In this document: positions 1 through 64,000 of the stretch, one piece after another
Layout: every line of letters begins with the position of its first letter
Position numbering within the stretch: the stretch's first letter is position 1
Program-made: the position numbers and the translations under genes
Notes under the pieces: generated by a model
The model's input: only the letters and a program-made list of their open reading frames with translations
Databases searched by the model: none
Told to the model about the DNA's origin: nothing
IMG/VR virus record: IMGVR_UViG_3300025930_000007
Span: 186,001-250,000 of that record
DNA length: 64,000 nt
Direction: 5' to 3' (one strand)

Positions 1-28
1 TGGTAGACCGCGTTTACCTCTGGGTCAA
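1..28 (-). promoter_or_regulatory. sigma70-like promoter TTGACC-17-TACCA(.) with GGTAAAC box, cut by window edge
   Basis: Minus strand TTGACC CAGAGGTAAACGCGGTC TACCA; same layout as promoters at 13021 and 42087. Confidence 0.6.
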
Positions 29-45
29 GATAAAAATGACGCGAG

Positions 46-432
46 CTACCAACCCATTTTCTCGCGCTGACGCTTGTTCAAGATGTCCTGCCAGGCGCTC
101 GGAGGCATCCAGAAGACGATATGTACGCCGGCGTTGATGGACTCGAAGTTCACTTGATCCCATCCGTTGTGCTTTAGGACTCTCATCACCTTTTCCCAGT
201 TCTTGTGTTCGTTTCTTACCGTGCTCCAAGGATCTTGAATCCAGCCGTATTCCGTCCCGACGATGACGACTCCAGGATCTGGATCATGCCAGCCTTGAGC
301 GACACCATCATCCGACCAGGAGGGACGGACTGACTCCAGATATTCCTTGCGAGCGGGAGGTCCATAAACTTGAACAAACGCCTCGCGGACGGCATCCGCG
401 AATTGATTGGCGATCTGGTCGATTTTGCTCAT
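46..432 (-). CDS. hypothetical protein ending ...REKMGW
   Basis: 128 aa ORF, last gene of the 2164-46 operon. Confidence 0.75.
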   Translation of the reverse strand: MSKIDQIANQFADAVREAFVQVYGPPARKEYLESVRPSWSDDGVAQGWHDPDPGVVIVGTEYGWIQDPWSTVRNEHKNWEKVMRVLKHNGWDQVNFESINAGVHIVFWMPPSAWQDILNKRQREKMGW

Positions 433-440
433 TGTGTCCC

Positions 441-1304
441 TCAGGGACAGCAGAAGGCCGTGTTGTCGGGGATGTTCCCGTTCGCGAAGAAGATGCTATC
501 GAAGGAGCCCTTCCCGTCGGCCTCATCGTTGTCCGTAATGATGATATCCATAACGGAAGGAGCTCCGGTGACAGGTCCAGGGACCAAAGGCGTGAGCGGG
601 ACATTCACGCCGTCCAACGTCAGAGTAAGGTTGCCCAGGCCATCACCCTTTAAGATGACCGAGTGCGTCGCCCCTTGCGCCGGAGTCCATGTGAACGTAT
701 CGAGAGTCGCCAGGTCTCCGGCAAAGCCAGTTCCATCACCCGTAAACTGGACGAGAGCCACCGCGTTACCGGCGCCGTTGAAAGCTCCGATGATATAGAC
801 CTTGTTGAAGGTCGGGGTAAAGTTGACCTCGGTGAACTCAAACCTCAACGTCCACGTCCCCGCCGGAGTCAGGACGGATTTTCTGATCTCGCCCTGAGGG
901 AGTCCGCTGAAGAGTGGACCGCTCCCGAGGTAGACCTTCTGGTCCGCGAAGACAACGGTGCCTGGTGGAGTTTCCACGCTCCAGCCGACGTTTCCCGTGG
1001 TAAAGCAATCGGCGAAGAGGTCGGCATTCACGCAGACAGGAGTAGGAGGCGGTGTCGGCGTAGGCGCAGGCGAAGGAGTAGGCGCAGGAGTCCCATTGTT
1101 TGCCCAAAGGCCAGAGGCCGGACCTCCGGTGGGCGAGAGACTCGGACGAGCCGTGGGCGTGGGTGCTGCCACGTTGAAGCAAACCATCTGAGGAGGCCGA
1201 TTAGGTTGCACGGGCGGCTTCACCGTGCATATGGCCTTCGGTGGTCGAACAACAGAGGGCGGCGCGGTCGGACGGGCAGGGCCCGGACGAGGCTTCCCCA
1301 TCAT
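441..1304 (-). CDS. Pro-rich N-terminus plus beta-rich domain; possible virion surface protein
   Basis: PAPTPSPAPTPTPPP linker then Gly/Thr/aromatic beta-strand pattern; start overlaps upstream stop. Confidence 0.6.
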   Translation of the reverse strand: MMGKPRPGPARPTAPPSVVRPPKAICTVKPPVQPNRPPQMVCFNVAAPTPTARPSLSPTGGPASGLWANNGTPAPTPSPAPTPTPPPTPVCVNADLFADCFTTGNVGWSVETPPGTVVFADQKVYLGSGPLFSGLPQGEIRKSVLTPAGTWTLRFEFTEVNFTPTFNKVYIIGAFNGAGNAVALVQFTGDGTGFAGDLATLDTFTWTPAQGATHSVILKGDGLGNLTLTLDGVNVPLTPLVPGPVTGAPSVMDIIITDNDEADGKGSFDSIFFANGNIPDNTAFCCP

Positions 1305-1606
1305 CAGGTCACCAGATCGATCATAACAACTTCGATATCGTCATCCAGCGGTCCCATGTCCGAACGCCAATCATCCCACTCGGAGATCGCATCCGTCCAC
1401 CGCTCTTCCTTGACTGCCTTGATGATGGAGCGAAGCTTGTCCGCATCATCCTCATCGAATCCGATCGAATCAAGGTCGGTTTGAGCCAGATATTCGATGC
1501 TCTTGGCCGCGGCTTGGTTCGCGACATGCTCGTTCAGGAACACGGTATAGTCCGTTTCCCTCGAGATGTCCTTGGAGATCAACAGCCATGCCTTATCAGC
1601 AGCCAT
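1304..1606 (-). CDS. hypothetical protein, distant member of the repeat-domain family at 45366-47058
   Basis: NEHVANQAA and WTDAISEWDDW resemble NEERAKQDA and VWGAYDEWHRF. Confidence 0.65.
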   Translation of the reverse strand: MAADKAWLLISKDISRETDYTVFLNEHVANQAAAKSIEYLAQTDLDSIGFDEDDADKLRSIIKAVKEERWTDAISEWDDWRSDMGPLDDDIEVVMIDLVT

Positions 1607-1609
1607 TTT

Positions 1610-2164
1610 TTATCCCTTGAAGTCGATCCGTGGATGTCTCTGCTCATCGATGACGAATCCAAAAGGACTACGTTCATCGTACTCGTCTGCCGGTACGACG
1701 AAATAAGCCGTGTCCTTGGGAAGCTTGTAGTCGGCCGTGCGGCCGCCGCGGCCAGCGAAGACCACGACTTGACCCGGAGGGACCTGGCTGTGCCAGTCGC
1801 CCCAAGCCGCCAAGCCGAGATAATCGTTCTTATGTAGAATCTTGAATGCGGTCTCGTCTTTAGCGCGAGATTCTCCCGGAGGAATAACTTCCTTGTAGTA
1901 AAGCTCGTATGCCATCGGAACGTAATTCTTCAGGATTTCCTTGGCCCGGGCTCTCTCTTCCTTGGTGAAGGCATTAGGGAAGACGGTCGCTACGATCGAC
2001 CAGTCGACATCCTCTTCATAAGCCCCATCCGGACTCCGCATGTATTCGGGAATGAGGAGGTTGAGTTGCTTTTCAACCAGGATGCCGCCATGACTGGCTG
2101 TCGAAATGCTCACGATTCCTGGAGAGAGAACCTTTCGCGACTGGACGGGGCCCCACTCGTGCAT
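1610..2164 (-). CDS. DUF7007-like protein
   Basis: WGPVQ...GIVSISTASHGG...YEEDVDWSIV pattern; AGGAG RBS. Confidence 0.6.
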   Translation of the reverse strand: MHEWGPVQSRKVLSPGIVSISTASHGGILVEKQLNLLIPEYMRSPDGAYEEDVDWSIVATVFPNAFTKEERARAKEILKNYVPMAYELYYKEVIPPGESRAKDETAFKILHKNDYLGLAAWGDWHSQVPPGQVVVFAGRGGRTADYKLPKDTAYFVVPADEYDERSPFGFVIDEQRHPRIDFKG

Positions 2165-2204
2165 GAGGATCTCCTAGGGGCGGAACAGTCGCTGAGTTTC
2201 TGGA

Positions 2205-2225
2205 CCCTCCAGGGGGACTGGAAGG
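2205..2225 (-). promoter_or_regulatory. 5' leader hairpin with TCCCC loop, after promoter TTGAAA-17-TATCCT
   Basis: Minus CCTTCCAG-TCCCC-CTGGAGGG; 14-bp identity with 45294-45307. Confidence 0.6.
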
Positions 2226-2264
2226 CCATCCCAAGGATACCTTCGGTAGGCCGCTCTTTCAAGA

Positions 2265-2771
2265 CTAGCGTGCAAGCCTCTCCAGAACCAGCTTGAGAGC
2301 CTCATCCGGTTCAAGGCGTTCAGTGTCGATCACGATCTCAGGATTTATCGGTGCCTCGTAGGGAGCTCCAAGGCCGGTGACATTCTTCTGCTCGTAGATT
2401 CCTCTCGTATCCCGGCTCTGGGCGACCGATTGGCTGCAGCGAGTGTAGATCTCGACGAACTGGATGCCGTCGCCGCCGGCTTCCGTCCTGGCCTCTTTCC
2501 TGCCCGCGAGATATGGCGAGACGCTCGCCACGACCGCGACCACCCCGTTACGAGCTAGGAGCCGCGCAATCCAGGCAATCCGCCTATTGTTTTCCAGCCG
2601 GTCTTCTTTGGAGAATCCCAGGGATGCTGAGATGACCTTCCGGATATCGTCGCCATCGATGATGTCGGCCGGCGTTCCCAGGTTTCGGTAATGACGGACG
2701 ATCCGGCGCGCGAGAGTTGTTTTTCCCGAAGCTGGAATGCCGGTGATCCAGAGGATGGGAGCCTTGCTCAC
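2265..2771 (-). CDS. cysC: adenylyl-sulfate (APS) kinase
   Basis: WITGIPASGKTT P-loop, DGDDIR, LGFSKEDR, YEAPINPE; GTG start overlaps upstream stop. Confidence 0.9.
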   Translation of the reverse strand: MSKAPILWITGIPASGKTTLARRIVRHYRNLGTPADIIDGDDIRKVISASLGFSKEDRLENNRRIAWIARLLARNGVVAVVASVSPYLAGRKEARTEAGGDGIQFVEIYTRCSQSVAQSRDTRGIYEQKNVTGLGAPYEAPINPEIVIDTERLEPDEALKLVLERLAR

Positions 2772-3007
2772 GCTTCGAGTTCCTGCGCTCCTACCCACAG
2801 TCGGAGGATCAGGTTCGCCAGTTCCTCTTGATGCTCATCGTTTGCCATATCAGCGATCGCCTGAAGATAGCCGGAATGATACGCACGCATCACGGACCCG
2901 ACAGGCGTCCTTAGCGCGGCTTCATAAGCTTCCTTGGCGCGCTCATACGCAAGATTCCGCTCTTCGACGGTGTGAAGTCCCATCAGCGGCTTTCTACGTG
3001 TCGTCAT
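2768..3007 (-). CDS. hypothetical protein
   Basis: 79 aa, GGGAG RBS, coupled to cysC. Confidence 0.65.
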   Translation of the reverse strand: MTTRRKPLMGLHTVEERNLAYERAKEAYEAALRTPVGSVMRAYHSGYLQAIADMANDEHQEELANLILRLWVGAQELEA

Positions 3008-3016
3008 AAGCGCTCC

Positions 3017-4237
3017 CTAATATTCGTGCGGCAGCAGAAGGGTCGTCATCAGATGGCCGTCGTCCGTGATGATATAGAAACGGACACCGGTAGACAACGT
3101 GTAGATACTCATCACCATGCCTTCCGTGGCCATATTCTGCCGGTTCAGATCGACATCAGGAGATTCCCCGAAGTCACCGCTGAAATGACGGTCGAGATAC
3201 TTGGCCGGCTGCTCTCCCGATTCTTCGAACGCGGCTTTCGCACCTGAAGTAATGCTCACCTGTGGTGAGGCAAATTGTGCCGGATTTGAAATGCCCATGG
3301 TCGGCGCCGGCGCCTTCGGTTGATGCCGTGCTTCGTAGCGCTTCCGTTCCTCATCGCGGCGAAGCTCAGAGATATAGAGATCATGTTCCCGCTGGCTGCG
3401 GATGTAGTTCCAGCCACCGCGAGTATCATGCTTCCTGACGTTCTTCTGCGCTTCCATCTCGTCGAATAGGGAACAGATCAGGTAAGCGTTCTTCCATGCC
3501 TTCTTAGGGACCAATTTGTCGATATTCTTCCGGATCAACGAGAAATAGGCATCCGAATATGCCTTTTCGTAAAGTTCTGCCTCGCCAGCATTCATGATCC
3601 ACTCGGATGGTGGGTGAATGAACCCAAACCAACGGATCATGGTCGGGTCAGGACTGGTTTGCCAGGTCCAGTTCCGACGTGCTTCTTCCGTGCCTTCGCG
3701 TTTGCCCTCGGAAATGATCATGGCCTTTCGAGGGTGATATTTTACGATCTCCGGCATCTTGCGTCCCAGAGTGATACCGAAATCATCTGGATCGTGACCG
3801 GCTTCTACATGAGTGGCAACTGCAGAGACCAGGCTGCAGAAGATCGGAAGTTTTCCCTCAAGCTCGCGTGGAATTAAGTCGGAAATGGATTCCTCTAATT
3901 GCTTTGTATAAGCTTCTGTGAAGGCTTCAGTCCAAATATTCCTCTCTCTGGCGCTGATGGATCTGGACTCACGGTATTGGTCCCACATCTCGCGACCGGA
4001 AATCGGGAGACCTTCTCTCAGTTCATGATCAAAGGTCTTATCCGCAAGTTCAGCGATTCTCTTGGGTGTGAGCGCCAACTCTCGTGCATCCCGCCGGAAA
4101 GCGAACCGGCTCCACGCTCTTTGGATTTCGAATAGCCCGGCTTCAGTACCGTACTCGCGCCACAGATCCAAACTACGATTTACGACCAGACGATTACCCC
4201 AGGCATTATGGTCGAAGCCGTAGGATGATCTTTTCAT
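3017..4237 (-). CDS. three-module protein: two internal repeats plus a small mobile-element domain (RHFSGDFG...TTLLLPHEY)
   Basis: AFTEAY...LIP...IFCSL versus AYSDAY...LVP...LICSL; modules separated by TLG and TMG. Confidence 0.75.
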   Translation of the reverse strand: MKRSSYGFDHNAWGNRLVVNRSLDLWREYGTEAGLFEIQRAWSRFAFRRDARELALTPKRIAELADKTFDHELREGLPISGREMWDQYRESRSISARERNIWTEAFTEAYTKQLEESISDLIPRELEGKLPIFCSLVSAVATHVEAGHDPDDFGITLGRKMPEIVKYHPRKAMIISEGKREGTEEARRNWTWQTSPDPTMIRWFGFIHPPSEWIMNAGEAELYEKAYSDAYFSLIRKNIDKLVPKKAWKNAYLICSLFDEMEAQKNVRKHDTRGGWNYIRSQREHDLYISELRRDEERKRYEARHQPKAPAPTMGISNPAQFASPQVSITSGAKAAFEESGEQPAKYLDRHFSGDFGESPDVDLNRQNMATEGMVMSIYTLSTGVRFYIITDDGHLMTTLLLPHEY

Positions 4238-4788
4238 CCCTTGCCTTTGCCTTTTCGCTTTTCCCTGTCGATAAACTGCCAGGTCCAGCCGCCGCCAAGC
4301 GGATAAAGCTTCATGGGTCCGCGGCCGCGGATATAGACCTCGACCGCCGGCTCTACCTGAGTCTCATTTTCCTGATCTTCAAAGGTGGTGATGAAGGCAT
4401 CCTGTTTGGGATCGTATACCGTAGGAGCGACGTGCTTCGTTTTCAGGGTGGTCTTTGAATACTTCATCGCCTCGTCGAATTCGAAGTATGGGACCGCCCA
4501 ACCATTCCAGTTCTCTCCGGTTGACCACACGCGATAGGTCTTCTCGACCCAATCGGCATAGACATCGACCGCTTTCCAGGCCGGGTTCTCGAGCTTCTCT
4601 TGAGGAACCTTGATGAAATCGTATTCCTCGACTTTGATCGGGTTGATGACCAGACCGAAGCCTCCACCGCGCGGGAAGGCATGAATCGTCCCGTCACCGT
4701 CCACGGAGTCGACCACGATGGCCCATTTGGTCCATTCATCGAGGTGCTTCCGCGGCACGATGATATCGTTGTGCTCAAAATAACGCAT
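4234..4788 (-). CDS. hypothetical protein (WNGWAVPYF motif)
   Basis: Start moved to ATG 4788, downstream of promoter TTGAAG-17-TATAGT and leader hairpin. Confidence 0.65.
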   Translation of the reverse strand: MRYFEHNDIIVPRKHLDEWTKWAIVVDSVDGDGTIHAFPRGGGFGLVINPIKVEEYDFIKVPQEKLENPAWKAVDVYADWVEKTYRVWSTGENWNGWAVPYFEFDEAMKYSKTTLKTKHVAPTVYDPKQDAFITTFEDQENETQVEPAVEVYIRGRGPMKLYPLGGGWTWQFIDREKRKGKGKG

Positions 4789-4816
4789 CGTGGCTCGCGG
4801 GCGGAATGCCTCTAGG

Positions 4817-4845
4817 GAAGGCCTAATGGGGGAGGGAAGGCCTTC
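4817..4845 (-). promoter_or_regulatory. 5' leader hairpin with TCCCTCCCCCATT loop
   Basis: Perfect 8-bp stem GAAGGCCT/AGGCCTTC. Confidence 0.65.
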
Positions 4846-4903
4846 TACGACACTGGTAACTATACCCTTGGCTCTAAAGGCCTTCAAGTTATAATCCTGC
4901 TGA

Positions 4904-5362
4904 ATGATCTCGATCGACGTCGGAGGAGGGCTCCTGGCCCTCATCGATGACGAAGATCTCCCCCGGGTGGCCCCCTTCACCTGGAGGATCCGCGAAGACG
5001 GCTATGTCCAGCGGACCTGGATCGAAGACGGCAAGACCTGCCATGAGCTCCTTCACCGCTTCATCATGAATGCCCGGGAAGAGGAGGTGGTGGATCACGA
5101 GAACGGTGACCGCTGGGACTGCCAGAAGGGGAACCTCAGGGTCGCAACCTTGAGCCAGAATGCCGCCAACCGCCCTACGACCTCCCTGGAAAGGGACTGG
5201 AAGGGCATTTACCCGCACGGAAACCGCTGGAAGGCCCGGATCAAGCTGGAAGGCCAGAACGTCTATCTGGGGAGCTTCCAGACGCCTCAGGAGGCCGCTT
5301 ACGCCTACGACGTGGCCGCGAAGCGCCTTTTCGGGGACTTTGCCCGCCTGAACTTCCCCTAA
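4904..5362 (+). CDS. HNH-AP2 homing-type endonuclease
   Basis: LHRFIM...VDHENGDRWDCQKGNLR HNH; WKARIK...YLGSFQTPQEAAYAYD AP2; TATAAT at 4890-4895. Confidence 0.9.
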   Translation: MISIDVGGGLLALIDDEDLPRVAPFTWRIREDGYVQRTWIEDGKTCHELLHRFIMNAREEEVVDHENGDRWDCQKGNLRVATLSQNAANRPTTSLERDWKGIYPHGNRWKARIKLEGQNVYLGSFQTPQEAAYAYDVAAKRLFGDFARLNFP

Positions 5363-5661
5363 CGGCTTCGCAACGACCAGAGGGACTTCCCCTCGTTCTT
5401 CTTCACCCAGGCCTCGATCGCCGGCTTGAGATCTTCAATTGAAAGTGCCTGGGCAATCGCTGGGCTGTATTTGTTGATCGAAGGTTGTTCATCCGGGGAA
5501 TGTTTCGGAACGGCAAGCAAGGCGCCGGCGGGAAGGTGGATTGGAAGGGATCCGTCTCGAGGTGTCAAGGTGACCGGAGGAATCAGATATCCGGCGAATT
5601 TCCCATCCGAGGTCTTCCAAGGGTAGATGTCGTTCTGCGGGTCCCCGACCAGGATGGTCAT
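5359..5661 (-). CDS. hypothetical protein, probably leaderless
   Basis: TATACT 7 nt upstream of ATG. Confidence 0.65.
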   Translation of the reverse strand: MTILVGDPQNDIYPWKTSDGKFAGYLIPPVTLTPRDGSLPIHLPAGALLAVPKHSPDEQPSINKYSPAIAQALSIEDLKPAIEAWVKKNEGKSLWSLRSR

Positions 5662-5889
5662 GGGCTGAAGTATAGCCTAGACCTTCATCTCTTTCCAACT
5701 GATCCGTTCGGACTTCTTGTGCGTGAATCTCGTCAAGGTAACCTCAAAGCCATTCTCCTTGAGGGCCTTCACGAGGATCCGGGAGAGGTCCTCCCGCGCG
5801 ATCGAGATCGCATCGTAGCACTCCTTCCCACCCGGCTCCTTCTGGATCCGGATGTTGAAGTAGACATCGGTGCTCTTTTCGACGTTCAT

Positions 5890-6261
5890 CTATTCAAGGG
5901 CTTTCTCACATTCCACCGAGCAGCAGCAAGTCGCCGGCGCTCCGGCATACACCAAGTCGCCGCAGTTCATGCACTTCCCGATCGGGAGCGGGCCATGATC
6001 TCGCTCGTTGTATTCCTCGTAGCAGCCCTGCTTACCCATCTTGAACTGTCCGACGGTGGGATCGACAACCGTTCCATCGGGAGTCTTGAGCCACCAGTGC
6101 GCCGGCATCCCGTCGATAGGCGACGTGTAATAGCCGCGGCAGAGGATGAGCTCAGGAAACGCTCTCTGCATTTCCTTCGATCTGGCCTGGCACATCCCGG
6201 CACCCAGATTCCCTTTGTAATTGGCGATCCAGGCATCGTACTCATCCGTCTTCGCAGTCAT
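5890..6261 (-). CDS. small papain/transglutaminase-like Cys-His-Asp protein
   Basis: GMC...AHWWL...VVDPTVGQF. Confidence 0.45.
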   Translation of the reverse strand: MTAKTDEYDAWIANYKGNLGAGMCQARSKEMQRAFPELILCRGYYTSPIDGMPAHWWLKTPDGTVVDPTVGQFKMGKQGCYEEYNERDHGPLPIGKCMNCGDLVYAGAPATCCCSVECEKALE

Positions 6262-9200
6262 TTCTTGTCCTTCTCGCAGATGCAGGTCCCCATTCCATTC
6301 ATGAGGGATCCGCACATCCGGTTTTCATGACGAAAGTGATTGCAAGCCCAGCAGCGCGGATGCGTCCCCAGCTTCCACGCGCCAAACACTGCTGCGATAC
6401 AGACGATCAGGACGACCATGATGACGAGCAGCCGGCCACAGCCATCCGACTGTTCCTGTTTCTTGATCGATTCACTTACCGGCTGCCAGCGACTCATCGG
6501 TTAACTCTCTGATCATTCTTCGAAGTTGCCATGATCTGGATGCGGATCTCCTCCCATCCCTTGCGGGCGGCTTTTCCGGTGATCTCATAGTACTCACCGC
6601 CTTTCACCTCGATCCGGAGTTCATCGCACTCCGGATCATTGTCGGGATCCTTGTCGAACCTGATCTCCGTGATGCTCTTGAGTGGGACTCCGATCTGGCT
6701 CTCTTCGTCATCCGTGAAGTAGATAAAAGTCATCGGCTCTCCTTCCTATTCCTTGATTGACAGATTGATCGCATTGGTCGCCAGTTCGATCAGGTCGACG
6801 GGCGAGCAGGTCGAACAGTGGTAGCCCATACATTGGTGCTGCCGGGCCCGGTTGCCCAAACTGTCCCGGATCTCGACCAAGGCATCTCTCGTGGCCTGAG
6901 CATGCTGATGGAGCAGGCAGAAAGCTACTTCAGGAGCAGCCGAGCCGTCCTCATAAATCAGCATCTCGCAGCCGCACTCCAGTTCCTGCTTGATCAATCA
7001 GTCCCCCACCTTCGTCATCCACCTGTCGAACTTCCGTTGAAGGGCGGTCTTCGTCTCCGTGAAGGCCGAAGACGCGCAGACCAGGACGTGCGTCTCGGGC
7101 TTGAACCAGTCCTTCCAGATCAATTTGATGAACGCATCTGCATTCCGCGAGCTGAAGAACTTGCATGAGAATTCGGCGCCGCGACCGTTGCTGTCGTAGA
7201 AAGTCTCGTACCAGTCACCCCGTTCGTCGTCCCAAACGGGATTCGGCTCTTCTTTGATGGAAACGTGATAGTGAGGATTCCCAGGCCATCGATCGACTCT
7301 GACGATGACCTGGCGCCGTTTGTCACAAGGAAACTTGCGCTTCAGAGGGAAATGGTGGTCCTCAAGATACTTCTCCCAGCGACGTTTGTCGTGGTCGATC
7401 CGCTCGTCAAGACTGGTCTTCTTTGCCATTACCGGGACACGTCCATGATGTCGTAGGCAATCTGCCTCGCGCAGTTGCAGTTCTTGCCCTGGCACTTCCA
7501 GACGTGATCCGCCGCGATCTGCCGGCAGCGATCGCGTTCCGCCAGGATAGCCGCCTGCGTCTCCATGAAGTGAGGAGGCAATCCAGGAGGCGACTCTGGA
7601 ATGATGATGACGCGATTCGGCCCGTGCGTCGCGCAACTCATCCGGCCGCCGGTGGAATCGCAGCCCGGACAGCCTTGGATCGGTATGTTGTCCATTGCTG
7701 GCTCCTCAGGTCTTCTGAACCACTTCCACCCAGGCCGGCTCAACGAACCGTCCGGTCTTATTCTCTTCGCAGTCTTTGTTCGCGCAGATCCAGGCGACTT
7801 CTTCGCGACGGTAGGCTTGTCCTTCGTCAACGCCCAAGACGCTGATTGTCTTGGAGGCAAGCATCCACCCACACTTGCAGCTTGGAATCTTCATGGCTAA
7901 ACAGACTCCCAGTTAACATCCCCGCAGCGCCAACACCAAAGCCATCCTTGAGCGTCCTGGCCTTCGCCCCAATAATCCACGCCGCCGCCCTCGACATGCT
8001 CGAACAGCTCTATCGTGCGGCCTTCGGTATCGTCTTTGTCGGCGTAGATCACGATCTCGTCGCGGTAGTCATCGAAGCCGCAGCTCGGGCAGCAGTAATT
8101 GTCCTCGACCAGCCAGCGCAGGAAGCGCTTGAGGCGCGTAAGGTGCCCACTCCAGAGCCAGTCCTTGACCTTAGGATAGAGCGGATACCGCGCCTTCCAC
8201 CCGCTCGAGCCTCCTTCGCGCAGGTCCCAGTGACTGAACCTGCTCCAAAGCCTCCGCGCCGGCACTCGGATGAAGAAGGCGAAGAAACGCCAGAACCACC
8301 AATACCTCGAACGTTCCGGCGGCCGCATGGTAGGCCTGGGAGGACGCTCATCATAGTCGTCGAAGGCCTCGTCCTCGATATGCCGGCGATGGTTCTCATT
8401 GTCGAAATCCAGCTCGGTGCCGGGCGGCAGCGCGATCTTCGTCTTCCTGCTCATCTGCGTTCCCCTCTCCAGTAAGCTTCGACTTCCTCCACCGTCCGGG
8501 TATCCGGTCGATGGCAGGGACATGGGCATAGATTCGTCTGGCGCGCCGTTTCCGTCTGCAGGTACGGATGGCCGCAAGAACTGCATTCCTTACCAGGAGG
8601 CAGAGGCGTCATGAGGTCTTCTTCTCGCTCGATAAGTGAAGTGTTGCCATATCCGCTTCGCTCACGGCCGCGAAGACGGCATTTTTCGGATCCAGCCTCC
8701 AGGCCTTGCCGTAGATCTTGCCCCGTTCGTGGGAGATGACCGCGCACCAGCGGCCGCGGCTATAGGAAAGGGTGAAGCGCATCCACCGGGATCTCTTCAG
8801 GATCCGGTCGACGCCGTCCAGGAGTGGCTCTTCGCTCATTTTCTGGACTTCCTGCATGCCGGGCATGACTTCTGCCAGCCGCAATGAGAGCAGTGTCCCG
8901 ACCAGCAGTTTTCTTTGCAACGCTTGGTCGGCTGGCAGCGGAAGGGCTTCATTCCTGCCATTTTGTGATGACGTTCCAACGGCTTATGGCCTCTTTTGGG
9001 GCACGTCCTCTTGCCGCAGCGCGTTCTCTTATCCATGGATCGTAACGGTGACTCGCACCGCTTCCCAGCCCTTCCAGCACCGGTTCTTCGGATCTGGCTT
9101 CATTCTGAAGAGGATCGGCAGATCCATCCCGGACGTCCCGTAATACAGCCCCCTCTTCTTCATCGCCCAGGCGGTCACCCGCTTCATCTTTGGGCTCATG

Positions 9201-9478
9201 GTGCTGAGGTCTTTGATCATGATCAGCGACATCCCTTCTGATGGCTCTGGATGGAGAAGGTGTAGCCCTTCTGTATCATGTTCACGATGCTGCTGACCAG
9301 GCAGGCCGGCGCGAAGTCCGGCATCAGGAGCAAATCAGGTTCCGGTCTACCCTGCTCGAACGAAAGGGTCACATGTTGCGGTTCCGTGATCCCTTCTTTG
9401 TAGAGGGCACCTTCCAGGGAAAAGCTTCCGCAGGTCTCGAGCCATTCCTTCGTAATGTTCATGTTAAATCCTGCTCGT

Positions 9479-9832
9479 TCAAATGCCACAGATCGGACAG
9501 ATCCCATCCACCATCACCTTGCGGTGGTCGAGACAGAAGACGCCCTTCTGCTGTTTTGGCATTTCGGTGAGCGTCCCGATCTCTCTGGAATAGTTCATGA
9601 ACTTCTTCAACTTCTCGATCTTCGCCGCCTTGTCCTCATCGCGAATGATGAGGCCGAGCAGCTCCGCGGTCGCCATGAGGTCAGCCAGTTCTCGCTCGAG
9701 GCGCCGCTTATTGTCCTCGGCCTGACCAGGTTGGATCTCGGTCATCCCGAAACGCGCGGCCTTGCAGGCTCGCTGTGCGACCTCGGCGCACTCTTCAGTC
9801 AGGACCGTCAGCAGATGCTCGAGCTCGTTCAT
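9479..9832 (-). CDS. MazG-like nucleotide pyrophosphohydrolase
   Basis: LTEECAEVAQ...K...LERELADL acidic helix pattern. Confidence 0.65.
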   Translation of the reverse strand: MNELEHLLTVLTEECAEVAQRACKAARFGMTEIQPGQAEDNKRRLERELADLMATAELLGLIIRDEDKAAKIEKLKKFMNYSREIGTLTEMPKQQKGVFCLDHRKVMVDGICPICGI

Positions 9833-12800
9833 CTCTAAAGTCCCTTGTTCCCTAGACAGTGACGGCACGGCTTCAACGTCCCATGATCGGAGCAGAATGT
9901 GTCGCACTCCCGCTCATGCTGATCGCCGCGGCATCCACAGAGCCTCTCGCTAGGATCCCCTGGGAAAGGACAATAGGCCTTATGGAATGCGGTGCCGCAT
10001 TGCTGATGACACCGAACCCAGTTTTTCTTGAGTTCCTCGATCTGAATGTTCAGTCGCCGGATTTCTGCCTGAGCGTCCATCAGATCACGGGAGATGGATC
10101 CGGCCACGGCCACGCCAGGCTCGACGACGGGCGGGCATTCTCTCAGGATGTCGTGCATCCCGCGGCATCTCGGACAATAATCGCCCATAGCCATTTCAGC
10201 ACCTAAGAACGACGAAACGATTCCGTCTCGTAGCACGGGAGGTTAAGCCATCCATGCCAAACTCTGCCGTATCTGGGTGGTTTGTTCGGCTCACACTCCA
10301 TCCCGACGAATACTGCTCCCACGGGGACCTCGATCGACGGCTTTCCGTCCACGATGCAGGATGCTATTTCCGGTTGTCTTGCCTTCCTATCGGCCGCCTT
10401 GGCTTCCATTCTCTTTTCTAGCCATTCCGGAAGATCGAGCTTGATATAGCCTGAAGAGCCATAGTTCATGACGGCCCCGCAGACCTCCTGGAGCATCGTC
10501 AATTCCTTCTCCTGCCGCTCCGTGATGCCGCCGCCTTTGTACTTCTTCAGGATCAGCTTGAACCGCCGCCCGTTGGCGATATCCCACCACTTGAGAATCC
10601 AGGGCTCCAGACCTCTACTCATTCGGTTTTTGAATGGATTTCTGAAGAGTTTCGGCAACCTCGGCTAGGGCAGCCTTCTGTTCGTTCGTCCAGGGAGCGG
10701 ACTGCTCCTCGGTGGACAGCGAGAACTGCGTGCGCTTGAGGACGGGAACGAACGTGATGTCTTTCGCCAGATCGCAGGCTTCCATCCACTGCTTGAGCAG
10801 CTTCCGAAATTCATCGACCTTCAGCTTGAGCTTGCTGTTCTCGGAAAGCAGCTTGGTGAAGTCTGTGATACAGGGGTGGCTCTCTTCGGGACGCCCACAC
10901 AGGTCGCAAAGCATCAAGTACCTCTATTCTGTTCCGGCTTCCGTACCTTCCAGTCGATCTTGTCCTGCTGCCACTGGCCCGACTTCTTCAGCTTCCGGAC
11001 CATCTTTGGGTGCTTGGCTCTCATGTGATTCGCGTAGTCCTGCCATTCGAGCAGAAGCTTCCCGCAAAAGCACTTCACGTCCAGGATCGTATGGCCCCTC
11101 TTGTGGCCCCAATACCGATCCTTCGAAAAGCCGCCATCCCACTGGCGCATCGTTAGACGACGTCGATCCGGCCGCGCTTCAGGACCGAGGTCATCTTGAC
11201 CGAGAGCGGGTACCCCATGTCCCACCCGTTCTTCCTCATGGCCCACTTCTTGGCCTTTCGGATCGCGGCTTCTGGGGTTCCCTTCTCGAGGACCCAGAGC
11301 GTCAGGTCCTTGATGACCGGCCGCTTCTCACCGTATTCCTTGAGCCGGACATCCAACCCCACTTCGTAGACGTTCATGAAATCCCCCTTTACTCTTCCGG
11401 ATACTCAGGATTCGGGCCCGGATGGGCTTCTTTTGCTTTGGCATTGAGCGTTGCCGCCATCTTGCGAAGCATCTTCGCCTCTTCATCCCGATCATGGATG
11501 AAGGCAGCCTGGGCATCCTGCATCAGCACGCCGGCGGCCTGCTCGAGGCCGGCACTGATCCCGACTTTGAATGAATGGGCGCAATGGGCCTCGATCGCGA
11601 GATGGCAACGGCACTCGCAGCTATTGCGGCATTCCCCGAACTTGCACTTGCAGCCGGTCATCGCGTCCATACCTCGACGTATTCGTGGAACTCGGGAGCC
11701 CATTCCAAGGACTTCTTGAATCCCCATCGTGCCAGGATTAGCTGCATGAGGCCCAGTGGGGTTGGAACCTCGACTTTGTATCCGTCCGCTTCGACGCCCT
11801 TGATGAGGCGTGAGAAGGCTCCTTCGCCTTTGTTCCTGGACTCGATGAAACTGATCGTGCACTTCTTATCGGTGATCCAGAGATAGGAGCCTTCCTCAAA
11901 GTTCTCCTTCGTGAAGCCCCAGTGCTCAGGCGCCTGTCCAGGCTCGACCATTCCGTCTTTCATGCGAGCTTCTTGATCATCTCCAGGCCCCGGCATTCTG
12001 CAAAGCAGTGACAGGGCGTGTGTTTTAGATTCTCTTCCTTCACTCGATGAATCCGTTCGGTTCCATTGATCAGGAGAGCAGCGATCTCGACGCGCTTCCC
12101 CGCCATTCTGATCACGCGGCAGGGAATCATTGCGGTGAAGCAGTAACCGCGCGTATTGGCCCGCTTCCAGATCCATGGGTACTTTTTTTCGTCGTAATTC
12201 ATCAGGACCTTTCACTACCCTTGATGTCGAACACCTTCCCGGAATCCCGACGAAGCTCGACGAGTTGGAGCCAGAGGAACAGTTCCGTCTTCGTGGCCGG
12301 CCGGAACCGATAGCCGTCTTCCGTGGCCACCCAGTTACCTGCCCTGCATTCGAGCCTGACTTCCTGCGGCTTCATCCTCAGTCCTTCATGAAGGTCGTGG
12401 GAGGGCGCAGGACGACTTGGAAGCCGCAGCCTGGGCAGACGTGGCGATACTGCTTCCCGGCCGGGATGACCATATGCGACGGCGGCTGATGCCTCGGATT
12501 GAGGCAGCGATCCTGGATGGGAATGTCCTCGAAGCCGCTCTTCCGGTCGTTCTTCTTCACGGCCGCTCCTTTCGAGCCTTCATACTCTTTTCCGACGATC
12601 TTTCCAGACCGACCTGATCCATCACCTCGAGCGTCGCCAGCAGCTCCTTCGCTCTCCTGATGTCGGGCAGATCCATCTTCGGATCAAGGTATTCGTGAAT
12701 GGTCCTAGACAGACTACGAGCCCGAGCCCGGAGCGCCTCGTACAGGGCCTCGTTGTCCATCATCACACCGCGTTACTTCGTCACGTCCTCGGTGTTGATG

Positions 12801-13020
12801 ACGTGGGCGTTGAGGCCCTTGGGCGACTGGAAGAGCATCTCGAAGTAGTCGCGCGCCGACTGCTCGGTGAGCGCCGTGTCCTTGTCGACCATCGAGCCTT
12901 CGATCTCGATCAGGACGCGGATCTTCTTGACGGGTTTGGCCTTTTCCTTTTTCTGGAAAAGGGTCTTCTTGGTGGACATGATCAATCTCCTTCCTTGAAA
13001 CTGGTACCGTTACGGCAATA

Positions 13021-13049
13021 ATGGTAACTTGGTTTACCAGTCAGGTCAA
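13021..13049 (-). promoter_or_regulatory. promoter TTGACC-17-TACCAT with GGTAAACC box
   Basis: Minus TTGACC TGACTGGTAAACCAAGT TACCAT; intergenic, heads the 12985-5677 operon. Confidence 0.7.
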
Positions 13050-13070
13050 GAGATTGAAATGAAAGAAATT

Positions 13071-13316
13071 CTAGGCCGATTCGTCGTCCCGATAACCGAC
13101 GCCGAACTTGAGGGGACGATTCCACATGCCATAGAATTCGCCGATGGTGGCCGACTGTCCTTCGCCTTCATTCCATCGGTGGAGGCCGTTGACCTTGGCG
13201 TGCTGGTTCCAGCGCTTCGCGAGGGCTTCTTCGGCTTCTTCTTTCGTCTTGCCGACGCTCGTGAACTGGAAGTGGGGCGTGTGCATCTCGGCGACCCAGA
13301 CGACGTCTTTGGCCAT
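13071..13316 (-). CDS. hypothetical protein
   Basis: 81 aa ORF with upstream TATGCT. Confidence 0.6.
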   Translation of the reverse strand: MAKDVVWVAEMHTPHFQFTSVGKTKEEAEEALAKRWNQHAKVNGLHRWNEGEGQSATIGEFYGMWNRPLKFGVGYRDDESA

Positions 13317-13356
13317 CTCTATACCCTCAGCTATCTGAGGAGAGCATAGCCTGGTC

Positions 13357-13635
13357 TTAGCCAGGATTCGAGAGCTTTCCGGGGGTGAGGAGAAGAGCCG
13401 ATCCCATTACGATGCCGGCGATTCCAAACATCCACCATTCCGGCTTCAGCATCATCCCTTCCTTTGTCATAGGAAAGGGAGGAATGACCGGCGTCCTTGG
13501 CCTGAAGATATCTCCGAAGAAGACGAACGTCTTGGTCGGCGCCACCACCGCGCTGGCGGCCGTGGTGCCGAACATCCGGAGGAATCCGCGGCGCCCCAGC
13601 TTCTTCAGATCTTCTTCTTTGGCGACATGAATCAT
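13357..13635 (-). CDS. small membrane protein with Tat-like signal
   Basis: GRRGFLRMFGTTAASAVVAP; C-terminal hydrophobic helix. Confidence 0.6.
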   Translation of the reverse strand: MIHVAKEEDLKKLGRRGFLRMFGTTAASAVVAPTKTFVFFGDIFRPRTPVIPPFPMTKEGMMLKPEWWMFGIAGIVMGSALLLTPGKLSNPG

Positions 13636-14707
13636 TTGATCACTCCAGCGAGTCCTTTGATGATGAAAGTCTTACACGGACAGCGGCCATCCTTCTTCGG
13701 ATCCGGAACAACGATCAGGCATTCGAGCGTGCCGTCGAATTCATGGTGCTCGAGGTCATGGTTGCAGTCTGCGCATTTTTCCAGGGGTCCGAGAGCCGCC
13801 GGGCAATGGACGCACCTCATCATCTGCAGATGGCCATGTGTGGTCAGGATCGGTTCCCAATGATGGCCGCTTTTGTTGCAGCGTTTGCAGTATCCCTTGC
13901 AGAGTTTCATGGCGCTCTTGTTGGTCTTCATGTTACCAGCACGATCCCCGTTCCGGCTCATCTCCTTTGATCCGACAGGAGAAACAGGTGTCCACCTTGT
14001 TTTCGACCTCGAGGGCATCCAGCTTGCTATTACAGAGCTTGCAGGTCATCCAGACGATGCCACCCAGCCGCTCCGGCTCCATGATTTCACAGATCGTGCG
14101 TGCGATCTGGAATGGGTCTTCCTTCGCGTCACGCTGAATAGAAGACTGGAGGACCTCAAGCACGTCCTTGGCCATGGAGACATCCTTCATGGCGATCGCG
14201 CGGAGCTTCTCGACGAAGAGGGATACAGCTTTCTCGTCCAGCATATCCGGATCGTCGTCCTTCATGTGCTCTTCCCCGGCGCGAAGCCCTGGAAGGCGCC
14301 TTTGCCGTCGTGCTTGAGCTCGTCCACGCTGCCTTCGGAGTCGATGTAAAGGAGTCGGCGTTCTCCAAGCATTCCGTTCCGATGAAGATCCCGAACCACA
14401 GCCTCGGCATCATTCGTCACGGTCATCGAGCCTTCCCCGACGTCCTTGATCAAGATCTGATCTTCCGTCTGGAGTTCCACCCGATATTTTGCCCTGGTCA
14501 TGATCAAAGTTCCTTCCTGACGCCAGTCAATACTTCCTCTACTCTTTTCGCCCAGCCCTGGATCTCTCGCATATAAGCGATCGCCAGTTCCTGGGCCTTC
14601 ACGTCGTCCGATTCGTCCCACCAAATGGTCTCGAGAGCCTGTCCCAGGGCGGAGGCTTCTGCCGAACCCATCTGATGGAGCTTCGCCTGGAGATCTTCGA
14701 GATTCAT
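13632..14707 (-). other. four short coupled hypothetical ORFs
   Basis: 13632-~13931, 13933-14265, 14262-~14501, 14504-14707. Confidence 0.6.
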
Positions 14708-15474
14708 CTTTTGTTAGGCTCCGTATAGATGCGGCGCTCAGCTACCCAGAGATCCGGCAGGAATCGGGGCTTCATATGCCTGAGGAAGTGCCGGCGCCAC
14801 CGGATGGCGAAGTCGTCCAGATCTCTCAGCTTGGAGACGATGATCTCGGCCGCCGAGGTCGTGACGATGCCATCCTTGATGATATCGAAGACGTTTTCAG
14901 GATCTTCAGGAAGGAGTTCTTCTTTCCCGAGGTAGGTCTTCACGATCTTCTCGAAACGATCCCGTCTATCGAAGGGGAGCTTATCCCGATGACGATGAAG
15001 GGTAATCGCGGCCTTCATGATTTGGGCTTCGTCGTCATTGAGGGTAGTCGTTCCCCAGGGAGGAACGCCATGCTCATGAGCGATCGACTGCTTGAGTTCC
15101 TGAGCCCGCTCCTCATAGGAATCATGGCATCCCAGGCAGAGCAGAAGAACATCGTAGAACCAACGGCCATTCTCGTAGCTGTCCTTGGGGAAGTATCTCC
15201 TATAGCAATAGGGGACAATATGGTGATGGGACAGGTTATCCGTGATCCCGCAGACAACACAGCGGTTCTTGAACTCCTGAAGGAAATAAGGGTCACCGTG
15301 ATGCCCAGGGCCTTTGGGCTTGAAATTGAGGCGAATGACGGGAGGCTCTTTCGTCACGATGTCCGCCAGGCCCATTGAGAGGTACCAGTTCATGCGCTCC
15401 TGGTCACAGCGAAACATGACGGTATCGCCGGTCAGAACCACACAATTTCCGTAAAGGCTGGTAGTCGCTTTCAT
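14704..15474 (-). CDS. HNH-like protein resembling the C-terminal region of eukaryotic EXD2
   Basis: LYGNC...WYL..GLA...IRLNFKP.G...NRCVVCG...HHIVPYCYRRYFP...DVLLLCLGCH. Confidence 0.7.
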   Translation of the reverse strand: MKATTSLYGNCVVLTGDTVMFRCDQERMNWYLSMGLADIVTKEPPVIRLNFKPKGPGHHGDPYFLQEFKNRCVVCGITDNLSHHHIVPYCYRRYFPKDSYENGRWFYDVLLLCLGCHDSYEERAQELKQSIAHEHGVPPWGTTTLNDDEAQIMKAAITLHRHRDKLPFDRRDRFEKIVKTYLGKEELLPEDPENVFDIIKDGIVTTSAAEIIVSKLRDLDDFAIRWRRHFLRHMKPRFLPDLWVAERRIYTEPNKR

Positions 15475-15499
15475 TAGATCATCGGCTTCGCTGCCGTGC

Positions 15500-15793
15500 T
15501 TATTGCTGTTTCACCGAATTAGGACACCCACAGAAGCAGCGAGGATTACCGTTTTCTCTGAAGTGCTTTGTGATGTTTGAAATCGTGCTCCCACCATGGG
15601 CCAGATAAAGCTGAGTGGCCTTCTCTACGATCTCTGCCAGAACGTCGCGCTTCAGCTCCGCCCAATAGTGCTTTTCATCCGAGACAACTTCCTTGCAGAT
15701 GATCTCAGGACTCATTTGCAACTTGGTCAGGTAGCTGCAGACGTCTCCGGAGATCCGCTTCATGTCTTCGAGCGTGAGATCACCCTGTAGCAT
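15500..15793 (-). CDS. hypothetical protein
   Basis: 97 aa ORF in operon. Confidence 0.55.
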   Translation of the reverse strand: MLQGDLTLEDMKRISGDVCSYLTKLQMSPEIICKEVVSDEKHYWAELKRDVLAEIVEKATQLYLAHGGSTISNITKHFRENGNPRCFCGCPNSVKQQ

Positions 15794-15944
15794 TATCCAC
15801 CAGTCTTTTGGGGCTCAATCACTTCGACCCAGAGTCCATTTACACGTCCCCAGAGACGGAAGCATGCGAGGCATTCGATCATCGTGGCCGTGATGCACCA
15901 GTTATCGGCCCCACACTGGCATTTCTCTCCTATAGGCCCGGTCT

Positions 15945-16442
15945 TCATACGTTCATCGATCCTGCTGCTCGATTGCTGTTCAGAAGACGCATCATCGCGT
16001 GATCCGCAATGCCCAAGGAATCCGAGTCGTCATCCGTCTCGAAATCGACGCCGTACTTGACCGCCATCCGGTAGGCGACATCGGCCTTCGTCTCGTTCTG
16101 CTTCCGCCAGATCCTAGGCGGCCAAGGCAGGATGTTGATATTGGGCCAGAGCCTGGTCACTTCAGAGATGATCACGGCGCAGATGCAGTTGAGGCGCACG
16201 ATCGACCGGATCTCTTTCTCATTGCTGCCCGGCAGCGGCAGCTCCTCCGGCTGTTCGATGGCGACCGCGACGGGATCTTCCTCGAGCTCGACCAGGAAGT
16301 CGGCAAGCTCGTTCCGGAAGGTCCCATATCTCCAGGGGATATGATTGTCCGCCCAGAGAGTCTTGAAACGACACTTCCCGGCTGAATTGACCGAAGCGAT
16401 GCCGGTCTTCATCGATCCTGGATCTATTCCGAGAACGAGCAT
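15945..16442 (-). CDS. RuvC-like Holliday junction resolvase
   Basis: VLGIDPG, VAIEQP, DDDSDSLGIA catalytic acidic motifs. Confidence 0.75.
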   Translation of the reverse strand: MLVLGIDPGSMKTGIASVNSAGKCRFKTLWADNHIPWRYGTFRNELADFLVELEEDPVAVAIEQPEELPLPGSNEKEIRSIVRLNCICAVIISEVTRLWPNINILPWPPRIWRKQNETKADVAYRMAVKYGVDFETDDDSDSLGIADHAMMRLLNSNRAAGSMNV

Positions 16443-16446
16443 TCTT

Positions 16447-18857
16447 TTACCTGCGACAGTTCGAGCAGATGGCACCCCGCGTCTTTTGTGTCTTGCAGCG
16501 GACGCAAGTTTCAAAGCTGCCCTGAACCTCCGAGGCCCGACGCTCCGGATTCTGGCGGCGATCGACATTCATCACGCTCCCCATCAGGAAGTGATGCTTC
16601 TTCCTACGCAACGTCTTCTTTTTTCTCGCCTTCTTCATAAGGCCTTAGCCGATTGTTTGAGGACAAGGTCGGCATCACAGAAGATGCATTTATCCCTGGC
16701 TCTCTTCCTAAGACCGCAGGTATCCGAGATGCAGGTATTCAGCATAGGATAGGCCGCCAGACGCCGCACGACACGGCGGAGCTCCTTCAAGGCCTTGGTC
16801 TTGCTCACGTAGCCCATCGGTTCGACTTCTCCAGATCGCTCAGCATCTCGTTGACCTTCGCCGCCAGCTTGCACTCGCAAGTATCGTCCTGAGGGCAATT
16901 GATGTGTTCGTGGGGGTCCCCGATCTCGACGAGCTGCTTAATCACTTCATGAGCATCCTTCACCATCGTGGTGTAGATGCTCCGCTGGCCATGGAGGTAG
17001 CCTGCGGTGAAAGCCTCGTGATGCTCCTTGGGGAATTCCATCATCTTCTTGGGTTGATCGTTGTCCTGGATCGCCGGCACGCCGCCGAGCGATTCCCCGC
17101 GACACTGCGTACAGGTCGCGATAGGATCTTTCCTGCAATGGTGACAGTTGCAGATCGTCCACTCGGTATTCTTCCCGCATTTGACGCAGTAGCCCGTCGC
17201 CGATTCGGTCTTCATTCCTCGATTTCCTTCCCCGGAAGATCCATTTTCTTCGTATAAGGCATCCCCAGCTTGTCATGGAGCGCCTTGATCTCGGCGTCTA
17301 GAGCTTGACCGATCACGAGGCATTTGTTCGCATCGTAGCCAGCAGAACCATCGACCTGCCGGAAGCGGTAGGCGAGATCCGCGATCAGGATGAGCCGATC
17401 TTTGAGCGTCACAGTCCAGCCCGATTCCTTTCCATGAGTGCGCTCCGAAGGTGTGGGAAAGCGATCGAGGCCTTGACCTGGGCGTGCTCCAGTTCCTTCC
17501 TCACCCAGTCCGGAAGGATCGCGTCCTTGCAGTCCAGGACCTCGTCGATGGCGTCCCAGAGAGCCCCTACGCCTTCTCTCTGCTTTTCTTCCGGCGTCAT
17601 CCGATTCAGAATGTCCAGAAGGCTCATTCGACGATCCCCAGCATCTCCCCCGATCCCAGAAGCTTCACGACCCGAGTCGCGGCGATGAAGGGGTTCATGA
17701 TGACGCTTTTGGCATCCTTGCCGAACTGCTTCTCGCGCGTCGGGGTCACGTAGAAGCCCGACTTGGCACGCCACTCGACGACGGCCTTCTTCTCCTCGAA
17801 CTCGAAGGTGTAGAAGGTGCCGGCGCCTTCTTCCGGCGGGATCGGTCCCTTGACTGCGGTCTGGACGACGGGCTTTTCTTCCGTGTACTTCACGCCGAAG
17901 AGCAGCCGACGGACTTCCTTCACGAAGACGTCGTTCTGCAGCTCGGGATCCGGTTTCCGTTCGGGTTTCTCGGGCATGGCTTCCTCCTATAGGCTGGCGT
18001 ATTTACGCCGATCATATTCGTTGTACAACTTCTCGATCTCTGAGGTGAGGATGCTCGGATAAAGTTGCCCCACCATCTCCCGGATAAGCTGACGACGTTC
18101 CCGAATCTCTTCCAAGATCGCCGTCGGATCGAGCTTTAGAGCCTCCTCAAGCGATTTCACGCGCCCTCCTGAAAACGGCTTGGTCTTCCGCCAGCGTCCC
18201 GTCTGCCTTGAGCTCAGCGTAGAGCTTTCTATGCCGACGCCGAAGATGGGAGACCCAGGTCTTGAAGCTGGTCAGCACCTTCTTGCAGCGGCAGATGACC
18301 TGGCACGATGACTTCACGCCATTTCCTTTTCCATGGACCCTTCGAAGTCGCGCTCATATTCCTCATTGTATTCGGAATCGTCCCACTGATCGTTGTCGGA
18401 CTGCATCTGACCTGAAGCGAGAAGGGCGGCGGCCGCCGCGGAATCACAGGTCGTCCGGGCATAGAGCTTCCTGAGATTCTTCGCGAAGTGCCGAGCGTCT
18501 TTAGCCTTGTTCATGCGGGCCACGGGGATACCACTGGTCATGACCTTCCAGCCGCGCATCTTATGGCCATAGAGATTGCGGCCGCCACGAGCCACCTCAA
18601 CGACCAGCATTGTCGTCCTCTTTCTTGGGAAGGAAGATGAACCGGATCGTCATGTTGACCAGAATGATCGGCCATAGAAGCGACGCGATCGCCACCATCA
18701 CCAGCCACACTCCCCGATTGGCCCGAAAGCAGGCGTCGAAGGCCGCCCGAGATTGCGGCCGATACGGCTCGGACCAGAAATAGAAGATCAACCCGCATAG
18801 CAGATAGATGCTGAGATAGAACGTCGAATTCTGGTTCATCAAACCTCGGGCTTCCAT
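16447..18857 (-). other. run of short hypothetical ORFs
   Basis: Coupled ORFs including 16805-17215, 17212-17412, 17624-17977, 18314-18610, 18597-18857 (two hydrophobic helices). Confidence 0.6.
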
Positions 18858-19564
18858 CCACTTACGCCGCGAATCCAGAGCAGCCAGTCATTCAGGAACT
18901 TCTCATCGCAGGTTTCGGCGATCGGCCATGGCTTGCGAGCGTCGATCCTCTCGATCGTGGTCTCGGCTTCCTTGACGGCCTGGTCGGTCGACCAAGCACC
19001 CGTCCTGATCGCCATCAGCTTTTCCTTCTCCTCGCCATCCTTCCAGACCTTGGGCTCGCCGCCCTGGGCAATCCGCTCCGCATCCCAGGCCACGCGAACC
19101 ATGTGGTAGCACCACTTCTCGCCGGCGACCCCGCCCTTCGAATGGACGGGTTTTGAATGCTTGAAGCGCTGGAGCTGCGCCACGGAATATCCGAGGTACT
19201 GTTTCACGACGTTCTGGCAGAGGAACTTCTTCCGTCCCTCATAAAGCGGCTTCCACTTGGGATCAAACCAGACGAACTTGTCCGTGAAGAGCATCTCGAT
19301 GATTCCGGGATTGCCCTTGATGAGCAGATCGCAGAACTTCTTGACCTCATGGACCTGATAGTCCGGCTTCTCGCCGGTCAAGGTATCGCTGGGAGGGTGC
19401 AGGCCCAGAAGATCCTTGGGATAGGCGACGTAAACGCCCGTGTAATCGATGTCGCTCGAGGGAAGCTGGGTATCGTGCGAATGGCTTCCCCAGACCTTCG
19501 AGAAAAGAACCATGCCGCGGATCTCGCGGTCATTGCTGCGCCAGCCGAGAGGATTGAGATCCAC
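18839..19564 (-). CDS. predicted nucleotidyltransferase (Nuc-transf/YcgL/RlaP-like)
   Basis: GSHSH...SDIDYTGVY, HEVKKFCDLLIKGNPGIIEMLF, HMVR. Confidence 0.8.
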   Translation of the reverse strand: MDLNPLGWRSNDREIRGMVLFSKVWGSHSHDTQLPSSDIDYTGVYVAYPKDLLGLHPPSDTLTGEKPDYQVHEVKKFCDLLIKGNPGIIEMLFTDKFVWFDPKWKPLYEGRKKFLCQNVVKQYLGYSVAQLQRFKHSKPVHSKGGVAGEKWCYHMVRVAWDAERIAQGGEPKVWKDGEEKEKLMAIRTGAWSTDQAVKEAETTIERIDARKPWPIAETCDEKFLNDWLLWIRGVSGWKPEV

Positions 19565-19828
19565 TTAATTACTCTCCCTGAGAATCTTCGCATTGCCGCA
19601 CTTGGGGCAGCGGAGGACGATGATCACCTTTCTCTCAAGCATGTCCTGAACCTGGGCGGTCCAAAAGTTCCCCAAATTGACGGAATGCTTTCTGGCTTCT
19701 TCGATCCGACTGGGAAGTTCCGTCTTGTCGACGAACTCCCAAGCATGCTTACATTGGAAGGCCTTGACGATTATGGCCATCACGACGATCATGATGCCGA
19801 TCATGCTGAAGCCTGCGAGGAGCGTCAT
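19565..19828 (-). CDS. small membrane protein with C-H...CxxC motif
   Basis: N-terminal helix, CKHAW...RCPKCG. Confidence 0.6.
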   Translation of the reverse strand: MTLLAGFSMIGIMIVVMAIIVKAFQCKHAWEFVDKTELPSRIEEARKHSVNLGNFWTAQVQDMLERKVIIVLRCPKCGNAKILRESN

Positions 19829-20219
19829 ACCTTCACCCCTGGATGTTCCTTAGGCAGCAGGGCGCCGACCCAAGACATTTCCCGCAAAGATCCGGCATCC
19901 CGCCGTGCTCGCTAAGTACGACTTCGCCCAGGCCCTTGCATGTCACGCATATATCGGTCGGCCAGCCGTCTCCAGCCTCCGGTCCCACGAAGCCGTGGTA
20001 GAAGTAGACGAACTCCTCGACTCCGAAACCGCCGCCGGCGGCGATGTCCTCAAGCGTCTGACCTGGAAAGGCTTTTGCGTAGGTCTGGTAGGCCTTCAGG
20101 GCGTCCTCCCAGAGGACGCACATCCCCTTCCTGCAGTTCGAGATGATGGGGAAGAATCTCAGCATGACGTCGGAACTCCGGTCCTACCCACCACCAATCT
20201 CCTTCCGGCTCTGTGGTTA

Positions 20220-20248
20220 GGTTTACCGGTTTACCGCCGATTTGTCAA
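20220..20248 (-). promoter_or_regulatory. promoter TTGACA-17-TAAACC with tandem GGTAAACC boxes
   Basis: Minus TTGACA AATCGGCGGTAAACCGG TAAACC. Confidence 0.65.
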
Positions 20249-20466
20249 GCGTTGCCGTAATGGTCGCGGAATTCTTTGATGAACCCGCGGAGGGTGAGGA
20301 GCCAAGGCTTCTCGATTGCATCGATCTGAGGATTCTTGATCCTGTCCGCGGCAGCCGCTTCATCGAGGAAGCGGTTGACCTTTACGACTTCCGGCTTAGA
20401 CAGCTCGACAAAGTAGCCGTTCTCGCCGTCGCCGTCTTCCCATTTCACGCTGTAGATCTTTTTCAT
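20245..20466 (-). CDS. hypothetical protein
   Basis: 73 aa ORF. Confidence 0.6.
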   Translation of the reverse strand: MKKIYSVKWEDGDGENGYFVELSKPEVVKVNRFLDEAAAADRIKNPQIDAIEKPWLLTLRGFIKEFRDHYGNA

Positions 20467-20480
20467 ACCGTCCAGTCCGT

Positions 20481-20876
20481 TCAGAGCGATTCTTCGTCAA
20501 CGAATTTCAGCCAGCGATCTGGTTCGAGGATCATGATATCCGCGCCGTCCGGATAGTTGTTGGGAATGATCCAGCCGTCGAAACCGGATACTCGTATCAG
20601 ATCGACGAGCTCTTCCGTGCCACGGGCTTCCATCCCCGCCTCTTCCGCAAGATCATCGAAATCTCTCTTGGATTCAATCAAGGCCAGATTGGGTATTTCG
20701 TACTGCACCTCAAACCTAAGGATTCGTTTATGCTTCCCTTCGTGCCAGGTCGTGAAGTACGTAGCCACGCTTCTGGTATCGCTGAAGAATGCTGGGCCCC
20801 TCGGGATCCGGAAGCCTTTTGAGGACGTCCCATGGTAGAGATCGGTCCCAACGGGAAGACTTCTGCCTTCAGCCAT
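20481..20876 (-). CDS. ADP-ribosyltransferase-fold-like protein
   Basis: LYHGT...FFSD...A..F...GFDG pattern. Confidence 0.45.
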   Translation of the reverse strand: MAEGRSLPVGTDLYHGTSSKGFRIPRGPAFFSDTRSVATYFTTWHEGKHKRILRFEVQYEIPNLALIESKRDFDDLAEEAGMEARGTEELVDLIRVSGFDGWIIPNNYPDGADIMILEPDRWLKFVDEESL

Positions 20877-20877
20877 T

Positions 20878-21126
20878 TCAAGACCTGTCGAAGGGCAACT
20901 GGATCTTCGGGAAACTGCTGGAGCTGCCTTCACTCGAGTCCGTCATGATGACTTCGGCGCCCTTTACAAGCAAGCATCCGTCTTTCAGACAACGATTGAA
21001 GATATCGAATTCTGCCTGACTGAACATCAAGCTTCCGCACATGCTCATGTGGCTCGTCTCATGGCCCATAAAGAGGCGGACATGGACGTGCTTGTCCCGG
21101 ACCTCGTATTTCATCTTGATGATCAT
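20878..21126 (-). CDS. hypothetical protein
   Basis: 82 aa coupled ORF. Confidence 0.55.
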   Translation of the reverse strand: MIIKMKYEVRDKHVHVRLFMGHETSHMSMCGSLMFSQAEFDIFNRCLKDGCLLVKGAEVIMTDSSEGSSSSFPKIQLPFDRS

Positions 21127-21513
21127 CTACTGCGATTCGACGATATCTTCGAACCGGAGGGGGCCGAACGCCTTATCCCAGGCTGCGGCCGCCCAGCGCA
21201 TGCCGTCGACCTTTTCGCGCGGTGCATCCTTGTGCCTGAAATGCTGCCGCATCGACCAGTAATCCTCGCCCTCGATCTCGATGGAGAAATAGCCGGCTCG
21301 TTTCAGTTGCAGGGCCTGCTCGTAGGAGGCGTTGAAGGTGACGTAGAAGCCGTCCGGATGGCCTTCGCACGAATAGTGGGTGGGAAGCCCCAACTGGTCA
21401 AGCATGAGGACGAAGTAGTTCACGCCTGGATCGAGAAGTTCGCCGCCGCGATAGATCTTGATCGCTGCAGCTTCGTCCCAGACGTTCTTCTTTGTATATA
21501 TGCCTTTTCGCAT
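21127..21513 (-). CDS. hypothetical protein (LD...L...G..T.YSCEGH family)
   Basis: SCEGH motif; promoter TTGCTT-17-TAGAAT upstream. Confidence 0.65.
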   Translation of the reverse strand: MRKGIYTKKNVWDEAAAIKIYRGGELLDPGVNYFVLMLDQLGLPTHYSCEGHPDGFYVTFNASYEQALQLKRAGYFSIEIEGEDYWSMRQHFRHKDAPREKVDGMRWAAAAWDKAFGPLRFEDIVESQ

Positions 21514-21521
21514 AGAAGAGA

Positions 21522-21660
21522 CCGTCTGGGGGGTGTGACGGCTCAGAGTGATTCTATTCGGCCATCATCCCCAAAGCAAGCTGGCTTTCAGGATTCGGAC
21601 AGGATAGACTTTCAGTGGCCTTCCGTCCCCCGGCAGGCCTTATCCGGCCGTCTTCCGCCC
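21522..21660. promoter_or_regulatory. divergent promoter region, each leader with a C-loop hairpin
   Basis: Minus CCGTC-ACACCCCCCA-GACGG (21522-21541); plus GGCCT.CCG-TCCCC-CGG.AGGCC (21617-21639) then TTCCGCCC (21653-21660). Confidence 0.6.
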
Positions 21661-21674
21661 TGATCGGTTGCTCC

Positions 21675-22550
21675 ATGGCGCATAACACGGCCTCCTTCGA
21701 TTTTGGAACCTTCCAAGTTCACGTCAAGTATATCGGGCAGCAAGGAGGCTATGCCTACGCCACCAGAATCGAGGTTCCTGGCTATGATCCGATCGATAGC
21801 GGAGTTCTCCTGCCGAGCTTCCCAATTTTCTCCTCCGCAGCGGCAGGGGCCATCGACCAGCTCCGCGAGCTTCTTCAAGTAGGCGTTCCGGCATACTTGG
21901 ACGACTGGCGCCAGGCAAGAGGAACTATCAGCTTCAAGGAAGTCCAGGACATGAGGCTCACCTTTCTTTCGTGGAAGGACGCGGCCGCCGCGCTCGGCGG
22001 AGACCAGGCTCTTGCAAATGCGATAAAGCAATTGGAAGCCCAGGAGTTCGCAGAAAAACAGGCGAACTATCCGAAACAAGCGAGACCAACTCCAGGCGAG
22101 ATCCCAGTCGATGTCCAATATGACCTTGGATCTGTCCTCATGGATATGCGCGTAATGGGAATCGTCGAAGGATTCCCCATGTGGCATATCACGGCAATCC
22201 CTCCCGGAACAGACCTGCAGGCCAGTTCTGTTATTGTCGCGACGTCTCCGTTCTCGCTCCCTATCTCCCAGTTGATGGTGGACAATCTTGAGGCTGTCCT
22301 GAGACAAGGCGTTGAACGTTACCTTCGTGAAGACCCCAGGGCCACCCGCACTCCGGTCACGCCAGAGAAGAGGAGCGCCACGGAAAATCTCTATGCCGTG
22401 GCCAGCTATCTTGGGCCAGAGGGTATCGCTCATGCGGATCAGGCGGTGAAAGATCTGATCCAGGAGAAGCTCGATACCCTTGAAGGGCAGGCTTTAGAGG
22501 CGATGGAAGCTACGATCGCCGAGTACCGGAAACGGAAGCCGAAACTCTAA
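21675..22550 (+). CDS. hypothetical protein
   Basis: 291 aa from ATG 21675; convergent with 22547-22855. Confidence 0.7.
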   Translation: MAHNTASFDFGTFQVHVKYIGQQGGYAYATRIEVPGYDPIDSGVLLPSFPIFSSAAAGAIDQLRELLQVGVPAYLDDWRQARGTISFKEVQDMRLTFLSWKDAAAALGGDQALANAIKQLEAQEFAEKQANYPKQARPTPGEIPVDVQYDLGSVLMDMRVMGIVEGFPMWHITAIPPGTDLQASSVIVATSPFSLPISQLMVDNLEAVLRQGVERYLREDPRATRTPVTPEKRSATENLYAVASYLGPEGIAHADQAVKDLIQEKLDTLEGQALEAMEATIAEYRKRKPKL

Positions 22551-22855
22551 CGCTTCATGATCCGGTCGAGAAGTTCCTTCTTCTCAGGCATGTTCATCAG
22601 GATCCAGGCGTAGACTGCCTTCCCCATGGCGTTGTCCCATTCCGGGATTTCCGAGAAAGGAAAATCTCCAGTTCCCGTCTCGGAGAATTCTTTGGCGATC
22701 CTGTCCCAAAATGCGCGTTCGGCGACTTCAATCGCGCGACTCATGCGCTCCCGGAAGGCTTCTGCACGCAGACGCAGATCTCGCTCCTGGGGCGTCTCAG
22801 GATGCCCGTTCGTGAGAGGCATTCCTGCTGCGAAAGCGTCATATCCTGAAGCCAT
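22547..22855 (-). CDS. hypothetical protein
   Basis: 102 aa ORF. Confidence 0.6.
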   Translation of the reverse strand: MASGYDAFAAGMPLTNGHPETPQERDLRLRAEAFRERMSRAIEVAERAFWDRIAKEFSETGTGDFPFSEIPEWDNAMGKAVYAWILMNMPEKKELLDRIMKR

Positions 22856-22857
22856 AA

Positions 22858-23007
22858 TTACTTCTTCTTACGGCCCAAGCTGGCCTTGACCTTTTCCGCG
22901 CAGCGCTTGTACTTCGCTTCGCTCCAGCCCTTCTTCTTCTGCATCGCGCGGCAGACGGCGAAGGCGTTCTTGGCCTGCTTGGCGCCCATGCTCAGCTTGA
23001 TCTTCAT
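22858..23007 (-). CDS. 49-aa basic protein not in the ORF track
   Basis: MKIKLSMGAKQAKNAFAVCRAMQKKKGWSEAKYKRCAEKVKASLGRKKK; GAGGA RBS. Confidence 0.7.
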   Translation of the reverse strand: MKIKLSMGAKQAKNAFAVCRAMQKKKGWSEAKYKRCAEKVKASLGRKKK

Positions 23008-23025
23008 GTTCTGTTCCTCGTTTTC

Positions 23026-23808
23026 TTAGAGAAGACCCAATAGCCACAGAAGACTGGCGCCGCCGGCGACCGCGCCGCCAGTGTACGCCACCGTCTTGAT
23101 GATCTTGACTCTCCCCATCGCCTCGGCGCACTCCACGGCCTTCCCGGTCACGACGACCTCCCCGTGCGAGATCTCGAACGTAGCCGTGGGTGGCGCTGTG
23201 GCCAAAAACTCCTTCAGTCGCTCCTGGAGTTTGTCGACGATCGGGAACCCGTCCGCCTGAACGATGTCCCGAAGGCATTGCTCGCGCGCCAATTCCTTGG
23301 CAGCCTCTTCGGGAGTCAGAGGACTGAGGACAACCGTGAGAAGATCGGAGAGTTCCTTCGCCTCATTGTAGGTGAGCTGCGTCTTTCCGTGGAATCCCGT
23401 CTTCCCTGGAGGTGTCATCGGAGGTCCTTTGACGGGCTTCGGCGGCAGCGTCATGTTCGGGCACCGAGCCTGGACGGTGCCAGCGACCGCATCTTCAGCT
23501 TGTCCTGTCTGTTCCGCCTGCTGCCGAACATAGGACCAGAAGATCCGGGAACGAGCGTCATTCTCTTCGTTACTTCCCGCTTGCTCTTCCGAGAACTTCT
23601 TGAGCATGTCGCAGATCCGAGTCTGACGCTGCTCGATCCTTACGGCGTCGTCCGGCCTCTCGGGACGGACAGCGGGCCGTTGGGCAGGTTTCGGACCTAT
23701 AGGCATTCCCTTCGCATTCTCGTCCTGGCCCATCCAGGCCCCAGACAGAACAGGATTGATCGGTCGGATGCCCATGGTTCCGAATGCCGACTGGTTGAAC
23801 ATGCCCAT
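23026..23808 (-). CDS. C-terminally anchored membrane protein with LSGAWMGQ motif
   Basis: AGGAG RBS; C-terminal VAYTGGAVAGGASLLWLLGLL. Confidence 0.75.
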   Translation of the reverse strand: MGMFNQSAFGTMGIRPINPVLSGAWMGQDENAKGMPIGPKPAQRPAVRPERPDDAVRIEQRQTRICDMLKKFSEEQAGSNEENDARSRIFWSYVRQQAEQTGQAEDAVAGTVQARCPNMTLPPKPVKGPPMTPPGKTGFHGKTQLTYNEAKELSDLLTVVLSPLTPEEAAKELAREQCLRDIVQADGFPIVDKLQERLKEFLATAPPTATFEISHGEVVVTGKAVECAEAMGRVKIIKTVAYTGGAVAGGASLLWLLGLL

Positions 23809-23814
23809 CTCCTA

Positions 23815-23864
23815 AGCCAGAAACTAGCGATGGGCCAGAGGAAGGGGGGGGAGAGCCCCTGGCT
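23815..23864 (-). promoter_or_regulatory. C-rich leader hairpin after promoter TTGTAG-17-TAAAAT
   Basis: AGCCAG/CTGGCT outer and GGGC/GCCC inner stems around a C8 tract. Confidence 0.55.
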
Positions 23865-23898
23865 GAGTCTTCAGGATTTTACGACAGAAGATTCCGAA

Positions 23899-24330
23899 CT
23901 ACAAGACTTGCTTCACGTCTTCCATCATAAGCCAGACCGGTGACCCTTCTTCTCCGATGAGGAAGGTGAGCGTCCCATTCCTTGAGATCCCGCCGACCTG
24001 CTCCTTGTTGACGTTTCCATTGCCCATCACGGTCATCTGCAGGCTGGTCTTCTTTCTGGGCACGGAAATGATCTTCTGAATTTCCGATAGCATCATCTCA
24101 GCCGTGAGATTGACTTTGTCCTTGTGATAGACGCGTACTCTGAAGAGATCCTGGTCATGATCAGCCAGAAGGTCTCCTTTGATGACGATGGGATCTTTCG
24201 AGAAGAAGAAGAGCCGGATATCTACAGGCCCGTGCTTTCGGATGCCCTTGTAGATCGGAATGCCGGCCACCGCGGCCGCTGCCATGACGCCCGCACCTTG
24301 GACGAAGTTCCGTCTGGTCAGGTTTCGCAT
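23899..24330 (-). CDS. protein with Tat-like signal
   Basis: MRNLTRRNFVQGAGVMAAAAVAG. Confidence 0.65.
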   Translation of the reverse strand: MRNLTRRNFVQGAGVMAAAAVAGIPIYKGIRKHGPVDIRLFFFSKDPIVIKGDLLADHDQDLFRVRVYHKDKVNLTAEMMLSEIQKIISVPRKKTSLQMTVMGNGNVNKEQVGGISRNGTLTFLIGEEGSPVWLMMEDVKQVL

Positions 24331-24337
24331 AGTTCAC

Positions 24338-26304
24338 CTATATAGCTGGAGGAATAGGAGGTGCCGGGGGTGGTGGAATAGGTCCAGGAAGAGGCCAATC
24401 GCGGCCGCAGAGAGGACAATGCTCAGGCTTCGGCATCTCTCCGCCGAACATGATCATCTTCGGGCCTTCACATTTCGAAGGACCTGAGATGACACTCTTC
24501 TTCCGCTTCCTCTTTCTCCAGAAGGCGATAGCCAGGGTAACCAGGATACTGACCGTAATCGAGCAGAGCGTGAACAGCAAGTCCGCCTTGAAGACCGTCC
24601 AGAACATCGGCTTGTCGTTCATTCTCTACTTCCTATTACGATCCTATCAGGATTTCGGCGCCTTCTGGCCTGGTTTCTGCCATTCCAGAGGACCCCAGCT
24701 CCAAGGGCATCGCCGGCAGCGCCAGCCATCCATCAGCGAGAACACGTCCGGCGCGACCCTTCCGGTGATTGACCGCACTCGCTTCCGATCATGGATCCCC
24801 AGCCGACATAGCAGGCGCCCAAAAAGTTTTCTCATCCTTCAACTCTTTTGCGCGTCTCTGAACTTCAACGCTCCGCTGATGCACAGGTGGATTCCGATAC
24901 CCATGAGCGTCAGGGCTGGCCAACGACTAGTTGAATTCTGGTAATCGCTGGTCATATAACCAGGGCAACGGCGCTTTGGGCACACCCATCCTTCCATCCA
25001 GATCTCGGGATGCCCGGGCTTGATCTCGCGCCCTACGCATGCCATTTGGGCGCCGCACTGGTCACAGACCTGGCTTCCAAACGTCTTGGGAATGGAATCC
25101 CCTACCGAGTAAGCTTTCTCCATCACGAATATTCCTTCTCCTGAATTCCGTCCAGCATGTTCAATAATAGGCGGCAAATGGCCATGGAAGGCGTTCTGGC
25201 TGCAGCCCAATAATCCTCGGTTGCATTACGGTAATCCCCGCGTCTTGCGGCATCAATGTTGAAGTGGGATAGCTGTGCTTCCCATTCATCGATCACGATG
25301 TCGCCGGCGTATGAGGCCCATTTAAGCTCAAAGTTCCAGCCTCGCTTCCAGGCGACATCATGAGCGATCTTTACCGCCTGATCAAGATCGCGACTTGGCA
25401 TCCATTTCTCGAAAGGAGATTTTCCGTTGAAGAGGAGGGATAGAAGCTGGAGATCGGTTTCCTCTTCGGACGGCCAATCCTCTTCGTTTCGACGGACTCT
25501 TTTGGGAGAACCGTCCATCAGTTCACCTCCGGAACAGCCAATCCATCGCCAGCGCGCCAAGCCGCATCCATCAGGATGGTCTTCGGATGCGATCTATAAG
25601 TACGCGTCTTCTGATAGACTCCGCACTCGTCTTCCACGACGGCCGCCGCGGTCAGGTAGAGATACCAGCTCCTGGCCCGGACGAATTGCTGTTCATAGAG
25701 CTCCGGATTCGCTACGTAACCGGCGCTGCCGTGCCAATACCGGAAGAGCCGGCCTACTTCATTGATGAAATCGTCCGTCAAGGTAGTCGGCACATGCCGT
25801 TGAATGATGGCATTTACATTTTCGATCGAGGTGGCTTCACCCAAGCACTTCGCGAGATCAACAGCTTGCTCGATCGGAAGTCCGAGCCAGTTCACGCTGT
25901 TGGCGAGGCGGATCCTGAGAATCTCCCGAACCCAATCGGTATAGGCATCTCCCAGAGGCATAAGCTCATCGTTCCAGGGACCTGGCGCCGGCTGACCAGG
26001 TAATGGAGGAACCGTCATCGTCAATCCTGGCTTAGCGATAAGACTCGCGATGCCATTTATTCCAGCGGGCCTTGGTCTGAGAAACGGCCTTTCCGACAGC
26101 TTTCTTGAGCTTAGGCACGGAGCATGATGGCTGCTCCTTGACCGCCTTCATGAAGCGAGCTGCGGCCTTCTTCGCTCTGGGACCAGGCACATCCAGCTTC
26201 ATCTCGAGCTTCGCACATCCGTTATTGCGGGGAGGAGAGATCTTGAGGCCGATTCCATTGCCGCCGACCACGATGTCCGTGTGCCAAACAACCTTTTTGC
26301 TCAT
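24338..26304 (-). other. run of short hypothetical ORFs
   Basis: 24338-24622, 24647-24835, 25123-25519, 25518-26024, 26032-26304. Confidence 0.6.
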
Positions 26305-26326
26305 TCCTAATTCTCCGATTCGGCGT

Positions 26327-26863
26327 TCAGGTAACGAGCTGCTTCATCTTGAGGTAGAGCCGTTCCATCTTCCCCCTGAGGGCGGCCAGATGGTCTCCAA
26401 TGGGAATCTCAAACCAGCTCTGCATCGGGCTCGATGCATCACCATAGAAGACATTCTCGATGATCTCGACATTCTCTTCTTCGTTCATGAGGAACACCAT
26501 CGGCGCATCTTTTCTCGGCTTAGCCCTGAAGGTGCAGCCCGAGATCGTCAGATTCCCCTCGGCGACCAGCGTGATCCCTTCCGGAAAGAAGATCGCCTCG
26601 TTGACGATATGGGTACCGCTTTTGACATAGACAGTGCCTCCCGCTTCGGGAAGGGCGTCAATTGCTTGCTGGATGCTCATTCCTGGCTGAACGACGATGA
26701 ACCCTGGAGACTGTACCGGGATGGTTGGGGCGATGGCCGTGCCGAAGCTGGCTGGGCATGGACTTGTCACCGGATAAGCTTGCTCGGCGAAGAGAGCATT
26801 GGGCGCTACTGCTGCAACGGCCGCGGTACCGCCCAGGAACTTCAGAAAGTCTCTTCTGTTCAT
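26327..26863 (-). CDS. Tat-signal protein with a beta-helix (pectin lyase-like) start motif
   Basis: MNRRDFLKFLGGTAAVAAVAP; SIQQAIDALPEAGGTVYVKSGTH. Confidence 0.7.
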   Translation of the reverse strand: MNRRDFLKFLGGTAAVAAVAPNALFAEQAYPVTSPCPASFGTAIAPTIPVQSPGFIVVQPGMSIQQAIDALPEAGGTVYVKSGTHIVNEAIFFPEGITLVAEGNLTISGCTFRAKPRKDAPMVFLMNEEENVEIIENVFYGDASSPMQSWFEIPIGDHLAALRGKMERLYLKMKQLVT

Positions 26864-26926
26864 GTCTCCCTCAGTTCTGAAAGATTGTATCCGGGATACC
26901 GGTATATTTCACCAGCTTCTCGAGGC

Positions 26927-27103
26927 TCATCTTTGCATCATTGGATGCGGTGGAATAATCCCCAGGGCTACGTTTCCTCTAGGAGTATCGTAGATGAGAT
27001 CATAAGGACGAAACCAAGCCTTACACCGTTCGCAGGCTACCAGCTTTTTCCTCCACTGATAACGATGTCCGGCAGCCATCCGGCCTGACCCTGGACACTT
27101 CAT
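26927..27103 (-). CDS. 58-aa Zn-finger-like protein not in the ORF track; paralog of 30444-30632
   Basis: MKCPGSGRMAAGHRYQWRKKLVACERCKAWF...LGIIPPH; AGGAG RBS. Confidence 0.7.
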   Translation of the reverse strand: MKCPGSGRMAAGHRYQWRKKLVACERCKAWFRPYDLIYDTPRGNVALGIIPPHPMMQR

Positions 27104-27113
27104 CTTGCTGCTC

Positions 27114-27416
27114 CTACCGTTCGACTCGAATGGCCTTCCCGTAGACGGCCTGGAAATTGACCCATCCGTTTATCCCGCCTCGGTTATTGCCGATCTGGAG
27201 CCGTTGGCCGTCCCTAGCCTTGATCAGGTGAAGGTAATCCCGACCGTGGATATGAACGAGGACCACATCGTTCACGGACAGGTCTCCTTCCTTCACGGGC
27301 CGAAGGGTGACCAGGTCGCCATCGTTCACCCGGCCATTCATGGAGTGTCCCCTTGGCCGGATCTGGACCTGCCTGCCCGCCTGGAGTTCCTTGATTGCGT
27401 GTTGAGCCCAGCTCAT
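27114..27416 (-). CDS. S24/S26 peptidase-like protein
   Basis: PRGHSM...DGDLV...YLHLIK...GNN. Confidence 0.6.
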   Translation of the reverse strand: MSWAQHAIKELQAGRQVQIRPRGHSMNGRVNDGDLVTLRPVKEGDLSVNDVVLVHIHGRDYLHLIKARDGQRLQIGNNRGGINGWVNFQAVYGKAIRVER

Positions 27417-27476
27417 GGTTGCATCGTATAGAACTATTTGGGAGTATCTCTATATCGGACTTCCAAGGAGGGATTT

Positions 27477-27629
27477 ATGGGACGCATCTTCTTCGGTATC
27501 GCGGCGCTGTTCTTCTTCCTGGATGGTGTCGGCTCCAGCATCATTCATCATGCGACGACCTGGGGGCTCGTAGCTCTCGCGCTCGGGCTGGCCGTCGGTG
27601 ACTGGCGCCCTTGGAAGCGGTCCGCCTGA
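27477..27629 (+). CDS. small two-helix membrane protein
   Basis: AAGGAGG RBS; MGRIFFGIAALFFFL...WGLVALALGLAVG. Confidence 0.65.
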   Translation: MGRIFFGIAALFFFLDGVGSSIIHHATTWGLVALALGLAVGDWRPWKRSA

Positions 27630-27897
27630 GGCTTCACGCAAGCGCAGTCGCACCCGAGCTCCGGCCGGCAAGCCCCGTGATCGGCGCGGTTGCAAGCCTC
27701 GCAGCGTCGATTGTCCCTGGTCATCGGCTGGGCATTCCCGTAGAGCAGACACCAGCCGCACTGGGTCGCCACATGAGGACCATAGCGGGTATCGTTCTTG
27801 TGCTCGGGAACGGTGTCCCCAAACTGGAAGCCATCGAAAACGACCTGGCCGTGCCGGCAAGGATCCTCGTCGTCATGATGATGGCCGCAAGCTTCAA

Positions 27898-28617
27898 TCA
27901 TGACTTCCTCCAATAGGTGCTATGCCTGTCGATCGGCAGGATAGGATCCAGGATGCCGTTCTTGGCCCGGTAGTCCTCCACCGCCTTACGGGCTCCTGGC
28001 AGAGTCCAGTCATCCACGATCAAGAAACCTCCGGTGGAGAGTTTCGGATACAGGGACTCCAAGGCCACGATGGTCGAACCGTACATATCGCCATCTAGTC
28101 GGCAGATGCACAGTTTGCTGATCGGCGCCGATGGGAGCGTATCCTCGAACCAGCCTTCGAGAAACTTTACCTGATCGTCGAGCAGTCCATAGGCAGCGAA
28201 ATTGGCTTTCACCTCCTCGAGCCCAACGGACAGGAACTCTTGCGTATGGTGGCTGTCGCCGGAATCCGCCGGATACTTCTGAGGATTCGGCACGGGAAGG
28301 CCCTCGAACGAGTCGGCACACCATATGCGCCGGTTTGTTATTCCGTATGCAGCCAGGAGCGCACGCATGAAGATAACGGCGCCTCCCCGCCAGACTCCTG
28401 TCTCGATAAGATCCCCTTCCACACCATCCTCGATAACCCTTTCGAAGCAGGCCTGAATATTGTCCATCCGTTTCATGCCGATCATCGTGTGCGCCGTCAC
28501 CGGCCAATCCCAGCCGTTCGCCCTTTTCAAGGCGTCGAATTTCGGCTCAGTGCGGCCGTAGATCATATTCGTTACGCACCGCTTCATGAGGTCTAGATAA
28601 AGATGTTTTGGATCCAC
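27898..28617 (-). CDS. TylF/MycF/NovP-family sugar O-methyltransferase
   Basis: HTMIG, GDLIETGVWRGG, DSFEGLP, GWFEDTLP, RLDGDMYGST, GGFLIVDD. Confidence 0.92.
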   Translation of the reverse strand: MDPKHLYLDLMKRCVTNMIYGRTEPKFDALKRANGWDWPVTAHTMIGMKRMDNIQACFERVIEDGVEGDLIETGVWRGGAVIFMRALLAAYGITNRRIWCADSFEGLPVPNPQKYPADSGDSHHTQEFLSVGLEEVKANFAAYGLLDDQVKFLEGWFEDTLPSAPISKLCICRLDGDMYGSTIVALESLYPKLSTGGFLIVDDWTLPGARKAVEDYRAKNGILDPILPIDRHSTYWRKS

Positions 28618-29056
28618 TCCACCTCTCCTCATTTCTTGCTCATTCGATAAAGCCGCTGATTCTGAAGGCGCGCGGTGCCGGTAGGAGCTCCTGGCCCGGC
28701 ATGCACCCGACACGGAATGATGCGGCCCTTTTCGTGCTTAGGGCTGTAGCAACCGCACTTCCAGATCTTCTTGGCCTCAACGATGCTGATCAGAGCCATA
28801 GCTATCCTCTCTTAGGGGTTCGGCGAAGGGTACGGGCTGCAGGTCCTGCACACGAAATTCTCCACCCCAGGCCTACTTCCGGGTCTGATTTCACCGCCGC
28901 ACTTGGAGCACCAGATACCAGGATCCTTGCCGCATTTCAGACAATTGCAGTTCACCCGCAGACACATTCCGTCCTTGATCGCGCAGGCGAATTCAGCCGT
29001 CAATGCCTCGGGACTATCGGGATGCACTTGCCGATCGCATTTCAGGCAACCCATCG

Positions 29057-29320
29057 CTAAGCCCTCAGCTTCTTTAGAATGTGCCGAAGCATCATCATGT
29101 CGCTGACGATCAAGGATTTATCCTGGGCATGGCTCTTTGCCCATTCTTCGGCATACTCCGGAGAATCCAATTGCACAAGGAAGGCCTTTGCAAGAGCCAT
29201 GGTCTCCGGCGTGTTAGGAAGTTCCAGATCGTTACACCCTGCGCAAGACATCCGCTCCAGGGTGTATTCCATCATGTCATCGAAGCACTTCCATTCCATG
29301 GCAGTCAGTTTGTCGTTCAT
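29057..29320 (-). CDS. hypothetical protein
   Basis: 87 aa with GAGG RBS. Confidence 0.6.
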   Translation of the reverse strand: MNDKLTAMEWKCFDDMMEYTLERMSCAGCNDLELPNTPETMALAKAFLVQLDSPEYAEEWAKSHAQDKSLIVSDMMMLRHILKKLRA

Positions 29321-29400
29321 CCCTCACCTTCATTCCGCTTGATTTCAGCCGCCGTATTGGCCTAAAATAGTTCTATAGATTTCTTAGAGGAGGAGGATTT

Positions 29401-29694
29401 ATGAACAGGAAATCGACCCTCGGCCAAGTCACTGGCGGTGGTCCCTCGGGCGGCGGTCCCTCGGGCGGCGGTCCTTCCGGTGGTCCTACGGGCGGTCCCA
29501 CCGGCGGCGGCCCTTCTGATCAGGGCGGCTTCACGGCGCTCACCCCGGGCATGTTCCCCGTGGGTGCGCCCCTCGGCGGCGTGTGCCCCGCAGGCTACCT
29601 GCCTGCGCCCTCGGCGATCGTTCCGGGCGGCTACACCTGCGTGAGGGCGCCGGGAGCGTACACCGTTCCCCTCTACATGGGCCGGCGGCGGTAA
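29401..29694 (+). CDS. Gly/Pro-rich protein with TLGQ and C-terminal MGRRR
   Basis: Strong GGAGGAGG RBS; GGGPS repeats; CPAGY...YTC. Confidence 0.75.
   Translation: MNRKSTLGQVTGGGPSGGGPSGGGPSGGPTGGPTGGGPSDQGGFTALTPGMFPVGAPLGGVCPAGYLPAPSAIVPGGYTCVRAPGAYTVPLYMGRRR
29434..29517 (+). repeat. degenerate 15/12-bp coding tandem repeat (GGGPS / GGPT)
   Basis: ggcggtggtccctcg ggcggcggtccctcg ggcggcggtccttcc ... Confidence 0.8.
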
Positions 29695-29706
29695 GGCTTT
29701 CATGAT

Positions 29707-29731
29707 GCCTGGCTCCGCGCGGGAGCCAGGC
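29707..29731. terminator. hairpin between convergent genes
   Basis: GCCTGGCTCC-gcgcg-GGAGCCAGGC, 10-bp stem, no U tract. Confidence 0.45.
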
Positions 29732-29747
29732 CGCGGCTCAGGCCATC

Positions 29748-30632
29748 TCATTCCTCCACCAGCAACGCTTCAAGCTGCTTGTTCATGATGGCCACGCCGT
29801 CCAGCATCTCGCTGGCAATCCTCGCTGTCTTTGAGACCTGCTCATGGAAGAGCTTGATTTTGGTATCCTTATCCACTGAGAATCGGCATTCCGAACAGAA
29901 GAAGCTGTCGAGCTGCCAGCGCAATTCCTTCTTGTAATCCAAGACGGGCTTACGGCAACTCGAACACCCCGGAAGCATCGTGATGGTCGGCCTACCGGTT
30001 TCCTCGGGAGGAGGACCAGAAACCAGCAGGAACTCCTTGGGTTTCTCCAGCTTCTGAGCGCTCATCCCGGGGAAAAGACTCTGGGCGCCCTTCATCATGC
30101 CGTCCAGGATCATCTTCCATCCTTTCCGGACCCTCTCCGCGGCCGTCAGCCGATTGACGTCCTCGAGGTGCTGAGCGAGGCTCTCGACCTGCCGGCCTAG
30201 GCCTCCTCCAATGATCCCCATGGGATTGGATTCCAGGAGGTCGCAGAGCGTTTCGATGATCCTCTCGGCCTTTTTGTGGCTCATCTTCTGGATGGAGCCG
30301 ATCTCCAGGACGTTATCCGTCTTGTCGCAGCCCGGACAGGCCTCCTTCAGGAGATATCGGCCGTCCTCGAGCTTCGTGTGCGTCCAGGACACGGCGCCGC
30401 AGCCACAGATTACTTTGTCCCGGTCGTCGCTCCAGTCCGCCATTTTTTTTACCCTCTGAACCACCCGATGATCCGGTATCAACCCGAGTGGTATATGCCT
30501 GTCGTCCGTGAAATAGATCAGTTTTTCGTTATGGAACCATGCCCGGCATTTTCCGCATGCGACAAGCTTCTTTCGCCATTGATACCGATGCCCTGCAGCC
30601 ATGCGGCCCGAACCAACACATTTATTTCGCAC
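29748..30632 (-). CDS. multi-CxxC protein; N-terminal ~60 aa paralogous to 26927-27103, possible second start at 30443
   Basis: Shared GSGRMAAGHRYQWRKKLVAC; GAGGG before ATG 30443. Confidence 0.6.
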   Translation of the reverse strand: MRNKCVGSGRMAAGHRYQWRKKLVACGKCRAWFHNEKLIYFTDDRHIPLGLIPDHRVVQRVKKMADWSDDRDKVICGCGAVSWTHTKLEDGRYLLKEACPGCDKTDNVLEIGSIQKMSHKKAERIIETLCDLLESNPMGIIGGGLGRQVESLAQHLEDVNRLTAAERVRKGWKMILDGMMKGAQSLFPGMSAQKLEKPKEFLLVSGPPPEETGRPTITMLPGCSSCRKPVLDYKKELRWQLDSFFCSECRFSVDKDTKIKLFHEQVSKTARIASEMLDGVAIMNKQLEALLVEE

Positions 30633-30779
30633 GGCGAATACGAACCGGCTTCTTCTTTCTCCATTGGGTTTCCGGGCAGAAGCCGCATTTCCGGACCCAG
30701 AAAACATGGCCCAAGTTCGAGGGACCCCACTTCTTCCATTCCCACCAGTGATGGCGCGGACCCAGGGGGCTAGTACATT

Positions 30780-32107
30780 TCATTGCTCAAGCCCATTCAG
30801 AAGTCCAGGTTCCATCTCCCCTCGAGCCGTCAGGATCCGCTCCACGGCCTGGTAGAAGGCCTTCCTGGCCGGGAGTTTGCTCTTCGCCGGCAAGGTGGCC
30901 GTCAGGACCCCTAGGAGATTGTCGGTCGTCATGTCGTCCGGATGAAAGGCGGAGATCGCTGCATCCAGGTATTGGAATCGGCCAGCTCTCATCAGCTCAT
31001 CCGCCCAGGAATAGATCCCATCAAGCTGATTCATGGGTTCCTTCCTTCAACTGCTTGAGTCGGAGAGCCCATTGCTCCCTGAACTCAGCGTCCGCGGCAT
31101 CGAACTCCGGGCCCGAGGTCTTCATCTCACCGTCCGCGCCGCGGGCCATGATCAGAGCATGAGGTTCCACAAGGCCTGGGCCTCCATGCTCGCACGCCAC
31201 GCAAACCTCTAGGATCTCGGCACCAGTCTTTCCCGTCTTCTGAATCATCTCCCGGAGGGTATCCGGAGCTCCCATACCGCCGGCGAGCTCGACTTGGCAG
31301 CAGGTCTCGCAGATCTTGCCCTTGATGAGGGGACACTCCCAGTTCTTTTCCTGATGGACCTTGCCATTGCCCAGATCCATCGGTTCGCCTTTGCAGTTGC
31401 ATTCCAGGCAGAAGCGATCGCTCATCTGATCATGCCCTCAAGCTGCAGGTGCCGATATTTCCCGGGAGGCCCGAATGAATGCCCCTTGGGATGATCCGTC
31501 AAGGCCTGATTCTTCTCCAGGTCCTCGAAGATCCATTTGCAAAGCCAGCAGCCGGGGCCATCCTCAAGAGGAATCCTAGCCTTGAGGAGAGGCTTGACGT
31601 AAGCCATCTGCTCCGCAGTCAACTCTGCCAGCTTCGCTTCTTCGGCCACAGATTAGGCTTCCTTTTGCCGATAGATGATCTTGGTCACCATGCGTTTCTC
31701 TGGCTCCAGCACTTCCAACAATAAGTCGGCTGTCGATAGATCCTGCGCTTACTTGCCTTCCAGACTTTCTTCAGGATGGCCACCAGGCCAAAGACACCCC
31801 CGGCATTTTTTGGACAGGCTTTTTGGCATTAAGAATTCCACCCATCTTCGCTGTTAATTTCCTTCAGCTTTGCCCATTGACCTTCTGAGCGAATCTGCGT
31901 TGGAAACGGGGCTGGGATACGATGACCTTCATCAGCGATAGGACGTTTCTTTTTCTCGGCCATTCTTCTTTTTCGAGAGTCCTCATATCTCTGATGACAA
32001 ACTTTCGTGCAGAACACCATCCGCACAGATCCAAATGGCCTTCCGAGTATCCGATCTTTGGATAATGGAAGACCACAAAACGTGCAGGTCCTTTTACTCC
32101 AGCCCAT
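30780..32107 (-). other. short hypothetical ORFs
   Basis: 30780-31034, 31021-31425, 31422-31649, 31829-32107. Confidence 0.55.
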
Positions 32108-32111
32108 GGAT

Positions 32112-32537
32112 CTAAAGTTCCTGCTCCATGACTCGGCGCGACTTCAGGATCGCGGCCGTCTCGAAGATGAAGGGAGCGTGAGGGATGACGGCGATCCACT
32201 CGCCTTCAGGGCCCCCGAACGTCGGATGAAAGACTTCCACGAAGACGCCCTGCGCCTTCGGCTGCCCGATGGCGATGACCAGGCGAACCCGCTGCTTCGC
32301 GGCATAGAGGATGGAGGCGAGGAAGACGCTGATGCAGTCCGAATCGCCAGGGCCGCCCTTCTGGAGGCCATCCGGCGTCCCGGCAGAGCCTGGATTCTTC
32401 CGGGCCCAGTCAGCGAGCTTCTCGAGCATCGGCCGATACTCCATCTCCTCCTTCACGGTGGCTTTTGCCTTCTGCGGAACCATGTTTCCGCACATCTCGG
32501 GGGGAACTCCAGGGGGAAGGCGATCCATGATTCCCAT
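32112..32537 (-). CDS. transglutaminase-like fold protein, apparently catalytically degenerate
   Basis: GDSDCISVFLASIL...RLV...GVFVEV...GEWIAV resembles GDCDD...LASLL...HVYVEV...W. Confidence 0.45.
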   Translation of the reverse strand: MGIMDRLPPGVPPEMCGNMVPQKAKATVKEEMEYRPMLEKLADWARKNPGSAGTPDGLQKGGPGDSDCISVFLASILYAAKQRVRLVIAIGQPKAQGVFVEVFHPTFGGPEGEWIAVIPHAPFIFETAAILKSRRVMEQEL

Positions 32538-32546
32538 AGCTCTCTC

Positions 32547-33584
32547 CTATTCTTGTTCCACTTGGAAGGTGGTCTTACCCTTGGGCTTGAGTCTTTCCCA
32601 GATCACTTCGTCATAAGGCATCTTATCGAGCATCAGGAACATAATGGGCGCGAGGTCTCCATGCTTCTTGAACTCCATCGCCCAGTCCTTCCTGGTCGAT
32701 TGAGGAGGCGTGGCCGCAAAGGCAGCCTTCGCCTTCTCCTCGATCTCGCTGTAGGACTTCTTGAGGCCGTCCCGCTGCTTCCGAAACCATTCCATGAACT
32801 CGTCTGGAACGTTCTCGAAGGACGGCTCGTTGTTCGTAGAAAGGGTCTCCCAGATGCCCTTCACAGAGAGGCCCGTCAGGATCTTATGGAGCAGCATATA
32901 CTGGTGGTACTTCAGCTTGACCCGGAGACCGTTGGAATAGCGCGCGACGTACCCTTCCCGATCGCGCACCTTGGGATCCTGGAGCGAGATCTCCGAGATC
33001 GGCCTAGTTTCGAACCCGATCGCCTTGAAGCCGTAATCCTTCGCGTAAGCCGACACCTGGGCGTAACTCGCGTCTTCCCCGGAGTCCGTCTTGACGATTC
33101 CCAGAAGGATCATCTCCTCCTTTTCATATGGGATCACGAGCCTGTTCCACGGCGCGATGAACTCGAACATGTAGGTGTTGTCGCGGTGCAATCGCCTGTG
33201 ACTCTGGGAGAGCCACGCATTGGCGTACTTGGTCTGGGGATTCTCCCAGCAGCCCCGGGTGATCGCCCGCCAGCCGGTCTCCTCATCATGGAAGACGATG
33301 ATCATGCTCCCGTCCACCTTATCGCTGAGCTCGGGAGTCTCGGCGGGAAGTGCCTCGAGCTTCGTCTCAGGGCGCTCATTCACGTTGAAGAACTTCCGCC
33401 AGGGCCGCGCGACGATCTTGCCCTGGTCGTCGAGGACCAGGCCGCGGGCCTGCATCGTGTACTCATCCCAGGCGCGTTCGAACATGCAGTGGTTCGTATA
33501 GTCAAAGATCGTGAGCCGGCCGTTCGGCCGTGCTGCGACGAGGCCCAGATCCACGCGTTTGCGGAGTTCTTCTAAGAGCATCAC
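32547..33584 (-). CDS. T4 Rnl1 (RnlA)-family RNA ligase
   Basis: ARGLVLD, RPWRKFFN, DKVDGS motif I, EGYV, RVKLKY. Confidence 0.88.
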   Translation of the reverse strand: MMLLEELRKRVDLGLVAARPNGRLTIFDYTNHCMFERAWDEYTMQARGLVLDDQGKIVARPWRKFFNVNERPETKLEALPAETPELSDKVDGSMIIVFHDEETGWRAITRGCWENPQTKYANAWLSQSHRRLHRDNTYMFEFIAPWNRLVIPYEKEEMILLGIVKTDSGEDASYAQVSAYAKDYGFKAIGFETRPISEISLQDPKVRDREGYVARYSNGLRVKLKYHQYMLLHKILTGLSVKGIWETLSTNNEPSFENVPDEFMEWFRKQRDGLKKSYSEIEEKAKAAFAATPPQSTRKDWAMEFKKHGDLAPIMFLMLDKMPYDEVIWERLKPKGKTTFQVEQE

Positions 33585-34516
33585 TTTGCCTTGGCCTCTT
33601 TCTGCTCGCTCAGGGCCGCGTTGCAGATCACCTTGGGAACGTCTTCCAGCTTCTTGGCCCAGCCGAGAGGCTTATCCACGGTGTACTTCTTCTCGTCCCT
33701 TTCTCCATCATGGGTAACCCAGACGACGCGACGGAGATGGTAGCCCTCCGTATCGGCGTTCAGAAGCCAGCGGGCTTCGTACTTCTCCCGAACATAATCC
33801 CAGACCTTCATCGCATCGTCGATCTGAGTCGAGTAGTGGGGAAGATCTTCTCCACGCTCGCCAGCCTCCCCGACCGCGACCCCGCGATAGGTATTCGGAT
33901 CCTTCACGACCTTCTGACCAAAGATCTCCTCGGAGATCTTCCGATCCAGACGCAGGGCCTGTTCTTCGCTAAGCACCGAAGTTCTCTCCGCCGGCGGCGA
34001 CGATCGCTTCCTGTAGTTCCTGGAGGGCGGCGCATTCCGGAGCGCCGTTCACGCTCGGGAAGATCGTCATCCGGAGCTTCATGAAGGCCTCGACCGCCTC
34101 GAGCAGGCGGGCACTGCCTGCGATGCACTGCATGTCCGGATGCTCGCGGTCGGCGTCGACCATAAGACCTTCCGGTCCGCGCTGCCCCAGCTTGTGCTTC
34201 GGCCGGGGCATGAGAACGACAGGCCGGTGGCCATGGGCGCCCACCAGCGTGGAATCGTTCATCCAGACCCAGGGAGCCTTGGTCCGAACTACCCGCTTCG
34301 TTTCGCTCACAGTTTCCTCCTCCTGATTTCCATCTCTATCCGCTCCATGCGAATGTAGTTATCGTCCATGATCGCTTCCAAAGGCCGAGTGTCCGCACCG
34401 CACTTCAGACACACATGGTAGTCTTGCCAGTAGGCGCGTTCTCCCGGATAGCGCTCATCGAGCGTCCGCTTCTCCCACTGATGGCCCATGAAAAGACACT
34501 TCAGCCAAGCGATCAT
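33581..34516 (-). other. three short hypothetical ORFs
   Basis: 33581-33976 (PHYSTQIDDA), 33969-34310, 34307-34516. Confidence 0.6.
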
Positions 34517-35178
34517 TCTTCTTCGATCTTCAGAAACTTTTCACGAAACCATTCCCGATTCTCGCTGAATACCGGGGCCGTCTGAGCCTCCCCACGAACG
34601 ACGACCGTGCCGCGAATCAATTTCTCCGGAAAGGATTGCAACGGCTTATCAGCCAATTCCAGCATGGCGATCATCAGATCCGAATTCTTGCCATGGAGCT
34701 GCTTTGGGCTGAAGACGGACTGCGCCGCCGAGGAGATCGCGTTCCGGCGGCAATCCTGCTGTCTCCAGATGAAGTAATTGATGATGTCGCGCTCCGGAAT
34801 GGAACAAACCCGGCCGTCGAAATAGCCTGGAGAACCCCACCGCAGGCTGAATTCAGCACCCATGATTGAAGCCGATACGGAAGATATCTTCTGGACTACT
34901 CCGTCGAACCACTGCATGCTTTCGAACTTGTTGTAGTCGATGAAGAGTAGTGAGATTTCATCGGATTGCATGTAAGCCATGCGCGCCGGGACCTCGTCCA
35001 GAAGAGCGATGACGGCGTCCTTCATGGCCGTGTTCAGCTTGACGTCGAAGGGCTTCTCGCACTTCCTAGTCAGGGTATGGAAGGCCTTCCCGTCCAGCCG
35101 GATCACTGCTGGCGTCCGGATCAGAAGCCTCTGCCGGAAGACTTCCTCGTACGCCTTCATCCGCTCGCCGAGGTCCAT
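34513..35178 (-). CDS. thg1: tRNA(His) guanylyltransferase Thg1-like
   Basis: RMKAYE, IRLDGKAFH, YMQSDEISL, FDGR, YFIWRQQDCRRN. Confidence 0.92.
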   Translation of the reverse strand: MDLGERMKAYEEVFRQRLLIRTPAVIRLDGKAFHTLTRKCEKPFDVKLNTAMKDAVIALLDEVPARMAYMQSDEISLLFIDYNKFESMQWFDGVVQKISSVSASIMGAEFSLRWGSPGYFDGRVCSIPERDIINYFIWRQQDCRRNAISSAAQSVFSPKQLHGKNSDLMIAMLELADKPLQSFPEKLIRGTVVVRGEAQTAPVFSENREWFREKFLKIEEE

Positions 35179-35458
35179 GGCTATTCCCTATCGCAGTTAT
35201 GGCAAAGAAGCCCTGCATGGCTCACTTTATACAGGGGCGTCGTTACGTCCGAATCCTGGCGGCCGCAGAGTGAGCAGATCCGCGGAACTGAGGACAGATA
35301 CTCTCCAGCCTCCTCGATCTTGATGGCTCGCTCCATCTGGGCGAGCTCCTTGCGGCGCTCGGTACGTCCGCAGGAATGACCGTCCTCACAGTCACATTCC
35401 ACGCGCTCGATCCACCACCGCATCCATTCCGCGCCCTTCTTGGCCGCTTCGAGAAGCG

Positions 35459-36085
35459 TCATACCGCCTTCGTCTCCTTGCCCAAGAAGAGGCTGCAGGT
35501 CTTCTCGAACATGTCCTTGTTCGTGAAGAAGAACAGCTTGTTGCTGAGGTCCAACCAGCCCTGGACCCTTTTGCTCCATCCCTCCTTGGAATCCTTTGGC
35601 TCAAGAAGAGCAGTCCGAAACATGGGGGCTTCCTTGAACCGACGATACTGTTCCTGGCTGATCAGCGACCGGATGAATTTCGTGGCCGGCGCATGGTGAT
35701 CGGTCTTCGCAAGGAGATAGACGGGTTTCTTGACGCCCTTGACCGGCCTCTTGAAATGTCGCTCTTCCCATTTCTCGAAGGTCACATCCCCCATATCGAT
35801 CTCGAAGTTCGAGGTCGAGAGATCGGCGAGTGAAATGACCATCGACTGAAGGGTCCTGGGAATCTCGCCGAACTCGAATTCTGCAGAACCCATGTAGTCG
35901 AACGTGAAGATCTCCTGAAGGAGATCCATGGCCTCCTTCGACAAGCCTCCGTCTCGGAAGCCGCAGCCGAACGCGAAGATGCGGGCACCGAGATCCCGGG
36001 CATCTTCCCAGGGCTTGTTGAGGCGCTGGATCAGCCAGGGCTCACGCCACTCGCCGATGGGACCTGCCTTTTCGCCGTAGCCCAT
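35459..36085 (-). CDS. hypothetical phage protein
   Basis: FDYMGSAEFEFG motif. Confidence 0.7.
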   Translation of the reverse strand: MGYGEKAGPIGEWREPWLIQRLNKPWEDARDLGARIFAFGCGFRDGGLSKEAMDLLQEIFTFDYMGSAEFEFGEIPRTLQSMVISLADLSTSNFEIDMGDVTFEKWEERHFKRPVKGVKKPVYLLAKTDHHAPATKFIRSLISQEQYRRFKEAPMFRTALLEPKDSKEGWSKRVQGWLDLSNKLFFFTNKDMFEKTCSLFLGKETKAV

Positions 36086-36114
36086 ACCGATGGAATCTCC
36101 TTCCTACCGGAACT

Positions 36115-36144
36115 AGGTATACCGGTATACCTCTCGAATTGCAA
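36115..36144 (-). promoter_or_regulatory. promoter TTGCAA-17-TATACC overlapped by 18-bp palindrome AGGTATACCGGTATACCT
   Basis: Perfect palindrome 36115-36132 made of two GGTATACC boxes. Confidence 0.65.
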
Positions 36145-36162
36145 TTGAAATCGGAGGGAGAT

Positions 36163-36981
36163 TTAGACGCCGAGTCTCCGCTTGAGGAACTGGCGGTACT
36201 CTTTCTGAAGTGGGTCCAGATCAACGATATTCTTGAGAAGAATATCCTCGACAAGCTGCGGATGTTTCTTGAGAAGAAAGCTGACGATCGCCCAGGACGC
36301 CGCGTAGTACTGGGGCCATTTCATCCCGTAAAGGTCATCCCTAGTCGTCCTGATGACCTCGCTTATAGGGATATTGACTATTTCTTCTCCTCGCATTGCC
36401 GCATTCCAGTTCTTTCCTGTCGGCTTGAATCCTTTGTTGGTCCATTCGAGCCGGCTGAAATATTCAGCCATGCCCTCGGCGAACCAGACAGGATCGAGCA
36501 CCCCATAGACGCGATGCATATAGGCATGGGTGAATTCATGAGCGTAGGTCTGTTCGAAGTCTTCCGCGTTTGCGGCCATCGAAAAATGAACGACCAATTC
36601 GCCCTTGACTGGATCGTAGAATGAAAAAGCGTTGCCGGCTCCGCAGCGCCGTGCATAGGCGCAAAACTGAGCTCCATCTCTGAAGATCTTGATGGTGTAG
36701 ATGTGCCGGCGGGGAGGCCCCCCGATTTCCCTCTGCAGCATCTCCTCGAGCTTCTCGGCCGTCACCGCAAGCGTCTTGAGCGCTTCGTCCGGAACGTCTC
36801 CCATGACCACCATGGTATCGGTGGCGATCTTTCGCCATTCCGGGTTGTCCATGGGGTAAAGGGCGTACCCGGAACTTCCTTCGTCGACGATCTGCTGTGG
36901 AAGGCCGCTCAGCCTCGAGGGGATGCCCCAGATATGGAAACCGCCAGGAAGGATGATGAAATCCTGCTCTGTTTTGGGCAT
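36163..36981 (-). CDS. gluzincin metallopeptidase, DUF1570/peptidase MA-like
   Basis: HEFTH...WFAEGMAEYF, YAASWAIVSFL. Confidence 0.8.
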   Translation of the reverse strand: MPKTEQDFIILPGGFHIWGIPSRLSGLPQQIVDEGSSGYALYPMDNPEWRKIATDTMVVMGDVPDEALKTLAVTAEKLEEMLQREIGGPPRRHIYTIKIFRDGAQFCAYARRCGAGNAFSFYDPVKGELVVHFSMAANAEDFEQTYAHEFTHAYMHRVYGVLDPVWFAEGMAEYFSRLEWTNKGFKPTGKNWNAAMRGEEIVNIPISEVIRTTRDDLYGMKWPQYYAASWAIVSFLLKKHPQLVEDILLKNIVDLDPLQKEYRQFLKRRLGV

Positions 36982-36994
36982 GCCAACCCGCGTC

Positions 36995-37267
36995 CTATAC
37001 TCCGAGCGCTCTTAGCTGCGCGAGAGCGGAATTAAGGCAGCCTCTTACCCTCATCTGGCTGAACATTCCAGGGATCGTCAAGTAGTGCTCGCAGGCCGTA
37101 AGCGTGTCCTGGAGCTGCTTGGGTGCTCCCTCTGGAATACTGGACGCCCGAGCCTGATAGTCGGCGAGCTCAGGCATGTAGTCCTCGGGATTCATTCCCT
37201 GGCCTTGACCGAGGAAGGGTGGCATGACCAGCCGGACCTGTCCGAGAAATGCTCTTCGATCCATCAT
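36995..37267 (-). CDS. small protein with two FLGQ motifs
   Basis: MMDRRAFLGQVRLVMPPFLGQG; GGAGG RBS. Confidence 0.7.
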   Translation of the reverse strand: MMDRRAFLGQVRLVMPPFLGQGQGMNPEDYMPELADYQARASSIPEGAPKQLQDTLTACEHYLTIPGMFSQMRVRGCLNSALAQLRALGV

Positions 37268-37289
37268 AGACAAGCCTCCAAAGAGGCAT

Positions 37290-37312
37290 GTCCCTTTGGG
37301 GGAGGGAGGGAC
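37290..37312 (-). promoter_or_regulatory. leader hairpin with TCCCTCCCCCAAA loop after promoter TTGATC-17-TATAGT
   Basis: GTCCC/GGGAC stem; first 11 loop nt identical to the loop at 4825-4837. Confidence 0.65.
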
Positions 37313-37359
37313 CGCCTATCTTGGACTATAACATCCTTGCATCCCCAGATCAAAAGACA

Positions 37360-38055
37360 TTACTTCTTGACCGGCTCGATCAGATAGGCCACGGCATTGA
37401 AATCGCGGGCGAGCGAAGCCGCCACGATCTCCTGTCGGTCAGACGGGATGCCATCCACCTGGATGACCGTATCGAGTTCCATGCGGACATTGTTATAGAA
37501 CAGGGATCCACCATCGGAAATCTTGCCTTCGAACGCCTTGAACAGAGAGACCTTGATCGTGACTTTCTCCATTTTGACCGGCTTGAACTCCCAAGGGCTG
37601 ACGATCCGCCCATGATCCGGACCGAGCACTTGCTTCATCCTGGTCCGAAGATCCTGCTCGTTGATCTTGAAGTCGGCCATCACCTGAAAGGCGATTCCCT
37701 CCCGTTCCTTAAACAGGCCCAGGAGTAGATGCTCCGTCCCGATCACGTCCACGCCGGCACGGCAGGTTTCCTCTTCCGTGAGCTGCAAGACTTTCTTCGC
37801 CCGCGGGGACCAAGGGAGCTGTCCGAGCGTGCGGGTGGGCTCGGTACCCGGGGAGATCTTGGTATCGATCGCCTTCATCATGACCTCCCGGTCCACGCCG
37901 AGCAGCTTGAGCGTCTTTGCAGCAACTCCCCCGTTTTCATCGAGGATGCCTAACAGCATGTGCTCGGTACCGATGAAGTCCTGATTCAGACGCTGAGCGT
38001 GCTGACGGGCAAGCGACATGACCTTCCGGGCCCGCTCAGTGAACTTTTCGAACAC
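37360..38055 (-). CDS. stand-alone ClpA/B/C N-terminal domain protein without ATPase
   Basis: MFEKFTERARKVM...IGTEHMLLG and second repeat SPRAKKVL...IGTEHLLLG; no Walker motifs. Confidence 0.88.
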   Translation of the reverse strand: MFEKFTERARKVMSLARQHAQRLNQDFIGTEHMLLGILDENGGVAAKTLKLLGVDREVMMKAIDTKISPGTEPTRTLGQLPWSPRAKKVLQLTEEETCRAGVDVIGTEHLLLGLFKEREGIAFQVMADFKINEQDLRTRMKQVLGPDHGRIVSPWEFKPVKMEKVTIKVSLFKAFEGKISDGGSLFYNNVRMELDTVIQVDGIPSDRQEIVAASLARDFNAVAYLIEPVKK

Positions 38056-38278
38056 GCTTGATCTCCTTCCAATATGGATACGAACACCAGAAAACCGCCC
38101 ACCAGGCCGCCAAGATCACGAGAACCTCCATAGCGGCGATCGGCACAAAGAGCCCAGGCGACTGATACCTTGAGCTGATTGCCCCGGCATTGAGCCAGAC
38201 CAGCATCTTGATCAACGGAATGCTGTAGAAGAGCCATGCTCCTATCACTGCCAGAGCCGTGACCTTCGCCGCCTTCAT
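38036..38278 (-). CDS. small membrane protein
   Basis: Two hydrophobic helices. Confidence 0.6.
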   Translation of the reverse strand: MKAAKVTALAVIGAWLFYSIPLIKMLVWLNAGAISSRYQSPGLFVPIAAMEVLVILAAWWAVFWCSYPYWKEIKRVRKVH

Positions 38279-38279
38279 G

Positions 38280-38720
38280 CTACTTACGAGGGAGAGGAGT
38301 CGTATTCATCTTCTCCGGACCGGCCTCCTGCATCACCTCGAGGAAAGGGTATTCCTTTCCCGAGAAGGCATATCCCATCAGAATATTGGGTAGCGACTGG
38401 TTGAGCGAATAGCTGAAGCCCTGCAGGCGGATGAACTCTTGGACTCCCTCCTTCTTGAAGCGCACGATCTTGGTGTTGATCACCACGGCGCCGGAAGGAA
38501 TGCTGACCTGGTGCGGGATCGTGCTGAGATTCACGACTTCCACGAAGGGATTCGTAAAGTACCATCCCGGGTTGTCCTGAATGTCGACCTTCCCGTTCAT
38601 GGAGTTGTAGGCCACGCCGATCTCGTTGATGTGGACGTGGTTCCAGCACAGGATATAGAACAGCAACAGGAAGACCGGCGGGACCGCCACCGAGATCGCG
38701 ATCTTCACCCATTTATGCAT
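38280..38720 (-). CDS. membrane protein, SPFH/band-7-like N-terminal part
   Basis: TM then HVHINEIGVAYN...G...PGWYF.NPF. Confidence 0.5.
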   Translation of the reverse strand: MHKWVKIAISVAVPPVFLLLFYILCWNHVHINEIGVAYNSMNGKVDIQDNPGWYFTNPFVEVVNLSTIPHQVSIPSGAVVINTKIVRFKKEGVQEFIRLQGFSYSLNQSLPNILMGYAFSGKEYPFLEVMQEAGPEKMNTTPLPRK

Positions 38721-39255
38721 TTTTCGTTTCCTCAGGGGGTAGGACGAGTTTCATCTCACGATTGGGCGGAACGATGGGAGTCAAATGAACTTGCGGTGGT
38801 ACGGTCCTAGGATCCACTGACGAGTTCATCACCATCATATAAGACCCGGAATATCCAGTCGACCAGTACGAACTGGACATCATCAGTTTCTGGCCATTCA
38901 GGAAGTATTCCGGACGCCCACTGGAATCCGGGATCATCTTATGGTCATGCTTCTGGATCCGGTTGTCCCACCTCATTCCACAGAGAGCGCACGTCTCAAA
39001 ATACGCAAATTCTTCAGCGCAACCCTTACAGGAATGCCAAGTCTTGATGCCGTGCTTGCAGCGAACGGCGGCATCGTTGGCCTTCTGGGAAGACTTATTG
39101 TCCTGAATCTCCTTGATCCAGCCGGCGACCTGGGCGACGAGGATAACGCCTGCCCAGGCAAGCGAGGAGACCGGCTTGATGCCCCGATTCCAGTCGACCA
39201 TCATGGCCACCAGCATCACTGGAATCGCTGCATACCAGAACACCAAGTATTTCAT
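38713..39255 (-). CDS. membrane protein with Cys/His motifs
   Basis: Two TM helices, CKHG...CKGC. Confidence 0.6.
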   Translation of the reverse strand: MKYLVFWYAAIPVMLVAMMVDWNRGIKPVSSLAWAGVILVAQVAGWIKEIQDNKSSQKANDAAVRCKHGIKTWHSCKGCAEEFAYFETCALCGMRWDNRIQKHDHKMIPDSSGRPEYFLNGQKLMMSSSYWSTGYSGSYMMVMNSSVDPRTVPPQVHLTPIVPPNREMKLVLPPEETKNA

Positions 39256-40262
39256 CCCTTGACCTCGTTCAATACGATTGCCTGACGCATCCAGTGCCCA
39301 TGGGTTTGGACGTGGTTCTTCCTAACGTATTTCGCAACAACATCCTTAAATTCCTTGTACTGGAAGGCCCGTGCGACGCGAACGACGTAACCTTCGCAGG
39401 GATCTCCGTTGTATAGGTCGATCTCGATGGCCTTCGTCCAACTCTCGTCCCAGAGACCACGATGGAACACGGGCACCGTCTTCAGATCCAGGAGCGCGCA
39501 CCAGCTCTCCGTCTCCTCCCAGGAGAGGCATTCGTTCTTCTCGTTCCAGATCGAGAAGACCAGGAAGTGCGCCGGCAGATTCAGGTAATGGATCGAATGC
39601 TTGGCGTAGAGGTTCTCGCCGCAGATCCTCCAACCAGGCGGAATATCATGTCCGATCCGGCGATGCAGGCCCCAGAGCCAGTCCCTGGAGGGATGCGGCG
39701 CCGTGTCGATCGAGCGGGCATGGAAACCATCCGGGTACATGGATGTCTGCTCCCCGTCCATCTTGATCGTGATCACGACCGCCTGGCCCTCCAGGCCGTG
39801 GAGCGATGGGATGATCTTGTCGTCGCTTGAGACGTTCGGGCTCCAGGGAAGGTGATGGGTCCGCTGGTATTTCACCCGATCCGTGAAGAGGTGCAGGACC
39901 GGCTTCAGGATCTTCTGGACGCTCTCGTCATGGAAGAGTTCGCCCTTCAGACGCTGGCCGTTCGGGAGGATCGGATTGCCCCACTTGTCCACCGGCTGGT
40001 CCGAGTAGAAGTGAGGGGGCAGGAGAACCTCCTGGATCCCGCAGCGCTCCCGGAGCTCGTCGCACGAAAGCTCCGTGGACTCTGCCAGGAGATGATGGAC
40101 CTCGCAGACGGAGGCCCCATTCGAGACGTAGTATCCCCCATCGGGCCACAGTCGGCGTTCGATGATGTGGTGAGCATCCTTCGCCGGCTGCCCGCAGACA
40201 ACGCATTCCCAGCCGTCTCGCTTGAAGACGGCATTCCTGAACTCGTCTCTACTTAGCAACAT
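39252..40262 (-). CDS. HNH domain fused to an RNA-ligase-family nucleotidyltransferase
   Basis: RDGWECVVCG...DAHHIIER...CEVHH; KYQRTHHLPWS, KMDGE, CGEN, EGYVVR, KYVR. Confidence 0.85.
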   Translation of the reverse strand: MLLSRDEFRNAVFKRDGWECVVCGQPAKDAHHIIERRLWPDGGYYVSNGASVCEVHHLLAESTELSCDELRERCGIQEVLLPPHFYSDQPVDKWGNPILPNGQRLKGELFHDESVQKILKPVLHLFTDRVKYQRTHHLPWSPNVSSDDKIIPSLHGLEGQAVVITIKMDGEQTSMYPDGFHARSIDTAPHPSRDWLWGLHRRIGHDIPPGWRICGENLYAKHSIHYLNLPAHFLVFSIWNEKNECLSWEETESWCALLDLKTVPVFHRGLWDESWTKAIEIDLYNGDPCEGYVVRVARAFQYKEFKDVVAKYVRKNHVQTHGHWMRQAIVLNEVKG

Positions 40263-40797
40263 CTCTCACCGGCCAGACCTTGTACTCGGGATGAGCCTTC
40301 TTGAAGGCCTCCGCACACGGAAGGCAGGGAAAATCCCAGAAGCCGTACTTCAGATCGCCACGACCGAACGTGACCGTCTCGTCATCGATCGACGTCGACG
40401 CGCTGCAATCCGCGCGGCCGCAGGCTTGCTTGGGCTTGGCTTTTTCTTCCATGACGTGCGTCCAGTTCATGTCGATGAATTCTTTCGGGAAGTAGGACGG
40501 GAAACAGACTGTCGACCGTCCATTCACAATCACCTTGACCGAATCATGTCCTTCTCGAAGCTTCAGGATCTCGTAGTCGATGTCGGTCCCGGCTTTCTTT
40601 TCGTCCTCGATCAGCTTCATCAGGTATTCGCGGCCCTCGCGCCAGGTCTTGAGATCCTCGGCCGCCTGGGCTGCCTTCCATCGCATGTAATCAGGTGAAT
40701 TCAGGTATTCGATGGCCAAGCGAGCCCACTCTTTGGTGGAGATCTCGCCTTTCATGCCCTTGGCGAAGCTTTCCGCGAATTCCTTCTTACTGATCAT
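40249..40797 (-). CDS. hypothetical protein
   Basis: 182 aa coupled ORF. Confidence 0.6.
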   Translation of the reverse strand: MISKKEFAESFAKGMKGEISTKEWARLAIEYLNSPDYMRWKAAQAAEDLKTWREGREYLMKLIEDEKKAGTDIDYEILKLREGHDSVKVIVNGRSTVCFPSYFPKEFIDMNWTHVMEEKAKPKQACGRADCSASTSIDDETVTFGRGDLKYGFWDFPCLPCAEAFKKAHPEYKVWPVRDVAK

Positions 40798-41097
40798 TTT
40801 GCCGCCACGCCCTCTTGGGCCGTGTCCTGTCCCTTCCGTGACTTGGCGACTTCGTTCTCCACCAGGGCCTTGATCCGAAGAAGGAGCTTCGTCTGCCAGT
40901 ATTTCGGCTGGTAATCGAGGCCACCTTCCTTCATATCGGTCTCGACCATTCGAACGATGTCTTCAGCGGTCATTTCATCCCCTTCCTCTTTGGAAGCTTG
41001 TGCCCTATGGCCTTATCCCAGCACGGCGGACACATCGCATAGGTATATGGCCCGATCCACTTGCAGCGGCATTGGTGCTGGCGTCTCTTGAGTCCCA

Positions 41098-41417
41098 TCA
41101 CTTTGCCGTGTCGTAGGTCACGTCCTCGAACCACTCCGAGAGCATGAAGGCGACCGCGGCCTCCTTGTGCTCATGCTTGGGAGCGAACGACCGCATCACC
41201 GTCACGACCGCCGCAAGCGCCTTCTTGGTCTCGACGCCGGTCTTCGGAGTCCACTTCGCGTTCTTCATGCCCAGGAAGAACCAGTCCGACATCACCTTCT
41301 CCCATTTCCTCTTGTTCGGGAAGTCGTCGGGGATGTCCTTCATCTTCGGCATGATCTCAAGCGCCTTGTCTCCGCCGAAGACCTGGTCGACCATGGTAAC
41401 GTCCGGAATCATAAGCA
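41098..41417 (-). CDS. hypothetical phage protein
   Basis: SFAPKHEHKEAAVAF motif; start approximate. Confidence 0.6.
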
Positions 41418-41419
41418 TT

Positions 41420-42079
41420 TCAGTTCCCCTTCCTCTTGAAGATCCCCAGGCTGTCATGAATCCCATCCCAGACCGGGATCTGGACCTGTTTCACCATCTC
41501 CCAGGTCTTTTCGATCTCCGGATCATAGCCGGTGCAGCCGTCATCGATCTCGCCGACGTAGGCCACCGTATCGCCCTTGTAACCGTTGAAGATCTTCACG
41601 TTGTCCACGCTCGGCCAGATAACCAAGAGCGTCCGCTCATGGACGTCCTTCCTTCGGAAGATCTGTTGGTAGCTGACCGGCTCAATCTGGAAGAACGTTC
41701 CGACCGTGAACGGATATAAGCCCGAACCGTCATCACAGGCAATCACGTCGGCGCCGAGAAGCTGAAGGAGCTTGGACCAGTATCCCGTTCCGGCACCGAT
41801 TTCGACGATGCCCTTTGGGGATACTTTCAGAATCTCCCGAAGGATCTTTTCCGTAGGCACTGCGAAGCCGTACTTCTCGATGCACTTCGTTCTCGCATGG
41901 AACTCGGAGAGGATCTTCTCGGAATAGTTCGGATCGTAGATATTGCGGCTATTGTGTCCGAGCCACCACTCCGATAGAAAGGGATTATGCTCCCGATCCC
42001 AAGTTGTCGGAGAAAAGGGCGTCGCCCACTTCTCGGCCCACTTCTCCATCCAGGCCTTATCTTTTTCTAGCATCGTCAC
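41420..42079 (-). CDS. class I SAM-dependent methyltransferase-like protein
   Basis: IVEIGAGTGYW, LLVIWP, YVGE. Confidence 0.7.
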   Translation of the reverse strand: MTMLEKDKAWMEKWAEKWATPFSPTTWDREHNPFLSEWWLGHNSRNIYDPNYSEKILSEFHARTKCIEKYGFAVPTEKILREILKVSPKGIVEIGAGTGYWSKLLQLLGADVIACDDGSGLYPFTVGTFFQIEPVSYQQIFRRKDVHERTLLVIWPSVDNVKIFNGYKGDTVAYVGEIDDGCTGYDPEIEKTWEMVKQVQIPVWDGIHDSLGIFKRKGN

Positions 42080-42086
42080 ACCGCCA

Positions 42087-42115
42087 ATGGTATTCTTGGT
42101 TTACCTCTTAGTCAA
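42087..42115 (-). promoter_or_regulatory. promoter TTGACT-17-TACCAT with GGTAAACC box
   Basis: Minus TTGACT AAGAGGTAAACCAAGAA TACCAT, 7 nt before GTG. Confidence 0.7.
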
Positions 42116-42127
42116 GGAGATATCGAA

Positions 42128-42304
42128 ATGCGTTTCCTCCTGATTCTGCTCGCGGCTGCGGCCGTCTACCTGTCGATCCACATGCTCGGCAAGCACGGGA
42201 TAGAACCCAGCTCCCAGGACTTCTGGGCTTGTCTGGTGCCGCCCGCCGCGGCCGGCGCTCTCGTCGTCCTGGCTCCCAAGCTCAAGAAGAAAGCGAAGGA
42301 CTAA
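42128..42304 (+). CDS. 58-aa membrane protein not in the ORF track
   Basis: AAGGAG RBS; MRFLLILLAAAAVYL...; stop overlaps the next ATG. Confidence 0.6.
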   Translation: MRFLLILLAAAAVYLSIHMLGKHGIEPSSQDFWACLVPPAAAGALVVLAPKLKKKAKD

Positions 42305-42501
42305 TGCCGAAGAAGTCTTCAAAAAAGCAAGAGGGCAAGGTCTCGGACGTCGAGATCTATGAGGAGGACGGCTGGTACGTCAAGTACACCGGGACTCACG
42401 GGAAGAAGAACATCATGAAGCTCGACGCCGTCACCTACAAGGATGCGAAGTTCGAAGCGTCCAGTCTCCTCGATGTGCCTGAGGACCAAATCGAGAACTA
42501 A
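42304..42501 (+). CDS. hypothetical protein
   Basis: MPKKSSKK start coupled to upstream stop. Confidence 0.65.
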   Translation: MPKKSSKKQEGKVSDVEIYEEDGWYVKYTGTHGKKNIMKLDAVTYKDAKFEASSLLDVPEDQIEN

Positions 42502-42504
42502 GCC

Positions 42505-43677
42505 ATGCCTTACGTTTTAGCCGACGGGAGAGGCCAGAAGATCGGGCTCTATACCACCTGCCTGGATATCTCGTATGCCCAGGCCGAACTCCTTCTCATG
42601 GTCGAGAAGGCGAAACTCGATCATCCTGACGCGTTCATCGTAGGCTACGCAGATTCTCAGCTCCAGATCTCCGTCGAACGCTTCCTTGAGCCTCACAAGC
42701 AGTATCCCAAGGAACTGGAGAGAATCGAGGAACTCCGGTCCAAGATCAAGGCCAAGGGAATGCATTCCTTCACCGTCCGTCATTTCGACGATGACTGGGA
42801 AACGTTCCTGAAGTCGAAGCCTCTCCTCCAGATCGGCCGCTGCATCGACAGCGTGGTCAATCAGATGGTGGATTTCAAGGCCAAGGGCAAAGACGAAGAA
42901 GTCGCCGAAATGGTCGAAGACATTTTCGCCAATCCCTTGCATGCCGGCATCCATCAGGACTTCCCACCTACCGTCTCCGACGAAATCTGGATTGCGGATG
43001 CCGCCAAATCCATCCGCAGGATCACTCCGGAGAAGTGGCTGAGAAGACTCCTGCATGTTATGCGCTTCTATTTCAAAGGAAAGCCGAAGATCGCCCTTCC
43101 CCATAAGAATGACCGCTGTCCTTGCGGCAGCAGCAAGAAATACGGCAAGTGCTGTGGTTACGGCGTCGAGCACGAGGACCCGGAAAACTGCAAACTCGGG
43201 ATGCATCAGTTCACGATGTGGGAAGAAGTCGATGGCAAGTTCATCCGAACCTGCGAGAAGTGCTTCAGGGTCTACGAAGCTCCATGGTTTGAGGAAGTCG
43301 ATTATGATGGAGTAGACATCCTGGTCATTGGCTGCCGGGCCTGCGCTGAAAAACCGACTGACGAAGACTTCGCTCGGGAAATGGAGGAAGCCCAGAAATG
43401 GCATATCTGCGGCTCATGCATGAAGCCATTCGGGCTAAGGCATATCATCCTCGAGCACACCTGGTCCGATGGAAAGCACATCGGCCATTGGAAAGGGACT
43501 GAGATCGATACCAAAGAGGAAGCCGTCGATCTTCAGTCGATCGGACTAGGAAAGGGAGTGTTCCTTCACAAGGAATGCTTCATGAAGGCAATTCCAGGCT
43601 GGCCCAAATCGGCCAAGCCATCCGGCAGAGGACCGGCCAAGGAAATCATGCGGGATATTACGCCTACTGCGAGTTGA
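42505..43677 (+). CDS. SEC-C motif and multi-CxxC protein
   Basis: NDRCPCGSSKKYGKCC. Confidence 0.75.
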   Translation: MPYVLADGRGQKIGLYTTCLDISYAQAELLLMVEKAKLDHPDAFIVGYADSQLQISVERFLEPHKQYPKELERIEELRSKIKAKGMHSFTVRHFDDDWETFLKSKPLLQIGRCIDSVVNQMVDFKAKGKDEEVAEMVEDIFANPLHAGIHQDFPPTVSDEIWIADAAKSIRRITPEKWLRRLLHVMRFYFKGKPKIALPHKNDRCPCGSSKKYGKCCGYGVEHEDPENCKLGMHQFTMWEEVDGKFIRTCEKCFRVYEAPWFEEVDYDGVDILVIGCRACAEKPTDEDFAREMEEAQKWHICGSCMKPFGLRHIILEHTWSDGKHIGHWKGTEIDTKEEAVDLQSIGLGKGVFLHKECFMKAIPGWPKSAKPSGRGPAKEIMRDITPTAS

Positions 43678-44779
43678 TCACCCGATACCGCCTGCCCATC
43701 ATGGCGCCACCACCTCCTCCAGGATTGACGGCAACCATCGAGCTACCGCCATAGCTCGAAACGTTTTCGAAGCCGGAGGAATCCTGCTGGCAGGAATATC
43801 CTTGAGCCCTCAGGATTGCCATGGTCGTCGAATCCACGCCTCTCCGAACGTCATCTCCATAGCTGCAGGTGTAGGTAGCCTGAGTGAGCTGCGGATTCAA
43901 CCCATTGGTATTAAGAAGACGCTGCTCGGGGGTCATCCCGCCGCCATAAGCGCTGCCATAGTTATACTGAGCAGCGGTGTTCCAGTTATAGAAACCGTGG
44001 CCGCTCTGATCCCCGCCGCTGTTCCAGGAATACATTTGGCCCAGGCGCCGACCTTCCATACCGGGCTTTCGGAACGAGCAGGGGTCGATGATCCTCCAGG
44101 CTTCCGCCTGAATCTCGGGTGGGAGTTGGGAGACGATCACCTCAGCATTGTTGCGATAAGTCAGGATGTTTTGAGCGGCCATGTTGATGCCGTTCCGATT
44201 CTCCTGCATCTCCTGAACTGCAGCACTCTTGTCTGCCCCGATCTGATCGAGAGCGGCCTGGGCAGCTTTGTATTCGTCTGGATTCCGGTGAGTGTCATTC
44301 CAGATCTTTTCCTGCTGCGCGAGAACCTTCTCGGCATTGCCTTCCGCGACGACGAGATCCTGACGGCGCTTCGAAGCCTCGATGTACTTCGAGAAGAAGT
44401 AGGCATCGTTCGACCGCTCTGTATTGATCTTGTCGGCGATCGATGTCAGTTGAGAGACAGCCTCTGGATAGCTCGTTTCGAGGGCCGTCGGCGCGGCCAT
44501 CCGGTGTCTGTGTCCAGAAAGCAGCAAATAGCCCGCAGCGGCTGCCGCTGCCACGCCACCGATAATGAGCGGAACATTGGCCCCTGGAGTAGGAGCCGAC
44601 GCCGGGATTCCAGATCCGGATCCTGGCTTGCAGCCAGGCGGATAGTAGGTCCCATCCGCACAACGCTGCCCTCCTTCAGGCGTCGGCTCGCAGTTGGGTG
44701 ACGTCTGGCCCAGCGTCGGGCCACGCAACGGCGTGACGGAGGCCCGTTCCCAAGGCGAGCGGCTGAAGAAGGTCTGCAT
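43664..44779 (-). CDS. modular membrane/coiled-coil protein with LRGPTLGQ, MEGRRLGQ and MMGRR motifs
   Basis: Cys mini-domain, TM helix LIIGGVAAAAAAGYLLL, coiled coil; AGGAG RBS. Confidence 0.8.
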   Translation of the reverse strand: MQTFFSRSPWERASVTPLRGPTLGQTSPNCEPTPEGGQRCADGTYYPPGCKPGSGSGIPASAPTPGANVPLIIGGVAAAAAAGYLLLSGHRHRMAAPTALETSYPEAVSQLTSIADKINTERSNDAYFFSKYIEASKRRQDLVVAEGNAEKVLAQQEKIWNDTHRNPDEYKAAQAALDQIGADKSAAVQEMQENRNGINMAAQNILTYRNNAEVIVSQLPPEIQAEAWRIIDPCSFRKPGMEGRRLGQMYSWNSGGDQSGHGFYNWNTAAQYNYGSAYGGGMTPEQRLLNTNGLNPQLTQATYTCSYGDDVRRGVDSTTMAILRAQGYSCQQDSSGFENVSSYGGSSMVAVNPGGGGGAMMGRRYRVINSQ

Positions 44780-44787
44780 ATGGTCTC

Positions 44788-45243
44788 CTAGGCGTTCGAA
44801 GACAGGTTGGTGACGCCGTTCACCTCAAGCGCGATCAGCACGGCCGTGCCGGTGATCAGCCAAAATGCCGGATTGCCAAGGAAGGACATCGAATCCTCTG
44901 ATCCGGGCCCCGACAGTGCAGGAGCTTGATAGCCCTCACGCATCCTGGGATATGGCTTCCAGGCCTCTCCTCCCGGCCGGGCTCTGAACGAAACCTTGCC
45001 CCTGGGAGAGGCCGCAGCAGCAGCAAAAGGATCTCCACCATCTGATGGAAATGAAGCTTGCTCTATCTTCTTGTGCGCCGGCTTGAAGTAGTCGTAGAAA
45101 TCGCGCGTCTTGGCGGAAGGGCCTGGCACCGGTGTCTTTGGTGAAAACACATCGTAGATCGAGCTGCCCTTGGGCTTGGGCTTCAGGAAGTCGAACAGCT
45201 CATCGGATTTCCCAAGGGATCCAGGGCCCCAATGATTCATCAT
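44788..45243 (-). CDS. C-terminally anchored membrane protein
   Basis: FDFLKP / YDVFSP / YDYFKP repeats; AFWLITGTAVLIAL. Confidence 0.7.
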   Translation of the reverse strand: MMNHWGPGSLGKSDELFDFLKPKPKGSSIYDVFSPKTPVPGPSAKTRDFYDYFKPAHKKIEQASFPSDGGDPFAAAAASPRGKVSFRARPGGEAWKPYPRMREGYQAPALSGPGSEDSMSFLGNPAFWLITGTAVLIALEVNGVTNLSSNA

Positions 45244-45289
45244 GAGAAAAAACCATTTCGGGCGGAATGAGTTCTACCGGACCTTTAGA

Positions 45290-45310
45290 CCGCCCAGGGG
45301 GACTGGACGG
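45290..45310 (-). promoter_or_regulatory. leader hairpin with TCCCC loop after promoter TTGAAG-16-TATGAT
   Basis: CCGTCCAG-TCCCC-CTGGGCGG; TTCCGCCC at 45260-45267. Confidence 0.65.
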
Positions 45311-45365
45311 ACAGCTTAATCATACCGCTTAACCTTGGGACTTCAATGGGTTTTTCCCTGTCCGT

Positions 45366-46412
45366 TTATAGCGGTTCAGGCTCCGGTGTAGGGATGACCC
45401 GCATCGTGCCGATCGACATTTCCAACGGGAACGGATGGAAGATCGGACTCCATTTATGTTCGAACTCTTTGTATTCGAGATAGGCTCTCCAGACCATGTC
45501 ATCGGAAAGCAGATAATGCATTCGCTCGACCAGTTCCGTAGCGGACTTCACGTATTTGCGATTACGTCCCGCAATGGCCTCGCTGCTCGCATGCATGCCG
45601 AGATGTTTGACCAATCGCATCAAATAGTCCCCGGCGTCTTGCTTGGCACGCTCCTCGTTCGTATGACGCCCCGCATGGGAGGCCCCGCCGAAATCGGCAT
45701 ACTGAACAAGCCAGCTCCTCATGGCGCCGAGACCCATACCCTTGTCCTTGGGGAATAGCCGTCTGAGAATCCCTTCTCTGAAGGCCTCGAGGAATTGCCT
45801 TTCGGACTCTTCGTCCTGATAAGGGAACTTCCCTTCCAGCGCTCTTTCAGACGCCACGATTGCCTTCAAGAATTGCTCTTGCGTGATCCGGATGTTCTTC
45901 AGTTGGGCTTTATTGGAGACGACCTCCAGGAGATCTTCTACGATCGCAGCCATCTTGTCTTCACGGCGATTGATGGCAAGCGTAATCTTTCCTTTTTCAG
46001 CATATTTCTCAATGGGACGAATCTTCGTGCGTTCGATGAACGGAATCTTGTTTTTTAGGCCGGTTTCTGGAGAGCCCTCGACAATCACTGTGCCGATTTT
46101 TGCGTAGAGTGGCCGCCCGAACTCATTTTCGAAGCGAAGGTAGAAGTCCTCCCAAAGATCGTAGGCATCCCAAACCTTCCCTGCCTGGATAAGCTGCTGT
46201 ATCTGAGGGATCAGGTATTGCATCCCCTCGAAGAATTCAGGATGCTCAGGAGCCTCGAATTCGCCGCCTTCCGAAAGAAAGTGCTCCAGATTTCTCCTGA
46301 TCCATGTACCGAGCAGGTATCCCACTTCGCCCGACGCGCTCGCCTCGTTGTTGTGGATGGTAGGCGAGCCGACTTCCAGGGGATAGGCCCATTGGACCTT
46401 ATAGCGTTTCAT
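45366..46412 (-). CDS. protein with two copies of an unknown ~120-aa domain, second copy after GMGLGA
   Basis: VWDAY..W..F...PL...IGT versus VWRAY..Y..F...PL...IGT. Confidence 0.75.
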   Translation of the reverse strand: MKRYKVQWAYPLEVGSPTIHNNEASASGEVGYLLGTWIRRNLEHFLSEGGEFEAPEHPEFFEGMQYLIPQIQQLIQAGKVWDAYDLWEDFYLRFENEFGRPLYAKIGTVIVEGSPETGLKNKIPFIERTKIRPIEKYAEKGKITLAINRREDKMAAIVEDLLEVVSNKAQLKNIRITQEQFLKAIVASERALEGKFPYQDEESERQFLEAFREGILRRLFPKDKGMGLGAMRSWLVQYADFGGASHAGRHTNEERAKQDAGDYLMRLVKHLGMHASSEAIAGRNRKYVKSATELVERMHYLLSDDMVWRAYLEYKEFEHKWSPIFHPFPLEMSIGTMRVIPTPEPEPL

Positions 46413-47058
46413 GGGTGAACCCAAAATGGTGAAAGGTGTCCCGCCTGGTCAACCGATACCAGTGTTCGATGTTCTTCGGGTCTTTCACTTCCTCGTCGTA
46501 GCTCTTGGAGATCGTCATCACCGTATTCATGATCTCGGCGAAGGGCGGAGGCTGGGCGCCGCTGTCTACGAACCTCTGGTTGACCTCCGTAGCGATCGTC
46601 CTCCAGGTCTCGTGCAGCGTCTTGAGGAAATTCCACTGCCAGTCCATCTGTTTCCCGCGATCCATGCTTCGTGCCAAGCTTTCGGCTGGGTGGTACTTGG
46701 GTGTCACGGTGGGCCCTGGTCCGTCCACGATGACCGTTCCGATCAGGACCCAGAGCGGCGTTGGAAGAACGTCTTCCCAACGATTCATGAACCGATGCCA
46801 TTCGTCGTAGGCGCCCCAGACTTCATCGTCCTCGAGGAGGACGCCCAGGGATTCGAGCATCTGCTGGGCATCCTCGATGAATCCAGGGAAGTTCCGTTCA
46901 TAGCCCCAGACGGTCGCATATTGGGGCAACTCTTCATCGAATTTCGATGCAAGAGCGGCAAGATGCCGGGCAGTGTCGACTTTGGCGATCTCCTCCAAGG
47001 CATGGACGCTCGTGCAGTCCTTCTTGAAGTCCAGGATCCTGCAAATCCGCCAAGACAT
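46399..47058 (-). CDS. paralog carrying the same unknown domain
   Basis: VWGAYDEWHRF...PLWVLIGTVIV; GGAG RBS before ATG 47058. Confidence 0.75.
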   Translation of the reverse strand: MSWRICRILDFKKDCTSVHALEEIAKVDTARHLAALASKFDEELPQYATVWGYERNFPGFIEDAQQMLESLGVLLEDDEVWGAYDEWHRFMNRWEDVLPTPLWVLIGTVIVDGPGPTVTPKYHPAESLARSMDRGKQMDWQWNFLKTLHETWRTIATEVNQRFVDSGAQPPPFAEIMNTVMTISKSYDEEVKDPKNIEHWYRLTRRDTFHHFGFTHETL

Positions 47059-47074
47059 TAGAGGATCTCCATGT

Positions 47075-47187
47075 CCGCGGCGGGGGAGGGTGAGCTGCGG
47101 CAAGAAGAAGATACCATACCTCGGCTGGACTAACAAGCCACTACAAGCTATGATTCTGGGAGCGGCAACACCCTCCCCCTCGCCGCT
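47075..47187. promoter_or_regulatory. divergent promoters, each followed by an ACCCTCCCCC-loop hairpin
   Basis: Minus CCGCAGC-TCACCCTCCCCC-GCCGCGG (47075-47100); plus AGCGGC-AACACCCTCCCCCTC-GCCGCT (47161-47187) after TGGACT-17-TATGAT. Confidence 0.65.
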
Positions 47188-47205
47188 GATCGACTTGAGG
47201 ATTCC

Positions 47206-48534
47206 ATGAGTCTGATCACCGGCCCCGTAGCGCTAATGCGTCTGGTCACCGTCGAGACCGTCACCGACCTCGATCGCCTTATGACCAGGATGGGCCTGCC
47301 GTCTCAGGATGCTTCCGTCGAGACCAAGTTCAACGGATGGCTCACCCAGGCCGCCGGCGGCCGCCTCTACTCGCGGCGTGGGAAGGATCTCACCGACAAG
47401 TTTCCGCATATCGCCAAGCTGGTCGCTCCTTTCAAGAAAGAGCATCTGATCGGTGAGCTCGTCTATTTCGACGAGAACGGCGTCATGCAGGAGCCAGCCG
47501 TCACGACCATCGCGGGGACCAAGGATCATCGCGAAGCCATCCGGAAGATGAAGGAGATGCCAGGACACTTCGATTATGTGGTCTTCGACGTCCTGGCCGC
47601 AGACGGGCACGACATCACCGATCAGCCGACCTCTGTTCGGCGCGCAGTTTTGGACGAATGCTTCTGCAATTCCGGGCTCACGCTCTCCAATCCTCAGCCT
47701 CTTTCCATGCTCCAGAAAGTCTATGACGAAGGCGTCGCGGCCGGCGCCGATGGCGTCGTGATCAAGAATCTCAGGGCACCCTATCTCTGGAAACCCTTCG
47801 GTCAAAGCGAAGTCCAGCCTGTTGGATACTGGTGGAAGCTCAAGCCAGCCTTCACGGACAACTTTGTGGTCACCGGGGTCCACTACGGACCAAAGGGAAG
47901 ATTGCTGGCCACTCTCTCTCAATATCACCGTGGACAGCTTGTCGACGTCTCCGATGTCGGCAATTTTGCCGCGCCGGTCGCCAAAGAATTCATTCAGCGC
48001 ATCACCAAAGGGCCATTCCTGGTTGAGATCGAATATCTCTCCAGATTCCCTGATCCTCCGGGAGCTCTCCAGCATCCACGCTTCATCCGTTTCCGCGAAG
48101 ACCAGGACCTCGACTCAGCTCAGCTACCGGCAAAATACGGAATGCACGGGCCATCGATTGGCGTTCCGCTTCGCGGTTATGCAAACTACTGGATCAAGCC
48201 CGATGGCGAAGTAATCGAGTTCACCGAGCCCGAGACTCATGAACTCTATTCTTGGGATGCTGGTTTCGGGACCGTTGGCGAGGCGATCGAGGCTGGCTGG
48301 ATCCGCGCCTTCGAATATCGGGACAAATTGGGCTTCGACCTCTTGAATATTGAGGACCCCAACACATTCTCCAGACTGACTGAATTCCTAGAAAAGTTCT
48401 ACGCCGAGCATGGCCCCTTCAGCGCCGTAATCGACTTCACGCTTCCGCAACACGGCTTCATCACCATCGATCCCGAAGATCTTTCCTCCGAATCCATCCC
48501 GGATCTCCTTCGGATCGGTCTTCGGAGAGCGTAA
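47206..48534 (+). CDS. ATP-dependent DNA ligase with an appended C-terminal domain
   Basis: ETKFNG (I), LIGELV (III), VVFDVL (IIIa), DGVVIK (IV), WWKLK (V), HPRFIRFRED (VI); then WIKPDG...H...GWIR. Confidence 0.8.
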   Translation: MSLITGPVALMRLVTVETVTDLDRLMTRMGLPSQDASVETKFNGWLTQAAGGRLYSRRGKDLTDKFPHIAKLVAPFKKEHLIGELVYFDENGVMQEPAVTTIAGTKDHREAIRKMKEMPGHFDYVVFDVLAADGHDITDQPTSVRRAVLDECFCNSGLTLSNPQPLSMLQKVYDEGVAAGADGVVIKNLRAPYLWKPFGQSEVQPVGYWWKLKPAFTDNFVVTGVHYGPKGRLLATLSQYHRGQLVDVSDVGNFAAPVAKEFIQRITKGPFLVEIEYLSRFPDPPGALQHPRFIRFREDQDLDSAQLPAKYGMHGPSIGVPLRGYANYWIKPDGEVIEFTEPETHELYSWDAGFGTVGEAIEAGWIRAFEYRDKLGFDLLNIEDPNTFSRLTEFLEKFYAEHGPFSAVIDFTLPQHGFITIDPEDLSSESIPDLLRIGLRRA

Positions 48535-48535
48535 G

Positions 48536-49144
48536 ATGCCGCTTTTCGACCTCCGGGAACACTTCGGCATCTGGGACAGATGTGGCAACTCTCGCTTCTT
48601 CAAGAAACAGTCCAAGACATCCAGGATCTATCTAAATCCTCTTGATGGAGTTCTTGTATCCGCCCACGAGGAGCATCATGGACCAGGATACTCCGGTCCA
48701 AAGACATATACCCTTATCGTACGCGAAGCCAAGAGGGCTTCCGATGAAGAGGTCGCAAAGAGCTATGAACGAAATCAGCCATGGGTCGAACAGGCTCTGA
48801 AGCAGTTCTTTTACTATCAAGCCATGGGCTGGGCCTTGGATGCAATCAGAGAAGTTACTGGGCAGAGACAACTTCCAGGCGATAGGGACATGGGTAACTT
48901 CCTGAACTTTTATAAATCCGGCGGCGAGAAATACCGGAAAGAGGGCGGCCGTGATTATGAGCAATTCTACTGGGAAGGCAGCACCCTAAAAGATCGCGGA
49001 GATCAGCCGATGCTTGAAGAAGTTCTCGAAGCAATCCTTCGGACGGTCTCCGAAATGAAAAGCACCATTGTCGACTACGGTAGAAGCATTTCGGAAGCCG
49101 ATGTTGAGGAAGCTCTGGGTAGCCTCGGCATCCTGGAGTGCTAG
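48536..49144 (+). CDS. hypothetical protein
   Basis: 202 aa in plus-strand operon. Confidence 0.65.
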   Translation: MPLFDLREHFGIWDRCGNSRFFKKQSKTSRIYLNPLDGVLVSAHEEHHGPGYSGPKTYTLIVREAKRASDEEVAKSYERNQPWVEQALKQFFYYQAMGWALDAIREVTGQRQLPGDRDMGNFLNFYKSGGEKYRKEGGRDYEQFYWEGSTLKDRGDQPMLEEVLEAILRTVSEMKSTIVDYGRSISEADVEEALGSLGILEC

Positions 49145-49147
49145 AAG

Positions 49148-50344
49148 ATGATCGTCTATGTCGGAGCTGGATCGGGAGAATTCCGGGATCTGGTGATCGC
49201 GGCCGGACATGGCCAGATGGTCTCCCCGCAACCCGGCGCCTTCCGCATACCGAAGCACGGACGGTGGGTCTTCGATAACGGAGCCTATACCGATTGGCTC
49301 AACGGTGTCACTTTTGATGATGCAAATTACCTGAAGAGACTCTCTCAGATCTCCTTCCTCTCGGACGATAGAATTCCCGACTGGTGCGTCGTCCCGGACA
49401 TCGTCGCGGATCCGACCAGCCTTTCCTATTCGCTCCGCTGGCGCCAGGCGCTCTACGATGCCGATCGCCGGCTCCGCTGGTATCTCGCGATCCAGGACTT
49501 CATGACTCCCGAAGACGTCCTCCACGCCCTTTGCCTCGAACCGTTCGACGGCCTCTTCATCGGTGGATCGACCGACTGGAAATGGGAAACCGCGGCCAAA
49601 TGGATCCAGTGGGGCCATGAACACGGTCTTCCCGTCCATCTGGCGCGCGTCAATGGACCAGGCCCTCTCCAAGCTGCCTTTGATGTGGGCGCCGATTCCA
49701 TCGACGGAACCGGTTGGGTTCGCGCCGGCGCCAAGTGGTATCCGGCCCTGAAGAACGTTCCCGTCCCTTCGACGGGACTCTTCGACAGGGAACATCCGGA
49801 GATCCCCAAGCGCTGGCTCAAGTTCGGCCAGTATCTCCAGAGCATCTGGGGTGAGCGCGACTGGAAGCGTTGGGCGAAGGTCGAAGTGCCCTCTCTTCAG
49901 AATGTCGCGGCCTTCAACGCCATGAGCCCCGACGAATTCCTCTCCTGGATTGAGAACGAATACGTCTCAAAAGCTCCATCTGGTCCTGAGGATTGGCGCG
50001 GGAAAACCGCCCAGCTTTACCTCGATGAGGTCCGGAAGAAGGTGAGTGAAGTGGATGAAAAGGAGCTCGAAATCTGGAAACGATGGGTCCTGTGGGAGAT
50101 CGAAAGGATCCTCGTCACCCCTATACCGCCGGCCCCAGAGATGCCCAGGTACGGAATCGTAGAAGGCAAGGCCTTGCCGCTTCCGAAAGCTCTGGAACTG
50201 ACCAAGGGACAGCTTGAAAAATGCGAGCAGACCGGAACCGAAATCATCATGGTTCACGGGCCTGGTGGACAGGTGCTTGCCTCTTACCCCGTCGTCAGAG
50301 CAACATCCTCTGAACAGGCTCTACGGATGATGCGGGAGCCATAA
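49148..50344 (+). CDS. TGT/DpdA-like guanine transglycosylase-fold protein with C-terminal extension
   Basis: FDNGAY, VVPDIV, LAIQD, LFIGGS, VHLARVN, ADSIDGTGW. Confidence 0.65.
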   Translation: MIVYVGAGSGEFRDLVIAAGHGQMVSPQPGAFRIPKHGRWVFDNGAYTDWLNGVTFDDANYLKRLSQISFLSDDRIPDWCVVPDIVADPTSLSYSLRWRQALYDADRRLRWYLAIQDFMTPEDVLHALCLEPFDGLFIGGSTDWKWETAAKWIQWGHEHGLPVHLARVNGPGPLQAAFDVGADSIDGTGWVRAGAKWYPALKNVPVPSTGLFDREHPEIPKRWLKFGQYLQSIWGERDWKRWAKVEVPSLQNVAAFNAMSPDEFLSWIENEYVSKAPSGPEDWRGKTAQLYLDEVRKKVSEVDEKELEIWKRWVLWEIERILVTPIPPAPEMPRYGIVEGKALPLPKALELTKGQLEKCEQTGTEIIMVHGPGGQVLASYPVVRATSSEQALRMMREP

Positions 50345-50783
50345 CTCCCGGCGCAAGATATTCGAGAGCCTTCTCCACCTCTTCCGGAAGCGGCTTTAAG
50401 CCCTGCATCCCCGTAAACGGATAAGGTTTCACGAGCCGCAGGTTCCTCGTCTGCCAGGCGAAGCGTTTCGGCATGTAATTCCCAAGGATCGCTTCCATGG
50501 GCTCCGGCTTCGCGAGCTCAGTCTTCACGCAGTCGAAGAGATCCACGACCGCGATGATGGAGCCCAGCGGCCAGTTCCTGGGGATCTCGATCTTGACGCC
50601 GGCATCCTCAAGAATGTCTTCTGCCAGCTCTTCTGGAGTACCGTCCTTGATGGCGGTCTTGTTCTTGGCGACGTGGATCGCGAGGAGACCCCGATAGCTG
50701 GTCGACCAGCTCCTTGTCTCCCATTTCTTGTATCCGAGAGCCATGAAGGATCCCCAGGGCTCCCAGAGCGACAGGATCTTCAT
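50295..50783 (-). CDS. ASCH domain protein
   Basis: LSLWEPWGS...GYKKWETRSW..SYRGLLAIH, GMQGL. Confidence 0.85.
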   Translation of the reverse strand: MKILSLWEPWGSFMALGYKKWETRSWSTSYRGLLAIHVAKNKTAIKDGTPEELAEDILEDAGVKIEIPRNWPLGSIIAVVDLFDCVKTELAKPEPMEAILGNYMPKRFAWQTRNLRLVKPYPFTGMQGLKPLPEEVEKALEYLAPGVMAPASSVEPVQRMLL

Positions 50784-51142
50784 GCTAGCGAAGCCCATCC
50801 CGCGGCCGCTGCTGCGTGAGCCGCCATTTTGCCTGCCAGGGCGACGCGATCTCTCGTACCGGAGATTGAAAGACCGGATTTCGAATGGGCTTCGGCTTCT
50901 TTTCCTTGGGTTCCGGAGGAGGAAGAATGACCGTAACCTCTTTTCGAATCGTGATCTGGTAGGTGGCGACGTTGTTGTCCGTGATTTCGGTATGGCTCAT
51001 CGGGATGGTGCTATCCGCAGTGAGCGGATGCTGATGGATTTCAACGGTTGGCGAGCAATTGGTGCTCGTGGGTGTGTAATTGAGCTGCATGAACATGTTA
51101 AACGAGTTTACTGCTCCTCGTTTTTCATGTCAAGCTATGCGT

Positions 51143-51619
51143 CTACTTAGGCTTACCGACGACGATGCTCGCCAGCACCACAAGAGCGCCGATCTCCGTC
51201 CAGAAGGCGATCTTGTTGAGCATCGAACCGTTCCCGGTGAGGAGCTGAGTGGCGCCGGCGCCCAGGCCTACGAGCGCCGCCGTCACGCCGATCGGCGTGC
51301 TGTTATTCGAAGGTGCTGCGGCTGGGGTTGCTTGGCCCATTTCACGGATGGAATGGCAGAAGCCGTCATATCCCATCACTTCATCCGGTGTGCAGAACTG
51401 ATCGTCGATTGGCCGCCTGTTGTAACTACCCATCTGCATGATCGGCTGGCAGGTCCCATCGGCGCCGACCTCTTCATTGGGGCCACAGAGCCCATTCTCG
51501 AATGGAGCACGATGGGTCATGACGCCGAAGCCGCGCTCAAAGCTATGCCCGGCGCCGCCGAAGCCGCCGCCGCCACGGCCGAGATTGAGGCGCAGGGTTG
51601 TCGGTTTCCAGGTGTACAT
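51143..51619 (-). CDS. membrane protein with two Cys mini-repeats and LG/MG motifs
   Basis: CGPNEEVGADGTC / CTPDEVMGYDGFC; EMGQA; two hydrophobic helices. Confidence 0.7.
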   Translation of the reverse strand: MYTWKPTTLRLNLGRGGGGFGGAGHSFERGFGVMTHRAPFENGLCGPNEEVGADGTCQPIMQMGSYNRRPIDDQFCTPDEVMGYDGFCHSIREMGQATPAAAPSNNSTPIGVTAALVGLGAGATQLLTGNGSMLNKIAFWTEIGALVVLASIVVGKPK

Positions 51620-51955
51620 GGAATCCCCCCTATTGTAGAAACTGGTCGCCGGGGGAAGCGACCGGACAGCCTGATTATACTTTGAGCCCAGGCGATCTCA
51701 ACGGGAATTTAGACCAACAGCCACACCAATAAGTACGATGACCGCAGGAATCGAATAGGACATTGAGGTCCCAAGTAATCTTGAAAGTCCTATTCCACAT
51801 CAAGCCATAGAGCACCACGCCGTAGGGCTTGTACAAGATCTCGATTCCCCACCATCCAAAACGAAGCTGCAGCCACGGAGCCCATGGAATCGTCAGTAGC
51901 ATGGCTTCACCCGGTTACTGGTATACCGCCGTTTACGAGTCATCGCATTTTCTTC

Positions 51956-52030
51956 TTGACTGCGGTATCGGGCGGCGGTAGATTCTGGTTGTCCGCCCGA
52001 CGCTGCCCTCCCCAGGCAGCCCCAGAAGTA
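51956..52030 (+). ncRNA. candidate small RNA: promoter TTGACT-17-TAGATT, TCCGCCC, hairpin GCTGCC-CTCCCCA-GGCAGC
   Basis: Same leader elements as elsewhere but no credible plus-strand ORF follows. Confidence 0.35.
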
Positions 52031-52031
52031 T

Positions 52032-53174
52032 CTAGATCTTCACTCCAGGATTCGGAATCGTCCCGCGCTCCAAGCTCTCATCCGAGGTGATTCCGAACTC
52101 CTGCTCGAGGGCCCGAACAAGATTGCTGGCGTTGTCGGGAAGATCCGCCATCTTCAGCATTTGAGGCCAGAACGGACCGAAGGCATAGAATCCAGCGATG
52201 GGCACTGCGTCGATCATCGACATCGTAGGATTCGGCTTCAAGACCCATGCCGTCCGGACACCTGCGGCGCCGCCGGTGAACTGCCCATTGGCGACATACC
52301 CGGTCCCGATCAACCCAGGGATGCCGTGATGGATTCTCTGGATCATTCTCCAGAAGCCTTCCCGCAATTTCTCATGTTGCGGGTCTCCACGTTTCCGCGC
52401 TCCCTCAAGAGTCGGGATCATGGTCACGTACGGCATCTCGATCGGCTCGACCACTTCAAAGTAGGGAAGATCCTGGCCGAGGCCGGCGAGCGCAAGAGCT
52501 CTCTTCCAACCTTCATCGGCAACTGCGGGATATTTCAATCCTTCCTTCTGGATCGAATGAGCGATCTTCTGGACGGCCGGGCTATCCATCATTCTCATCA
52601 GCTTCGGGCCATAGTGCTTTTCGAGAAGCCGGACGACTTCCTGATGAGGAACGAGCAGAAAGCGGAAGTGCATGGTTTCTGGCTTTCGTCCGAAGTGAGC
52701 CTCGAAGTCCGCCGTCTGCCGGAGCGCGTCTTTCTGGCTAAGGGATGGAAGCTCTAAGAAGGAGTACGTGTCTCCAGGCGCGTAACAGCGTCTCTCGAAG
52801 ATGACTCCATCGCAGCTATCCACCCTTCCCAAGGATCCCGACAGCACCATCTCCCTGCCCCAATCCCCCTCGTTTTCCAGGGTCCAGGCAATCGACTTGG
52901 AACCATATTCGGCCGCGAGCGGCCGGGGGCCTTCGGGAGTCTGTGTCATGACGACGATCTTGCCGTCGGGATCCTCTTCCCACCAGAAGTCAAAGGCCGA
53001 GAGGTACTTCCGGAGACTTTCGGATCCGGATTTGGTCTCTCTGCGAGCCAGAGCCGAGACATGCTCGATCCTGAAGGTATGCTGTCCCCGGACGAGGACT
53101 AGATCCGGTTTCAGGTAAGCAAGCTCAGCCAGGACGTTGGCCAGAGGCCGCCTTTGACTCGGCCTATGCGCCAT
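52032..53174 (-). CDS. three-module protein, central module ParB/Srx-like
   Basis: IAHSIQKEGLKYPAVADEGWKRALA; linkers VLSGSLGR and TLEGA. Confidence 0.6.
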   Translation of the reverse strand: MAHRPSQRRPLANVLAELAYLKPDLVLVRGQHTFRIEHVSALARRETKSGSESLRKYLSAFDFWWEEDPDGKIVVMTQTPEGPRPLAAEYGSKSIAWTLENEGDWGREMVLSGSLGRVDSCDGVIFERRCYAPGDTYSFLELPSLSQKDALRQTADFEAHFGRKPETMHFRFLLVPHQEVVRLLEKHYGPKLMRMMDSPAVQKIAHSIQKEGLKYPAVADEGWKRALALAGLGQDLPYFEVVEPIEMPYVTMIPTLEGARKRGDPQHEKLREGFWRMIQRIHHGIPGLIGTGYVANGQFTGGAAGVRTAWVLKPNPTMSMIDAVPIAGFYAFGPFWPQMLKMADLPDNASNLVRALEQEFGITSDESLERGTIPNPGVKI

Positions 53175-53180
53175 ACCGGC

Positions 53181-53327
53181 CTATTTCTTTCCCAGTGTCT
53201 TCCGGGCTACGCAGGACGCGACCTTCTTGCGCTGCTGGGGCGTCCAAGGCTTCCCGGGCTTGATGCCGACGTCGCGGGCGCAGGAGGATGTGAGGCGCAG
53301 CTTGAGGGGGAGGGTTCTCTTCGCCAT
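53181..53327 (-). CDS. 48-aa basic protein not in the ORF track
   Basis: MAKRTLPLKLRLTSSCARDVGIKPGKPWTPQQRKKVASCVARKTLGKK; AGGA RBS. Confidence 0.6.
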   Translation of the reverse strand: MAKRTLPLKLRLTSSCARDVGIKPGKPWTPQQRKKVASCVARKTLGKK

Positions 53328-53333
53328 GTCTTC

Positions 53334-53942
53334 CTATCTCCTCGATCTTCCCATGGATGCCACAAAATACCTCGGGTACATCGGTTTCTTCTTATGGACA
53401 ATGCCGCCGCTGCCGGCCATCATGACGCGGCCTCTTCCGGAGATGGAAGGAGCCGGAACCGGAGGCGGCGGGGGCGGTGGGGCGTCGAGCGTGCAGAGGT
53501 TTTCGACCTTCTTTTCGATCTCCAAGGCCTTCTTCCGAAGATCCTTGGCCTTGTTCACCACCTGGCTCACGTGAAGGGTAATGGGCTTCTTCGATTTCTC
53601 TTTCTCGTTCTTCTTGCCGGTCTTGAGCACCTCACGGATCATGCTGTTGATCCGCGCGGCGGCCTTGGCGTAGATCTGGATGTCCTTCCGGAGTCCCTGA
53701 TCGTCTACGAGCACCGCCAGGTCATTCGCTGACTTGCTGCTCTGCCAGAACCCGGCGGAGATATGCTCGATGTCCCGTTTGGTGAAAAACGGCGTTTTGG
53801 ATGCTTCAGCCTGCTGGACGTAGAACTCGCTGAAGGACAATGCGTCGGAAATGCGGGTCGCGGCCTTCGACAGCCGGAAACAGGCCGTTGGACTCTTGAG
53901 CAGATCTGCTGTAGGTACACCGAGCTTCAGATTGAGCTTCAT
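53334..53942 (-). CDS. basic helical protein with KLG, MAG and terminal MGRSRR motifs
   Basis: 202 aa, poly-Pro tract. Confidence 0.7.
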   Translation of the reverse strand: MKLNLKLGVPTADLLKSPTACFRLSKAATRISDALSFSEFYVQQAEASKTPFFTKRDIEHISAGFWQSSKSANDLAVLVDDQGLRKDIQIYAKAAARINSMIREVLKTGKKNEKEKSKKPITLHVSQVVNKAKDLRKKALEIEKKVENLCTLDAPPPPPPPVPAPSISGRGRVMMAGSGGIVHKKKPMYPRYFVASMGRSRR

Positions 53943-54800
53943 CTACTGGCTCCGGAATCGAGGCTTCGGGTAGATCCTGGGGTTATGGGATTCTCCTGCC
54001 GGCGCGACGGGCGCACCTGTCGCTACAGCCTGAGCGGTCGCGGCCGTCGCCGGCTGAGAAGGTCCGAGAGGCTTGACGAAACTTCTGAATCCGGGAGATG
54101 GAAGATTGCCAGCGGATGGTGCCTGAATCGACGAACGCCAGGGCGCCGCGGCCGTCGCCGGCCGTAGGACTTCTGCCTTGACCTGCAATGGAGCTCCAGG
54201 CGCCGTTGGAATCTTCGAGAAGGACGTCGGAGTGAATGAGGGTCTCGGTGGCATCCCGGGTCGGAATCCAGGCTTCATGGGCGCGACGCCTGTCGGAGTC
54301 AGGATCCGAGGCTTCATGCCCGGCGGAAGCGGAAGAGGTTCCAGCTTGAAGGGAAGCCCCATCTTGCCGTCGGCGTCGGAAAGGAGCATCGGCAGGACAA
54401 AACTTCCGATGGCGATTCCCCAGAGAACGTATTCCATGACCCGCTGCTGTTGTTCCGTCGGGAAATAGGCGTTCACGTAGCCTTCGAGCCTATCCAGCGA
54501 AGTCTTCCAATTCAGGAAGGCTGTACGTTCCTCGGAACTGAAGTCGCGCCAGATGGGGCCCGGCTCGGTCACGAGTCTGGTTTCGATCGCCGAAACGATG
54601 GGATCCGTAGCCTGAAACGTCTTGTAGGCTGCTTCGAAATTCTCCTGATCCCCTTTGAAGGGACGATCTGACCATGCAGGAAGCGAATTGAGAACTTCCT
54701 GGACGCGCGCCTGCTTGGTACGTCCCGCAGAGATCTGCGCGAGAACATCGTCTCGCGTCTCGCGGTTCATGTAGGGTTCTTCGGCGCCTAGGCGACGCAT
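53943..54800 (-). CDS. membrane protein starting MRRLGA, Pro-rich tail
   Basis: TM YVLWGIAIGSFVLPMLL; promoter TTGAAG-17-TAGAGT. Confidence 0.75.
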   Translation of the reverse strand: MRRLGAEEPYMNRETRDDVLAQISAGRTKQARVQEVLNSLPAWSDRPFKGDQENFEAAYKTFQATDPIVSAIETRLVTEPGPIWRDFSSEERTAFLNWKTSLDRLEGYVNAYFPTEQQQRVMEYVLWGIAIGSFVLPMLLSDADGKMGLPFKLEPLPLPPGMKPRILTPTGVAPMKPGFRPGMPPRPSFTPTSFSKIPTAPGAPLQVKAEVLRPATAAAPWRSSIQAPSAGNLPSPGFRSFVKPLGPSQPATAATAQAVATGAPVAPAGESHNPRIYPKPRFRSQ

Positions 54801-54837
54801 AGTTCAGTCCTAACTCTAACCTTAAAGCCGCGATCCT

Positions 54838-55236
54838 TCAAGTGTGAAAGAAGTACTTCACGCCGGCGATCGCTCCTGGAAGGCTCGGCGTCGGGAGTTT
54901 CGAGGGCAAAAACCACCCGTAACGGTCGTGTTCATCGTTGAGGACCGGCTCCCAGGCATCCCCAGAAGCGTCCATTTGCGCCAGGAAGAGCGCAAAGGCG
55001 AAGAAGGGGTTCGGAGCCCACCATACGGGCTCTGTGTCGATATAGAGCTTCGGCAGGCCTCCAAGCTCCTCGCGTCCCTCCCGAAGGGCCGCCTCGAGGT
55101 GTGTCTCGCCTGGTTCAACACTGCCTCCCGTAAAATCCCAGTATCCCGGGCTGCTTTCTGCCGCGGATCTCCGCGTCATAAGAACCTTACCGTCCCTGGG
55201 ACGGAGGATCAGGAGACCCGCGCCATTTTCGCTCAT
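54838..55236 (-). CDS. Nudix hydrolase
   Basis: GGSVEPGETHLEAALREGREELG. Confidence 0.9.
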   Translation of the reverse strand: MSENGAGLLILRPRDGKVLMTRRSAAESSPGYWDFTGGSVEPGETHLEAALREGREELGGLPKLYIDTEPVWWAPNPFFAFALFLAQMDASGDAWEPVLNDEHDRYGWFLPSKLPTPSLPGAIAGVKYFFHT

Positions 55237-55487
55237 GCGATCGCTTTTTCCATTTCGACCAGGCGCTCACGCAGGACCTGGATGTCGTTGACAAGCTGCT
55301 CAGCCTTCTCGGCGTCGGCAAGTCCCTGTATTCCAGACATATAGCCGTAGAGGTATAGGTACCCACGGATATCTCCGTCGTTCAGAGATTGCGCCGCCTG
55401 CTGGAAAGCGCTGGTCGCCATTCCCAAAGCCTTCGCTTGTTCTTGCGGCGTGTCCAGTCCAAGGACATTTTTATACTTTCTGCTCAT
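55233..55487 (-). CDS. hypothetical protein
   Basis: 84 aa coupled ORF. Confidence 0.6.
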   Translation of the reverse strand: MSRKYKNVLGLDTPQEQAKALGMATSAFQQAAQSLNDGDIRGYLYLYGYMSGIQGLADAEKAEQLVNDIQVLRERLVEMEKAIA

Positions 55488-55690
55488 GATCCTCTTCTCC
55501 GTATGGAAGGAGATCCGCTTCTTTATGCCGCAGGCCGTGCATCTCGCTGACGGCCTTTGGGACGGTCCTTAGATGCAGGATGCACAGATCCACAAAGAAC
55601 TCCTGGCCGTCTCTTTCGTTCCTGATCTGGAACAAGGCCGGCATCAGGCATCCGTTGTAGGCGCAAGACGGCCATAGTCCGAACATCGCA

Positions 55691-56773
55691 TCAGGACGTC
55701 TGAGAGATCAGAGCATCCAGGTCCTCATCTCCGTTGATTGTGTTGTACCAGGTCAGCGCGGAATCCTGTTCCTCGAAGAGAACCTCGTGCTGCCAGGGCT
55801 GTCCTCCAAAGGGATCGATTCGTTCGATCTTGAGGACCCAGTTGTTCGTTCGGTCTTCCTCTGGAGAAAGGAGTTCCAGGTTGATATAGCCGACTTTCCT
55901 TTTCGAGCTTCCCAGCTCGATCAGCATTTCGGCTCCCATGGTGGCCTTCTTCTTTTTCGGACGATCCTTGAAGCTCCGTTCCTCCGGAGTATGGTAATCG
56001 ACGCCCAGGAAGTCGTAGAAATCCCGTTCGTCTGCGGATTGGAGAAGAGGCTCGCCAGTTTTAGCGTCCCAGATGCCGTATTGGTCTAGTTTCCATCCAC
56101 GGCGCTTGGCGATCGAGCGCATGGCGATATTGTGCTGCCAATCGCCCGTGTACATAAAAAGCATCGCGCCGAGCTCGTCGACCTTGTGGGCGATATAGAG
56201 CTCGACGGGGACGCCGTCCATGATCTTCTTCTGAATTCTTTCCCCGCCCTCATAGCCCAGCTTCTTGAGGTGAAGCAATAGGCCTTCGACATCGCCGTCC
56301 TTGGGTAGGATCACCAGCTCGACATCGCCAATCTGAGGCCGCTGCCGGCGGATCGACCCTGCTACCAGAGCTACCTGAACGTACTTCTCGATTTCTCTCA
56401 AGACCCGGGTGGCGAGCTTCTGAGCTTTCGTAAGAGGAATAGTGCTCTTCACGCGCCGGCCCATTTCGATCAGCATCTCAGCGCCCATGGCCGCTTTACC
56501 ACTCTTCTGAGGCGTGATCGAGACGAAGGCGCCGCTGGGAGGATCACCGATCAGGATCGAAACACCGTCATCCGAATACTTCTCCCAAAGCTCGATATGG
56601 GCATTCCACCGAGCCGTGGCATCGCCTTCAGTCTGGCATCCGATGGTATGACTCGCTACCCAATAACCGACGGCGACACCGCTGTCGCCGCAGGCATTGA
56701 CGTCCCTTTCGGCTTCCCGAAGAAGCTTCCAAGCCGCCGCCTGGGTCATGATCGGAAGCTCTTCGAAGTTCAT
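55691..56773 (-). CDS. three-module protein with central minimal X-family DNA polymerase
   Basis: VAGSIRR...GDVELVI, YTGD, KLDQYGI, LGVDYHTPEER; start at ATGA overlap 56773. Confidence 0.85.
   Translation of the reverse strand: MNFEELPIMTQAAAWKLLREAERDVNACGDSGVAVGYWVASHTIGCQTEGDATARWNAHIELWEKYSDDGVSILIGDPPSGAFVSITPQKSGKAAMGAEMLIEMGRRVKSTIPLTKAQKLATRVLREIEKYVQVALVAGSIRRQRPQIGDVELVILPKDGDVEGLLLHLKKLGYEGGERIQKKIMDGVPVELYIAHKVDELGAMLFMYTGDWQHNIAMRSIAKRRGWKLDQYGIWDAKTGEPLLQSADERDFYDFLGVDYHTPEERSFKDRPKKKKATMGAEMLIELGSSKRKVGYINLELLSPEEDRTNNWVLKIERIDPFGGQPWQHEVLFEEQDSALTWYNTINGDEDLDALISQTS
55910..56488 (-). repeat. two 30-nt copies encoding MGAEMLIE[M/L]G (56459-56488 and 55910-55939)
   Basis: 9/10 amino acids identical, differences mostly synonymous. 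Confidence 0.9.
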
Positions 56774-57732
56774 TGATTGTAGACGACTCTTCCCTGAGGC
56801 AAGCTGAAGGAGGTTCTCTTCTTCTTCCGCTTGCACTTCTTGCAGCCGATGACGTGATTGGGATTCATTTCGTCATGGAGTTCGATAGGACCCAAGGGCA
56901 CTGCTTCGGATCCAAGGAATCCACCGCCAGGATAAACCATCTTGATCGAGATTGGGCTCGAGACGATGGCCGGTGTGCTGTCATCACGGTTCCGGTACAC
57001 GTTGACCGCAACACTGACGGTCTGAGGGAACCAGAAGTTGATGGGATTCGAGAGCAGCGTTTCATTCCGTACATCACCAGCCGGAACCGTCATAAGCTTC
57101 ATGCCGACTTCACTGGGTTCCGGCTTCGACTTGAAGACGACCTGCCCTTCGTCATCCCGGATTTCCAGTCCGACGAAGAACGAGAGAGGATCCTTCCCCT
57201 GATTCCGAATGGAGAAGGCAAACGGCTGGTCGATCAGCATGTTGCGAACTGTGCCGCCCGTCCGATCCTGCCGCGGATCGAGCATGATGCTGAGCCTGCT
57301 GGCCAGCCAGCCCGGAGGCTCATTGGGAACAGGGTTATTCGACGACGGCGGCAGGATGCTGCTTCCGGTCGGAGATGGAGGTTCCGGCGCAGCCGGCTCC
57401 TGGAAGAGGAAGTAAAGACCGGCGGCGATCCCGGCGACGGCGCCCGCATAAGCAGCAGGCTTCCAGTCCTGAGAAAACGTCTCGGACAGATAGTAGGACG
57501 TGAGGCCGCCTCCGATCAAGGCCGAAGCCAGCCCGAGGTTCTTCTTGTTGATCGGGACGTCCGGAACAGCCTTCGCCACGATCAGCGACGCCAGATAAGC
57601 GCCGCCGGCCCAGGCGATGAACGGCAAGCCGAACCGGATCAGGATAGGAACCGCTGCTTGAACCTGACCAAGGTGCAGTCTTGGCCCATTCCCGAGCATC
57701 GGAACCTTTTTGGCTGGCTTCCACTTGGTCAT
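56770..57732 (-). CDS. three-TM protein with Ig-like C-terminal region and HLGQ motif
   Basis: PMLGNGPRLHLGQ leader, three hydrophobic helices, beta-rich domain; AGGAG RBS. Confidence 0.75.
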   Translation of the reverse strand: MTKWKPAKKVPMLGNGPRLHLGQVQAAVPILIRFGLPFIAWAGGAYLASLIVAKAVPDVPINKKNLGLASALIGGGLTSYYLSETFSQDWKPAAYAGAVAGIAAGLYFLFQEPAAPEPPSPTGSSILPPSSNNPVPNEPPGWLASRLSIMLDPRQDRTGGTVRNMLIDQPFAFSIRNQGKDPLSFFVGLEIRDDEGQVVFKSKPEPSEVGMKLMTVPAGDVRNETLLSNPINFWFPQTVSVAVNVYRNRDDSTPAIVSSPISIKMVYPGGGFLGSEAVPLGPIELHDEMNPNHVIGCKKCKRKKKRTSFSLPQGRVVYNQ

Positions 57733-57936
57733 ATAGCTCCTATTGCCATTTCTCTTGTTCTTTTTCGTAGGCTTCCCAGAACGGAACCGTGTATTGCCCG
57801 CTATCGGGGCTGAGCGGCAGGCCCTGGCAGCGCGGACAGCCCATGACGTGCCGCACGTCGCGCTGATCGTGAACTGTGACCGTCCCGAGGCGGATCTGTG
57901 GACGATCAAGAGGATTCCAGACCACTCGTACTTGTC

Positions 57937-58206
57937 TCATCGGCACGACCTCTTTGCGTTCTTCTTGAGTTTCCCCCAAACTACGGTCACATGATTCCCG
58001 CGCTTCTGACTCCGGAAGGTGCGGAAACAGGTCTTCGGCCGCTGCACCACCCGGAAGGATCCCGGCGTTTCGATCGTGATCCTGGCTTCCTTCCGAGAGT
58101 GCCGTTCCGCGATCATGCCGGCTTCTTCCTTCGAATGGACGAAGGGATGGGTCTTCTTCACGACGACCGCCTGTTCGACCCAGACCTTCTTCGGCTTGGC
58201 CATCAT
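57937..58206 (-). CDS. small basic protein
   Basis: 89 aa, Lys/Arg-rich. Confidence 0.65.
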   Translation of the reverse strand: MMAKPKKVWVEQAVVVKKTHPFVHSKEEAGMIAERHSRKEARITIETPGSFRVVQRPKTCFRTFRSQKRGNHVTVVWGKLKKNAKRSCR

Positions 58207-58694
58207 TATCTCCGAAGGATCAGGCAGAGCCGGCCCCAGAAACGAGCCAGTTGATTCCTGTCTTGGATCACCATGGCGTAGTTCTTCTTGAAGTCTGCCA
58301 TGTCCCCCGAAGCGAGCGCCAGGATGTAACCGCCGGTCGCGGTCACATGGGTGAGGAAGAGTTTCTCGAACTCCTGCTTCGGGAAACCCGGGATCTCGCT
58401 CTCGTAAAGCCTGGTCTGATCGTTCGCATTCAGGATCAGGGCTTCGACCGCGGCATCGACCGTACCTTGGTCCTTGGCGAACGCGGCGTCCGTGAGCTGC
58501 TTCACCAGGGCGATGTGCTGGTTCATGAGCCGGGTGGCGTCAGGGATCTTGAGGAGATCTCCCCATTCCTCGGCGCCTTCGACGAGCTTATTGACGGCAT
58601 TCGCCTGCATCCGGGCATCTTTCTGGTTCGTCGCCGCGACGTACATGTACGTCTCGCCGACGTGATCGAACCACCAGGTTGCGCAGTCAGCCAT
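58206..58694 (-). CDS. helical-bundle protein with repeated His-bearing helices
   Basis: WWFDH, LMNQH, LFLTH spacing. Confidence 0.6.
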   Translation of the reverse strand: MADCATWWFDHVGETYMYVAATNQKDARMQANAVNKLVEGAEEWGDLLKIPDATRLMNQHIALVKQLTDAAFAKDQGTVDAAVEALILNANDQTRLYESEIPGFPKQEFEKLFLTHVTATGGYILALASGDMADFKKNYAMVIQDRNQLARFWGRLCLILRR

Positions 58695-58888
58695 TACCGG
58701 CCCTTTCTGGCTTTCTTGACCATCTGAATCATTCGTTCCTGACGAAGGGCGCTCCTCTTACTCCTATGGCGCCCAAGGAGAAGACGAGGCTTCTTCTTGG
58801 AATAGAGGCAGATGGGAAAGCCGGGCTTCTTGTCGCCAGAATAGCAGGGCTTGATGATGCCCAACTGAAGACGGATTCCCCCAGGCAT
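58694..58888 (-). CDS. small basic protein
   Basis: CLYSKK...LLGRHRSKRSALRQER; AAGGAG RBS. Confidence 0.65.
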   Translation of the reverse strand: MPGGIRLQLGIIKPCYSGDKKPGFPICLYSKKKPRLLLGRHRSKRSALRQERMIQMVKKARKGR

Positions 58889-58909
58889 GAAACGGCTCCT
58901 TGAAAGCTG

Positions 58910-58930
58910 AAGGCACGGGGGGAGTACCCT
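58910..58930 (-). promoter_or_regulatory. leader hairpin with TCCCCCC loop after promoter TAGACT-17-CATAAT
   Basis: AGGGTAC/GTGCCTT stem with G-U pairs. Confidence 0.55.
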
Positions 58931-58963
58931 CGCCGATATTATGCCTTGTGGAGGGCGGAAAGT

Positions 58964-59182
58964 CTACTTGAACAGCGCGAAGCTGAGACCGGCGATCGCC
59001 GCTACCGTGGCCGTCGCTAGAAGGGTCCGGGTGAGGTCGTTCTTCCCCTCGTTGACCCACCTGGGCTGTGGGCCTACCGGCACTTCGGCAACTGGAGCCG
59101 GAGCTGGAGCTGGAGTCGGCGCCGGACTTGATTGTCCAAGGCGCGGCGCGCGGACGTTGGAGACCAGATATCGAACGCGCAT
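58964..59182 (-). CDS. small tail-anchored protein with PRLGQ motif, probably leaderless
   Basis: PA repeats, C-terminal TM; TATGAT 6 nt before ATG. Confidence 0.75.
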   Translation of the reverse strand: MRVRYLVSNVRAPRLGQSSPAPTPAPAPAPVAEVPVGPQPRWVNEGKNDLTRTLLATATVAAIAGLSFALFK

Positions 59183-59212
59183 GCCTTCATCATACTCGAA
59201 TCATCCGGAAGA

Positions 59213-60205
59213 TCAAGCCTGACCGACGATAGACCTCCAGTCCTGAACCAGATGGGAAAGGATCACGTCGTCTCGAAAACAGGACGCCCGCTGCATGGCC
59301 GTCTCCGAGATCAGGTTCCAGTTGCTGTCATTCCAGCTTGCTGTTTCCTGAATCAACTTGGCGGCCTCTTCGGGATTCTTGTAGAAGGCTCCAGCTTCGC
59401 TGATGTAGGACCTGGCTGCCGGCACATCGAGAGCCAGGACATAGGATCCCGTCGCCATCGCCTCCACGATAGAGATCGGCATTCCAAAGGCATGGCCTTT
59501 GGGGTCATGGGTATCGAGATAGATGCCCGCGCGCCGATTGATATCGGACGCGACCTGAGGATGAAGATCGATCAAGATCTGCACACGATCCTTGACGTAC
59601 CCGTTCAGCCTGTTGAGCTGATCTAGGAACTCATCGCCACCACCAGCCCTTGAGATCCCCAGGATGAAGCGGAATTCGGGACAGCGATTGGCGACCGCGA
59701 GCACATCCTCAAGACCTTTCGTAGGAAGGCCTGCAGCGAGACGCACCACCAGCTTACGGTCCTTGCAGACTGCCGGCGGGTGAAGCTGAGGATCGTATGC
59801 CACGGGAAGCGGGAAGGCCTTGGCATGCCCACCCATCGCTGCCACGAAATGAGGGAAAAGATACAGTCTCTTGACCGAAGCCTGTTCCCCAAGTTCCCGG
59901 GCAAGGCTCGGATTCCAGTCGAAGGAATGACCGCGGATCGTAACCGGAATGCCCGGCGGGATCTCATGCAGATGACGTTTGGCGACCACCAGATAGTGGA
60001 TATGAACAAGGTCAGGACCGACCGCAGCAATCGTTTCAGCCAGGCTTCCGCGATGGACCATGCATTGTGGAGCAAGATCCGGATGATAGTTCGTCTGCGA
60101 CCAGACATGAACCTCGACTCCGCATCGTTGGGCGAAGGCGATCTCCGTCGCGATGTAGGTCTCAGAGATCTGAGGGTAATTCCAGAGTAGATACAGAACT
60201 CTCAT
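59213..60205 (-). CDS. GT-B (GT4-like) glycosyltransferase
   Basis: YPQISETYI..EI, KGL, FGMPISIVEAMATG. Confidence 0.8.
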   Translation of the reverse strand: MRVLYLLWNYPQISETYIATEIAFAQRCGVEVHVWSQTNYHPDLAPQCMVHRGSLAETIAAVGPDLVHIHYLVVAKRHLHEIPPGIPVTIRGHSFDWNPSLARELGEQASVKRLYLFPHFVAAMGGHAKAFPLPVAYDPQLHPPAVCKDRKLVVRLAAGLPTKGLEDVLAVANRCPEFRFILGISRAGGGDEFLDQLNRLNGYVKDRVQILIDLHPQVASDINRRAGIYLDTHDPKGHAFGMPISIVEAMATGSYVLALDVPAARSYISEAGAFYKNPEEAAKLIQETASWNDSNWNLISETAMQRASCFRDDVILSHLVQDWRSIVGQA

Positions 60206-60803
60206 CGGGTTTCCCATTCGCTTTAAAGAGGATCGAAATTATCTCGTCACGCCAGATGAACGGGTTGTAGTCCGGAAAGTAGAAGTCGGCAGTGCTTCTG
60301 ATAAAATCGTAATCCCCCTCGTATCGGTCCGAAAAACGGCCAAGCTTGCTCTTGATATTGGGCACCGCGACCATCTGACTGCTCACGTTCCCAATGCGAA
60401 GCTGATGGTCTTGCCAGAGAATGCCTTTGCCATGAATCATCCGGAACATGAAGGGATATCCCGGTTTCTCTCGGATCGCGGACTTGATGGACTTGAATGC
60501 TCCCGGAAGGTATTGGTCATCGTCGTCCATGAAGGTGATGTAGGCCTTCTTAGCCAGGTCGATGCCGAAGTTTCGAGCCCTGGCGCCCCAATCGTGGTGA
60601 GGGCCACCGGGAATTTCGAAGTAGCCATATTGAATTCCGTACTGCTGGACGAGTTTTTTTGTTTCTGGATAGGCTCCGTCACCGACGACGAACACCTGGT
60701 CGAACATTTCAAGCTGAGGGACGATCGAATCGAGAGTATCCTTGACCGATGAGCGACCGATCGTAGGAATGATGATCGTCAGGGCGTCATCGATCTCTGT
60801 CAT
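60162..60803 (-). CDS. GT2 glycosyltransferase
   Basis: TIIIPTIGR, ARNFG, YITFMDDDD. Confidence 0.85.
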   Translation of the reverse strand: MTEIDDALTIIIPTIGRSSVKDTLDSIVPQLEMFDQVFVVGDGAYPETKKLVQQYGIQYGYFEIPGGPHHDWGARARNFGIDLAKKAYITFMDDDDQYLPGAFKSIKSAIREKPGYPFMFRMIHGKGILWQDHQLRIGNVSSQMVAVPNIKSKLGRFSDRYEGDYDFIRSTADFYFPDYNPFIWRDEIISILFKANGKPDESSVSTLELPSDL

Positions 60804-61414
60804 GCCTGGATTCCATGCTTCAACCGGATCGCCTCGAGAGACTCTTCGAAAGGCACCGAGGCGGAGATCCCGATATCGAAATGATGGAGCTCAAAGAGAG
60901 TCTTCGGAATGTAAACCCCCCGATGGCCCATGCTCGCGAGCGTCAACCACAGGTCCCAATCCTGGAACCTCTTGATGGTCGAATCGAAGCCCACGAAGGC
61001 TTCCCTTCTCATGAGGCTCATCGTTTCCACGTAATTCCCACGCTTGAGTGATTCTATATTCCAAGGCATGGCCTTGCGAATGCCGTTTCCATTGGGGTAG
61101 GGAATGCCCTGATACATGACGTGGCGCGCATCGGAATATGCGAACGTGGAATCCGGATTCGCTTCAAGGGCTCTCAGCATTTCGATCAACGCAAATTCAT
61201 ATAGGTAGGAATCATCGTCCACGAACATCAAATAGGGTTGCGTGGCCTTCGTCGCGCCGACATTCCTCTTCTCGCAAGCGCCTCCATCCCAATCTTCGAT
61301 GATGATCTCTAGTGGATTGTTGTCGATAACCTGGGGGAGGCAATTCTGAAGGAACCAGCTTTCCCTGTCCTTCCGATGAGGGATCACTACGCTGATTGGC
61401 AGCGGAGCAAACAC
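60800..61414 (-). CDS. GT2 glycosyltransferase
   Basis: SVVIP, KRNVG, FVDDD, FQDWDLWL. Confidence 0.85.
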   Translation of the reverse strand: MFAPLPISVVIPHRKDRESWFLQNCLPQVIDNNPLEIIIEDWDGGACEKRNVGATKATQPYLMFVDDDSYLYEFALIEMLRALEANPDSTFAYSDARHVMYQGIPYPNGNGIRKAMPWNIESLKRGNYVETMSLMRREAFVGFDSTIKRFQDWDLWLTLASMGHRGVYIPKTLFELHHFDIGISASVPFEESLEAIRLKHGIQA

Positions 61415-61433
61415 ACCCTCTCTCCCCAGCAGA

Positions 61434-62210
61434 CTACTTATCGAGCACTACCATGACCGTGTTCACGCCCGTGCCGCTCTCTTCAAAGCTTCCCTCAGGA
61501 AGAGGCTCAATATGGCCGTGCTCCGCCACCAGATTCTGAAAGGCTACAGCTTTCTTATTGGTCCTATAGTCAGTCCCACCGGACATGATGGCGACCAGGC
61601 GTCCACCTGGCTTCAAGAACTTCCAGGCATGAAGGACATGGTCGATGTCCTGCTGTTTTGAGAATGGAGGATTCATCAGGATGCGGTCGTAGAGTGGCTT
61701 CTTCTTCCGATACTTCATGAAGTCCTTGCCGACGAGCTTGTAGCCTTTCTCCTTGAGGACTTGGCGATTGGATGGCTCGATCTCGATCACGTGGATGGAC
61801 GAGATCGGCACATGCGCCCGGATCACGTCCGCAATGGCACCGTGCCCTGCGGAGGGCTCAAGGACCAAGGAGTCCATGTTGGAGACGTGATCCCCGAAGA
61901 TCACCGCCCGATCCATCATGAGATTCGCCACCGCATCGGGCGTCTCAAAGAATTCGAAGGTCTTCTTGACGTCGACGGCTTCGCCGGCCTGCATCGCCTC
62001 CGCGATCTTCTCGCTGGGATCTCCAGGGAAGACATGGCCGCGGGCGCTGCGGTTCCATTTACCTCCCAAGACCTCGAGCGCTTTGTTCAGGCGAACGTAG
62101 GTATCCCGATCAAGCTGTTGAGTGATGTAGGCGACATTGCCCTCGATCCTCAGGTTCATGAGCAGGTTCTTGATATCGTCATCGATGTGGACGACTTTCT
62201 TTTTGATCAT
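61434..62210 (-). CDS. N6-adenine DNA methyltransferase-like protein
   Basis: FFETP, VLEPSAGHG, MNPPFS. Confidence 0.85.
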   Translation of the reverse strand: MIKKKVVHIDDDIKNLLMNLRIEGNVAYITQQLDRDTYVRLNKALEVLGGKWNRSARGHVFPGDPSEKIAEAMQAGEAVDVKKTFEFFETPDAVANLMMDRAVIFGDHVSNMDSLVLEPSAGHGAIADVIRAHVPISSIHVIEIEPSNRQVLKEKGYKLVGKDFMKYRKKKPLYDRILMNPPFSKQQDIDHVLHAWKFLKPGGRLVAIMSGGTDYRTNKKAVAFQNLVAEHGHIEPLPEGSFEESGTGVNTVMVVLDK

Positions 62211-62410
62211 GCAATCCTCAGATGACTCTCTTGAGACCCCCGGTTCGATGACGCACCACCGTCCCATCTCTCGGACGTTGCTGGGTCGGCCTCCAGGCTT
62301 TGAATTTATTCACGTAGGCCGGGACCACCTCAGCATGCCCGTTGTCCCATCGCGACCAGTAGTAATAGCATCTGAGCCAGGGATCCCAGTGCTTGGTATT
62401 CTCGTGCATC

Positions 62411-63109
62411 CTAGGCCTTTACGGCATCCTTCCAAGCCTTTTCCGTAAGAGGAAGCGCCGTGGCCCCATGCGATGCGGCGATCTGATGGAAGAGGCCGAA
62501 GATCTGCTGATGAGCGACTTCCTTCTGCTCCTCGGGAACCTTGATTGTCAGGGCATCTGGGATGATCGTGACGAGAGCCCGGTCCGTCTGGGAAGTCCGG
62601 CAACTCAGGCACATGTTCTCGTTCTTCTTCCCGAACTCAGCCATCTTCCGCATGAACTGGAAGGTATTGCGGAATCCCTCGGAGAGGGCATTCACGCATT
62701 CCACGCAAGCCCCATCCTTGTCCAGAGGACAGGTGCATTTTGGCGCTTCGACCGTCTCAGGAGCCTTGGTCGGCTGTGCCTGCATTTCCTGCCGCTGTTT
62801 GGCCAGCTTGTTGGGAGCATCCTTGATGTGGACTTCGAAACGGAGAAGAGCATCAGCTCCGAGCTTGCGCGTCGTGGCGCCGGACAACGCCAGCGTCTTC
62901 TTGAGCCACGCTTCCGAGGCTTCCTTGCCCATGGCCTCTCTGAAGTTGGCATATGCGGATGCCAGGAGGGTCGAGATGGCCGTTTCAGCAAACTGGACGA
63001 TCTCCGGCATGGTGTAGGGACGTCCGAGCTGCTCGGTCAGGAACTGATCACAGATCGCAACGTATTGCTCCCCGATCTGCGTAACTACCCGCAGGTCCGC
63101 TTCGGCCAT
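62411..63109 (-). CDS. hypothetical protein with Cys cluster
   Basis: 232 aa, GGAG RBS. Confidence 0.7.
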   Translation of the reverse strand: MAEADLRVVTQIGEQYVAICDQFLTEQLGRPYTMPEIVQFAETAISTLLASAYANFREAMGKEASEAWLKKTLALSGATTRKLGADALLRFEVHIKDAPNKLAKQRQEMQAQPTKAPETVEAPKCTCPLDKDGACVECVNALSEGFRNTFQFMRKMAEFGKKNENMCLSCRTSQTDRALVTIIPDALTIKVPEEQKEVAHQQIFGLFHQIAASHGATALPLTEKAWKDAVKA

Positions 63110-63561
63110 GTTCTATCTCCTTCCATTTCAAACCCCATCTCGCCCAGTGTTATCAATTCCTGAAATCCCTGTTCACCAAAGAACGCCCTCGCTCTCTCGG
63201 TGAGGGATTTCAGAATTTCATACTCTCGCTCGATATCTTCGATGTCCTGCGTCATGTCCATCATCTCGCGAGCGAAATCGTTGAACTCTGGGGCTCTGAG
63301 ATAGAGGTTCATGTCGTAGACCAGCATTTCCAGACTACCTTCGATGGTCGGCCATGTCCGGACGCCGGCCCCTTGGGTATACGGCATCTTGAGAACTACT
63401 CCAGGCCGGTTCAACGTCAGGATGAAGAACTTCTGCCCTGGATGATCTCTTTTACGGCAGATCATCTCAGGATAGACCTCGAGGTAATGGAAGGAGACGT
63501 CGTATTTTCGAATGAACCGTCCTAGCGTCCCTGGAATGAAGGTGATCTTTCTATGCTTCAC
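63085..63561 (-). CDS. hypothetical protein
   Basis: 158 aa coupled ORF. Confidence 0.6.
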   Translation of the reverse strand: MKHRKITFIPGTLGRFIRKYDVSFHYLEVYPEMICRKRDHPGQKFFILTLNRPGVVLKMPYTQGAGVRTWPTIEGSLEMLVYDMNLYLRAPEFNDFAREMMDMTQDIEDIEREYEILKSLTERARAFFGEQGFQELITLGEMGFEMEGDRTWPKRTCG

Positions 63562-64000
63562 GGCCTAACTCCTTGAGAGTAGGCCATGATAGATCACGAG
63601 GGGCTACGTTGACCAGAGGAAGAGGCCAGTCGATGGCGCCGACCGGGCTTATTCCACGCTCCTGGGCAGGCTTGTAATCGTTGTCCACCAGATAAAGCAG
63701 ACTGGCGCCGTCGTCGAGCGCCTGGCACCCATGGGCAACGCCTCTTGGGATGAAAAGAGCATTCGCCTGAGGGTAGAGAATGACGCCATAGGATTCGCCG
63801 TAGGTCGGGCTATCGGGCCGAACGTCCACGATCGCGTCGTAGATACGCCAAGCGACCGCCATCACGATCTTGCCCTGGGCCCATGGATCCGCCTGCCAAT
63901 GCATTCCTCGCACGGTTCCGGACTTCTCGTTCCGGACCATGTTGACCCGGCGGATATCGAACTCGATGCCCTGAGCGGCGAGCTTCTCCCGAACGAAAGC
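63551..64000 (-). CDS. rmlC: dTDP-4-dehydrorhamnose 3,5-epimerase, 5' end beyond window
   Basis: GTVRGMHWQ, QGK, DVRPDSPTYG, IPRGVAHG, IDWP; frame open to 64000. Confidence 0.88.
   Translation of the reverse strand, partial: AFVREKLAAQGIEFDIRRVNMVRNEKSGTVRGMHWQADPWAQGKIVMAVAWRIYDAIVDVRPDSPTYGESYGVILYPQANALFIPRGVAHGCQALDDGASLLYLVDNDYKPAQERGISPVGAIDWPLPLVNVAPRDLSWPTLKELGREA

What the first reader, a model, noticed from the sequence alone, without database searches (positions are those of the whole stretch)
1..51927. GGT(A/T)(A/T)ACC operator-like box inside promoters of accessory operons
Seen: the box lies in the spacer or over the -10 at 1-28 (GGTAAACG), 13031-13038, 20220-20235 (tandem), 36116-36131 (tandem, perfect palindrome) and 42098-42105. 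Degenerate or isolated copies are at 26893-26908 and 51920-51927. Three promoters share TTGAC[CT]-17-TACCA(T). They head the small-ORF and RNA-repair operons. Inference: an early regulon controlled by one DNA-binding protein, complementary to the C-loop class.
Basis: partly seen in the sequence, partly recalled or inferred. Interest (0 to 1): 0.6.

Follow-up and report, generated by a model that had tools for sequence, protein, structure and literature searches.

The report
Repressor-type operator box in megaphage promoters
A six-base word (GTAAAC, often GGTAAACC) sits inside about 25 host-type promoters of a soil phage with a genome of at least 350 kb, stays fixed in related phages while its surroundings change, and is most likely the binding site of a phage-encoded double ribbon-helix-helix repressor that switches these promoters off.

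Summary
GGTWWACC occurs 7 times in the window against 0.81 expected. The conserved core is GTAAAC. It is the most intergenic-enriched of 2037 hexamers over 349 kb of this phage (42 of 77 copies in 9.7% of the sequence, p about 1e-22). It lies in the spacer, over the -10, or just after the -10 of about 25 sigma-70-type promoters. Fourteen of the 34 most stringently defined promoters carry it, against 0.3 expected.

In orthologous promoters of related soil phages (46-95% protein identity, GC 51-70%), GTAAAC is invariant while the spacer and even the -10 change.

A candidate binder turned up. It is a 137-aa protein with two tandem ribbon-helix-helix repeats (P0001, contig G001 92978-93391, outside the window). 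Its own promoter carries two boxes between the -10 and the ribosome-binding site in nearly all relatives. The best structural match is AvtR, a single-chain double-RHH viral autoregulator.

The likeliest mechanism is promoter occlusion with autoregulation. Binding, repression and early timing remain untested, because no RNA data exist and the host is unknown. GGTATACC sites may be weaker variants, and 26893-26908 is not a member.

This is a new variant of a known kind and is moderately interesting.

The parts
1..28 (-). Box promoter cut by the window edge: -35 TTGACC at 23-28, box GGTAAACG at 11-18, -10 TACCA(T) at 1-5 with its last base outside the window. It heads an RNA-ligase-like gene just left of the window (L040:19363-19941:-).
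13021..13049 (-). Box promoter: -35 TTGACC at 13044-13049, box GGTAAACC at 13031-13038, -10 TACCAT at 13021-13026. It heads a long run of small ORFs that starts at 12979.
20214..20248 (-). Tandem boxes GGTAAACC GGTAAACC at 20220-20235 (8-bp period), 7 nt after -35 TTGACA at 20243-20248. The -10 is weak (TAAACC, inside the second box). The same tandem arrangement (GGTAAACTGGTAAACC) occurs in related phages L061 and L064.
36109..36144 (-). Tandem GGTATACC GGTATACC at 36116-36131, a perfect 16-bp palindrome, after a weak -35-like TTGCAA at 36139-36144 and 31 nt before the start codon of the 208-aa gene 35459-36085. Possible variant operator (GTATAC for GTAAAC). Membership uncertain.
42087..42115 (-). 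Box promoter: -35 TTGACT at 42110-42115, box GGTAAACC at 42098-42105, -10 TACCAT at 42087-42092. It heads the operon 42073 to about 36163, which includes an RNA ligase (39252-40259).
51105..51133 (-). Promoter TTGACA-17-TAAACT in which GTAAAC (51106-51111) overlaps the -10.
51920..51936 (-). Composite site GTAAAC-GGC-GGTATACC (GTAAAC at 51931-51936, GGTATACC at 51920-51927), an imperfect inverted repeat of the kind seen in the box promoters. No clear -35 is associated with it.
26887..26908 (-). NOT accepted as a member. This is a separate small palindrome (GGTATCC-C-GGATAC, preceded by AATATACC) upstream of a twin-arginine-signal protein gene. It has no GTAAAC core and no recognisable promoter.

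Best explanation
The box is the high-affinity half of an operator that overlaps host-type (sigma-70-like, TTGACA-N16-18-TAnnnT) promoters of a soil phage with a genome of at least 350 kb.

Shown:
- The core GTAAAC lies 1-9 nt after the -35 and 3-11 nt before the -10 in 19 promoters. In six more it overlaps the -35 or the -10, or follows the -10 directly.
- It is followed by an S-rich 3-nt gap and a degenerate inverted copy (G-W-W-T-A-C) that merges with the -10.
- It is invariant in orthologous promoters of diverged relatives.

Inferred:
- A phage protein bound there blocks RNA polymerase.
- The binder is P0001, a 137-aa single-chain protein with two ribbon-helix-helix repeats that share the same strand TTTIKVS. 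It would form one pseudo-symmetric DNA-reading sheet and bind one short, nearly palindromic box per molecule.
- Neighbouring molecules would occupy the second half-site (9 bp centre to centre) or a tandem box (8 bp).
- P0001 is made from a strong host-type promoter that carries two boxes between its -10 and its ribosome-binding site. It would therefore accumulate after infection, then shut off its own gene and the roughly 25 box promoters. This is a delayed negative-feedback switch.
- Because the operator is a palindrome whose promoter-proximal half must double as the -10, the free half always reads GTAAAC on the transcribed strand. That explains both the orientation bias and the odd TACCAT and TATACT -10 hexamers.
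For: Enrichment:
- 7 against 0.81 in the window.
- GGTAAACC is the top intergenic 8-mer: 10 intergenic against 2 coding, 48-fold.
- GTAAAC ranks first of 2037 hexamers: 42 of 77 intergenic against 9.7% expected, p about 1e-22. The median intergenic share of same-composition hexamers is 12%.

Promoter location:
- 14 of 34 stringent intergenic promoters carry the box. Shuffled spacers give a mean of 0.32 and a maximum of 3.
- The position varies by several bases relative to both hexamers, as for a separate protein rather than a sigma contact.

Inverted-repeat extension:
- G at +9 in 13 of 19 sites, T at +12 in 14 of 19, A at +13 in 13 of 19, C at +14 in 11 of 19.
- A perfect GTAAAC-GGG-GTTTAC occurs at G000 155282.

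Footprints:
- VWA-gene promoter in 6 lineages: TTGACA and GTAAAC are invariant while the spacer and -10 vary (A2). The same holds in L064.
- The regulator's own promoter across the related lineages recovered: GTTTAC, GTTTAA or GTTTAT lies 1-2 nt after the -10, and a second GTTTAC lies before the RBS, with the intervening sequence diverged and GC ranging from 51 to 70%.

Binder:
- P0001 has two repeats.
- The AF2 model is beta-alpha-alpha twice, with pLDDT about 80 in the repeats.
- Best VIA-align matches are AvtR 4hv0 (Z 5.7, 77 aligned residues), permuted single-chain Arc 1u9p (Z 3.9) and F relaxosome chain 9f0x_E (Z 3.8). RHH antitoxins rank lower.
- The strand residues are nearly invariant in 21 homologues.
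- P0001 has no paralogue in 349 kb.
- Neither HTH_3 nor a sigma-70 region 2 was detected in either record.
- AvtR binds DNA as a monomer, represses its own gene and has about eight conserved sites in its virus (PMC5569661).
Against: - No binding, repression or timing data exist. No RNA run holds the phage.
- P0001 fails Pfam thresholds. It gets only DUF7557 at 22 bits against a cut-off of 25. Foldseek found nothing significant, and the VIA Z scores are low in absolute terms.
- The link between P0001 and the box rests on boxes at its own promoter, which any box-regulated gene would also have.
- Lineages L054 and L063 keep the same strand residues but have few GTAAAC copies and only 5-of-6 variants at their own promoters.
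- The P0001 gene is not in the window, nor in record G000. It lies on the overlapping contig G001, which contains the window sequence at 99.999% identity.
- The tandem direct repeats (8-bp period) and the inverted arrangement (9-bp) imply two binding geometries.
- Gene calls are from my own heuristic caller.
Confidence: 0.55

Rival explanations
1. The box is a genuine operator, but it is bound by a different protein: a host regulator or another, unrecognised phage protein. P0001 would then be just one more gene of the regulon.
For: The P0001-box link is circumstantial. A 794-aa phage protein carries an N-terminal HTH-like segment. Most small ORFs have no annotation. L054 and L063 keep P0001-like strands but have few boxes.
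Against: The box persists in phages with GC from 51 to 70%, which probably infect different hosts, always together with a P0001 homologue. Neither record contains a Cro/CI-type HTH. A short, nearly palindromic 6-8-bp unit, tandem 8-bp arrays and paired sites 8-9 bp apart are what RHH proteins read. Two conserved boxes at the P0001 promoter, in RNAP-blocking positions, are typical of RHH autoregulation.
Confidence: 0.25
2. The bound protein acts mainly as an activator or a concentration-dependent dual regulator, as AvtR does, or it tunes promoter strength rather than shutting promoters off.
For: AvtR both activates and represses (PMC5569661). The tandem-box promoters at 20220 and 36116 have poor -10 hexamers and might need help. 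In L055 a palindromic box lies upstream of a -35.
Against: Nearly all sites lie between or over the -35 and -10 of near-consensus promoters with optimal 16-18-bp spacers, or directly after the -10. These positions occlude RNAP. MerR-type spacer activation needs 19-20-bp spacers, and none is seen.
Confidence: 0.1
3. GTAAAC is a promoter element in its own right, for example the -35 of an ECF-like or phage-specific sigma factor paired with the CGTGAC/CGTAAC element found 5-6 nt after the -10, giving dual promoters.
For: About ten box promoters have YGTRAC(GA) 22-25 nt downstream of GTAAAC, which resembles ECF promoters of the form GTAAC...CGT.
Against: The downstream element keeps a constant distance from the -10 (5-6 nt) but not from GTAAAC (14-19 nt). 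It also occurs in a promoter without the box (super-contig 63980), and it is absent from the conserved VWA promoter in six lineages. Neither record has a sigma-70 region 2, and only sub-threshold region-4-like hits inside large proteins were found. The distance from the box to the -35 and to the -10 varies by up to 8 nt.
Confidence: 0.05
4. The box has no function and is a shared remnant of duplicated promoter cassettes.
For: Four promoters (window 1-28, 13021-13049, 42087-42115 and G000 167118) resemble each other beyond the box: a TACCAT -10 followed by T, and CGTGAC downstream.
Against: In six to twelve diverged lineages the hexamer is invariant while the adjacent spacer bases, and even the -10, change. 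The box occurs in promoters with otherwise unrelated spacers. It is depleted in coding sequence relative to same-composition words.
Confidence: 0.03

Closest known systems
AvtR of Acidianus filamentous virus 6 (PDB 4hv0)
   Same: A single polypeptide with two tandem RHH motifs that binds DNA as a monomer, represses its own gene, has several conserved imperfect-inverted-repeat sites in the viral genome, and spreads to weaker sites (PMC5569661). It is the best structural match to the P0001 model (Z 5.7).
   Different: AvtR comes from an archaeal virus and acts on archaeal TATA/BRE promoters. Identity to P0001 is 17% with no detectable sequence homology. It has about 8 sites with a different consensus, against about 25 sites inside bacterial -35/-10 promoters here. 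Binding by P0001 has not been shown.
Arc and Mnt repressors of phage P22; CopG (RHH repressors acting at promoters)
   Same: These are phage or plasmid RHH proteins whose operators lie between or over the -35 and -10 elements. Two RHH units bind adjacent half-sites cooperatively, and the genes are autoregulated (established knowledge; the RHH review material is quoted).
   Different: They are two-chain dimers that control one or two promoters. Here the protein is a single-chain pseudo-dimer and the box is dispersed over about 25 promoters of a genome of at least 350 kb.
MetJ met-boxes
   Same: A short 8-bp, nearly palindromic unit used in tandem head-to-tail arrays, with one RHH dimer per box (my own knowledge). 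Tandem 8-bp arrays occur at window 20220 and 36116, and in relatives L061 and L064.
   Different: Most sites here are a single box plus a degenerate inverted copy at 9-bp spacing. There is no evidence for a co-repressor, and the sequences are unrelated.
Dispersed operators of P1 C1 and the 'stoperators' of cluster A mycobacteriophages
   Same: Many copies of one short site are spread over a large phage genome in intergenic regions, mostly in one orientation relative to transcription, and are controlled by one phage repressor (my own knowledge).
   Different: Those systems maintain lysogeny, and stoperators act outside promoters. Here nearly all sites lie inside promoters, the orientation bias follows from the geometry of a palindrome, and no prophage copy was found in 185,579 reference genomes, although a tyrosine recombinase gene is present.
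TraY of the F plasmid (relaxosome chain E, 9f0x)
   Same: Tandem RHH repeats in one chain (my own knowledge of TraY). Third-best structural match (Z 3.8).
   Different: TraY is an accessory factor at oriT for conjugative nicking, not a promoter-occluding regulon repressor.

Membership tests
Promoter-overlapping repressor operator | The sequence is over-represented and confined to non-coding or promoter DNA | tested here: met
   7 against 0.81 in the window. GTAAAC ranks first of 2037 hexamers for intergenic enrichment, p about 1e-22. GGTAAACC is 10 intergenic against 2 coding.
Promoter-overlapping repressor operator | It overlaps the RNA-polymerase binding elements (-35, spacer, -10 or start site) | tested here: met
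   19 promoters have it in the spacer and 6 have it over the -35 or -10 or directly after the -10. 14 of 34 stringent promoters carry it, against 0.32 expected.
Promoter-overlapping repressor operator | It is conserved in orthologous promoters while the flanks diverge | tested here: met
   A2: TTGACA and GTAAAC invariant in 6 lineages, with the -10 and spacer variable. A3 and searches show the same for the regulator's own promoter.
Promoter-overlapping repressor operator | It is bound by a specific protein, and binding lowers transcription | not testable with these tools
   No RNA run holds the phage. No protein-DNA tool was available.
Ribbon-helix-helix (MetJ/Arc/CopG) superfamily, for P0001 | A strand-helix-helix unit, two of which pair to form a DNA-reading two-stranded sheet | tested here: met
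   The AF2 model has E21-27 H28-37 H44-51 and E69-75 H76-85 H92-99. Top VIA matches are double-RHH or single-chain RHH proteins. This is a prediction only, and the Z scores are modest.
Ribbon-helix-helix (MetJ/Arc/CopG) superfamily, for P0001 | A significant sequence-profile match to an RHH family | tested here: not met
   Pfam gives only DUF7557 at 22 bits (cut-off 25) and no RHH_1. PHROGs gives nothing. PDB sequence search gives nothing relevant. The Atlas gives only weak CopG and ParG leads.
Single-chain double-RHH regulators (AvtR type) | Two RHH repeats in one polypeptide joined by a linker | tested here: met
   Repeats at residues 19-55 and 66-103 both carry the strand TTTIKVS. A repeat HMM hits both halves, with i-E 2e-22 and 1e-21.
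Single-chain double-RHH regulators (AvtR type) | The gene is autoregulated through sites at its own promoter | tested here: inconclusive
   Two boxes lie between the -10 and the RBS and are conserved in nearly all the related lineages recovered. Repression itself was not tested.
MetJ-type tandem 8-bp boxes | Head-to-tail arrays of an 8-bp unit | tested here: inconclusive
   Present at window 20220 and 36116 and in L061 and L064. Most sites, however, are a single box with an inverted partner at N3 spacing.
ECF-sigma or phage-sigma promoter (box as a -35 element) | Fixed spacing to a cognate -10, and a sigma factor gene in the phage | tested here: not met
   Spacing to the CGT element is 14-19 nt and tracks the sigma-70 -10 instead. 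The element is absent from A2. No Sigma70_r2 was found.
MerR-type spacer-binding activation | Over-long 19-20-bp spacers | tested here: not met
   All box promoters have 16-18-bp spacers.
Lysogeny repressor with dispersed operators (P1 C1, stoperators) | A temperate life style with prophage copies | tested here: inconclusive
   A tyrosine recombinase gene lies behind a box promoter. No relative of P0001 was found in GTDB reference genomes. One related contig sits in an NCBI MAG.

The most novel reading that the evidence does not exclude
A family of uncultivated soil and rhizosphere phages with genomes of at least 350 kb runs a genome-wide early-promoter shut-off through a single-chain double-RHH repressor, a bacterial-virus counterpart of archaeal AvtR. 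The 6-bp core operator has co-evolved with the promoters themselves. The unusual -10 hexamers (TACCAT, TATACT preceded by G) would then serve both as sigma-70 -10 elements and as the second operator half-site. This class would be wired in parallel to a second, mutually exclusive promoter class marked by C-rich-loop leader hairpins.
Probability: 0.4. Interest if true: 0.65.

Novelty: new variant of a known kind. Interest (0 to 1): 0.55.

Why it matters
Transcription programmes of very large uncultivated phages are almost unknown, because they have no host and no RNA data. This work provides a concrete hypothesis that can be tested in vitro. It names a defined operator word, about 25 target promoters with coordinates and one candidate regulator gene, and it is supported by cross-phage conservation.

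If confirmed, it would be the first regulon map for this phage group. It would show that a single-chain double-RHH protein can act as a global regulator in a bacterial virus. It would also supply a compact repressor and operator pair that works inside standard sigma-70 promoters, which is useful as a genetic part. The two mutually exclusive promoter classes suggest a simple logic for temporal control in a genome with several hundred genes.

Tried and rejected
- DNA similarity to known phages: only a 109-bp RNA-ligase match to Caulobacter phage CcrSC.
- Distant relatives of the 217-aa gene at window 41420-42073 (28-35% identity) do not share the box.
- IMG/VR holds no P0001 relative other than the same phage, and GTDB genomes hold none.
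- ECF-like dual-promoter idea: rejected.
- Toxin-antitoxin or co-repressor idea for the translationally coupled downstream 169-aa gene. The coupling is conserved in all lineages. Its model shows only a generic SH3/KOW/Tudor-like barrel at Z about 5 and no toxin fold. This is left open, not supported.
- Foldseek on the P0001 model: nothing significant.
- A literature search for the 8-mer returned only primer hits.
- RNA evidence: there are no RNA runs. DNA contigs from four soil or rhizosphere runs are almost identical to the window (8 SNPs in 6 kb, none in a box), so microdiversity gives no footprint.
- The reversed-pattern control printed by the genome search (15 against 11) is not a fair null because of CA/TG dinucleotide bias. 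I used intergenic-versus-coding counts and shuffles instead.
- No alternative genetic code was needed.

Full report
**What the window is.** The window is G000:C1:72601-136600 of a 236-kb IMG/VR virus record. Its GC content is 56% and its ribosome-binding sites are strong (GGAAGGAGAT). A second record, G001 (IMGVR_UViG_3300025930_000007 = Ga0207701_10000001, 266 kb), matches G000 1-153090 at 99.999% identity over its positions 113401-266490 and adds 113 kb that G000 lacks. Joined, they give 349,490 bp of one phage. In this 'super' contig, window w corresponds to position w + 186000. The phage has at least 43 tRNA genes, collagen-like tail fibres, helicases, a primase, methyltransferases, a terminase-like gene and a tyrosine recombinase. 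It occurs in rhizosphere and soil metagenomes from about 15 studies. Gene calls are from my own codon-bias and SD-based caller, so intergenic fractions (8-10%) are approximate.

**The observation.** GGTWWACC occurs 7 times in the window against 0.81 expected. Genome-wide, GGTAAACC is the most intergenic-enriched 8-mer, with 10 intergenic and 2 coding copies. Over 349 kb, GTAAAC is the most significantly intergenic of 2037 hexamers. It has 42 of 77 copies in 9.7% of the sequence (p about 1e-22), while same-composition hexamers have a median intergenic share of 12%. Among GTNNAC words only AA (55% intergenic) and AT (40%) stand out; the rest are at 0-14%.

**Anatomy.** A strict scan (one mismatch or fewer to TTGACA, 16-18 nt, TAnnnT, at least 60% intergenic) finds 34 promoters. 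Fourteen carry the hexamer, 11 as GTAAAC and 3 as GTTTAC. Shuffled spacers give a mean of 0.32 and a maximum of 3. When weaker -35 hexamers are allowed, 19 promoters have GTAAAC in the spacer on the transcribed strand. Six more have it over the -35 (super 23223, 315849), over the -10 (140338, 237105) or directly after the -10 (55985, 92904). Its distance from the -35 is 1-9 nt and from the -10 is 3-11 nt. That variation is too loose for a sigma contact and fits a separate protein.

Anchored on GTAAAC, the logo is g-GTAAAC-S-S-S-G-W-W-T-A-C. This is an imperfect inverted repeat GTAAAC-N3-GTTTAC. It is perfect at G000 155282 and matches 5 of 6 at G000 63013 and at window 1-28. The right half merges with the -10. 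GTCTAC+CAT and GAATAC+CAT give the odd TACCAT hexamers, and G+TATACT gives GTATAC. By inspection, G stands 3 nt before the -10 in all 7 promoters with N6 spacing, against 8 of 20 promoters without a box. A palindrome whose promoter-proximal half is constrained by the -10 always shows its free half as GTAAAC on the transcribed strand. The orientation bias therefore needs no asymmetric protein.

**Conservation.** The candidate regulator has homologues at 46-95% identity in soil metagenome contigs, which allows promoter comparisons.
- Upstream of the neighbouring VWA gene, six lineages keep TTGACA and GTAAAC in every sequence, while the seven spacer bases between them, the bases after the box and the -10 itself differ (A2). 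L064 shows the same.
- Orthologous promoters before a DUF192 gene also keep the box.
- The tandem GGTAAAC-T-GGTAAACC recurs in L061 and L064.
- The AT-rich hexamer survives in a contig of 70% GC (L055, GTAAAC-CA-GTTTAC).

This rules out chance and simple cassette inheritance.

**A candidate binder.** The gene behind the promoter at super 92904 (G001:92978-93391, 93 kb from the window on the same contig) encodes P0001, 137 aa. It has two repeats, PTTTTIKVS...DETLRRLL and PMTTTIKVS...DMTLGRLL. AlphaFold2 on 21 homologues gives strand-helix-helix twice, with pLDDT about 80 in the repeats and disordered ends and linker. Foldseek finds nothing significant. The exhaustive VIA-align search ranks AvtR first (Z 5.7, rmsd 3.7, 77 residues), then permuted single-chain Arc (3.9) and an F-relaxosome chain (3.8), with RHH antitoxins lower. 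These Z scores are low, but the top matches are known single-chain or double RHH folds. Pfam gives only a sub-threshold DUF7557 hit.

The strand residues are nearly invariant across homologues. P0001 has no paralogue in 349 kb. Neither record has a Cro/CI-type HTH or a sigma-70 region 2. Its own promoter has GTTTAC 2 nt after the -10 and again just before the RBS. Across the related lineages recovered, the first site is GTTTAC, GTTTAA or GTTTAT in all but the L054/L066 branch. The second is GTTTAC in most. The 14-17 nt between the two sites are unrelated from lineage to lineage. AvtR, the closest fold, binds as a monomer, represses its own gene and has several conserved sites in its virus (PMC5569661).

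**Mechanism proposed.**
- Shown: the location, enrichment, symmetry and conservation of the box; and the predicted fold and repeat structure of P0001.
- Inferred: P0001 binds one box per molecule through a pseudo-symmetric sheet. A second molecule takes the degenerate half-site over the -10 (9 bp centre to centre) or a tandem box (8 bp). This blocks RNA polymerase. P0001, made from a strong host-type promoter, then feeds back on itself and on about 25 promoters.

I put 0.9 on the box being a functional cis-element, about 0.65 on repression and about 0.55 on the whole chain including P0001.

**Rivals.**
- Another protein may bind the box. I cannot exclude this, because any regulon member would carry boxes.
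- An activator or dual role is possible for the two tandem-box promoters, which have poor -10 hexamers.
- An ECF-like reading (GTAAAC as a -35 paired with the YGTRAC element after the -10) fails. That element tracks the sigma-70 -10, occurs without the box, is absent from the conserved VWA promoter, and no sigma gene is found.

- Probable: 51920-51936, a composite with GTAAAC.
- Uncertain: the 36116 GGTATACC palindrome. GTATAC is a plausible weaker half-site, but it also resembles the phage's TATACT -10.
- Rejected: 26893-26908.

**The regulon and the C-loop class.** 'Early regulon' and 'accessory operons' are only partly borne out. Targets include small-ORF runs, RNA ligases and a Thg1-like gene. 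They also include a recombinase, a VWA protein, methyltransferase, HAD and AAA ATPase genes, and part of the tRNA region. No box promoter lies in the tail-fibre block at 0-22 kb. The 'complementary to the C-loop class' remark holds. Hairpins with C-rich loops follow 6 of 18 promoters without a box and 0 of 16 with one (Fisher p = 0.02).

**Limits.** There is no RNA, no host and no binding assay. The strains in public runs are too similar to give a footprint. The regulator gene lies outside the window and outside G000.

Noticed in passing
window 51674-51702, 51956-51984; G000/G001 joined contig 25108, 119772, 342470, 343334: A second promoter class. Sigma-70-type promoters without the box are followed 10-25 nt later by a hairpin with a C-rich loop (for example ggtcgct-TCCCCC-ggcgacc). 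It is seen in 6 of 18 promoters without a box and 0 of 16 with one. It may be a leader RNA element or a protein-binding hairpin.
   Followed up: partly
G000 40484, 147913, 181401, 185441 (all outside the window): A third promoter class has TATATACTC (or TATACACT) in the spacer, giving two TATAC elements 12 bp apart. It could be a weak variant of the same operator or a site for another factor.
   Followed up: no
G000 222198-222436 and 41979-42016 (outside the window): Iteron-like TGTTAG repeats, including tandem TGTTAGaaTGTTAGgcTGTTAGgt, lie in the gap between a helicase gene and a primase-like gene. A second, inverted cluster occurs elsewhere. This is a candidate replication origin.
   Followed up: no
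whole record; G001 1-113400: G000 (236 kb) and G001 (266 kb) overlap by 153 kb at 99.999% identity and extend in opposite directions. The phage genome is therefore at least 349.5 kb, larger than either record. At least 43 tRNA genes lie at G001 51-84 kb.
   Followed up: yes
about ten box promoters, e.g. window 42074-42081 and 13007-13014: A conserved YGTRAC(GA) element lies 5-6 nt after the -10, around the expected transcription start, in about ten box promoters. It also occurs in one promoter without the box (joined contig 63980). Its function is unknown; it may be a conserved 5' end of the transcripts.
   Followed up: partly
window 26327-26863 (-): A phage gene with a twin-arginine (Tat) signal peptide (Pfam TAT_signal, 27 bits), preceded by the small palindrome GGTATCC-C-GGATAC at 26887-26900.
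   Followed up: no
window 34513-35178 (-), 39252-40259 (-), 47206-48534 (+); L040:19363-19941 (-); L046:1772-2257 (-): A nucleic-acid repair and tRNA toolkit: a Thg1-like tRNA-His guanylyltransferase, two RNA-ligase-family proteins, an ATP-dependent DNA ligase and a HAD domain of the 'Swiss army knife' RNA-repair type. Several of these genes lie behind box promoters.
   Followed up: partly
L039:14428-15525 (-) = G000 47028-48125 (outside the window): A tyrosine recombinase/integrase gene (Phage_integrase, 69 bits) lies directly behind a box promoter. It raises the question of a temperate or plasmid-like life style, but no prophage relatives were found in reference genomes.
   Followed up: partly
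L032:2489-2998 (+) and orthologues in 8 lineages: The 169-aa gene that overlaps the stop codon of the double-RHH gene by 4 nt is conserved in every relative. It has invariant Cys and His residues, and its N-terminal part folds as an SH3/KOW/Tudor-like barrel (Z about 5 only). It may be a partner of the regulator.
   Followed up: partly

Follow-up and report, generated by a model that had tools for sequence, protein, structure and literature searches.

Three copies of a protein domain of about 115 residues, so far undescribed, are present in two neighbouring genes of a soil jumbo phage. The family to which they belong is small and real; it is seen only in phage-like sequences and matches no described protein family.

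Two adjacent genes with three copies of one domain

The two genes are co-oriented; the window is the term used here for the whole 64,000-nt stretch of DNA analysed. The 219-aa protein consists of copy C and a tail; the 348-aa protein consists of copy A, a basic helical middle, a linker and copy B.

46705-47058, minus strand: domain copy C, residues 1-118 of the 219-aa protein P0004 (P0002 from Met27 onwards)
46399-46704, minus strand: C-terminal tail of the 219-aa protein, about 101 aa, with the stop codon; no domain detectable
46059-46412, minus strand: domain copy A, residues 5-122 of P0001; start ATG at 46412
45723-46058, minus strand: basic helical middle of P0001, residues 123-234, pI 9.6, ending in the flexible GMGLGA linker
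45366-45722, minus strand: domain copy B (domain at 45369-45722), C-terminal subtype, residues 235-352 of P0001, with the stop codon

The gene starts used in the preliminary description of this DNA (ATG 46412 and ATG 47058) agree with database homologues. The start at 47058 is fixed by one database protein with a length of exactly 219 aa, and the homologues of P0001 begin with MKRYKV. The motifs that had been quoted for the copies (HNNEASA, VWDAYDLWEDF and others) were all found where they had been placed, and copy B indeed follows directly after GMGLGA, where the AlphaFold model has its sole low-confidence segment (pLDDT below 50 at residues 227-235). In BLASTP comparisons, E values of 1e-6 (A against B), 4e-12 (C against A) and 3e-11 (C against B) were obtained. 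Comparison of the family alignments of A, B and C with hhalign gave probabilities of 98.5-99.4% (E values from 4e-15 to 2.9e-21), with copy C at 99.4% against A and 98.5% against B. At the sequence level the three copies are clearly homologous, well beyond chance, and form one domain family.

The tail of P0002 and the middle of P0001 had no match in a Pfam search. An apparent similarity between these two segments (E 0.0016) was gone after removal of the hybrid protein P0024 (E 0.17); without this protein the tail resembled neither the domain nor the middle of P0001. Copies A and C are acidic, as is copy D described below, and the middle of P0001 is basic. A complex prediction for P0001 with P0004 gave a score of 0.06, which speaks neither for nor against a complex.

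Predicted fold and conserved positions

AlphaFold predicted strands at residues 8-14, 22-24 and 112-117 and helices at 27-57, 62-80 and 84-97 for copy A (pLDDT of the whole model 86). For copy B, strands were placed at 238-243, 249-254 and 340-344 and helices at 257-285, 289-307 and 311-328; the intervening middle of P0001 was modelled with helices at 153-175, 182-196 and 205-223. The stand-alone copy D (pLDDT 86.6) had strands at 5-12, 19-23 and 90-97 and helices at 26-46, 52-66 and 70-84. The order strand-strand-helix-helix-helix-strand is the same in the modelled copies A, B and D.

The conserved positions fall on these elements as follows: strand 1 has an aromatic residue, strand 2 ends in H, Y or F, helix 1 opens with E-x-x-A and helix 3 with W-x-A-Y, and P-L...G-T lies ahead of and within the last strand. 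Among 168 copies, W81 was counted in 162, E22 in 155, Y84 in 152 and H19 in 131. About 20% of the copies have Y, F, G or T in place of H19, about 8% have K, P, R or Q instead of E22, and no polar residue is strictly invariant in the set. Hydrophobic or aromatic residues, of the kind that build a protein core, occupy most of the conserved positions.

Distribution and annotation of the family

A whole-library search of 1.84 billion proteins with the A/B/C profile (E up to 1e-3) returned about 60 clusters at 50% identity, and in every case with a readable context the family member was encoded on a phage-like contig. The relatives carry one to three copies per protein. Two subtypes are stable across the family: the A/C type is N-terminal, and the B type is C-terminal in nearly all multi-copy relatives. 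Stand-alone relatives have 100-130 aa, and in one protein, P0107, a C-type copy precedes a GNAT domain (PF00583, 30.5 bits; cut-off 20.7). For P0111, a fusion to a kinase-like N-terminus suggested itself on visual inspection; matches to it stood at E 0.4-1, and it was left out of the argument. A scan of the 236 kb genome detected no copy beyond A, B, C and D. The family had been described as expanded, which agrees with the three secure paralogous copies, the one probable divergent copy and the copy numbers of the relatives.

Searches of Pfam, PHROGs and PADLOC with all three proteins yielded nothing above noise, and a sequence search of the PDB with both family profiles had no match. Structure comparisons with Foldseek (PDB and BFVD), VIA-align (48,161 chains) and the ESM Atlas (shape and features) returned generic or weak rows only. 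GenBank phages had neither a DNA nor a protein match, and the sole match in IMG/VR was a near-identical record of 266 kb. Of the sequencing runs recorded as RNA, none contained the locus. For annotation purposes, this is a clean, alignable and unannotated domain family of soil jumbo phages, with subtypes, copy-number variation and one enzyme fusion, which is enough material for a Pfam or PHROG entry and for the choice of constructs in structural and interaction studies. In biological terms it is one of the very many uncharacterised accessory protein families of phages.

A stand-alone protein as probable distant member

1304-1606, minus strand: copy D, stand-alone 100-aa protein, very acidic, pI 4.1; putative divergent family member

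Copy D is probably a very divergent stand-alone member of the A/B/C family, closest to the subgroup of P0123, P0129 and P0130. The preliminary description had counted it as the fourth copy of one family; the other three are secure, while D failed in every direct profile test and is connected through intermediates only. BLASTP with D gave E values of 0.039 and 1.2, which are not significant. Profile comparison, significant among A, B and C, did not reach significance for D: hhalign probabilities were 0.2-0.3% against A, B or C and 8.6% against a 177-copy profile (P 0.004; the real score was reached by 3 of 460 shuffles). In an HMM scan of all 3479 ORFs of the genome D appeared at E 1.8-3.7, and proteins of the D family were absent from the 60 matches of the whole-library search with the A/B/C profile.

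The intermediates, P0130 and P0123, are stand-alone members from other metagenomes with whole-library E values of 5.9e-5 and 2.5e-7, respectively. In a set of 83 domain copies, an HMM of the D family matched P0130 (E 1.2e-4) and P0123 (E 1.5e-4), collinear over nearly the full length. Its score of 14.8 bits was not reached in any of 200 shuffled databases, where the maximum was 10.8 bits. Used as queries, P0130 and P0123 each placed D second among the 3479 ORFs, above the true copy C. A joint profile of P0130, P0123 and P0129 recovered P0001 (E 1.2e-17), P0002 (3.2e-5) and D (0.002), with the next match at 2.2, and with a profile of 13 stand-alone members D came out at only E 0.043 in the genome-wide scan. 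D has F at the H/Y/F position of the family, keeps the E and the A of helix 1 and shows N-E-H at the same junction. Weak structural neighbours shared by D and copy B over the same chain ranges were 3kav_A, 5ckw_B, 8j9a and 4zsv_A.

The alternative that D is an unrelated small acidic helical protein, in which a common strand/three-helix arrangement and a few aromatic residues recur by chance, appears doubtful, though of some weight. It would account for the low direct profile-profile probabilities, for the position of D within the noise of genome-wide scans with large profiles and for the modest E value obtained with the 13-member profile. It accounts poorly for the matches of the D-family HMM to P0130 and P0123 at E values near 1e-4 with no shuffled database reaching the score, for the rank of D in the reverse searches, and for an element order shared with A and B with motifs at matching junctions. 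Distant paralogues such as D are recoverable only via intermediate sequences, which is relevant to the annotation of phage proteins of unknown function. The name 'rubrerythrin', given by JGI to three D-family proteins, was without Pfam support.

Genomic neighbourhood and control region

Copy D lies about 44 kb from the genes of A, B and C, the two loci being located at 74 and 118-120 kb of the genome. Neighbouring genes that can be named encode an ATP-dependent DNA ligase, an RNA ligase, a SEC-C motif protein, an APS-kinase-like protein and DUF7007. The structural genes of the phage are mostly unrecognisable; the only packaging-like gene found was a weak terminase match at 189-191 kb of the genome, about 70 kb away. 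The arrangement of ligase, divergent 219-type gene, 352-type gene and small membrane proteins is kept in one relative, and an RNA ligase lies 5 kb off in both this phage and the relative. Eleven pairs of 219-type and 352-type proteins match in the size of the longest contig, which suggests that they come from the same contigs. Stand-alone relatives occur within small-gene arrays, beside an integrase or a DnaJ-domain gene, and both stand-alone and tandem relatives are also found on contigs without a nearby ligase.

47059-47205, no strand: divergent control region, with the P0002/P0001 operon on one side and the DNA ligase gene on the other

An 11-nt inverted repeat (47082-47092 and 47169-47179) flanks this region and places CACCCTCCCCC in each leader. 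The DNA of the region is kept in the relative (L004:7859-8000), though identity of the flanking proteins is no more than about 57%. The preliminary description had placed all copies in C-loop operons; the C-loop is a hairpin with the loop CCCUCCCCC. One such hairpin (-15.0 kcal/mol, z -2.8) occupies 47064-47108 on the minus strand, within the P0002/P0001 leader. A second one stands on the strand of D, 3.2 kb upstream of it, and the genes between the two are closely spaced and lie on that strand as well. The C-loop was recognised only by aligning five exact CCCTCCCCC sites, and a 14-nt version of the C-rich motif was not over-represented in the window.

Proposed function

The best overall explanation, to which we give about even chances, is that the domain works without catalysis, as a binding or adaptor module in accessory proteins that are soluble and cytoplasmic. 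We infer a non-catalytic role because the copies have no invariant polar residue, H19 and E22 are replaceable and no enzyme family was matched; the adaptor role is suggested by the GNAT fusion. No hydrophobic stretch of the kind expected for a signal peptide or a membrane span was seen when the three proteins were read by eye. This, together with the acidity of A, C and D, the ligase and kinase-like neighbours and the occurrence of stand-alone relatives in small-gene arrays, points to a cytoplasmic accessory role. The proteins would be expressed from operons that have a C-loop leader and lie in the non-structural part of the genome, and the module would act alone, as a tandem of N-type and C-type copies, or joined to an enzyme as in P0107. 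The likely task of the module would be to bind a macromolecule, of the host or of the phage, in takeover, counter-defence or the repair of nucleic acids, and duplications may provide additional binding surfaces. A more far-reaching version, rather doubtful at present, sees in the domain a new phage-specific fold and the modular target-binding unit of a novel class of host-takeover or counter-defence proteins, used alone, in heterotypic tandems or to aim an enzyme such as GNAT at its substrate; the two loci would then be independent deployments.

The conservation of the ligase locus invites another explanation, in which the two genes together supply an accessory factor for the neighbouring DNA ligase or the repair module. 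The pair would be co-regulated with them through the shared divergent control region, and its target would be the ends of phage DNA or RNA and not the host. Gene order and intergenic DNA are retained in the relative with about 57% identity, the RNA ligase is 5 kb away in both genomes and the middle of P0001 is basic. Such a link is unlikely, given that stand-alone and tandem relatives occur on contigs with no ligase nearby and that no nucleic-acid-binding family was matched. A small enzyme or a ligand-binding pocket, for instance a hydrolase or a binder of nucleotide signals, could be formed by the conserved Glu (helix 1), His/Tyr (strand 2) and Trp/Tyr (helix 3), and the frequencies of E22, H19, W81 and Y84 as well as N-E-H at the same junction in D are compatible with it. 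We regard it as quite improbable: bona fide members carry the replacements of H19 and E22 listed above, no enzyme fold or family was matched, and the conserved positions are mostly of the core-like hydrophobic or aromatic type.

The preliminary description had proposed an expanded family of virion-delivered effectors, which would travel in the particle and enter the host together with the DNA. The family is restricted to phage-like sequences, fast-evolving and variable in copy number, and the mostly unrecognisable structural genes leave room for a structural neighbourhood. Yet no similarity to known structural, ejection, internal-head or effector families was found, the nameable neighbours are ligases, kinase-like genes and DUF7007, the terminase-like gene is distant, and the small-gene arrays with stand-alone relatives adjoin an integrase or DnaJ-domain gene. 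Virion delivery is unsupported by these data and very improbable.

Comparison of the proposed binding or adaptor module with known systems

The internal proteins and Alt of T4, gp14-16 of T7 and the virion RNA polymerase of N4 are found in virions, and their genes lie with or near structural genes. The domain proteins would be like them in being phage-specific and, as the preliminary description proposed, host-acting; unlike those of the virion proteins, their genes adjoin ligases and kinase-like genes. Small acidic counter-defence proteins of phages and plasmids, for example the DNA mimics Ocr and ArdA and the anti-CRISPR AcrIF25 (PDB 8jdh), are among the closest known systems, but the domain proteins have neither sequence similarity nor convincing fold similarity to them, and PADLOC, Pfam and PHROGs were blank. 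PA2107 of Pseudomonas aeruginosa (PDB 3kav/3kaw), a structural-genomics protein, also ranks among the closest known, with 3kav_A as weak structural neighbour. GNAT acetyltransferases with accessory N-terminal domains resemble the family through P0107, whereas the proteins of the window are without a GNAT domain. The genome has two GNAT genes, at 24 kb and 171 kb, distant from both loci.

Three copies of a domain in two adjacent genes

The preliminary description had claimed four copies of one domain in the window. Three of these (A, B and C) are real, and the fourth, the stand-alone 100-aa protein D, is probable by way of intermediate sequences, whereas the direct tests of it were negative. 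The genes and copies concerned are the following:

45366-46424 (-): gene of P0001; true start at ATG 46412 (MKRYKV...; 348 aa, residues numbered from 46424), set by database homologues
46399-47136 (-): gene of P0002; true start at ATG 47058 (219-aa form, P0004), set by database homologues
1304-1606 (-): gene of D
P0001 residues 5-122: copy A
P0001 residues 235-352: copy B
P0004 residues 1-118: copy C

The gene limits first proposed from sequence inspection, 46412 and 47058, coincide with the starts indicated by the homologues, and all of the motifs quoted at that stage were found. Copy B begins directly after GMGLGA as described, and the same place is the sole low-confidence AlphaFold segment of P0001 (residues 227-235).

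The copies were already similar in BLASTP (A-B, E 1e-6; A-C, 4e-12; B-C, 3e-11). Homologues were gathered per protein (23, 37 and 18 proteins), their domains were excised and the family alignments were compared by hhalign, with probabilities of 98.7% for A-B (E 2.8e-16), 99.4% for A-C (E 2.9e-21) and 98.5% for B-C (E 4e-15). The internal controls, the middle region of P0001 and the tail of P0002, gave E 0.13-0.65. An apparent similarity between tail and middle region in the first profile comparison was false and had been produced by P0024, a 350-aa metagenomic protein. This is a natural hybrid in which a C-type copy and a 219-aa-like tail are followed by a B-type copy like that of the 348-aa protein.

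Extent and architecture of the family

With a 71-sequence alignment of the domain (A2) as query, a search of 1.84 billion representative proteins retrieved 60 clusters at E<=1e-3, 41 of them at E<=1e-10. Single-copy members have 109-145 aa and two-copy members 229-372 aa; P0082, P0083, P0095 and P0105 contain three copies. Scoring of each copy with subtype HMMs assigned the N-terminal ones to the A or C type and the C-terminal ones almost everywhere to the B type. In one cluster (P0107) a C-type copy is fused to a GNAT acetyltransferase domain (PF00583, 30.5 bits vs. a cut-off of 20.7). The part of the homologue P0111 that lies N-terminal of its B-type copy resembles a kinase by eye; its matches reached only E 0.4-1, and a kinase is not claimed.

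Outside the window, a 154-aa ORF of the phage genome (G000:C1:51456-51917(-), HWVIWY...CRAEKAELA) may be a partial fifth relative. It scored sub-significantly against several family profiles (hmmsearch E 0.95-7) and aligned over 54 columns with a profile of three stand-alone members from other metagenomes, P0130, P0123 and P0129 (hhalign 13%, E 0.002).

Relationship of protein D to the family

Direct comparisons did not connect D with the other copies. BLASTP E values were 0.039 for P0001 and 1.2 for P0002, and the D-family alignment scored a probability of 0.2-0.3% in hhalign with A, B or C. In a scan of 3479 six-frame ORFs of the phage, D lay within the noise (E 3.7 with a three-copy HMM, 1.8 with a 177-copy HMM), and none of the 60 matches of the whole-library search was a D-family protein. 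The 177-copy profile and the D family were collinear over 92 columns, yet the probability was 8.6% (P 0.004); the real score was reached in 2 of 280 column shuffles and 1 of 180 block shuffles. Since D had been chosen by eye among about 100 proteins, this significance level is unconvincing alone. Profile comparison, whose failure was to count against the preliminary description, united A, B and C (98.5-99.4%) but not D when compared directly (0.2-8.6%).

The link was provided by intermediates. Among 83 domain copies of distant members, the D-family HMM matched P0130 (109 aa, E 1.2e-4) and P0123 (134 aa, E 1.5e-4) over nearly their full length, with 14.8 and 14.5 bits vs. a best of 10.8 bits in 200 shuffled versions of the set and 3.9 bits in the reversed set. 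Both proteins are secure members (whole-library E 5.9e-5 and 2.5e-7; hhalign against A, B and C 96.5-98.6%); being mutually related, they amount to one independent link. Used singly as queries against the 3479 phage ORFs, both gave P0001 as the top hit, followed by D (E about 0.05), which outranked copy C. The profile of P0130, P0123 and P0129, selected after the link to the first two had been seen, retrieved P0001 (1.2e-17), P0002 (3.2e-5) and D (0.002), the next best ORF having E 2.2; its positions 2-94 aligned with D residues 4-87. Taken together, D is rather likely to belong to the domain family. The JGI label 'rubrerythrin' on the D-family proteins P0067, P0068 and P0081 is without Pfam support and looks spurious.

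In AlphaFold2 models of P0001 (pLDDT 86.2, 35-sequence alignment) and D (pLDDT 86.6, 19 sequences), copies A, B and D share one order of elements, with two strands followed by three helices and a last strand. Shared motifs lie at matching junctions, with E-x-x-A opening helix 1, W...A/W in helix 3 and P-L ahead of the last strand. At family position H19, D has F, where the family has H (131), Y (14) or F (10). Many weak structural neighbours of D are also neighbours of copy B, with matching chain ranges (3kav_A, 5ckw_B, 8j9a, 4zsv_A, 8e55_A, 9dn6_A and 3t47_A); this fits a similar shape, short of proof.

Genomic context

The 219-aa and 348-aa genes, separated by 10 nt, are the first of a leftward operon and are followed by two proteins with hydrophobic segments (151 and 371 aa) of no family. 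A gene for an ATP-dependent DNA ligase is transcribed in the opposite direction, away from the operon. Neighbouring features are:

47206-48534 (+): ATP-dependent DNA ligase (PF01068, E 6e-18)
42505-43677: SEC-C motif protein, farther along from the operon
39252-40262 (-): RNA ligase (PF09414, E 6e-31)

In NCBI assembly GCA_037024415.1, a 167 kb contig repeats this order (ligase, 213-aa and 361-aa genes, small genes, SEC-C protein, RNA ligase), with proteins only about 57% identical to those of the phage. For eleven pairs drawn from the 219-aa and the 348-aa family the lengths of the longest contigs match, which suggests that the paired members share contigs. A 398-aa ligase neighbour, 49148-50344(+), is syntenic in L004, a relative's locus with the same gene arrangement, and matched solely phrog_15826 (unknown function, E 1.8e-27). 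The two ligases are encoded less than 8 kb apart and, with a P-loop kinase-like gene at 2265-2798, may constitute a nucleic-acid repair set.

That kinase-like gene (APS-kinase-like, E 3.9e-41) lies upstream of D, which starts 3 nt past a DUF7007 gene (1610-2164, E 3.5e-32). The stop codon of D in turn overlaps the start of the next gene (441-1304), which encodes a Pro-rich protein of 287 aa and no family. The triad of kinase-like gene, DUF7007 gene and D (1304-2798(-)) is kept in a relative; no mention of DUF7007 was found in the literature searched. Other stand-alone members occur where small unannotated genes form arrays, close to either an integrase accompanied by DUF4160 and DUF2442 genes or a gene for a DnaJ-domain protein.

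Leader hairpins and the divergent control region

The window contains five exact CCCTCCCCC sites. When aligned, they share a -10-like TATAGT/TATGGT followed by a hairpin with a C-run in its loop, which contains CCCUCCCCC, including an anti-Shine-Dalgarno-like CCUCC:

4810-4854 (-): 3.2 kb upstream of D; the genes from here to D are all on the same strand and tightly packed
37280-37324 (-): hairpin
47064-47108 (-): leader of the P0002/P0001 operon
47153-47197 (+): ligase leader, mirror image of 47064-47108
53288-53332 (-): hairpin

At three of the five sites folding was clearly stronger than in shuffled sequences (z -2.1 to -2.8); at two it was not. This recurrent leader hairpin is probably the 'C-loop' of the preliminary description, and its placement of the copies in C-loop operons is consistent with the hairpins in the P0002/P0001 leader and upstream of D. 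The hairpins of the operon and ligase leaders together form an 11-nt inverted repeat. Between flanking proteins of about 57% identity, the intergenic region 47059-47205 matches L004:7859-8000 nearly base for base; conserved in it are back-to-back promoter-like hexamers towards the ligase (TGGACT-17-TATGAT) and the operon (TTGTTA-17-TATCTT) and this inverted repeat, which is G-rich/C-rich.

Possible function

Across 176 distinct copies no polar residue is strictly invariant, and the majority of the conserved positions have hydrophobic or aromatic residues, as a protein core would. Acidic copies are A, C and D (pI 4.1-4.7); P0001 has a basic middle part. No hydrophobic stretch resembling a signal peptide or membrane span was seen by eye in P0001, P0002 or D. 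The module is found by itself, in heterotypic tandems and, in one case, fused to an enzyme. From this core-like conservation, the acidic copies, the lack of visible export or membrane segments and the varied use, we infer with modest confidence a non-catalytic binding or adaptor module of cytoplasmic accessory proteins. They would most likely serve host takeover, counter-defence or repair.

The domain itself could, less probably, be a small enzyme or a ligand pocket; H prevails at position 19, and the absence of an invariant polar residue points instead to a non-catalytic module. For the whole proteins, the conserved order beside the DNA ligase gene would suit a ligase or repair accessory factor, while the stand-alone members have the other neighbourhoods described. 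The proposal of virion-delivered effectors, made from the multiplied copies in C-loop operons, is unsupported. The family is undescribed so far, yet it is one among very many phage families of unknown function.

Source genome

The window spans bases 72601-136600 of an IMG/VR virus record of 236 kb, which is about 90% complete by estimate; IMGVR_UViG_3300025930_000007 is a second, near-identical record of 266 kb. The DNA has a GC content of about 57% and contains no tRNA genes in the window; genes were read throughout with genetic code 11 (standard) only. It was present in soil and rhizosphere metagenomes of about 15 studies; no RNA runs containing it are on record, and GenBank phages have no similar sequence. 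PHROGs recognised no structural proteins among the 20 largest ORFs of the 236 kb genome; its matches to the largest ORFs were helicases, a primase, a methyltransferase and one weak terminase-like protein (189-191 kb). Despite the size of the genome, the largest ORF encodes just about 800 aa.
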